IMG/VR virus record: IMGVR_UViG_3300044608_002311
Location: 1 to 27,749 of that record
DNA: 27,749 nt
Direction: 5' to 3' (one strand)
From: a virus
Taxonomy: Duplodnaviria; Caudoviricetes
A model generated the notes under the pieces. The model did no database searches, was not told where the DNA came from, and saw only the letters and a program-made list of their open reading frames with translations. How positions within the stretch are numbered: position 1 is the stretch's first letter; every line of letters starts with the position of its first letter. Below, piece by piece: positions 1 to 27,749 of the stretch. Both the position numbers and the translations under genes were made by a program.

Positions 1-67
1 ATTTACAGCCAGCGTGCGACAGGCCCAAGTAGGCAACAAGTAACACAGTACATGCAGTCGAATAACG

Positions 68-218
68 GCTCTGCACCCCCGGCTAGTTGGTATCCAAACG
101 GCGATCCCTGGAGGAACCTGACAGCCAGGGAGGTCAACGAAGCGTTTGGCGACTAGCAGTTCATGCTCGGCAGTCGGAGGGAGAGGATCGGCTGTCGAGA
201 GTGTACGGTGCAAAGAGC
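68..218 (+). ncRNA. Candidate structured ncRNA (three-way junction)
   Basis: Nested helices: 68-77/207-218, 82-89/150-157, 94-100/143-149, 105-111/125-131 and 166-176/189-199, with several G-U pairs. No convincing ORF covers it. Family not recognised. Confidence 0.55.
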
Positions 219-247
219 GCACGCCGGACAAACGTAACCGGCAATAT

Positions 248-315
248 TGCGGGTGGGCTAGGCCCATCAGAGCCTCATAAGCTCCGACTGCTAGGTGCGA
301 TTCCTAGACCCGCAA
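248..315 (+). tRNA. Atypical tRNA-like gene, anticodon CAT (Met or Ile2)
   Basis: Acceptor stem TGCGGGT/ACCCGCA; anticodon arm GAGC-CTCATAA-GCTC; T arm CTAGG-TGCGATT-CCTAG. The D arm is shortened, the T loop is non-canonical and CCA is not encoded. Confidence 0.5.
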
Positions 316-317
316 CT

Positions 318-437
318 GGATCGGCGGCGTGGTGGGTCGGTTTGGTAATGCCTGCCCGGTGCGAATCCGGGGTAGCCACCAGAGTTAGCTTAGCAGGCTG
401 GCAGAGCATGGTTCAATTCCTGCCCGATCCTTTTTTT
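318..437 (+). ncRNA. tRNA-like RNA or tRNA remnant ending in a T-run
   Basis: GGATCGG (318-324) pairs with CCGATCC (424-430), which follows a GGTTCAATTCC T-loop arm. A second T-arm-like hairpin CCCGG-TGCGAAT-CCGGG lies at 355-371. No clear anticodon arm. Confidence 0.35.
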
Positions 438-463
438 GTTTACTTTCATCATTGGAGAAGATC

Positions 464-778
464 ATGCAAACTCACGAAGATTCACAACACATTTTTATGC
501 AGGAACTCAGGGAACGCGCAGCCAAGGCGAGGAGTGCATCAGCGTCAGTGATTGCGGCTGGAGAAAAGAACGAAAAAGAGCTTGGATCTTGGAAAGCGTC
601 GAACGGCGTTCATTGCAGCCATCTACCTGATGATCCCCAAGGAATCTTGCGATTGAGCATCGGAGGTGGCGAGCATCTTCCAGTGACGATGAATTACGTT
701 GTGGTTCGCGGGAAGATCGGACAATGTATCGAGTTACTAGAAAAGGCTCTTGTGGCGTTGCGTCAGTGCCCAGAGTAA
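464..778 (+). CDS. Hypothetical phage protein
   Basis: ATG at 464 after a GGAG RBS; open frame. Confidence 0.65.
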   Translation: MQTHEDSQHIFMQELRERAAKARSASASVIAAGEKNEKELGSWKASNGVHCSHLPDDPQGILRLSIGGGEHLPVTMNYVVVRGKIGQCIELLEKALVALRQCPE

Positions 779-790
779 GCGTTAAGTTCT

Positions 791-1076
791 TTTGCCAACC
801 CACTTCGGGGCGGCGTATGGAGGTTGATGATGGCGAAGCTGACGAACATTGATAAGAAATTGCTTAATTTGGTCGCGCGATCATCGTGCCGGATGATCGA
901 AGGAAATTTGCTATACCCATGTCACGATGAAATCGCTAAGCATTTTGAGAAAGCTAGCGAAGGTCTGTTTACTGTTTCCGAAATCAAAGGCAAGAAATAC
1001 GTGGGCGTTAGCGATGACGCAGAGGTTTTGATAGAGTGGTTGATTTAAGTTTGCCAACCCACTTCGGGGCGGCGTA
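791..1076 (+). repeat. 27-bp direct repeat TTTGCCAACCCACTTCGGGGCGGCGTA at 791-817 and 1050-1076
   Basis: Two identical copies flank ORF 827-1048. Confidence 0.95.
827..1048 (+). CDS. Hypothetical protein between direct repeats
   Basis: GGAGG RBS; fills the space between the repeats. Confidence 0.65.
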   Translation: MMAKLTNIDKKLLNLVARSSCRMIEGNLLYPCHDEIAKHFEKASEGLFTVSEIKGKKYVGVSDDAEVLIEWLI

Positions 1077-1140
1077 ATGAATGTGTGATCATGCGATAAA
1101 CCATCGCAGAAAAAAGCAATACTACTATTTTTGAGACAAT

Positions 1141-1725
1141 ATGAACAAGCGAAGAACAACAAAGCCGGTCACGATCGAGTTCATTAAGAGCCAATGCACG
1201 ATCGACGAAAAAGGGTGCTGGAATTGGAATCGTACTCAGTCTTGCGGGTACGGGAGAATCCGCAGGGAGAACAAGCTGCTTTGCGTTCATAGAGTGGCAT
1301 TCGAGGTAGCTCATCCAGAGCTAAACATGGAAGGCATCGACGTAAAGCACACTTGCGATAACCGGCTGTGCTGCAATCCCGAGCATATGAAAACGGTACA
1401 AAAGTGCTCTTTGATTGCTTCGAAGTCAAGCAAGTCTACGGCAACAAGCAACGCCGACGGGTCAGCAAAAAAGTACCGTTACACGATTGCAGTCTGCAAA
1501 CGTTGCCACCAAGACTACCGGTCGAGTGGCCTATCGGACATATGCCAGGATTGCTATCAAGGCCGAAAGCCGGATAGAAACCCGTATCGGTTCGCTCGAA
1601 CGCACCGGTGCCCGGATTGCGGCGTAGCGATCGAAACAAAAGAGTGCGTAGCCTGCAATACCTTGAAGATCATCGCCAAGCAGAAAAAGGAACAGCAAAA
1701 AACTTTGTTTGTAGTTGATGCTTGA
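1141..1725 (+). CDS. HNH endonuclease-like protein with C-terminal zinc-finger (CxxC) region
   Basis: CWNW..GYG..HRVAF..HTCDNRLCCNPEH is typical of phage HNH_3-type enzymes; four CxxC pairs follow. Confidence 0.8.
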   Translation: MNKRRTTKPVTIEFIKSQCTIDEKGCWNWNRTQSCGYGRIRRENKLLCVHRVAFEVAHPELNMEGIDVKHTCDNRLCCNPEHMKTVQKCSLIASKSSKSTATSNADGSAKKYRYTIAVCKRCHQDYRSSGLSDICQDCYQGRKPDRNPYRFARTHRCPDCGVAIETKECVACNTLKIIAKQKKEQQKTLFVVDA

Positions 1726-1777
1726 GTCGCTTCGGCGGCATTGTACAGATGGCCTAACCCAAGAAAGGAAACCAGCC

Positions 1778-2620
1778 ATGCTTGAGACTTCTAGTCAGAT
1801 TGAATTGTTGGCCGCAGCGTTAGCGGCTTTTCATGCCGAGTGTCCTACGATCACAAAAAACACGATGAACCCACTGTTCAGCAAGAAGTACGCTGACCTT
1901 TCGGACATTACATCGATCGTGAATCCGGTGCTAGCCAAGAACGGACTTACCGTTTTGCAAGTTCCTGTAGGGGATGAACAGTTGATGACAATGCTGTTGC
2001 ATGGTTCAGGCCAGTACATCAGGTCAACTGCGAATCTGCATTGCATGGATTCGGTTATCCGAAGGGGCAAGGACGGAAACGACGTTCGAGGGGTCAAGCC
2101 TCAGGACTACGGATCGGCGCTGACATATCAAAGGCGCTACGCACTTTCGGCAATCCTGAATCTTTGCATCGACGATGACGACGACGGGAACAGAGCGCAG
2201 AACGCTTTCCGGAAACAAAACACGTTTGCAGCACCTACTGAGCCGGTCGTTCCAGAAAACGCCTTCGATCCGAAGCCAAAGCAGGAATCGTCAGAACCGC
2301 CTAAGCCGGTCGAAAAACTAACCCAAGAAGCGATCGAAAAGTACTCGACGGATATCGACGGGGCCACCGAACAAACGATCGTGAAGATCGAGCAGGAAAT
2401 CAGTCAGCATGGTGTCAAGCAATCCCTTGCAAAAGATGATTGGAGCGTTCTGGCAGCAAAGCTGCTTGCTAGATGGTACGATGTTGCCGGTAATCCCAAG
2501 GTGCTCGGGACGGTCACGAATCGCGTGGTAGCGTACCGAGGCAAGGGACTCTTGGACGAGCATCAACTGAAATTCCTGCGGGACAAGTTGGCAGAACGAA
2601 CGGCAGCATTGAAAGGCTAG
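1778..2620 (+). CDS. erf: ERF-family single-strand annealing recombinase
   Basis: KYADL motif and the ERF signature GSALTYQRRYALSAILNL..DDDDGN; AGGA RBS before ATG 1778. Confidence 0.88.
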   Translation: MLETSSQIELLAAALAAFHAECPTITKNTMNPLFSKKYADLSDITSIVNPVLAKNGLTVLQVPVGDEQLMTMLLHGSGQYIRSTANLHCMDSVIRRGKDGNDVRGVKPQDYGSALTYQRRYALSAILNLCIDDDDDGNRAQNAFRKQNTFAAPTEPVVPENAFDPKPKQESSEPPKPVEKLTQEAIEKYSTDIDGATEQTIVKIEQEISQHGVKQSLAKDDWSVLAAKLLARWYDVAGNPKVLGTVTNRVVAYRGKGLLDEHQLKFLRDKLAERTAALKG

Positions 2621-2621
2621 C

Positions 2622-2915
2622 ATGCATCCGACGAAAACGGATTTTGATGTATTGGTTGAACTGACCGGTCAGGCCATGGCAGCATTTATATCGATCGATC
2701 CGCAGCAGGAATGGTCGATGGAAGAAATTGCTTCTATGGCGGTCGATCAGGCTTTGGAAACACAGCGAGAACTTAAGAGGCGAAAGCGTGACTATAGGCA
2801 AGAAAAAACTGGTAGCGGTGAGTCTGTTGAAACTGGACGAGAGACTCCAGTGCCGGGAGTCAGTCCCGGAAGAAACGATACGGGCCTACGAGGACGGATG
2901 GCGCGAAAAGATTGA
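2622..2915 (+). CDS. Hypothetical protein
   Basis: Starts just after the erf stop; its 3' part overlaps the next gene, so the true extent is uncertain. Confidence 0.45.
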   Translation: MHPTKTDFDVLVELTGQAMAAFISIDPQQEWSMEEIASMAVDQALETQRELKRRKRDYRQEKTGSGESVETGRETPVPGVSPGRNDTGLRGRMARKD

Positions 2916-3684
2916 GTTCCCACCTGTCGAGGCCTTTGAAGTCGAAGGGGAGCTTTACGTCACGGATGGATTTTGCCGGGTGCTATCGGCGCAGAACGTT
3001 GGAAAGTCCAAGGTTCCCTGTCTAGTCAGAAAGGGATCTTGGCAGGATGCGGTAGCGGCTGCGTGCGGGGCTAATTCGCAGCATGGCCTACCGAGGACGA
3101 ACGCCGACAAGCGAAAAGCGGCGACGATGGCGATACTCGAGTTTTCCGACAAGCCTAACCGAGAGATAGCCAGGATTTGCGGGGTGAGTCATACCTATAT
3201 CGACAATCTGCGAATTAAACAAAACGAGGCTGATGCGATCGTCGAGGCGATCACTGAGGGCAAGGAATTACCAGCGTCGAAGCCCAAGCCAAGCCCAAAG
3301 CCTAAAGCAGCCCCTAAGCCTGATGCGTCGATCGTATCACCCGCTGGTTGGAAGTGCTCGGACTGTCACGGCACAGAGCAACGATTGACTGATGGGGGAT
3401 ACGTTTGCCGGGCTTGCTTGTTGCCGGTTCCTGATGGGAATGTGGCTCAAGAACCAGAGCAAGAAACGCAGGATGACGAGGCCCAGGAAGATCCCTTTGC
3501 GATCGTCGCAGAGCCTCCGCAGGTGGCAACGTTGCCAGCCGGACAAGACCCGATATCTGAATGGATGCCAGGGGTTCATACCGCCTGGGGTAAATTCATT
3601 CGGGCTTGTTCCTTGGCGAAATGCGATCAGGTTTTGAGGGCCGAAATCGAATCGATCACGAAGAAGCTCAAGGGCCTTCGATGA
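2788..3684 (+). CDS. ParB/Srx-like N-terminal domain protein with HTH and C-terminal Zn ribbon
   Basis: FPPV..F......VTDGFCR (ParB-N DGxHR-like), ANSQHGLPRTNADKRKA, HTH NREIARICGVSHTYI, CSDC..CRAC. GTG start at 2788 is inferred. Confidence 0.75.
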   Translation: MTIGKKKLVAVSLLKLDERLQCRESVPEETIRAYEDGWREKIEFPPVEAFEVEGELYVTDGFCRVLSAQNVGKSKVPCLVRKGSWQDAVAAACGANSQHGLPRTNADKRKAATMAILEFSDKPNREIARICGVSHTYIDNLRIKQNEADAIVEAITEGKELPASKPKPSPKPKAAPKPDASIVSPAGWKCSDCHGTEQRLTDGGYVCRACLLPVPDGNVAQEPEQETQDDEAQEDPFAIVAEPPQVATLPAGQDPISEWMPGVHTAWGKFIRACSLAKCDQVLRAEIESITKKLKGLR

Positions 3685-3816
3685 TCGACCTAGAGGCCAG
3701 GATTGAGAACGAAACAAACGACTGTCATCATCGAGCCCCCGATGGTGACGATGACTAAACCAAGAAACGTGCGTCGGGGGCTTCGATGCATGACTTTGTT
3801 CGCCTGTTTTTAGGGA

Positions 3817-4101
3817 GTGATTATGTATTTAGTGGTAGTAAGCGGAGCGTTTGACGACGTGCCAGTTAGGTTGTTTAGAGCATTAAAGGAAGCAAAAGCG
3901 TATGCGAAACAGCGATGGGATTCAAAAGAAAACGAAGCAACAGAGGAGCTTTACAAAGATGCGTGGGATGCCAGTCAATCAGCCAGTCTACCGGCGATTA
4001 ACGAAATCGCCGGTGTTCGCATTTTGCGGTTTCGTGATGGCGTTCTGGTTGGGTGTGTCTGTCACATTAGCGGGAGAGTCAAAAGTGGAAATGTGGGTTA
4101 A
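3817..4101 (+). CDS. Hypothetical protein
   Basis: GGGAG RBS; open frame. Confidence 0.6.
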   Translation: MIMYLVVVSGAFDDVPVRLFRALKEAKAYAKQRWDSKENEATEELYKDAWDASQSASLPAINEIAGVRILRFRDGVLVGCVCHISGRVKSGNVG

Positions 4102-4255
4102 GCGTTTGACGTATGCAGGAGTTTGGGAAGTAGTCAACCAATCCGGTGAGGTCATGGCCGCAAGCCTAAGCAGTACCGATGTCGTTAGCGAAGCGAACGC
4201 AGAAGCGGCTAAACGTGGAATTGCAATGATGATCGTGACGGAAGATAAAAAATGA
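4091..4255 (+). CDS. Hypothetical protein
   Basis: Overlaps both neighbours as in coupled phage operons; ATG 4091 chosen. Confidence 0.5.
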   Translation: MWVKRLTYAGVWEVVNQSGEVMAASLSSTDVVSEANAEAAKRGIAMMIVTEDKK

Positions 4256-4458
4256 GCAACAAACCAAAGCCGCATCCGATGATGTGCGAGCGTAATGGAT
4301 GTGACAAGCAAGCCGATTACGATTGCGAACCGATTCCAGGAACCGCCGAACCTGGATGGGAAAATGAACCGACAGCGAGATGCGAAGAACACGCAAAAGG
4401 GCTGTTGATTCTTGGGAGAGTGACGCACGATCGTCGCGATCCTGGGGCAAAGTATTAA
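4252..4458 (+). CDS. Small Cys/His-rich hypothetical protein
   Basis: ATGA overlap with the previous stop; C..C and CEEH motifs. Confidence 0.6.
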   Translation: MSNKPKPHPMMCERNGCDKQADYDCEPIPGTAEPGWENEPTARCEEHAKGLLILGRVTHDRRDPGAKY

Positions 4459-4631
4459 GTCAGGCGAACAAAGTCCTGAGGCTTACGATCCATGCCGGTA
4501 CGCATCCGGACGACATAGATTTTTTGACCAAGCTGATGAACCTTTTTGTTCGCGGCGGAATTGTAGTGATAGACCCAGGGACAGCCACGGAGTTCGTTTA
4601 CGAGTCGCCTGGGCCAATTGAACCTGCATAG
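4380..4631 (+). CDS. Hypothetical protein (start uncertain)
   Basis: Fills a gap in the co-oriented operon. Confidence 0.4.
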   Translation: MRRTRKRAVDSWESDARSSRSWGKVLSQANKVLRLTIHAGTHPDDIDFLTKLMNLFVRGGIVVIDPGTATEFVYESPGPIEPA

Positions 4632-4640
4632 GGTGTTGTA

Positions 4641-4886
4641 ATGGCGCTTCGGATAATCAACGATAAGCGGTATTCGAGAGGTCGCTGGCGAGTCGTTGGT
4701 GACGATGGCGAGGCAATCCAAGTTCTCGAAACGATCAACACTCAAAACGGCCAGATAAAAGCAATGATGCCTTTTTGTGAGGACACAAAGGAAGAACTTC
4801 TTCGTCGTTTGCTGGATCTAGTCGAGGCACAAAACGAATTGATAAGGAAATATCGTGAGCAACTGGCCGCATCAAGACAGGGCTAA
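4641..4886 (+). CDS. Hypothetical protein with C-terminal coiled coil
   Basis: Open frame with heptad-like C-terminus. Confidence 0.6.
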   Translation: MALRIINDKRYSRGRWRVVGDDGEAIQVLETINTQNGQIKAMMPFCEDTKEELLRRLLDLVEAQNELIRKYREQLAASRQG

Positions 4887-6456
4887 AGAGCGAATCCGAG
4901 AGGCAAGGCTACGAGGCATCGGTGCCGTGATAGCAGCCGCACCATGCGGTGCCGGTAAGTCGCGAGTGATGCAGCAATTGGCCTGCGAAGAAGTTGACAA
5001 CGGGGGATCGGTGAGAATCTATCTCCACCGCACGATGCTAAAGGAACAGCTATCGGCAACGTTTACCACAGCCGGTATCGATCACGGCATTATGGCAGCA
5101 GGAAACGAGTACGATGAGTCCAAGCCGATTCAGATTTGCATGACGGACTCTGTGTTTGCTAGGGCGATCCGAGGGAGCAAGTGGGATCTAGGGAACCCGT
5201 CGCTGGTGATGTTCGATGAGGCCCACCTACAGGCCAAGAACAAAGCGATTTCGATCGTCAAAGGCGGGACTACGGCTTTCAATTCAACCTGGGATGGTCA
5301 TCAACAACGAGGCGCGTTCATCCTCGGTCTATCGGCAACGCCGGTTGGGTGCGGTGCTCTGTACGATGAAATGATCGACTTCGGGACATACTCGGAAATG
5401 CGATCGGTGAAGGCTCACTTGCCGGTAAGGGTCTACAGCCCAAGCGAAATTGATTGCTCGGGACTCAAGCAGGATATCGACAACGAATTTAGCTCTAAGC
5501 AACTAGAGCCGAGGGCTTACAAGATATTCGGGGATGCTTACGGGAATTGGAGAAAGCTGAACCCGGATAGCCTGCCAGCGATCCTGTTTGCTCCGTCGGT
5601 GCCTGCCTCAAGATGGTTCGCCGAAGAATGGGCCAAGATGGGCGTACCGGTTGCTCACATCGACGGGGAGACTTGCATGCTACCAAGCAGATCTTCGACC
5701 GGTGCAATCAAGATGGAGACCTACGACACAACCCAGGAGACCCGGCAACAGATCATGGATATGAGCCGAACCGGGGAAATCAAGGTTGTGATGAACCGGT
5801 TCATTTTGAGAGAGGCTATCGATATGCCTTGGCTGTATCACGGCATCGCGGCGACGGTGTTCGGGGGCATTGCGACCTATCTGCAGTCGGTCGGACGGAT
5901 CCAGCGGTATTTCCCTGAGTACGAGTACAAAATCTGGCAGAGTCACGGCGGTTGCTACTGGCGACACGGAAGCCCGAATATGGATCGAGACTGGGAACTA
6001 GGATGCACGAACAAAACGATCGCACAGGGCCGAGCCTCAAAGATAGCAAGGGCAGAGCGTCCTCAGGACGTTGAGGGAATTTGCTGTCCGAAATGCTCAG
6101 TATGGAGACAGTATGGAAAACGCTGTCCAGGTTGCGGTCACTCGCACGAGCAAAGCATCCGAAAGGTGCAAATGGTAAGCGGGGAATTGAAGTTGATGCG
6201 CGGAATCGTCAACAAGACAAAGAAAAAGGGCAAGCAGAAAACGTCCAACCAGATTTGGGTAAGCTGTCTTTTTGCGATGAGTCGATCAGGAAAGCCGGTC
6301 AGCAGTGCGGTATCGGTATGGCGTGCTCGATGTGCCAAAGAGGGCGTTTACCCGGACGTTAAAGAGCTTCGGTTCAAACCGCCTGAGGTTCATTCGATCG
6401 ATTGGCACAAGTTGGTCGCTGATGTGTTTCCGTGGACTAGGAAGCGGGTATCGTGA
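4855..6456 (+). CDS. Superfamily 2 DEAH helicase with C-terminal Zn finger (RadD/YejH-like phage helicase)
   Basis: Walker A APCGAGKS, motif II DEAH, motif III SAT, motif VI QSVGRIQR, CPKC..CPGC. Confidence 0.9.
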   Translation: MSNWPHQDRAKERIREARLRGIGAVIAAAPCGAGKSRVMQQLACEEVDNGGSVRIYLHRTMLKEQLSATFTTAGIDHGIMAAGNEYDESKPIQICMTDSVFARAIRGSKWDLGNPSLVMFDEAHLQAKNKAISIVKGGTTAFNSTWDGHQQRGAFILGLSATPVGCGALYDEMIDFGTYSEMRSVKAHLPVRVYSPSEIDCSGLKQDIDNEFSSKQLEPRAYKIFGDAYGNWRKLNPDSLPAILFAPSVPASRWFAEEWAKMGVPVAHIDGETCMLPSRSSTGAIKMETYDTTQETRQQIMDMSRTGEIKVVMNRFILREAIDMPWLYHGIAATVFGGIATYLQSVGRIQRYFPEYEYKIWQSHGGCYWRHGSPNMDRDWELGCTNKTIAQGRASKIARAERPQDVEGICCPKCSVWRQYGKRCPGCGHSHEQSIRKVQMVSGELKLMRGIVNKTKKKGKQKTSNQIWVSCLFAMSRSGKPVSSAVSVWRARCAKEGVYPDVKELRFKPPEVHSIDWHKLVADVFPWTRKRVS

Positions 6457-6944
6457 GCGAAGAAAAAGACGAATGGCTATCGTTTATCAGCCGTAAGCAG
6501 ATGGCTGGATGGTTGCTCTATAGCGATCAGGGCCTTCGATTCCTCAGTTATTTTCTCCGGAAGTTCTGGAAACATATTCTAGGGACAGAGGCCGGTAACG
6601 CTGCCTACGAGTGGATCCGAAGGCAGATCATCGAGGAACAGCAACAGAACCTCGTAGCGAGTAGAATCGTGATCGAGCTATTCCCGGACGGGTATATAAA
6701 GGTCTACGGAGAAAAAAGCGACATTGTTTTTATTGAGCGATTGAAGGTCGAAGGCGATCGCGCTTTGATGCTCGACGAAGAACTGGCAAGGATCAACTGC
6801 CCGATGAGGGCAAGAGGGGTATACGATGGCAGGGTGCTGGCAACGCATTTTTTCCGGGGGCGAACCGTGGGACAGGAAGTCGCAAGACAAGCGAGAATCG
6901 AGCTTGCAGGAGCAATCCGTCGATCGAATCCTAAGAAGGATTGA
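6453..6944 (+). CDS. Hypothetical protein
   Basis: GTGA overlap with the helicase stop; 163 aa. Confidence 0.65.
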   Translation: MSEEKDEWLSFISRKQMAGWLLYSDQGLRFLSYFLRKFWKHILGTEAGNAAYEWIRRQIIEEQQQNLVASRIVIELFPDGYIKVYGEKSDIVFIERLKVEGDRALMLDEELARINCPMRARGVYDGRVLATHFFRGRTVGQEVARQARIELAGAIRRSNPKKD

Positions 6945-6970
6945 GGACACTGGGAACATTGAACTTGTAA

Positions 6971-7471
6971 TTGACGCATTGGAGATCGTTGAGCATGACG
7001 GGGAAGCAGGATCGATTCACGAGACGTATCGTCCCTGGCAGGGAACCAAGGAAGCAGGCCTGCTCGACGAGCTTATCGAAGCCTTGGGAGCAAGACGACT
7101 ACAGCGCGAAGATTGAATACGATGCTATGCGGTCGCTATTCGATCGCTGTTGGGCCTGTGGCGCTCGGTCGAAGCCTCAAGGGTATTATGGGCCGTGGCT
7201 TATCGAACGTGCCCATATTGCGAACAAGCCTCGCAGGGAGGATCGCAGGTTGGTAGTCATGCTTTGCACGATTTGCCACAAGTGGAGTCATGGCGAACGG
7301 GTGGCAACGTTTCCACGACCGAAGCTCGATGCAGGGCATCTAGTGACCCTCAAGGCAGAGCGTGACCCGGAGTGGTTCGACTTGGAATTCATCAACAGGC
7401 ACTCAGTACGGATCTTGGAAGCCGAGCCGGTGCAGCCGTGGTACGAGCTAGAAAGAGGGAAATCGTGGTAA
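6971..7471 (+). CDS. HNH-like Zn-binding nuclease (true start possibly ATG 7127)
   Basis: RCWACG..IERAHI..LCTICH pattern. Confidence 0.65.
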   Translation: MTHWRSLSMTGKQDRFTRRIVPGREPRKQACSTSLSKPWEQDDYSAKIEYDAMRSLFDRCWACGARSKPQGYYGPWLIERAHIANKPRREDRRLVVMLCTICHKWSHGERVATFPRPKLDAGHLVTLKAERDPEWFDLEFINRHSVRILEAEPVQPWYELERGKSW

Positions 7472-7824
7472 TTGATCTACCGTGGCCCAGGGGCGTATCG
7501 GCTCAGAACAAGGGATCTTGGAGGAACAAGGCAAAACCGACATCGGATCTTCGGTTGATTGCCAAGATGATTTGCCTGGACTTGCTGGCGCGGGGCGGAA
7601 AGCCGATACCTGGGCCGCACGTGATTTACTACACGTTTTTTGTCGAGGATATGCGGAAACGGGATCGGGCAAACATGATCCAGCAATGCAAGCCGTTGAT
7701 TGATGGGGTGGTCGATTCGGGGGTGATCGAGGGCGACCATTGGGAGATATCCTGGATCGGGGCGGTCGAGGTCGTCCACCGAGCGAAAAAACCTGGGGTC
7801 AGGCTGGAAATTTTGCCGAAATAA
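7465..7824 (+). CDS. rusA: RusA-like Holliday junction resolvase
   Basis: LPWP N-terminus and RDRANM..KPLIDGVVDSGVIEGD match the RusA layout; GTG 7465 after AGAGGG. Confidence 0.75.
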   Translation: MVIDLPWPRGVSAQNKGSWRNKAKPTSDLRLIAKMICLDLLARGGKPIPGPHVIYYTFFVEDMRKRDRANMIQQCKPLIDGVVDSGVIEGDHWEISWIGAVEVVHRAKKPGVRLEILPK

Positions 7825-7845
7825 TCCCCTGGGGCGCGCCCAGTA

Positions 7846-7874
7846 TTCCGCTAGGTTCTGCCCTTGGTTATAAT
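7846..7874 (+). promoter_or_regulatory. Possible sigma70-type promoter TTCCGC-N17-TATAAT
   Basis: Perfect -10 at 7869-7874, weak -35; lies upstream of the sigma gene start at 7939. Confidence 0.3.
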
Positions 7875-7938
7875 GACCCAACGTGACGAGCTTTCGGGCT
7901 CGATTGTCTGTAATGAAAATCCTAGAAAGGTGCATAAA

Positions 7939-8397
7939 ATGCTTGATGTATTGGCAGGAATCGAAGGTGCTATTCGCTCGAAAATCCGCTCGGTTCAATC
8001 GAAGATAGACGTAGAGGACGTTTTGCAGGACGCAGCTATTGCGATCATGCAGGGCTACGAGCAGGCCCCACGAACCAAGGCGGTTTGGACTGCTCAATCG
8101 GCTAGGCGTTCTGCTTGGCGAGCATCGAGGCGGGATCATGTGTTTTTCGAGGATTCTTCGAAAAAGTTTGATGACAGCGATCCGTTGGCGGCATTGATAC
8201 AATGCGAGGAACTTGAGGCCCTGCAATCGGCGTTCGAGAAGATCGAGCCGCAGTACGCAGAGGTTCTCAAGATGCGATTCTACGAGGGCATGACCTTTGA
8301 GGAAATCGCAGAGGCGTTGGGGGTACGCCGAAACACGGCTGCCCGAAGGGTACGAAATGCACTTGAACAACTAAAGGGACTGATCTATGACCTGTGA
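7939..8397 (+). CDS. Phage-encoded ECF-like RNA polymerase sigma factor
   Basis: Region 2-like DVEDVLQDA and region 4 HTH VLKMRFYEGMTFEEIAEALGVRRNTAARRVRNAL; AAGGTG RBS before ATG 7939. Confidence 0.82.
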   Translation: MLDVLAGIEGAIRSKIRSVQSKIDVEDVLQDAAIAIMQGYEQAPRTKAVWTAQSARRSAWRASRRDHVFFEDSSKKFDDSDPLAALIQCEELEALQSAFEKIEPQYAEVLKMRFYEGMTFEEIAEALGVRRNTAARRVRNALEQLKGLIYDL

Positions 8398-8563
8398 GGA
8401 AAAACGAAAACAAGCTGAGGCAGAGTTCACGAAAAAGCTGGCTGCGTTGCAGAAGGGTTTCGACGAACTCCAAACGCAGATTGACGAGCAAAATCGAAGG
8501 TTCGAGGCCTTTGAAAAGCGTCTCGATGAGCGCGATCGGCTGGCAACGTTGCCAGAGGAATAA
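8387..8563 (+). CDS. 58-aa coiled-coil protein (not in the ORF track)
   Basis: Translated by hand: MTCEEKRKQAEAEFTKKLAALQKGFDELQTQIDEQNRRFEAFEKRLDERDRLATLPEE; overlaps the sigma stop. Confidence 0.6.
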   Translation: MTCEEKRKQAEAEFTKKLAALQKGFDELQTQIDEQNRRFEAFEKRLDERDRLATLPEE

Positions 8564-8601
8564 TAGGTTTTTTGATTCTTCAAAAGAAATTTGAGAAAAG
8601 T

Positions 8602-8838
8602 ATGTTTCAAGATATGGGAATAAAACCGAAAGGCGAAGAAATTCGAATCAGGTTGGACAGCGGTGCGAATTGCGATAGTGCAAACGTTCAGATAGTTATG
8701 CCTGTGGATCTTGGATTCGAAAATAAGGCAGCGTTTTTATCTGCTAGCGATGAGCAAAAGCATCAGGCCTTAGTCGAATTCTTCAACGGTGATGGATATC
8801 CCGAGTACTCTTGGGATGTCGAAAAGTCGCAGGAATAA
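8602..8838 (+). CDS. Hypothetical protein
   Basis: Open frame in the operon. Confidence 0.6.
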   Translation: MFQDMGIKPKGEEIRIRLDSGANCDSANVQIVMPVDLGFENKAAFLSASDEQKHQALVEFFNGDGYPEYSWDVEKSQE

Positions 8839-8840
8839 AG

Positions 8841-8989
8841 GTTTGGCGGCCTACTCCGAGCGATGCCGAATAAGCTGGAAGGGCATCGCGACGAGGAATC
8901 GCTAGGCAGTGCTAAGAGAGCCTCGGTAGCATGATCCGGAAATCCTTAGCAGCGGGTGGCAAGGTTTTGCATAGTCTCCAAACTAGGCC
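8841..8989 (+). ncRNA. Candidate structured intergenic RNA
   Basis: Stems GTTTGG/CCAAAC (8841/8978), GCGATGCC/GGCATCGC (8860/8882) and TGCTAAG/CTTAGCA (8910/8945) in an ORF-free gap. Confidence 0.35.
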
Positions 8990-9009
8990 TCCTTTCTTGT
9001 TGAACCCGT

Positions 9010-9042
9010 ACCCGGTGGCTGACCAAGGCTGCCGGGTTTTTT
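9010..9042 (+). terminator. Rho-independent terminator
   Basis: Stem ACCCGGTGGC/GCTGCCGGGT followed by a T-run. Confidence 0.8.
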
Positions 9043-9061
9043 CATACACTTAGAGGGCAAA

Positions 9062-9259
9062 ATGGACGACGAAAAGGAACCGATAGCAAGCAGCCGGGAG
9101 CTTGAGCTATACCTAGAGCGCAAGTCGATTTGCATCGTCGATGGAGTCCCAAGGGAACAGGCGATCGCGATTGCATTCGATCAGGTTAAGGGGTCGCTCA
9201 AGCCGAACCAAATGCCGGACAAGATCGCAAGGGATTTGCAGAGCGTCAGAAAAAAGTAG
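9062..9259 (+). CDS. Hypothetical protein
   Basis: GAGG RBS; ERxxIxxxDG pattern; ends ARDLQSVRKK. Confidence 0.7.
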   Translation: MDDEKEPIASSRELELYLERKSICIVDGVPREQAIAIAFDQVKGSLKPNQMPDKIARDLQSVRKK

Positions 9260-9446
9260 CAAGGGAAATTATGAGGGCGCGACAGTCAAAAAAAATAATT
9301 GCTAGCTTGAAGGTCGTTAACGGCAAATGGTCTACTAGAGTACGCAAAAGAACATTAGCTAAGGCTTGGCATGTTTTTTATGTGAGGATGCGTCGAAAGA
9401 AAAATAGGGACGCAAGGGATTTGCAGAGCGTCAGAAAAAAGTAGCA
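9226..9446 (+). repeat. 36-bp direct repeat CGCAAGGGATTTGCAGAGCGTCAGAAAAAAGTAGCA at 9226-9261 and 9411-9446
   Basis: Two identical copies. Confidence 0.95.
9271..9444 (+). CDS. 57-aa basic protein ending in the duplicated ARDLQSVRKK (not in the ORF track)
   Basis: AAGGGA RBS; reads in frame into the second repeat copy. Confidence 0.6.
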   Translation: MRARQSKKIIASLKVVNGKWSTRVRKRTLAKAWHVFYVRMRRKKNRDARDLQSVRKK

Positions 9447-9497
9447 TTGTTTTTTTGTTTCACAGGTGGCAACGTTGCCAGCAAGGAACGTTAGAAA

Positions 9498-9644
9498 ATG
9501 AAATTGAGTAGCTCGGAATACGCAGCGTTTGTGATTGCTTTCGTTGCGTGCTTGCCACTGATTTTGATGGTCGTTGTGGTCGCTGCATTCTTCGGGATCA
9601 TTCAGATCATCGTTGAGGCTGTCCGAGCCTTATTCAAGTTCTAA
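9498..9644 (+). CDS. 48-aa hydrophobic membrane peptide (not in the ORF track)
   Basis: MKLSSSEYAAFVIAFVACLPLILMVVVVAAFFGIIQIIVEAVRALFKF; AAGGA RBS. Confidence 0.6.
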   Translation: MKLSSSEYAAFVIAFVACLPLILMVVVVAAFFGIIQIIVEAVRALFKF

Positions 9645-9732
9645 GGCTAGAAAAAAACAGCGTTGCGTTTTTCTGCAAAGTGGCAACGTTGCCAGTGAGA
9701 AAGTTGGTTTTTGGGCATGTGAGGCCTTAAAG

Positions 9733-9927
9733 ATGAGCGATGAAATCCAGTACACTTTCAAGACGTACCGCCTAGCGTGGAAGATTCTACCTGGCGAATT
9801 GGAGCCCGATGCAAGGCCAGCACCGTCGCAAGAAATTGTCAGGCCGAAGAATGGCAAGTTGTTTGTAGGGTCGCTTGATTTGATTGAGGCTGCGAAGGAA
9901 ATGGAACGCATCCTGCTAGCACAATGA
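9733..9927 (+). CDS. Hypothetical protein
   Basis: GAGG RBS before ATG 9733. Confidence 0.55.
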   Translation: MSDEIQYTFKTYRLAWKILPGELEPDARPAPSQEIVRPKNGKLFVGSLDLIEAAKEMERILLAQ

Positions 9928-10057
9928 CGGGACGCAAGCGAAACAATCCCACTAGCTCGATCCGGTTTTCAGTGGCAACGTTGCCAGCGCTGATTTGCAA
10001 AACGGCATCGGATAGTCTAGGATTTTGCAGTCCATCCATCCCTCAAAAGGTGATCCA

Positions 10058-11326
10058 ATGCCGAAAGAGAAAAACGCATCCGGTGCGAACGAGCCCTCGA
10101 AGTGGCGCTCAAAAATCGTAGGCCACGAGAAGGTTCAAGCCGGTCAGCTAATGGCCAACCCGTTCAATCACCGCAGGCACCCAGAAAAGCAGCGCAAGGT
10201 CGTTGCAGCCTCGATCGAGGAACTAGGGTTCATCAAGTCGGTGCTTGTCAACAAGGTCACGGGTCATATCGTCGATGGCCACGAACGGGTCATGCAGGCC
10301 CTGGGCGTAGGAGAGGAAACCCTAGTTGACGTTGAGTACGTCGAGCTATCGCCTGAGGACGAAAAGAAGGCTTTGCTTGTGCTGGATGCGTCGTCGGAGC
10401 TTGCCGAGGTCGATGCGTCGTCGCTGAATCAGTTGGTTAAAGAATGTGCGTTCGATATGGGCGTGCTCGATGATTTGGCGAAGGAAATGCTGGCAGATTT
10501 CCCGATGGTCGATGATGAACCTAAGATTACTGAGGACGACATACCAGAGCCTCCGGTCGATCCGATCACGAAGTTGGGCGACTTGTGGATTCTTGGCGAG
10601 CATCGCGTTTTGTGCGGCGATAGCACGAAAGCGGAGGATGTGGCTAGATTGATGGGCGGCAAGAGGGCGGACATGGTTTTTACGGATCCGCCGTACAACT
10701 GCGCCGACGAAATGAGCGAATCGTTTTACGCAAACGCAAACTCTCCGGCCATGAAGGGATTGGCGGCGGCAAAGTGGGACAAAGGGTTTAGCCCGGATGA
10801 GTTCCTCAATCGCGTTGAAGAAATTAGGCCAGACAACGGGACTGTGTACGTTTGCACATCCCACATGCTGGCACCTGAGATATGGTCTTACATGGAAAAA
10901 AGCAAGGCGACTCACAGTAGCTATCTTGTTTGGTGTAAGCCTAATCCTATGCCTTCTCTAGCAAAGAGGCACCCTACATGGGCGACCGAATTGATTTGCT
11001 ACGCGACGTTCGGAAAGCATGTTTTCAACTTCCCGGAAGAGGGTCATAGCCTTTCGTGGTGGAGCATAAACAAGAACGCAAAAAACGATCTTCACCCAAC
11101 TCAAAAGCCGGTTGCTGTCCCGGCTAAGGCTATTGAGTTAAGCAGCAAGCCTGGGCAGGTCATTGCGGATTTATTTCTCGGCTCCGGCACTACTCTAATC
11201 GCAGCCGAGCAACTCGGACGCAAGTGTTACGGAATGGAAATCAGCCCGCAGTATTGCGATGTTATTGTAAAACGATGGGAAAACCTAACTGGTAAAAAGG
11301 CAGTTTTGGAGACTGTAAAAAGCTAG
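10058..11326 (+). CDS. ParB-N domain fused to a class-beta N6-adenine/N4-cytosine DNA methyltransferase
   Basis: N-terminal NP.N.R.H..IVDGHER (ParB-N), then GEHRVLCGDST, motif IV TDPPY, HPTQKP and motif I DLFLGSGTT. Confidence 0.9.
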   Translation: MPKEKNASGANEPSKWRSKIVGHEKVQAGQLMANPFNHRRHPEKQRKVVAASIEELGFIKSVLVNKVTGHIVDGHERVMQALGVGEETLVDVEYVELSPEDEKKALLVLDASSELAEVDASSLNQLVKECAFDMGVLDDLAKEMLADFPMVDDEPKITEDDIPEPPVDPITKLGDLWILGEHRVLCGDSTKAEDVARLMGGKRADMVFTDPPYNCADEMSESFYANANSPAMKGLAAAKWDKGFSPDEFLNRVEEIRPDNGTVYVCTSHMLAPEIWSYMEKSKATHSSYLVWCKPNPMPSLAKRHPTWATELICYATFGKHVFNFPEEGHSLSWWSINKNAKNDLHPTQKPVAVPAKAIELSSKPGQVIADLFLGSGTTLIAAEQLGRKCYGMEISPQYCDVIVKRWENLTGKKAVLETVKS

Positions 11327-11334
11327 CCTATACT
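11306..11334 (+). promoter_or_regulatory. Possible promoter TTGGAG-N17-TATACT for the terminase genes
   Basis: 17-bp spacer; lies upstream of ATG 11379. Confidence 0.35.
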
Positions 11335-11378
11335 GTCAATCTGTTAGGCAGTAACAAAACTCCATCAAAACAAACAAA

Positions 11379-11900
11379 ATGACAAAGCGTGCCGGAAAGA
11401 AAACGTCACCGGCGCGAGGCAAGAAAACGACAGGCATAAAGCCGGAGTCACAGAGCCAAGCGCCGAAAGCGACAGGCAGCCCAACAAAACCCGCATCATT
11501 CTTTTGGCCAGAACTGCGCCCAGAGAACGAGCAAGCAGCTATAGCAGCGGGTAGGGGCGAACAGGTAAAGCGAATCAAGGATCTACGGCTAGAGCTAAGG
11601 GCCGTAAATGAACGCTGGCCGATAACACCCGAGCTACGGGAAAGAATGGTTTTCGAGGCTGCAAAGGTGGCAATGGATCCAACGGCACCGACGAAAGAAA
11701 AGCTTTGGGCAAACCGGCTTTTGTTGGCGATGGATCAGATCAACACACGGCCAAAAGAGCTACCGCAACAAGTCCAGGCAGGGACGACGATCACGGTGAA
11801 TCAGATTCTGGCAATGATCGAAGGTGGAAACGTTAGCCAAGACGACCTAGACCTACGGGATATCAAGGTACTACCGGGGGCACCGGATGACTACGCTTAA
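11379..11900 (+). CDS. Probable terminase small subunit
   Basis: Assigned by size and position, overlapping the terL start; no diagnostic motif. Confidence 0.5.
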   Translation: MTKRAGKKTSPARGKKTTGIKPESQSQAPKATGSPTKPASFFWPELRPENEQAAIAAGRGEQVKRIKDLRLELRAVNERWPITPELRERMVFEAAKVAMDPTAPTKEKLWANRLLLAMDQINTRPKELPQQVQAGTTITVNQILAMIEGGNVSQDDLDLRDIKVLPGAPDDYA

Positions 11901-14355
11901 CGTGCCAGCCTGGGTAAGCCCGAAGGAAGCAGAGCGAGCCCTAGAGGATGCCAGGGCAATGAGAAGTCCCTTGCTGATGGCCGAACGGTTCTCAAGCGGT
12001 CAGTGGAAACGTGCTAGGCATTTGGCGGTCGTGGACTTCGAGTTCCGGAACTTGCTATCCGATCCGAACCTAGATTGCCTGATTATCAAAATGCCGGTTC
12101 GCCATGGAAAACTTTTGGCCGACGAAACCCCTATTTGGACTCCTGACGGATGGAAAACCCACGGCGATCTAGCAGTAGGGTCAAAGGTGTTTGCAGCCGA
12201 CGGGATGATTTCCACGGTCATAGGGATATCGGAAAAGCAGGAAGCGGATTGCGAGGTTGTTTTTTCCGATGGGGAGGTAATCAAGTGCCACGAAGCGCAC
12301 GAATGGATGGTGTGGGATCGAAAGAAGGGACGATGGAGAACTATCGAAACAAAAGAGCTTTTCGATGGTGTTTTCCACAGCCACGAAAAGGGAGTTCCGC
12401 GAGCAAGGTATTCCATTCCTTTCGGTGGCGTTTGCGCTGGGCATAGCGATCCGTTGCCAGTCGATCCCTATTGGCTTGGGGTTTGGCTTGGCGATGGCAG
12501 GTCGAGTGCTTGGGATTTCTGCGGATGCAAAGAGGATTCAGAATACATTCTTGGATTGCTCGAATCCCGCGGCATGGTTCGATCATGGTCAACAGTCCAC
12601 AAAACGACAGGAGTTCACTACTTTGGGTTTAGTGGACTACCTAAGCTGAAATCGCTTGGGCTCAAGGATAACAAGCACATACCGGACGAGTATTTAACCG
12701 CGAATCAGTCAGTAAGGCTTGATGTTCTCCGCGGCTTGGTGGATACGGATGGTCACGTTGATGATGATGGAAGGGTTCGCATTGTCGCGACTTGTAAGCA
12801 GCTCGTTGACGATATCGAAACACTGGTTCGTTCGTTTGGATGGAGAGCATCGACAACGTTTCAAGAACCGGCGATGAGCAGTTCCGGAATCCAAGGGCGA
12901 AAACGAGTCTATACCGTTCAGTTTATGCCGCGTGGGTTGATCGTTGCTAACCTTCCAAGGAAACAAAAAGGACGTAAGGCGAATCTATACAAAAACGGTA
13001 AGTCTCTGACGATTCGTGAAGTTCGCCGAGTTGCTCCTAGTCCTGGGCATTGCATCGAAATCGATCATCCGTCGCATTTGTACCTATGCGGGAAAACGAA
13101 CAAGCCTACGCATAACAGCGAGTACTTAGCACGATGGGCACCGGCTTGGTATTTGCTTAGGAATCCGTACCGAAGGGTAATGATTTGCACCAACACTTCG
13201 ACGTTGGCAAGTTCGCACTCTCGATGGGTTCGGGACAAGGTGCATGAGCTAGGGCCGATGATGGGAGTGCCTGGGGTCGATCCAAAACACTCATCAGTAA
13301 AGCACTGGCAGATAGAACGAGCCAAGGGAGGATGCTACGCAGCCGGTGTCGGTGGCTCGATCGTTGGGTTCGGTGCTGACCTACTTGTGATTGATGATTA
13401 TTTGAAGGATGCCAAGTCGAGCTTTTCGCAGAAAGTAAGGGACGACCAATGGGATTGGTTCGTTTCGACTTCAGGGACACGGCTAGAGCCGGGCGGCAAG
13501 TGCGTGCTCTTATGCACACAGTGGAACAGCGACGACTTGATAGGACGCATCGAGAAGCGGAAAGACGAGCTAGATATCCGGGTTCGGTCGATCACCCTTC
13601 AAGCATTGCGTGAGGGTACCGAGGTCAAGGATCCGCTCGGACGCGCAGAGGGTGAGGCCCTTTGGCCAGAACGATGGCCGGCAGAGGTAATGGAACGACG
13701 TAAGAGGCAAGCCGGGCATTGGTGGCACTCGATCTACCAGGGGAACCCGAAGGGATCGAGTATGGCCAACTGGCCAGAGTCCTACTTCTCGAACATTTTC
13801 GCCGACGATGTGGACTTCCCAGAGCCGACCGACTGCCTTATCTCGGCTAGCTTTCTGGATCCATCAAAGGGCAAGAACAGTCGAAAGGGTGACTATCAGG
13901 CTCAAATCTGGATCGGGTACAAAAACGGTTTGTTCTGGATCGATTCGGACATTGAGCGTAAGCCGATACCGAAGATGGTTCGTGACTTCGTGCTGTTCAA
14001 CAGGGAGCGAAAAACGGCTTTTGTTGGGCTTGAGGCGAACGCATGGCAGGATCTTTTGGCTGATGATTACTGGGAAGTCTGCCAGGATATCGAGTACAAC
14101 GCCGACAAGCCGATCCTAGTCAATCAGACCACGAACAAGACGGTTCGGATCGAACGGCTCGGGAAGTGGCTCAATCAACGCCTTTTAAGATTCCGCAAAT
14201 CGGCTTCTAATGAGCTTCTGATAAAGCAGATGCAAGAGTTCCCGTACGGCCAGCATGACGACGGGCCTGACGCATTGGAGGCTTGCATAGCGTTATTATG
14301 TCGATCGGTTGATGCGTTGCATGGATTACACGAAGTAACGGAGACAGAGGCTTAG
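11887..14355 (+). CDS. terL: Terminase large subunit containing an intein
   Basis: Walker A MPVRHGK|S split by the intein, Walker B LLVIDD, TQW coupling motif, YQG.P, nuclease motifs FLDPS and HDDGPDA. Confidence 0.93.
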   Translation: MTTLNVPAWVSPKEAERALEDARAMRSPLLMAERFSSGQWKRARHLAVVDFEFRNLLSDPNLDCLIIKMPVRHGKLLADETPIWTPDGWKTHGDLAVGSKVFAADGMISTVIGISEKQEADCEVVFSDGEVIKCHEAHEWMVWDRKKGRWRTIETKELFDGVFHSHEKGVPRARYSIPFGGVCAGHSDPLPVDPYWLGVWLGDGRSSAWDFCGCKEDSEYILGLLESRGMVRSWSTVHKTTGVHYFGFSGLPKLKSLGLKDNKHIPDEYLTANQSVRLDVLRGLVDTDGHVDDDGRVRIVATCKQLVDDIETLVRSFGWRASTTFQEPAMSSSGIQGRKRVYTVQFMPRGLIVANLPRKQKGRKANLYKNGKSLTIREVRRVAPSPGHCIEIDHPSHLYLCGKTNKPTHNSEYLARWAPAWYLLRNPYRRVMICTNTSTLASSHSRWVRDKVHELGPMMGVPGVDPKHSSVKHWQIERAKGGCYAAGVGGSIVGFGADLLVIDDYLKDAKSSFSQKVRDDQWDWFVSTSGTRLEPGGKCVLLCTQWNSDDLIGRIEKRKDELDIRVRSITLQALREGTEVKDPLGRAEGEALWPERWPAEVMERRKRQAGHWWHSIYQGNPKGSSMANWPESYFSNIFADDVDFPEPTDCLISASFLDPSKGKNSRKGDYQAQIWIGYKNGLFWIDSDIERKPIPKMVRDFVLFNRERKTAFVGLEANAWQDLLADDYWEVCQDIEYNADKPILVNQTTNKTVRIERLGKWLNQRLLRFRKSASNELLIKQMQEFPYGQHDDGPDALEACIALLCRSVDALHGLHEVTETEA
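12112..13116 (+). mobile_element. Class 3 intein with LAGLIDADG homing endonuclease (335 aa)
   Basis: Block A LLADETPI, block B HEAHEW, endonuclease blocks LGVWLGDG and LRGLVDTDG, block F GHCIEI, block G PTHN|S. Confidence 0.9.
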
Positions 14356-14356
14356 A

Positions 14357-14863
14357 ATGACCTATTCGATTCAGACGGGAAACGGAACAGCGAAACTCAC
14401 CGGGGGGCAACTGCAGGGGCTCGTAAATCGGGGCAAGATCCAGCCGAGTACAGTAGTCGAGGTCGAGGGGTTCGGGCCATGTTTGGCAAGGGAAATCAAG
14501 TTTCTGAGTTGGCCGAAGGTGGCAACGTTGCCAGCGCCGAGCGAAGTTCAGACGCAAAGCGCAGAAAAAAGCAATGCTACTAATTTTCCGTTTAAGCGTT
14601 TGAATTGGCAAAGATCGATCCAGCGTGCATGGGGCTCGGCATTGGTCGTTGCCATCGGGCTTGCTGTTCTGTGGGTGCTTTATCCGGCTTTGGTTTTCGC
14701 ACCGTGGAGCATTGGGGTAATCTGCAGCGTTATACTAGGGGCGTTTCTGGTCGGCGTGGTCAGCTTCGTTCGGGTGGTGCTTGAGGCTCTAGCGTTGTTT
14801 CTTGGGGGGCAAAATGGATCGGTCAATCGTCAGGCTAAAGATCGAGGAAGTAGCCCAGCTTGA
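14357..14863 (+). CDS. Membrane protein with a GYF_2-like N-terminus
   Basis: QLQGLVNRGKIQPSTVV resembles GYF_2 domains (recall); two hydrophobic helices. Confidence 0.6.
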   Translation: MTYSIQTGNGTAKLTGGQLQGLVNRGKIQPSTVVEVEGFGPCLAREIKFLSWPKVATLPAPSEVQTQSAEKSNATNFPFKRLNWQRSIQRAWGSALVVAIGLAVLWVLYPALVFAPWSIGVICSVILGAFLVGVVSFVRVVLEALALFLGGQNGSVNRQAKDRGSSPA

Positions 14864-15068
14864 CGGCTGCGAGCTGACAAACAAGCAGCTAGCAGACCTT
14901 GAGGAACTTTACTGGCGATCCTTCGAAACCCCGATGCCGGGGGCGTGGGTCGATCAGCTACCGGCAAACGACCTGGATCAGCGGGTCTACAAAATGGCAC
15001 AGCTAGCCCGGCGAATCTACCTTCGATCTTTCTTGTGTATCGGTCGTTCCCGGATCATAAAAAAATAG
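14814..15068 (+). CDS. Hypothetical protein
   Basis: Open frame in the operon. Confidence 0.55.
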   Translation: MDRSIVRLKIEEVAQLDGCELTNKQLADLEELYWRSFETPMPGAWVDQLPANDLDQRVYKMAQLARRIYLRSFLCIGRSRIIKK

Positions 15069-15225
15069 CATTGCGTTTTTCTGTCGCTGGCAACGTTGCC
15101 AGGGCGTTTTCTAAAAACCCAATGTTTTCATTGGTCGGAGTGAATTACGGCCGTAAATTTCTGGCCTGCCTGATTGCGCCAAATTGCGTCGAATTGCGTC
15201 AAAAATAATGTGCCAACGTGGGCAC
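15067..15225. promoter_or_regulatory. Operator-dense intergenic region
   Basis: A-tract motif 15070-15083, 14-bp palindrome at 15088, palindrome TTACGGCCGTAA 15145-15156, three 10-bp tandem units 15171-15200 and imperfect palindrome 15210-15225. Confidence 0.55.
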
Positions 15226-15265
15226 GTTTCGACCCGGTGGCATTATCTGTTTGGAGGATCAAAGC

Positions 15266-15520
15266 ATGATCGAATTGGACTGGGTAGAGAACAACGGGAT
15301 TTGGACAGCACAGCACGAGGGCGAAACCTTCGAGATAGTTCTTGAGGGGGACGGGACGTTTGGCACCTTCGGGCCAGACTGGTTCCAGGAACGCCGACGC
15401 GAAACCTTGGGCAGTGCACAGGAGCAAGTCTCCGAGGCGATCGAGCATCGGTCAGAGTCGATCATGCAGACTAGGTACGAAGAACAGCAGGCATTTTACA
15501 GAGGATGGGAACGGGTATGA
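15266..15520 (+). CDS. Hypothetical protein
   Basis: GGAGG RBS. Confidence 0.65.
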   Translation: MIELDWVENNGIWTAQHEGETFEIVLEGDGTFGTFGPDWFQERRRETLGSAQEQVSEAIEHRSESIMQTRYEEQQAFYRGWERV

Positions 15521-16080
15521 GCGAATTGCAGCCAACGGTTGAGGCCCAGGTCGAGCTAGACCGACAGCAGGAGCAAATCGAACGTCAAAAAGCAGAGCTT
15601 GAAGCGTCGAAGGTGGCAACATTGCCAGCAGAGGATCCGTTTCGGGTCATGGGTTCGCAGGCTGCAAACGATCGCGTCGAGGCTGTTTTGGCGAAAGTCG
15701 AACAGGCCCCAAAGGTGGAAACGTTGCCAGCGCAAGACCCGTTTGCAAAGGCTGTCGAAGCATGGGCAGGCGATGAATCGGACGATCAGGTAGAACCGCT
15801 AGAAGGCGAAACGATCGATACGCTTTTGCATCTAGGTGCAACGTCGATCGAGTTCCAAGGCCAGCAGTTCGAGGTCACCGAGGAAATCGTCGAAGGCGTG
15901 CAGCCTGTCATAAAGGCCAACGAGGAGCAAATTAAGATAGCATTCAAGATGCTCAGGGAAGGGGTTGCAGAGCTTTGCGATGCACTATCGTCGAGGCCAA
16001 CCGAAAGTTATTTCGATGATGCGTTTTTTATTCGCATTGAAATCAACAAGCTCGAAGCCAAAATCTTCCCTGCAAGCTAA
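15517..16080 (+). CDS. Acidic hypothetical protein with an internal KV(A/E)TLPAxDPF repeat
   Basis: ATGA overlap; both repeats carry palindrome variants. Confidence 0.65.
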   Translation: MSELQPTVEAQVELDRQQEQIERQKAELEASKVATLPAEDPFRVMGSQAANDRVEAVLAKVEQAPKVETLPAQDPFAKAVEAWAGDESDDQVEPLEGETIDTLLHLGATSIEFQGQQFEVTEEIVEGVQPVIKANEEQIKIAFKMLREGVAELCDALSSRPTESYFDDAFFIRIEINKLEAKIFPAS

Positions 16081-16096
16081 CGAGGATCGATCAACT

Positions 16097-16570
16097 ATGA
16101 GCTACCTGAGGCAATCTATGGGCGCTAAGAAGGCAGAACCCGAATTGAATATCCGCTGGTTGATCCGTCGCGATATGCCAGCGATCAACGAGATCAACAT
16201 CGAGTCAAGCTATCAGCTACTCGAAGAGGACATCGTGAAGATGCTTCGCACGAGGAACTTTGTCGGCATGGTCATCGAGCGTGGCGATCAGGTTCAAGGG
16301 TACATGATCTACGCTCTGGAGAAAAACGCGATCGATTTGCATCACTTGGTCATCGATCCGATGTTCCAATGCCAGGGGCTCGGTCGGGCCTTGCTAGATG
16401 CCTTGCGGTCAAAAATGGAGTTCCAGAAGCGATCTAGGATCTTCACGACTGTTAGCGAATACAACGTGCAGGCCCAGGTTTTCTTGAGGGCCTGCGGGTT
16501 CGAGTGCGTTGAGACTATCGACGATTGGGACGAAAACGGGGACGGATATCTTTTCGAGTATCAACAATGA
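16097..16570 (+). CDS. RimI-like GNAT N-acetyltransferase
   Basis: IRWLIRRDMP, GYMIY, acetyl-CoA motif QCQGLGRALL and V.E.N..AQ.F....GF. Confidence 0.85.
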   Translation: MSYLRQSMGAKKAEPELNIRWLIRRDMPAINEINIESSYQLLEEDIVKMLRTRNFVGMVIERGDQVQGYMIYALEKNAIDLHHLVIDPMFQCQGLGRALLDALRSKMEFQKRSRIFTTVSEYNVQAQVFLRACGFECVETIDDWDENGDGYLFEYQQ

Positions 16571-16854
16571 ATCGAGCAGTATTTACGCTTTACTTTGTGC
16601 ACACGCTCGGCGAGTGGCGTTGTGCTATGGAGCAGGTCATCGACGGTCGGGTGCTATGTGCCTTTAACGAGACGCTATGCGGTATCGGTAGATTGCACCC
16701 AGCGGCCAAGTACGATGATCTGGTTGAATCGCTTCGGCGCGTTGTCGAGCTTTACAAGTACGATTGGGGCCTCGGCCTGTTGTCGGTCGAGGACGGGAAA
16801 TTAGTCTGGAGGTTGAAAGATGAAAAAAGGCGAGAAGGCTTGGGTATTGTGTGA
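16567..16854 (+). CDS. Hypothetical protein
   Basis: ATGA overlap. Confidence 0.6.
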   Translation: MNRAVFTLYFVHTLGEWRCAMEQVIDGRVLCAFNETLCGIGRLHPAAKYDDLVESLRRVVELYKYDWGLGLLSVEDGKLVWRLKDEKRREGLGIV

Positions 16855-17794
16855 AGTTGCTGGTGATAGTCCTTGTGGTGCTGTTCTAATGAAAGGGCCA
16901 CAAGGTACGCCTTTTTGGGCCAATGAAAGGGACTGCAAGCCAGTCGAGCCAGAAGCATTCCAGCTACGAAAGCCTAATGCTATTTTCACTATGCAAGGTC
17001 ACGTTAGGAAGGGTACTTATGGCGTGGCGAAGTACAATGGAAACTTGTGGTACTTCGAATCTGTTGACGGGAAATTCAAGCGGTGGTGTGAAGGACAACA
17101 TATCGAGTTACTCGATGAAGAGAACATCGAATTACCAGTCAAGCAATCTCCGAAAGATGACGAGCATTGCATTGGGAATGTCTGCGATATGTTTGAACCT
17201 ACAGGAATCGCCTGCCCAAACGATTCTTGCGACATCGAGACTGGTGTTCGGAATGCACCTGTTAAGCAATCCATGACAGTTGAGGAACAGATACCGAGCG
17301 ATTCAGATTATCGGGACGCAACGCCTGAGGATTTCAATCGATTTATGCGCGGTGAGAAGATAGAAGCTAGGTTCAGGGACTTCGACTATCAAGATTGGAA
17401 TCGCTCAAAGGGCTATCGTAAGGGCAAGCAGTTTCTCGCAGGGGTTGAACTGAGGAATGGGAAATATAGGTGGGTAGATGACGACAATAGGTCTTGGATG
17501 ATTTGCCAAGTCTATGATCCGAAGAAGCCTCAGCCGGAATCGGAAGACGACCCCTTTTACGAACCGTGGGAAATCGATGTTAATGAGCCCTCAAAGTATG
17601 ATCAACCGAAATCAGGCTTAGACCTTCTGTGCGATCGAGATATCGTGCAAGCTGGTGACTTATTCGATAGCACGCGAGACGGTAAATTCCATCGATGCAA
17701 CTTCACGGTGGGCATGACGGTGAAAGATGCAGTTTTGCGTGGACATCAGCAGCGCGAAGGCTGGACGTTCTACAGGCCAAAGGTGAAGGCATGA
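16820..17794 (+). CDS. Modular hypothetical protein (shares an RDAT..CQVYDP domain with 20803-21510)
   Basis: GGAGG RBS; 324 aa; internal PVKQS repeat. Confidence 0.7.
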   Translation: MKKGEKAWVLCEVAGDSPCGAVLMKGPQGTPFWANERDCKPVEPEAFQLRKPNAIFTMQGHVRKGTYGVAKYNGNLWYFESVDGKFKRWCEGQHIELLDEENIELPVKQSPKDDEHCIGNVCDMFEPTGIACPNDSCDIETGVRNAPVKQSMTVEEQIPSDSDYRDATPEDFNRFMRGEKIEARFRDFDYQDWNRSKGYRKGKQFLAGVELRNGKYRWVDDDNRSWMICQVYDPKKPQPESEDDPFYEPWEIDVNEPSKYDQPKSGLDLLCDRDIVQAGDLFDSTRDGKFHRCNFTVGMTVKDAVLRGHQQREGWTFYRPKVKA

Positions 17795-17970
17795 GCCAGG
17801 GATCCGAATACCGGTTGCTTGTTGCGATTCGATTGCCGGTCAGCGTTGCAGTGCTTGGAGTGATAGGCGAAGCAATCTGCAAGGCGTATCCCGGTAGCGT
17901 GATGCGTCAACAAGGCGAGCACCTGTTGTTTGAGGTTCCGATAGAAAAAAGCAATGATGAAAATATCTAG
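17791..17970 (+). CDS. Hypothetical protein
   Basis: ATGA overlap. Confidence 0.55.
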   Translation: MSQGSEYRLLVAIRLPVSVAVLGVIGEAICKAYPGSVMRQQGEHLLFEVPIEKSNDENI

Positions 17971-18385
17971 CTGGTTGGTTCTGATTGGGATTTTGGCTGC
18001 GGTTGCCTTTGTGTGGCTGGCAACGTTGCCACGGATACCGAGCGAGCCGAAGGATCAGCTTGACGAGTCGATCGACTGGAATATCTCCGAAGGCGACAGG
18101 TCGAGCCGCTGGACAGAGGTGCGAAACAATTTCGTCAAAAAGCACCCCGTATGTGAAGCATGCGGAACCTCGGCGGCATTGAATGTACATCACGTGGAAC
18201 CGTTCCATGTGAGGCCAGAACTGGAGCTTGCCGAGTCGAACCTGATCACCCTTTGCAGGGAGCATCACTTTCGAATCGGACATGATCCTGATGGGCCTTG
18301 GCGACCGAAGAAACCAAGCTGGTCGGAAGCGAATCCGATGGTTCGATTCCATGCCGAGCAGTTCAGAGAGGGCAGGCGATACTGA
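17954..18385 (+). CDS. HNH endonuclease with an N-terminal hydrophobic anchor
   Basis: CEACG..LNVHHVEP..PEL...SNLITLCREHH; N-terminal WLVLIGILAAVAFVWLA. Confidence 0.8.
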   Translation: MMKISSWLVLIGILAAVAFVWLATLPRIPSEPKDQLDESIDWNISEGDRSSRWTEVRNNFVKKHPVCEACGTSAALNVHHVEPFHVRPELELAESNLITLCREHHFRIGHDPDGPWRPKKPSWSEANPMVRFHAEQFREGRRY

Positions 18386-18597
18386 TGAACCAATGGAAAG
18401 TCACAGCCTACACCGGCAAGCATCGCGACAAGATCCTAGGCCATTCCTGGGTACGAGCTTCCAGCGAACAGCAGGCGATCGAGCTTGGGCGTAGGGCGCT
18501 GAGGCTCATCGGGGTTCGCGGTTCGTTTCGAGTGTCGGCAAGCCTGTACAGTCCGCTTAGCGATTGGGTGTTTGCCGGTTATGTCGTGAGGGTGTGA
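18385..18597 (+). CDS. Hypothetical protein
   Basis: TGATG coupling with the previous gene. Confidence 0.55.
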   Translation: MNQWKVTAYTGKHRDKILGHSWVRASSEQQAIELGRRALRLIGVRGSFRVSASLYSPLSDWVFAGYVVRV

Positions 18598-18667
18598 TGG
18601 AGCCTTTAGCGGTGTTTTTCGTTGCGGTGTTTCTGGTGATTTTAGTTTTTACTTAGGATGCAAAAGA

Positions 18668-19042
18668 ATGAGTAACAAAGGATTTGAACGTGTGCCAGGT
18701 GTGCCCGATGGGTGGGAGCTGGTGGCGTTTCGCAAGCCAAGCCAAGGCGATTTTGTGATTAATTGGGTTGGCCAGATAGAGCGATGGGCTTTCTGCGATT
18801 CGGCTTATGTCTTCCCCATCGTCCGCAAAATCGAGCAACCCGCGAAGTATCGAGCGTTTGCGAATGCGGAAGAGTTCAAGCCCCATCGGTATCGGTGGTG
18901 GTCGTGGAAAGACGATCGGTCGAATACTTTTCCACCGGCAGCGTTCGGCAAGTCCGGCCATCATAGCCACTCGTGGGAAGCTTCCTTTGATCAAAAGGTT
19001 TTCGACGACGGAACCCCCTTTGGAGTGAGAATCGATGAGTGA
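18668..19042 (+). CDS. Hypothetical protein
   Basis: AGGA RBS; PDGWELV and YRAFANAEEF..FDDGTPFG motifs. Confidence 0.7.
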   Translation: MSNKGFERVPGVPDGWELVAFRKPSQGDFVINWVGQIERWAFCDSAYVFPIVRKIEQPAKYRAFANAEEFKPHRYRWWSWKDDRSNTFPPAAFGKSGHHSHSWEASFDQKVFDDGTPFGVRIDE

Positions 19043-19154
19043 TAAATCTTTCGCCTTCGATTTCCTAGTTGCGTTTGTATTTTTCATTTTCTTGCTAGTG
19101 CTTCGTGCTTGCTATTCGATATAAGCATGGGGCGTTTGGAGTGAAGATCGAATC

Positions 19155-19361
19155 ATGAGCGACGATCAAAACAAAGGGCCGATTAGTGGGCTATCCGCAG
19201 AATCGAAAGCGCCTCTTGATGCCTATATGGATCTTTTTTCGGCAATCGAGCGTAGCGGGTTCGTGCTCTCGCCATGTGGGATTTGTGGCGAAGTGGTTGT
19301 TTGTATTCCAGACGGCCTGGCCTTGTGCAAGCCATGTGCAGAAAAGGTAGGCGGGCAATGA
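19155..19361 (+). CDS. Small zinc-finger protein
   Basis: CGIC..CKPC. Confidence 0.6.
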   Translation: MSDDQNKGPISGLSAESKAPLDAYMDLFSAIERSGFVLSPCGICGEVVVCIPDGLALCKPCAEKVGGQ

Positions 19362-19840
19362 GCAGTCGTAAACTTTTTGCAATCGTAGGGTGCTCCAAGA
19401 TCAAGGCTGAAGTCAAGCGAATAGGTCAACACGGAGATGCTTGGATTGAGGCCCAGGATCTTTATACCTCCGACCTGTTTAAGAAGCGTCGAGCCCACGT
19501 TGAATCGAGGGGCTTGGTTTGGTTCATCGCTTCGGCTAAATCTGGATTGGTAAATCCAACAACGCCGCTACGACCATACGATAAGACCATGGATGACTTG
19601 GCACCGATCGACGTTGCTGCGTGGCATGTAACGGTAGTCAATCAGTTGATCGATGCTTTGTATTACGATCACAATGTCCGAGACCTGAAAGAAGTTGCAA
19701 TCGAACTTCATGCCGGGTCGAAGTACATCGAGCCGCTGGACAAGATCCTGGAAATGTTCGGCGCAGAAGTCATCAAGCCGGTTGCAGGAATGGGGATCGG
19801 TCAGCAGTTGGCGTACTACTCGGAGGCAGTGCATGTCTAG
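19358..19840 (+). CDS. DUF6884-like protein
   Basis: GCSK.K..AQDLYTSDLF..WFI.SAK.GLV..PYDKT..HAG..Y..GMGIGQQL matches my recollection of this family. Confidence 0.65.
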   Translation: MSSRKLFAIVGCSKIKAEVKRIGQHGDAWIEAQDLYTSDLFKKRRAHVESRGLVWFIASAKSGLVNPTTPLRPYDKTMDDLAPIDVAAWHVTVVNQLIDALYYDHNVRDLKEVAIELHAGSKYIEPLDKILEMFGAEVIKPVAGMGIGQQLAYYSEAVHV

Positions 19841-20099
19841 CAAGCGAGAGCGATTCAGCAAGCAGCTAGCGCGTGTCTTGATGATCCTAGAGCGTTTGAG
19901 GCTCAATGGTAACTCGACGATCATGCAGGCCTATGAGCACCTTCGGAAGTCTGGAATCGAATGCAGCTCTCGAACGGTCGCTCGTGACTTAGCAACGCTT
20001 GAGGCTTGTGGGTTTGTTGAGCGTGAGGAATCGTTGGAAGATGGTTCATTTGTGTACGGTTTGACTGGCAACGTTGCCAGCGGGAAGGAAAGAAACTAG
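19833..20099 (+). CDS. Winged-HTH protein (like the N-terminal HTH of WYL regulators)
   Basis: RVLMILERL..CSSRTVARDLATLEACGF; GGAGG RBS. Confidence 0.75.
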   Translation: MSSKRERFSKQLARVLMILERLRLNGNSTIMQAYEHLRKSGIECSSRTVARDLATLEACGFVEREESLEDGSFVYGLTGNVASGKERN

Positions 20100-20341
20100 T
20101 GATCCGATACGTCAAAAATTGGCAGAACGTTCCGAGCGCAAAAGCCTGCCTTGGTCGTTGGGTGTTTCAGTTGAGTTTCAAAAGCGACCGTATTTACGCT
20201 GCGGGGTGGTATATCTTCAGGCTCGGTTTGTACAAGGTTAGCGACACAGTGCCCGAAGGTGCGTACATGTTCCGAAAGGGAAATTACAAAGGTTTTCTTT
20301 GGGTTGTTCGCATTTGGCTACCGATCGAGTTCGGGTTCTAG
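20099..20341 (+). CDS. Hypothetical protein
   Basis: Abuts the previous stop. Confidence 0.5.
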   Translation: MIRYVKNWQNVPSAKACLGRWVFQLSFKSDRIYAAGWYIFRLGLYKVSDTVPEGAYMFRKGNYKGFLWVVRIWLPIEFGF

Positions 20342-20372
20342 GTGGCAACGTTGCCAGCGCGCAGAAAAAAGC

Positions 20373-20669
20373 ATGACTACTTTTATTGGTGAAATCGGGT
20401 TGGTTTCGATCCTCTATGCGGTAACTTGCTTGGGTGCATTTTGCGTCCTCGTAGGTGCTTTCTGCGGGATCAGATTTCATCTACGGCGATTGATCGAGGC
20501 AGCCGATCAGTACCGTGAGGCATCGAGGATTTATAGGCAAGCAAAAGAATTGACCGAAACGCAACTCGGTGGCGTTGAATCGTTGCTACAAGAACTAGAC
20601 GACCTAAAGGCTCAAACAGCGTGGTTTGACCGGATAACGGATCGTCAACCGAATTGGGAATATCAGTGA
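20373..20669 (+). CDS. Membrane-anchored coiled-coil protein
   Basis: N-terminal hydrophobic helix followed by heptads. Confidence 0.6.
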   Translation: MTTFIGEIGLVSILYAVTCLGAFCVLVGAFCGIRFHLRRLIEAADQYREASRIYRQAKELTETQLGGVESLLQELDDLKAQTAWFDRITDRQPNWEYQ

Positions 20670-20802
20670 GGTAAAGCAATGAGCGAGTTTGTTTATCGCA
20701 TCATGCCAATGGTGACTGTTTGCACAATGTTTTTTGGTGCACACCTATTGATTGCGATTTTTGAATTTATTCGACACAGGTAATTTAACAGGAGAGTCAA
20801 AC

Positions 20803-21510
20803 GTGACTGAGATGACTGAACAAAAGATCGAGCAATTCTGGCGGGATGCAACCGCCGGGGACATCGCCAAGGTGATGCGAGGCGAGTCCATTATGGTGCG
20901 GGTTAGACAGGAATCTAGCCAAAACTGGGTTAGCACCGATGTCGATGGATATGATCTGAATATTACTGGATGGGATCGCGGAAGATTCATTGATAGCGAA
21001 GGCGAACAATGGGATCAGTGTCAAGTCTACGATCCGCCACAATGGTGGCTGGACAGGCCCGATCCCGGCGAAGGCTATCGACTGCTTAAAAAGTTTCCAG
21101 ATGAGCCGAAACTAGCGACGGATGAATTCTTTGACCCCCTTTTTAACAGATGGACGCGAACAGCTACTACCGGCGAGACTCAATCTGATGGTGCTTGGTA
21201 TCGCCGACGCATCGAGCCGAACAATCCGAAAAAATTGGATGGTTCACACTCTAAAGACAATATTCCAACCGGATGGCGATTGCTCAACGACGACGAGGAA
21301 AGGTTCGCTAGCGATGCGTTTTGGTCGATCGGTGCAAAAGACTGGGTTATCATCGGAGATGAACTCGTTTTTGTCGCGAATAGCCAAAAGTGGTTAGCGA
21401 TTCGGCAGAACGAGACGCAAAAGACCATGCAACTGGTGCTGTGGCATCAATATCGATTACCGAACGGTCGCTCAATTAAAGTCACCAAGGAAGGCTTTGA
21501 GTTGCTATAA
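20803..21510 (+). CDS. Modular hypothetical protein (RDAT..CQVYDP domain plus two PxG[WY]RLL modules)
   Basis: AGGAG RBS before GTG 20803. Confidence 0.7.
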   Translation: MTEMTEQKIEQFWRDATAGDIAKVMRGESIMVRVRQESSQNWVSTDVDGYDLNITGWDRGRFIDSEGEQWDQCQVYDPPQWWLDRPDPGEGYRLLKKFPDEPKLATDEFFDPLFNRWTRTATTGETQSDGAWYRRRIEPNNPKKLDGSHSKDNIPTGWRLLNDDEERFASDAFWSIGAKDWVIIGDELVFVANSQKWLAIRQNETQKTMQLVLWHQYRLPNGRSIKVTKEGFELL

Positions 21511-21530
21511 TCCGGCCCAAAGGCAAGTAG

Positions 21531-22109
21531 CTACTCGACGAACCGAATAACATCGGCAACGTCGAGCGTTACGAACGGCTGGCCAGTCCAGGCCATGACC
21601 GACACTGCAAATGAAACCAGCGGGGCCGGTGTTTCTGAGGAATCGATTTCAATCAGGGGTACGAGCTTTCTGTCGTGCTTGACCCCATAAAGATATCGGG
21701 CTGCATCCTGCGTCATGCAAACCCCTTCTAAATTAGCAACATTGCGTTTTTCTGCGCATTGCCGAGCCCAGGCGGATTTGGTGTAGTTGACTCGATCGAC
21801 CAGTTCAGTTTTTAGATCGTAGTGACTTAGCAGGCTCTTTGTTGCCGGGCGTGACTCAAAAAAATAGGAAGCCTCGGCGATCGTGATATAACCCTGGGGA
21901 ATTACCCTCGGCGGTCGCTTCGTGGCAGGAAGCTCCAACCGGCTGATTCTCGATCGGAGTTTTCGGTCATATTGCCAAGCGAGCTTTCCCGATAGGTGGG
22001 CAGAAACGGTATTCCGGGCTAGCTCCAAACGTTCTGATATTTTCGTCTTTGGAGTGCCACAATGGGCCATCCAAAAGATTTGGTACACTGTTTGACTGTC
22101 GATTCGCAT
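21531..22109 (-). CDS. HTH DNA-binding protein, divergent from the portal gene
   Basis: TPKTKISERLELARNTVSAHL HTH and a second YITIAEAS excisionase-like motif; occupies an otherwise empty gap. Confidence 0.65.
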   Translation of the reverse strand: MRIDSQTVYQIFWMAHCGTPKTKISERLELARNTVSAHLSGKLAWQYDRKLRSRISRLELPATKRPPRVIPQGYITIAEASYFFESRPATKSLLSHYDLKTELVDRVNYTKSAWARQCAEKRNVANLEGVCMTQDAARYLYGVKHDRKLVPLIEIDSSETPAPLVSFAVSVMAWTGQPFVTLDVADVIRFVE

Positions 22110-22151
22110 AGTGAGCACAAATCGGCTAGGATTGATTTTGGAGGCCTTAAA

Positions 22152-25100
22152 ATGAATCGAATTGTCGAAGCGATGCAGGGTAGTTTAACAGAATCTTGGG
22201 GCGAACCGGTAGACATTACCGAGTTCCTTACTGATTCCACTGGGTTCTTTAATACCACCGGGCTAGGTGCATTTACCCAGGTTTGGGACAGATCGGACGG
22301 ACGGTACCGGCCAGTCTACACGAATGAGGCCGAACTAAAGATCATCCGGGCGATGTCGTGGCTGCTGGTCGAGAAGGTTCCTATGGCCCAGGCTTGGGTC
22401 AATCGTCTGTTGGATTACACGATCGGAACTGGGTTCGATTGGACAATCAAGTGCGATGATAAGCGACTAGAAAAGGCGGTTCAGGCTTACGTCAGGGAGT
22501 GCCTCGATACGTCGAAATGGTCATCGGAGCTTGAGCGCGAAACGATGGTTCGGGAAGTCTCAGAAGGGGAGTTCTCTGGGGAACTGATCTACGATAACGG
22601 ACAGTGCATGTTGGTCGCTCGGGAGGCCGACGAGCTTACAGAACCGGCAGCCAAGCGCGAGCTTGAGGACTGGCTCGGAATCGAGTTCGATGCCTCTTGG
22701 ACGTTCGGGGTGTTGACCAAGAAATCCGTTCCTGAAAAGCACTACGGCTATCACTTCGTGAAAAATGCAGCCGGTACGGATTGGGACTATGTGCCAGCAG
22801 AACGGGTTGTTTTTTGGAAACGAAACGTTAGGCAACGAGCCAAGCGGGGTTACTCCGACTTCTACAAGCCTCACCTGTATTTGCTCCGCGCAGATCGGGT
22901 TTTGACCAACACTGCAGAGGGGGCAGCAACCCAAGCAGCCATTGCATACATCGTCGAACACAGCGAGGGAACGCAACGTCAGGCCGATAACATCGTCAAG
23001 AAATTCGCACCGCTTACGGGGCGAGTGGATCCGATGACTGGGCTATCGCAACGCAAAAGGAGGATGCTCCCAGGTACACGGCTCGACGTTCCAGCAGGCC
23101 AGAACTACAAAGCTGGTTTGCTAGGATCGAACAATAGCGACATTTATATCTCGGTCATGGAATCGGCTCTGAGGCTTGCCGGTACCGTCCATGCGTTCCC
23201 GGAAGGGATGCTGACCGGAAGCTACGAGAACAACAATTTGGCCTCTGCGATCGTTGCCGAGGGGCCATTCGTTCAGGGCCGGATTGCGGAGCAAACGCAG
23301 CGCAAAGAGCGAATGCGTGAAATGATTTTGAAGATCGTCAAGCTCGGGGCAAACAACCGGAGGTTCGGGGTCTATGGCTATGCGACCTGGGAAGCGATCC
23401 AGGACTTGATTACCATCGAGGTCATTCCACCGAAGATCATCCCGCTGGATCCGATCAAGCACACGCAGGCGCTAGCGATGCAGAGGGATAAAGGTTGGGT
23501 CAGCGACAAGACAGCGATGAACGAACTAGGCCGGGATATCGACACGGAAACCGCCAACGGATTGAAGGTCGCAGGGGCCGAACAGCAAGCCGGAACAGGT
23601 GCTCAACCGAGCGTTCAAGCTGGCAACGTTGCCAACAAAACCGGACAGGAAACCGGGTCGGATGCTGGCAACGTTGCCAGCCCTGAGGCTCAAATATCGA
23701 GCAATTGGCAGGGTTTATCGCGTTTGCAGTGGAATCGAAACCGCAGGGCGATGGCCGACGTTTTGGCCGATTTCATGGCAGGAAAAACGACTCGGCAAGT
23801 CGCATCGGTACTGCTCAAGTCGATCGGGATGGATGATAAATCGATCGAGGCAATTCTGACCGATGCCGAGGATGGTTCGATTGATGATCCGATGCCACTG
23901 ACCGAGGCAGAACGAAAGACTTTAGGCAAGCCGTTTCGCACACCAGGGGGGCCAAAGAAGTTCTCTGTCTACGTCAAGAACGATAAGGGCAACGTGGTAA
24001 AGGTGAACTTCGGCGATACGAAAATGAGGATCAAGCGGCAAAATCCAGGAAGCCGTAGAGGGTTTCGGGCTCGGCATAATTGCCAAGACCCAGGGCCACG
24101 CTGGAAGGCTCGCTACTGGTCTTGTCGGTTCTGGTCGAGGCCAAGCGTCACGAAGCTGCTAAAGGAATCGTTTTCAGGTGAGTACACTTGGGACGGTAGG
24201 ACTTTCGTTTCCGAGGCATGGCTGCATCGAGTCAACCCTGCTTTGCTTGAGGTTCGCTGTCCAACTGGAAAGGGTGGAGGGATTGATAATTCGTGCAAGC
24301 GTAAGAACAAAAAGCCTGTCAATCCGAAGGTTCTCGATTGGGCCAAGAAAAAGTTCAAGGACGATGCGAAGGCGCAAAACTTTGCTGAGTGGTTCGGTGA
24401 CTCAAAAGCAGTTGATGAGGATGGAAACCCATTGTTGCTATTTCATGGAACGAATGCGCAATTTGATGAGTTTTCTAAATCGACAAATGTGCATTCGCAA
24501 TCGATTGATTGGCCAGTTCATTTTATGACCGATGATATCAATCTTGCAAAAGCATACGCAGCTTCGCGTGTCGCTGAATTGCAATCAGGAAAAAAGACCA
24601 TAATTCCTGGTTACATGAGCATGCAACGTCCTCTTGTAATCGATGCAAAAGGTCGCGAATGGACGGATGTTGTCGGTGATGTCACTAGTGAATTGAACAC
24701 CTATCGAACCAAAGAAGAAAAAGAGTTTCGGGAGTTTAGTGCTGAGCTTCGTGAAAAATACAAATTGGAATTTGATTGGGATCCTGAATTTGAAGTTCCA
24801 AAAGATGAGCAGGAAAAATTCCAAAAGCTCAGGGCGAAATACGAAGAGCAAATAACAGACAGATCTCACCCTATCCGTAAAATGGAACCTCAAGGGATTG
24901 CGTACTATGATGGAGTAATCATCAAAAACGTTTATGATCGTCCACCAATTGAAGGCTCTGGAGGTACTTTCAATCCCTTCAATAATGTCTACGCAGTATT
25001 CGATTCATCGCAAATCAAATCCACGAAAAACAAAGGCACATTCAATCCTGACTCCAACAAGATCACAGAATCACTTACGGAGGCCAAAGACGGAGACGGA

Positions 25101-25892
25101 GACGGTCTGATCGATGATGGTAAGCCAACACAGCGAGCAGCACCAAAAAAGCAATCGAAAAACAAAAGCTCGACACTTGCAACCAAGGTTAAGATTGAAG
25201 GGAATCTTCCGACGGAACCTCCGAGCGGTAACGACTTAGACAGTATTGCAAGGAAGTTTGTCGATGATGGCATAAAATACAACAAGCTGACAGCGAAAAC
25301 ATTGAAGGTAAAAGCAAACGGAAAAACGAAATCGCTTAGCCTCGATGGTGTTGCTCGGGATGAAAACTGGCAACCTGTGTTTTTCGCAGACAAAGCAAAC
25401 AACTACTATCAAAAGTCCGGCGATGATATTGTTCCGTTGCAAGGATCCATCGAAGACGTTCGAAAGGCGAGATTCGAGCAAGGGAAACGCGCGGCATTGA
25501 ACTCGTTTGAGTTTCAGCAAAAGTTCAACAAGCGAACCTATGATCTGGCTAATGAAATTGCAGATGCTGGTTACTCTGTGAGAATCAATGTTCCAGACGA
25601 TTCAACTAGCCGGTACATCTATGTCGATGTTCCAGGGCGTGAGAAAGAGTTCAAAATTCGTATCGCCGATCACGCCCAACCCGGCTATTCTGCAGGCGGT
25701 AAGAAAGTCAATCTCGGAGGGTTTTCTAAGGAGCTTGGAAAACGCCACGAAGCATCCGATATCAGCATCGACCCGACTACCGGAAGCACTTTGAAAGATG
25801 CCTTGGATGCTGTGAAAAACCTGGGCCGTAAACAGGAATCGTTTACAGGTCGCCAAAAGGCCATGCTAGAACGCTGGAAGGATTATCCGTAA
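22152..25892 (+). CDS. Portal protein with C-terminal cargo domains including an ADP-ribosyltransferase-like domain
   Basis: About 450 N-terminal aa are portal-like (TIGTGF, EGE, RG.S.F, G..S..TA..ELG.D), directly upstream of MuF and the protease. The extension has NF..WFGDSK.VD..G.P...FHGT..F.T..A..YA..YDGVI..YAVF...QIKS. GGAGG RBS. Confidence 0.8.
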   Translation: MNRIVEAMQGSLTESWGEPVDITEFLTDSTGFFNTTGLGAFTQVWDRSDGRYRPVYTNEAELKIIRAMSWLLVEKVPMAQAWVNRLLDYTIGTGFDWTIKCDDKRLEKAVQAYVRECLDTSKWSSELERETMVREVSEGEFSGELIYDNGQCMLVAREADELTEPAAKRELEDWLGIEFDASWTFGVLTKKSVPEKHYGYHFVKNAAGTDWDYVPAERVVFWKRNVRQRAKRGYSDFYKPHLYLLRADRVLTNTAEGAATQAAIAYIVEHSEGTQRQADNIVKKFAPLTGRVDPMTGLSQRKRRMLPGTRLDVPAGQNYKAGLLGSNNSDIYISVMESALRLAGTVHAFPEGMLTGSYENNNLASAIVAEGPFVQGRIAEQTQRKERMREMILKIVKLGANNRRFGVYGYATWEAIQDLITIEVIPPKIIPLDPIKHTQALAMQRDKGWVSDKTAMNELGRDIDTETANGLKVAGAEQQAGTGAQPSVQAGNVANKTGQETGSDAGNVASPEAQISSNWQGLSRLQWNRNRRAMADVLADFMAGKTTRQVASVLLKSIGMDDKSIEAILTDAEDGSIDDPMPLTEAERKTLGKPFRTPGGPKKFSVYVKNDKGNVVKVNFGDTKMRIKRQNPGSRRGFRARHNCQDPGPRWKARYWSCRFWSRPSVTKLLKESFSGEYTWDGRTFVSEAWLHRVNPALLEVRCPTGKGGGIDNSCKRKNKKPVNPKVLDWAKKKFKDDAKAQNFAEWFGDSKAVDEDGNPLLLFHGTNAQFDEFSKSTNVHSQSIDWPVHFMTDDINLAKAYAASRVAELQSGKKTIIPGYMSMQRPLVIDAKGREWTDVVGDVTSELNTYRTKEEKEFREFSAELREKYKLEFDWDPEFEVPKDEQEKFQKLRAKYEEQITDRSHPIRKMEPQGIAYYDGVIIKNVYDRPPIEGSGGTFNPFNNVYAVFDSSQIKSTKNKGTFNPDSNKITESLTEAKDGDGDGLIDDGKPTQRAAPKKQSKNKSSTLATKVKIEGNLPTEPPSGNDLDSIARKFVDDGIKYNKLTAKTLKVKANGKTKSLSLDGVARDENWQPVFFADKANNYYQKSGDDIVPLQGSIEDVRKARFEQGKRAALNSFEFQQKFNKRTYDLANEIADAGYSVRINVPDDSTSRYIYVDVPGREKEFKIRIADHAQPGYSAGGKKVNLGGFSKELGKRHEASDISIDPTTGSTLKDALDAVKNLGRKQESFTGRQKAMLERWKDYP

Positions 25893-26563
25893 TGCCAGAC
25901 CTTCGAGGCCGCAAACGTTACGAGCAACGCATCCAAGAAGCCATGCAGGAAGTATTCGCAGAGGCCTTGAAGGTAGTCGATCAGGGCCTAGATGCCGTGA
26001 ATCGTGCAATAAAAGCAGCATTGCAAAAATACGTTGGGCCGATCATCGAGGAAGTGCATCGGCGGGTAATTATCGCTTTGCTGATCCTGTTTGGTGATGA
26101 TGATCTAGGCCGATCGGTGCTAGGCGATGCATCGAAGAAAAAAGGGCCTATCTATGATGACCTGATCGAGCAGGCGAAGCGCCGAGCATCAAAACAGGTT
26201 GACGACCTGGGCGAACAAATGAGCGACACCAATTCAAGTTGGTGGGACGAGTGGGACGAGGAAGAACCGATAGAAGATTGGGCCAGCGAACGATTGTTTC
26301 CGGACTCTCGCGCTGGCAACGTTGCCATCACAGAGACTACCAATGCAGTGACGATCGGCGAGGCAACCGTAGTAGAAACCATGCGGGAGCTTGGCGTTGG
26401 CGTTACGGCTCGTTGGTACACGAAGCGGGACGAAAGAGTATGCCCAGTGTGTGGGCCACTGCATGAGACGGGGCCAGCGAACTGGGCTGATGACTTCGCG
26501 ATGGGGCCACCTGCCCACCCTCGATGCCGATGCTACCTACTGTATTTTTTGGGTGAGCAATAG
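25892..26563 (+). CDS. MuF/SPP1 gp7-like minor head protein
   Basis: RA..IA.TET-like segment, DERVCPVC and PPAHPRCRC. Confidence 0.85.
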   Translation: MPDLRGRKRYEQRIQEAMQEVFAEALKVVDQGLDAVNRAIKAALQKYVGPIIEEVHRRVIIALLILFGDDDLGRSVLGDASKKKGPIYDDLIEQAKRRASKQVDDLGEQMSDTNSSWWDEWDEEEPIEDWASERLFPDSRAGNVAITETTNAVTIGEATVVETMRELGVGVTARWYTKRDERVCPVCGPLHETGPANWADDFAMGPPAHPRCRCYLLYFLGEQ

Positions 26564-26581
26564 CCAGTTAAGATTTCTCGC

Positions 26582-27691
26582 ATGAGCAAGTTCATTCGAG
26601 AATCTCAAAGCGGATACGAACGCATCGACAAGGATGCAGGGATCATCTACGGGGTGAAGGTCTTAGGGCCTCAGTCCCGTAATGGTCGCGTTTATGAGGC
26701 TGAGGCAATCGCCAACGCCTTACCGCTTTACGAAGGGGTCTCGGTGAATCTCAATCACCAACGTATCGAGCCGAAGTCTCAAGTACAGCAAGACCGACGG
26801 ATAGAGGATCGATGGGGCGTTCTCAAGAATGCACGCCTCAAGGATGGATCGATCTACGCCGACCTTCATTACCTCAAAACACATCCGACAACCCCGCAGC
26901 TTATCGAAGCAGCCGAGCGGTTTCCGGAAACGTTTGGCCTGTCCCACGATGCAGCTGGGGACGAGCAGGTAATCGACGGTAAGCGCCGGGTGTTCGAACT
27001 GCTTGACGTTCAGTCGGTCGATGTCGTTACAGATCCAGCAACCAACAACGGACTTTTCGAGAGCCAAGAGCGAGTCATGAAAAAGAAATTCAAAGCGATT
27101 GTCGAATCCTGTGAAGCCGAAATGCGTCCTCCGATGGAAGGCATGATGAAAGCCTATCCTGAGCTTCAGGAAATGGACGTTGAGTACGGCGACGACGAAG
27201 GTGACAACGGCATCGGGCAAGCCTTCAAAATGGCGATGATGAAGGTGCTCGACGATTCGACGCTCGATACCGCTGGCAAGTTGGCCAAGATTAAGGCGAT
27301 CATGATGGCCAAAGAACAGGCCGATGCTGCGATGGGCTCGGGCATGACCGAGGAAGAAATGGCCAAGAAGAAAGCCATGGAAGAATCAGAAAAACGCAAC
27401 GTTGCGAATCTCTGCGAATCGCTGACCAAGGAAGTAGAATCGCTCAAGAGCGAGCTTCAAAACAACAAGTGCAAAACGCTGCTTGTTGAATCGAACATCG
27501 AGCCAACGGCGCTGCGAATCAAGGCTCTGCTTCCGCTGAATCAAGCCGATCGAATTGAGCTTGCTAAGACCTGGAAGCCTGGCAACGTTGCCACCGGAAA
27601 GCGTCCAGAGCGTACCGGATCGGTGATGCACGAATCCGGCTCGGGAGCGTATCCCGCAGACTTCAAAGAATTTTCGAGGATGCTCGGCTAG
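26582..27691 (+). CDS. Prohead protease fused to scaffold
   Basis: SRNGRVY, NLNH, GLSH and SVDVVTDPA resemble T4 gp21/HK97-type head maturation proteases; acidic, Met-rich coiled-coil C-terminus. Confidence 0.8.
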   Translation: MSKFIRESQSGYERIDKDAGIIYGVKVLGPQSRNGRVYEAEAIANALPLYEGVSVNLNHQRIEPKSQVQQDRRIEDRWGVLKNARLKDGSIYADLHYLKTHPTTPQLIEAAERFPETFGLSHDAAGDEQVIDGKRRVFELLDVQSVDVVTDPATNNGLFESQERVMKKKFKAIVESCEAEMRPPMEGMMKAYPELQEMDVEYGDDEGDNGIGQAFKMAMMKVLDDSTLDTAGKLAKIKAIMMAKEQADAAMGSGMTEEEMAKKKAMEESEKRNVANLCESLTKEVESLKSELQNNKCKTLLVESNIEPTALRIKALLPLNQADRIELAKTWKPGNVATGKRPERTGSVMHESGSGAYPADFKEFSRMLG

Positions 27692-27737
27692 TTGCCCTGC
27701 TATCAGTTTCGGTTCGGTTACTCAACCTACTAAGAGG

Positions 27738-27749
27738 ATGATGAAAAAT
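27738..27749 (+). CDS. 5' end of the next gene (truncated; probably head decoration or capsid)
   Basis: AGAGG followed by ATGATG at the window edge; product inferred from position only. Confidence 0.3.

Follow-up and report, generated by a model that had tools for sequence, protein, structure and literature searches.

A parS lies inside spo0J, and the genes for the replication initiators Lambda O and repABC RepC contain their own origin, with helicase functions encoded directly downstream. Many phages encode ParB-fold proteins that have no partner. In the available text of a 2025 survey of these proteins, some members of the ParB fold are described as binding ATP or GTP, and the terms 'palindrom' and 'inverted repeat' find no match in that text (bioRxiv 10.1101/2025.10.10.680097). 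On plasmid RK2, KorB is reported to repress from OB sites at distances of 4 bp to over 1,000 bp from the promoter, KorA acting as the lock (PMC11790492). Cluster O mycobacteriophages carry 17-bp dyad repeats, at approximately 34 symmetric sites per genome, which occur in and between genes and are absent from the host; these phages encode the ParB-like gp90, for which the authors thought a role in genome stability unlikely, and in the portion of that paper available the repeats are described without a named reader (PMC4351075). A literature search, mostly confined to texts other than subscription articles and bioRxiv supplements, found no description of the sites of the ParB-like family treated here.

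In the current study we analysed a window of 27,749 nucleotides, i.e. the whole stretch of DNA presented, from an uncultured lake phage. The window is part of the phage only, its relatives being approximately 60 kb, and it is present in 24 freshwater or lake DNA runs, with no RNA run among those listed.

A palindrome array selected as DNA

The window contains 14 perfect and three one-mismatch copies of a perfect 14-bp palindrome, on average approximately one per 2 kb, genes included. When up to two mismatches are allowed 18 matches are obtained, compared to a shuffle mean of 0.17, and none of 100 shuffles reached this number. Of the 28 half-sites, 26 are flanked by a G or a C. The original prediction had given the same numbers and positions, five copies between and nine within genes, and all were re-found, with the reading frames as given. 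Four of the intergenic copies are situated near a second, A-tract element (9467..9480, separated by 17 bp from the ATG that follows at 9498; 9681..9694; 15088..15101; 20343..20356), while the fifth (9973..9986) is upstream of the gene for a ParB-methyltransferase. Four genic copies are read as (V/L)ATLP: as VATLP within the ParB-like gene itself (3524..3537) and in ORF 14357 (14520..14533), and as LATLP in the tail of ORF 8387 (8541..8554) and in the HNH gene 17954 (18018..18031), the last being absent at that place in the independent assembly G001 and in sister phages. The remaining five are read as GNVA, in the tail of the HTH protein ORF 19833 (20066..20079), twice in the linker of a portal fusion protein (23621..23634 and 23666..23679), in a Mu-F-like minor head gene (26314..26327), where AGNVA stands in place of the AETVA of sister phages, and in ORF 26582 (27580..27593). 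The one-mismatch copies encode VATFP (7302..7315), in which VATF displaces a conserved peptide that is of the IAGF type in sister phages, and, both in ORF 15517, VATLP (15614..15627; perfect in assemblies G001 and G004) and VETLP (15716..15729; perfect in G001).

Selection acts on the DNA of this motif, the ATLP and GNVA peptides using improbable codons: the motif codons are employed by four of the five ATLP peptides (the fifth has one mismatch) and by five of the six GNVA peptides, for which the chance from the codon use of the window is P=0.009 and P=0.013, respectively. These fixed codons in two frames bear out what had been proposed on this point. The array recurs in independent assemblies, with 17 perfect copies in G001 (27.6 kb) and nine in G004 (15.8 kb), and it is therefore not an assembly artefact.

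In five sister phages the window motif has zero copies, and both arms of the palindrome are changed to give TGGAAACGTTTCCA, which is present 11 times in the complete genome G002, seven times in G003, 20 times in G459, 23 times in G460 and eight times in G461. Four orthologous coding sites have switched to the sister sequence with an amino acid change. The counterpart of the copy in the ParB-like gene is TGGAAACGTTTCCA in the sister clade, that of the copy in ORF 14357 encodes VETFP in locus L273, that of the second portal copy encodes GNVS in G002 and G003, and that of the copy in ORF 26582 encodes GNVS in G002. Thus, the whole network of sites switched sequence in concert, at the cost of amino acid changes in head proteins.

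The ParB-like protein and its probable helix-to-half-site code

ORF 2788 (2788..3684, plus strand) was assigned by profile and fold comparison to a family of ParB-like proteins with approximately 1,200 viral members, some of the family being labelled 'streptomycin biosynthesis regulator' in GenBank; Pfam returned no match while PHROGs gave phrog_1033. The protein consists of a ParB/Srx nucleotide-binding fold preceded by almost no N-terminal tail, a helix-turn-helix (HTH; aa 122-142, 3151..3213, plus strand), zinc-ribbon-like CxxC pairs and a C-terminal helical hairpin, and its fold matches the structures of ParB, Noc and KorB. Residues Q21-x-R23, G61-F-C-R64 and N96 correspond to Q52, R54, G92, R95 and N127 of Myxococcus xanthus ParB, while alignment to 7BNK revealed that the catalytic glutamate E93 (of GERR) is replaced by Phe, as it is in 157 of 164 family members (DGFHR in 150 and DGFCR in seven). 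With the Q, R, G, R and N residues of the pocket conserved, ORF 2788 probably loads onto DNA as a nucleotide-dependent clamp.

The identity of the reader was approached through distant members of the family. From 237 HMM-hit loci, 17 without a parsable helix and 56 redundant ones were removed, and in 75 of the resulting 164 genes a perfect palindrome is found just behind the gene's own HTH, as compared to none of 164 in an upstream control window. The code was built from 71 palindromes, four of the 75 being excluded as they lack T at position 1; six of the 71 have a wider centre, so that in these the seventh base is not strictly palindromic. Mutual information with the half-site reaches z-scores of 10-20 at HTH positions R3, S12, H13, T14 and F/Y15, which are R125, S134, H135, T136 and Y137 in ORF 2788, and gives no signal at the nearly invariant hydrophobic-core positions. 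The nearest neighbour by these five residues, with pairs at least 60% identical excluded and the five positions picked from the same 71 rows that were used for scoring, recovers 4.58 of six half-site bases, against 2.55 for N-domain identity, 2.66 for other helix positions and 2.35 at random.

Trained on 71 proteins that are at most 37% identical to it, the code gives TGGCAAC for ORF 2788, the putative site being TGGCAACGTTGCCA, and ORF 2788 very probably reads the palindrome. The same half-site is predicted for four of five sister-clade helices tested and TGGTAAC for the fifth, whereas the actual sister half-site is TGGAAAC or a variant, one base being missed; position 4 of the half-site is only partly explained by the code. 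Within the close clade, as judged from peptides only, T136 pairs with ATLP only if helix position 2 is D or N, and is also found with ETFP, ETFT and ATFP. All tree-independent pairs are in the expected direction, their number (n=3 to 6) being too small for significance.

Predictions for other genomes point the same way. The site predicted for an SHPF helix occurs eight times in the genome expected to carry it (G489) and in none of 27 others. In the reverse direction, a ParB-like family gene was found in 13 of 50 viral records with the motif, the 50 having been picked from 117 for several matches or length and three being previously known family hits; an SHT[FY] helix is present in 10 of the 13 members (nine of 12 when only distinct ones are counted), compared to five of 119 in the background, and the records with a family gene hold up to 11 copies each. 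Exceptions are G430, in which four perfect copies accompany an SRQY helix, and two SSMT proteins in single-copy records. Dozens of natural helix/site pairs from a single family, read from sequence, thus predict sites in unseen genomes.

Possible functions of the putative clamp and its sites

Downstream of ORF 2788 lies a gene for an SF2 DNA helicase (phrog_16; 4855..6456, plus strand), a conserved neighbour that is located within 2.5 kb downstream of the ParB-like gene in 81 of 109 loci, and upstream lies one for an ERF single-strand annealing protein (1778..2620, plus strand); primase and SSB/ERF clusters also neighbour genes of the family. Two features of an intragenic-origin initiator, a site inside the gene and a position upstream of a helicase, are present here. 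Because the gene occupies the initiator slot (ERF/SSB, ParB-like protein, helicase, primase) and has a site in its own linker, a role in replication is suggested, the basis of which is gene order alone. The palindromes are likely binding and loading sites of ORF 2788 as a clamp, which perhaps recruits the helicase for phage replication, a reading to which as a whole we would give a little under an even chance; the replication role overall we hold with slightly greater reserve. ORF 2788 would dock as a dimer, with one HTH per half-site; once docked, the dimer would probably form a closed, nucleotide-bound clamp that spreads along the phage DNA and may recruit the neighbouring helicase. In view of the Phe at the E93 position, release may be slow and spreading long, and such long spreading could be the reason why one in-gene site is enough in many relatives. 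By multiplying the site, the lineage of the window would have its own DNA loaded everywhere but not that of relatives with another code. No AT-rich unwinding stretch was detected beside the in-gene sites (AT 0.44 vs 0.41) and no GC-skew inflection at the ParB-like gene. Points against a replication role are that copies in head genes would be superfluous for an origin and that four of the five intergenic copies adjoin a second element of regulatory appearance.

Among other jobs for the same reader, the most substantial is genome-wide control of transcription as by KorB, VirB or StrR, the clamps loading, sliding and locking at promoters through a second factor that binds A-tracts. KorB provides a precedent, in the part of the paper available, for action near or far from promoters (PMC11790492), and activators of the StrR/NovG type are distantly related (PMC8306873). 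Five of the 14 copies, four of them intergenic, are at most 50 bp from the second element (P=5e-5 for a pattern chosen after looking), and the copy at 9467 is followed by a start codon after 17 bp. Against this, nine of the 14 copies are deep inside genes, and a lone mid-gene site, as found in many relatives, would be a strange arrangement for a protein with a global regulatory task: approximately 750 kb of flanking DNA of 71 relatives with an in-gene site holds just five further copies within one mismatch, and in nine whole records with such a site no palindrome exceeds three copies. Across the family, the number of sites ranges from one to more than 20. A sigma-70 promoter and terminator scan of positions 8500-22200 yielded nothing above shuffles (6 vs 10.2 and 18 vs 13.8). 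Transcription control also leaves the tight link to the helicase unexplained. We consider it less likely and favour the replication-module clamp.

Still less probable is that the clamps coat the incoming genome for compaction, positioning or shielding, be it by Noc- or matS-like marking, protection from defence or hitch-hiking on host ParA or SMC. Sites are spaced more evenly than random in four of 10 arrays (G459, P=0.003; G461, 0.005; G430, 0.025; G460, 0.028), and in Myxococcus the spreading of a ParB variant with the E93A substitution is reported to reach 125 kb (bioRxiv 10.1101/2021.05.05.442810), 157 of 164 family members having Phe at this very position. The array of the window, however, shows no such evenness (P=0.56), hardly any N-terminal tail precedes the fold of the protein, and the helicase link is again left unexplained. 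The ParA Walker-A motif KGGxGK is absent from all six frames of the window and of complete G002, and sites are dispersed over whole genomes rather than clustered at one centromere; the proposed 'parS-like' character is thus retained as the probable mode of site reading but not as partition.

That a different protein reads the sites is very improbable. The candidates are the ParB-N6/N4-methyltransferase fusion (10058..11326, plus strand), the HTH protein 19833, the sigma-like 7939, ORF 21531, a stoperator-type repressor and a host factor. The four ORFs lie in the window, sites flank 10058 and fall in 19833, and the window holds only part of the phage. Nevertheless, in four unrelated complete or near-complete phages with the window array (G419, G421, G430, G442) none of ORFs 10058, 19833, 7939 and 21531 was found, and of eight candidates these phages have just two in common with the window, the ParB-like protein and the helicase. 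ORF 19833 was not found in G002 either, and a 7-deazaguanine cluster occupies the methyltransferase slot there. A host factor would leave the covariation with the ORF 2788 helix unexplained. The earlier proposal of a binding array for two ParB-domain proteins is therefore narrowed to ORF 2788, the methyltransferase being rejected, and its alternative of stoperator-like repressor sites is not supported, as the sites have dyad symmetry and change along with the ParB-like helix, and 48 of 88 G002 ORFs scanned gave no match to integrase or repressor families, nor to initiator, polymerase, primase or ParA families. Readings as sigma-54 or NFI-like sites were rejected on the basis of spacing.

A host repeat, uptake sequence, peptide-driven repeat or RNA hairpin is largely refuted. 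The host is probably a planctomycete, and 18 perfect copies occur in the 6.7 Mb of one Gemmataceae MAG, within a longer repeat. However, only eight of 401 Planctomycetota genomes have any copy (seven for the reversed control), with a maximum of five copies, two of which adjoin an integrase and a family gene whose helix is SHTF; a GTDB scan gave an estimated ~3,600 stretches, nearly all single, against ~2,200 expected with uniform bases; sister phages carry a different sequence; and fixed codons spell the motif in two frames. On the question of host density raised earlier, the motif thus does not behave as a host repeat within the genomes searched, the true host possibly lying outside them. Two chromosomal motif clusters were noted (L136 and L228), and among the ORFs listed next to the Gemmataceae copies and those of L136 none suggests a ParB-like family gene.

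Comparison with known systems

Lambda O and RepC have a fold unrelated to that of ORF 2788 and use iterons and an AT-rich region. Among cultured phages only distant family members were found, in Vibrio phage CHOED and in Aeromonas phages MQM1 and 1233; their family genes lack a perfect palindrome with 7-bp arms, and these phages are devoid of a TGNNAACGTTNNCA site. As far as the accessible texts describe them, Cluster A stoperators resemble the window array in being many and genome-wide, genes included, but lack symmetry, follow the direction of transcription and serve as binding sites of the immunity repressor, whereas the window sites are symmetric; the Cluster O repeats are symmetric, in and between genes and accompanied by a ParB-like gene, yet differ in sequence (PMC4351075). 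StrR and NovG are ParB-fold proteins that act on dyad sites, as proposed for ORF 2788, but the relationship is distant, and StrR sites have, in the text available, an 11-bp spacer and lie within antibiotic gene clusters (PMC8306873). KorB and ORF 2788 are both HTH proteins of the ParB family that mobile elements encode, and the palindromic operators of KorB lie close to promoters as well as far from them (PMC11790492); ORF 2788 differs in that it belongs to a phage in which no IncC/ParA motif was found, its GERR glutamate is changed to F, its gene is tied to a helicase, and its site differs between phages in line with their helices.

The phrog_1033-type ParB-fold clamps might possibly represent a new and very widespread class of replication initiator or helicase loader, with a private palindrome per gene and a five-residue orthogonal code, which some lineages would have amplified to 20-35 loading points per genome, rewriting proteins in the process. 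A single small protein and an oligonucleotide of 20 bp would suffice for tests of binding, nucleotide use and function. In ParB-parS and Noc-NBS, which share the fold, a few HTH residues set the palindrome specificity and an Arg of the first helix contacts G, according to the available text (PMC7383237). The phage family differs from these in its 14-15 bp sites, the lack of ParA, sites that are not clustered and an E93 position that is not kept. Where the accessible part of that work presents two helix/site pairs (PMC7383237), the phage family presents dozens of natural ones and thereby offers a panel of orthogonal DNA-binding specificities.

Distribution of the palindrome array

The window covers the entire 27,749-bp virus record and, judged from complete relatives, represents approximately half of a tailed phage of about 60 kb. 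All 14 perfect copies of TGGCAACGTTGCCA (half-site TGGCAAC) lie where the original prediction placed them, and the three one-mismatch copies (7302, 15614 and 15716) are present as well; when up to two mismatches were permitted the window yielded 18 matches, a number reached by none of 100 shuffles. Nine perfect copies were confirmed to lie inside genes in two reading frames, and the proposed selection on the DNA itself is upheld in that these copies are not accounted for by codon use: the motif codons would be expected in an ATLP peptide with P = 0.009 and in a GNVA peptide with P = 0.013, yet they are employed in 4 of 5 ATLP and 5 of 6 GNVA peptides of the window. The array is retained in close relatives G001 and G004, and its density (approximately 0.6 sites per kb, near copies included) is at the top of the range among the arrays compared; four of ten arrays are spaced more evenly than random, that of the window not being one of them.

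A host repeat was rejected for the genomes searched. Extrapolation from 3 of 64 parts of GTDB gave approximately 3,600 stretches versus about 2,200 expected with uniform bases, nearly all of them single, while at least one copy was present in 8 of 401 Planctomycetota genomes (reversed control, 7). We conclude that the operator array is genuine and specific to the phage. The host may plausibly be a planctomycete, since the phage GNAT gene finds a match in 3/3 Planctomycetota genomes (E ~1e-25) versus a weak match in one of seven others. The Planctomycetota genome richest in TGGCAACGTTGCCA contains five copies, two of which, with two near copies, adjoin an integrase-like gene and a relative of ORF 2788 with an SHTF helix (residues at helix positions 12–15). 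A Gemmataceae MAG (G007; L231, L232, L343–L345) harbours 18 copies in 6.7 Mb, roughly 200-fold sparser than in the phage, within a longer intergenic repeat and often in pairs about 50 bp apart. Sites resembling TGGCAAnnTTGCCA are tightly clustered in one Planctomycetota and one Desulfobacteraceae MAG (L136; L228), and an unrelated 32-kb fragment (G005; L089–L091) has four perfect and five one-mismatch copies, with no family gene (relative of ORF 2788) found in the part examined.

ORF 2788 and its helix code

ORF 2788 is assigned to phrog_1033, and its structural model matches ParB, Noc and KorB. Family loci were gathered from viral and metagenome collections; an HMM match in 237 loci gave a parsable helix in 220, of which 164 were left following dereplication. 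A perfect palindrome with 8-bp arms was present within 90 nt behind the HTH in 75 of these 164 genes, and in none in an equal upstream window. For the 71 proteins that share one register, covariation with the bases of the half-site was seen at HTH positions 3 and 12–15 (z 10–20 at the best site position) and, more weakly, at positions 2, 10 and 17 (z 5–6), the pairings being Arg3-G2, His13-G3, Asp/Glu13-C3 and Phe/Tyr15-C7. A five-residue match recovers 4.58 of 6 half-site bases, versus 2.55 for the nearest N-domain relative and 2.35 at random, which is optimistic because the five positions were picked from the same rows. Tree-independent pairs point in the same direction, their number (3–6) being too small to reach significance.

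The code returned TGGCAAC for ORF 2788 when its training set comprised proteins of no more than 37% N-domain identity to that protein. The pattern implied by the SHPF helix occurs eight times in the SHPF genome G489 and not at all in 27 others, and the in-gene palindrome of GenBank MW202545 is repeated eight times there. Of 50 viral records selected for bearing the motif, 13 encode the family (7 of 13 among near-complete ones), with arrays of 11, 7, 6 and 5 sites in G419, G421, G423 and G430; an SHT[FY] helix is found in 10 of these 13 versus 5 of 119 in the background (P = 2e-8 on 9/12 distinct). Some observations run counter to the code: sister-clade proteins are predicted to use TGGCAAC or TGGTAAC, their actual site being TGGAAAC, and G430 has an SRQY helix. 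To judge from the peptides of 36 close homologues, T136 seems to specify C4 solely when helix position 2 is occupied by D or N.

Eight DNA-binding proteins or domains of the window were considered as candidates, and searches of G419, G421, G430 and G442 found just two of them there, ORF 2788 and the helicase. It is very likely that ORF 2788 reads the array; the idea of a phage ParB-domain protein as reader thus stands for ORF 2788 and falls for the ParB-N6/N4 methyltransferase (10058–11326), which was not found in those four records. The slot of the latter holds, in G002 (L261:7890–12574), two ParB-domain genes and a 7-deazaguanine cluster (TGT-like, QueD, QueE and GTP cyclohydrolase), and would appear to accommodate interchangeable cassettes for DNA modification placed behind a ParB domain.

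Switching of sites and copy number among relatives

In phages whose ORF 2788 orthologue is approximately 48–56% identical, TGGAAACGTTTCCA replaces TGGCAACGTTGCCA: complete G002 carries 11 copies, G003 7, G459 20, G460 23 and G461 8, with no copy of TGGCAACGTTGCCA in any of the five, while G463 has six and one variant. Both arms have changed, and the protein with them, at four orthologous coding sites (3524, 14520, 23666 and 27580), and sites 7302 and 26314 were acquired in the window's lineage over conserved peptides. G462 (L275) has a mixed set in which one arm has changed once more, comprising five asymmetric copies (one arm changed), two sister-type palindromes and one fully switched; this half-switched array may capture a change of specificity in progress.

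How many copies a phage carries depends on its lineage. For 71 relatives that have a site inside the gene, only five further copies (up to one mismatch) turned up in 750 kb of flanking DNA, and no palindrome exceeded three copies in nine whole records of this type; in nine records of the other type, which has no in-gene site, the number ranged from 1 to 14. A distant member of the family is encoded by the cultured phages CHOED, MQM1 and Aeromonas 1233 (L540, L541, L543); in the first two its gene lies upstream of that for the RNA polymerase, and no in-gene palindrome was found in these three genes.

A second repeated element, an A-tract followed by GCAA-like bases, occurs in both orientations at 1107, 9247, 9432, 9668, 14562, 15076, 20362, 21747 and 27387, five of these copies being no more than 50 bp from a palindrome. 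It is retained in G002 and G003 despite the switched palindrome, among other places ahead of the ParB-modification and portal genes, and may be bound by a second factor, for instance ORF 21531 (21531–22118, minus strand). This sole clear reverse-strand gene of the window has no Pfam or PHROG match, is about 60% identical in sister phages and has a partial paralogue in G002. ORFs 9062 and 9271 share a C-terminal peptide through a direct repeat (9229–9266, 9414–9446) containing the element, which suggests gene insertion by recombination there. The terminase large subunit (11887–14355) bears a LAGLIDADG intein-like insert (approximately aa 85–410), present in G003 and absent from G001, G002 and G004, and the portal protein (22152–25892) has a long fused extension that includes a polyvalent ADP-ribosyltransferase domain (PF18760).

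Possible function and relation to known systems

The counterparts of M. xanthus Q52, R54, G92, R95 and N127 are conserved in the family, and Phe occupies the position of catalytic E93 in 157 of 164 members. The M. xanthus E93A variant is described as still closing and spreading over 125 kb (bioRxiv 10.1101/2021.05.05.442810). ORF 2788 would act as a clamp that binds a nucleotide, not necessarily CTP (10.1101/2025.10.10.680097), and is slow to release.

The chief hint of a purpose comes from gene order: in 81 of 109 loci the family gene is followed within 2.5 kb by an SF2 helicase, and in many loci a primase is next and SSB or ERF upstream. Lambdoid initiators are likewise DNA-binding genes containing their own site and set before a helicase. 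On this layout a clamp of the replication module is tentatively favoured; counting against a replication role, no AT-rich stretch or skew inflection was found. Among 48 of 88 G002 ORFs scanned, none matched initiator, polymerase, primase or integrase families. A regulatory role modelled on KorB/KorA, as described in PMC11790492, is rather doubtful; in its favour, and against a replication role, the second A-tract element is found no more than 50 bp from 5 of 14 sites, among them 4 of the 5 between genes, a pattern chosen after inspection. Genome coating or positioning ranks third and is improbable.

The suggestion of a stoperator-type system was not borne out. No published account of the sites or helix code of the phrog_1033-type family was found in the literature searched; for Cluster O mycobacteriophages, a similar array and a ParB-like gene are described with no link drawn between them in the portion of the account available (PMC4351075). 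For ParB and Noc it is established that a few HTH residues can switch specificity (PMC7383237). The parS-like sites originally proposed do not amount to a ParABS system, no ParA Walker motif being found in the window or G002, but the comparison holds for the likely mode of site reading, in which the array and ORF 2788 resemble KorB-OB and ParB-parS.
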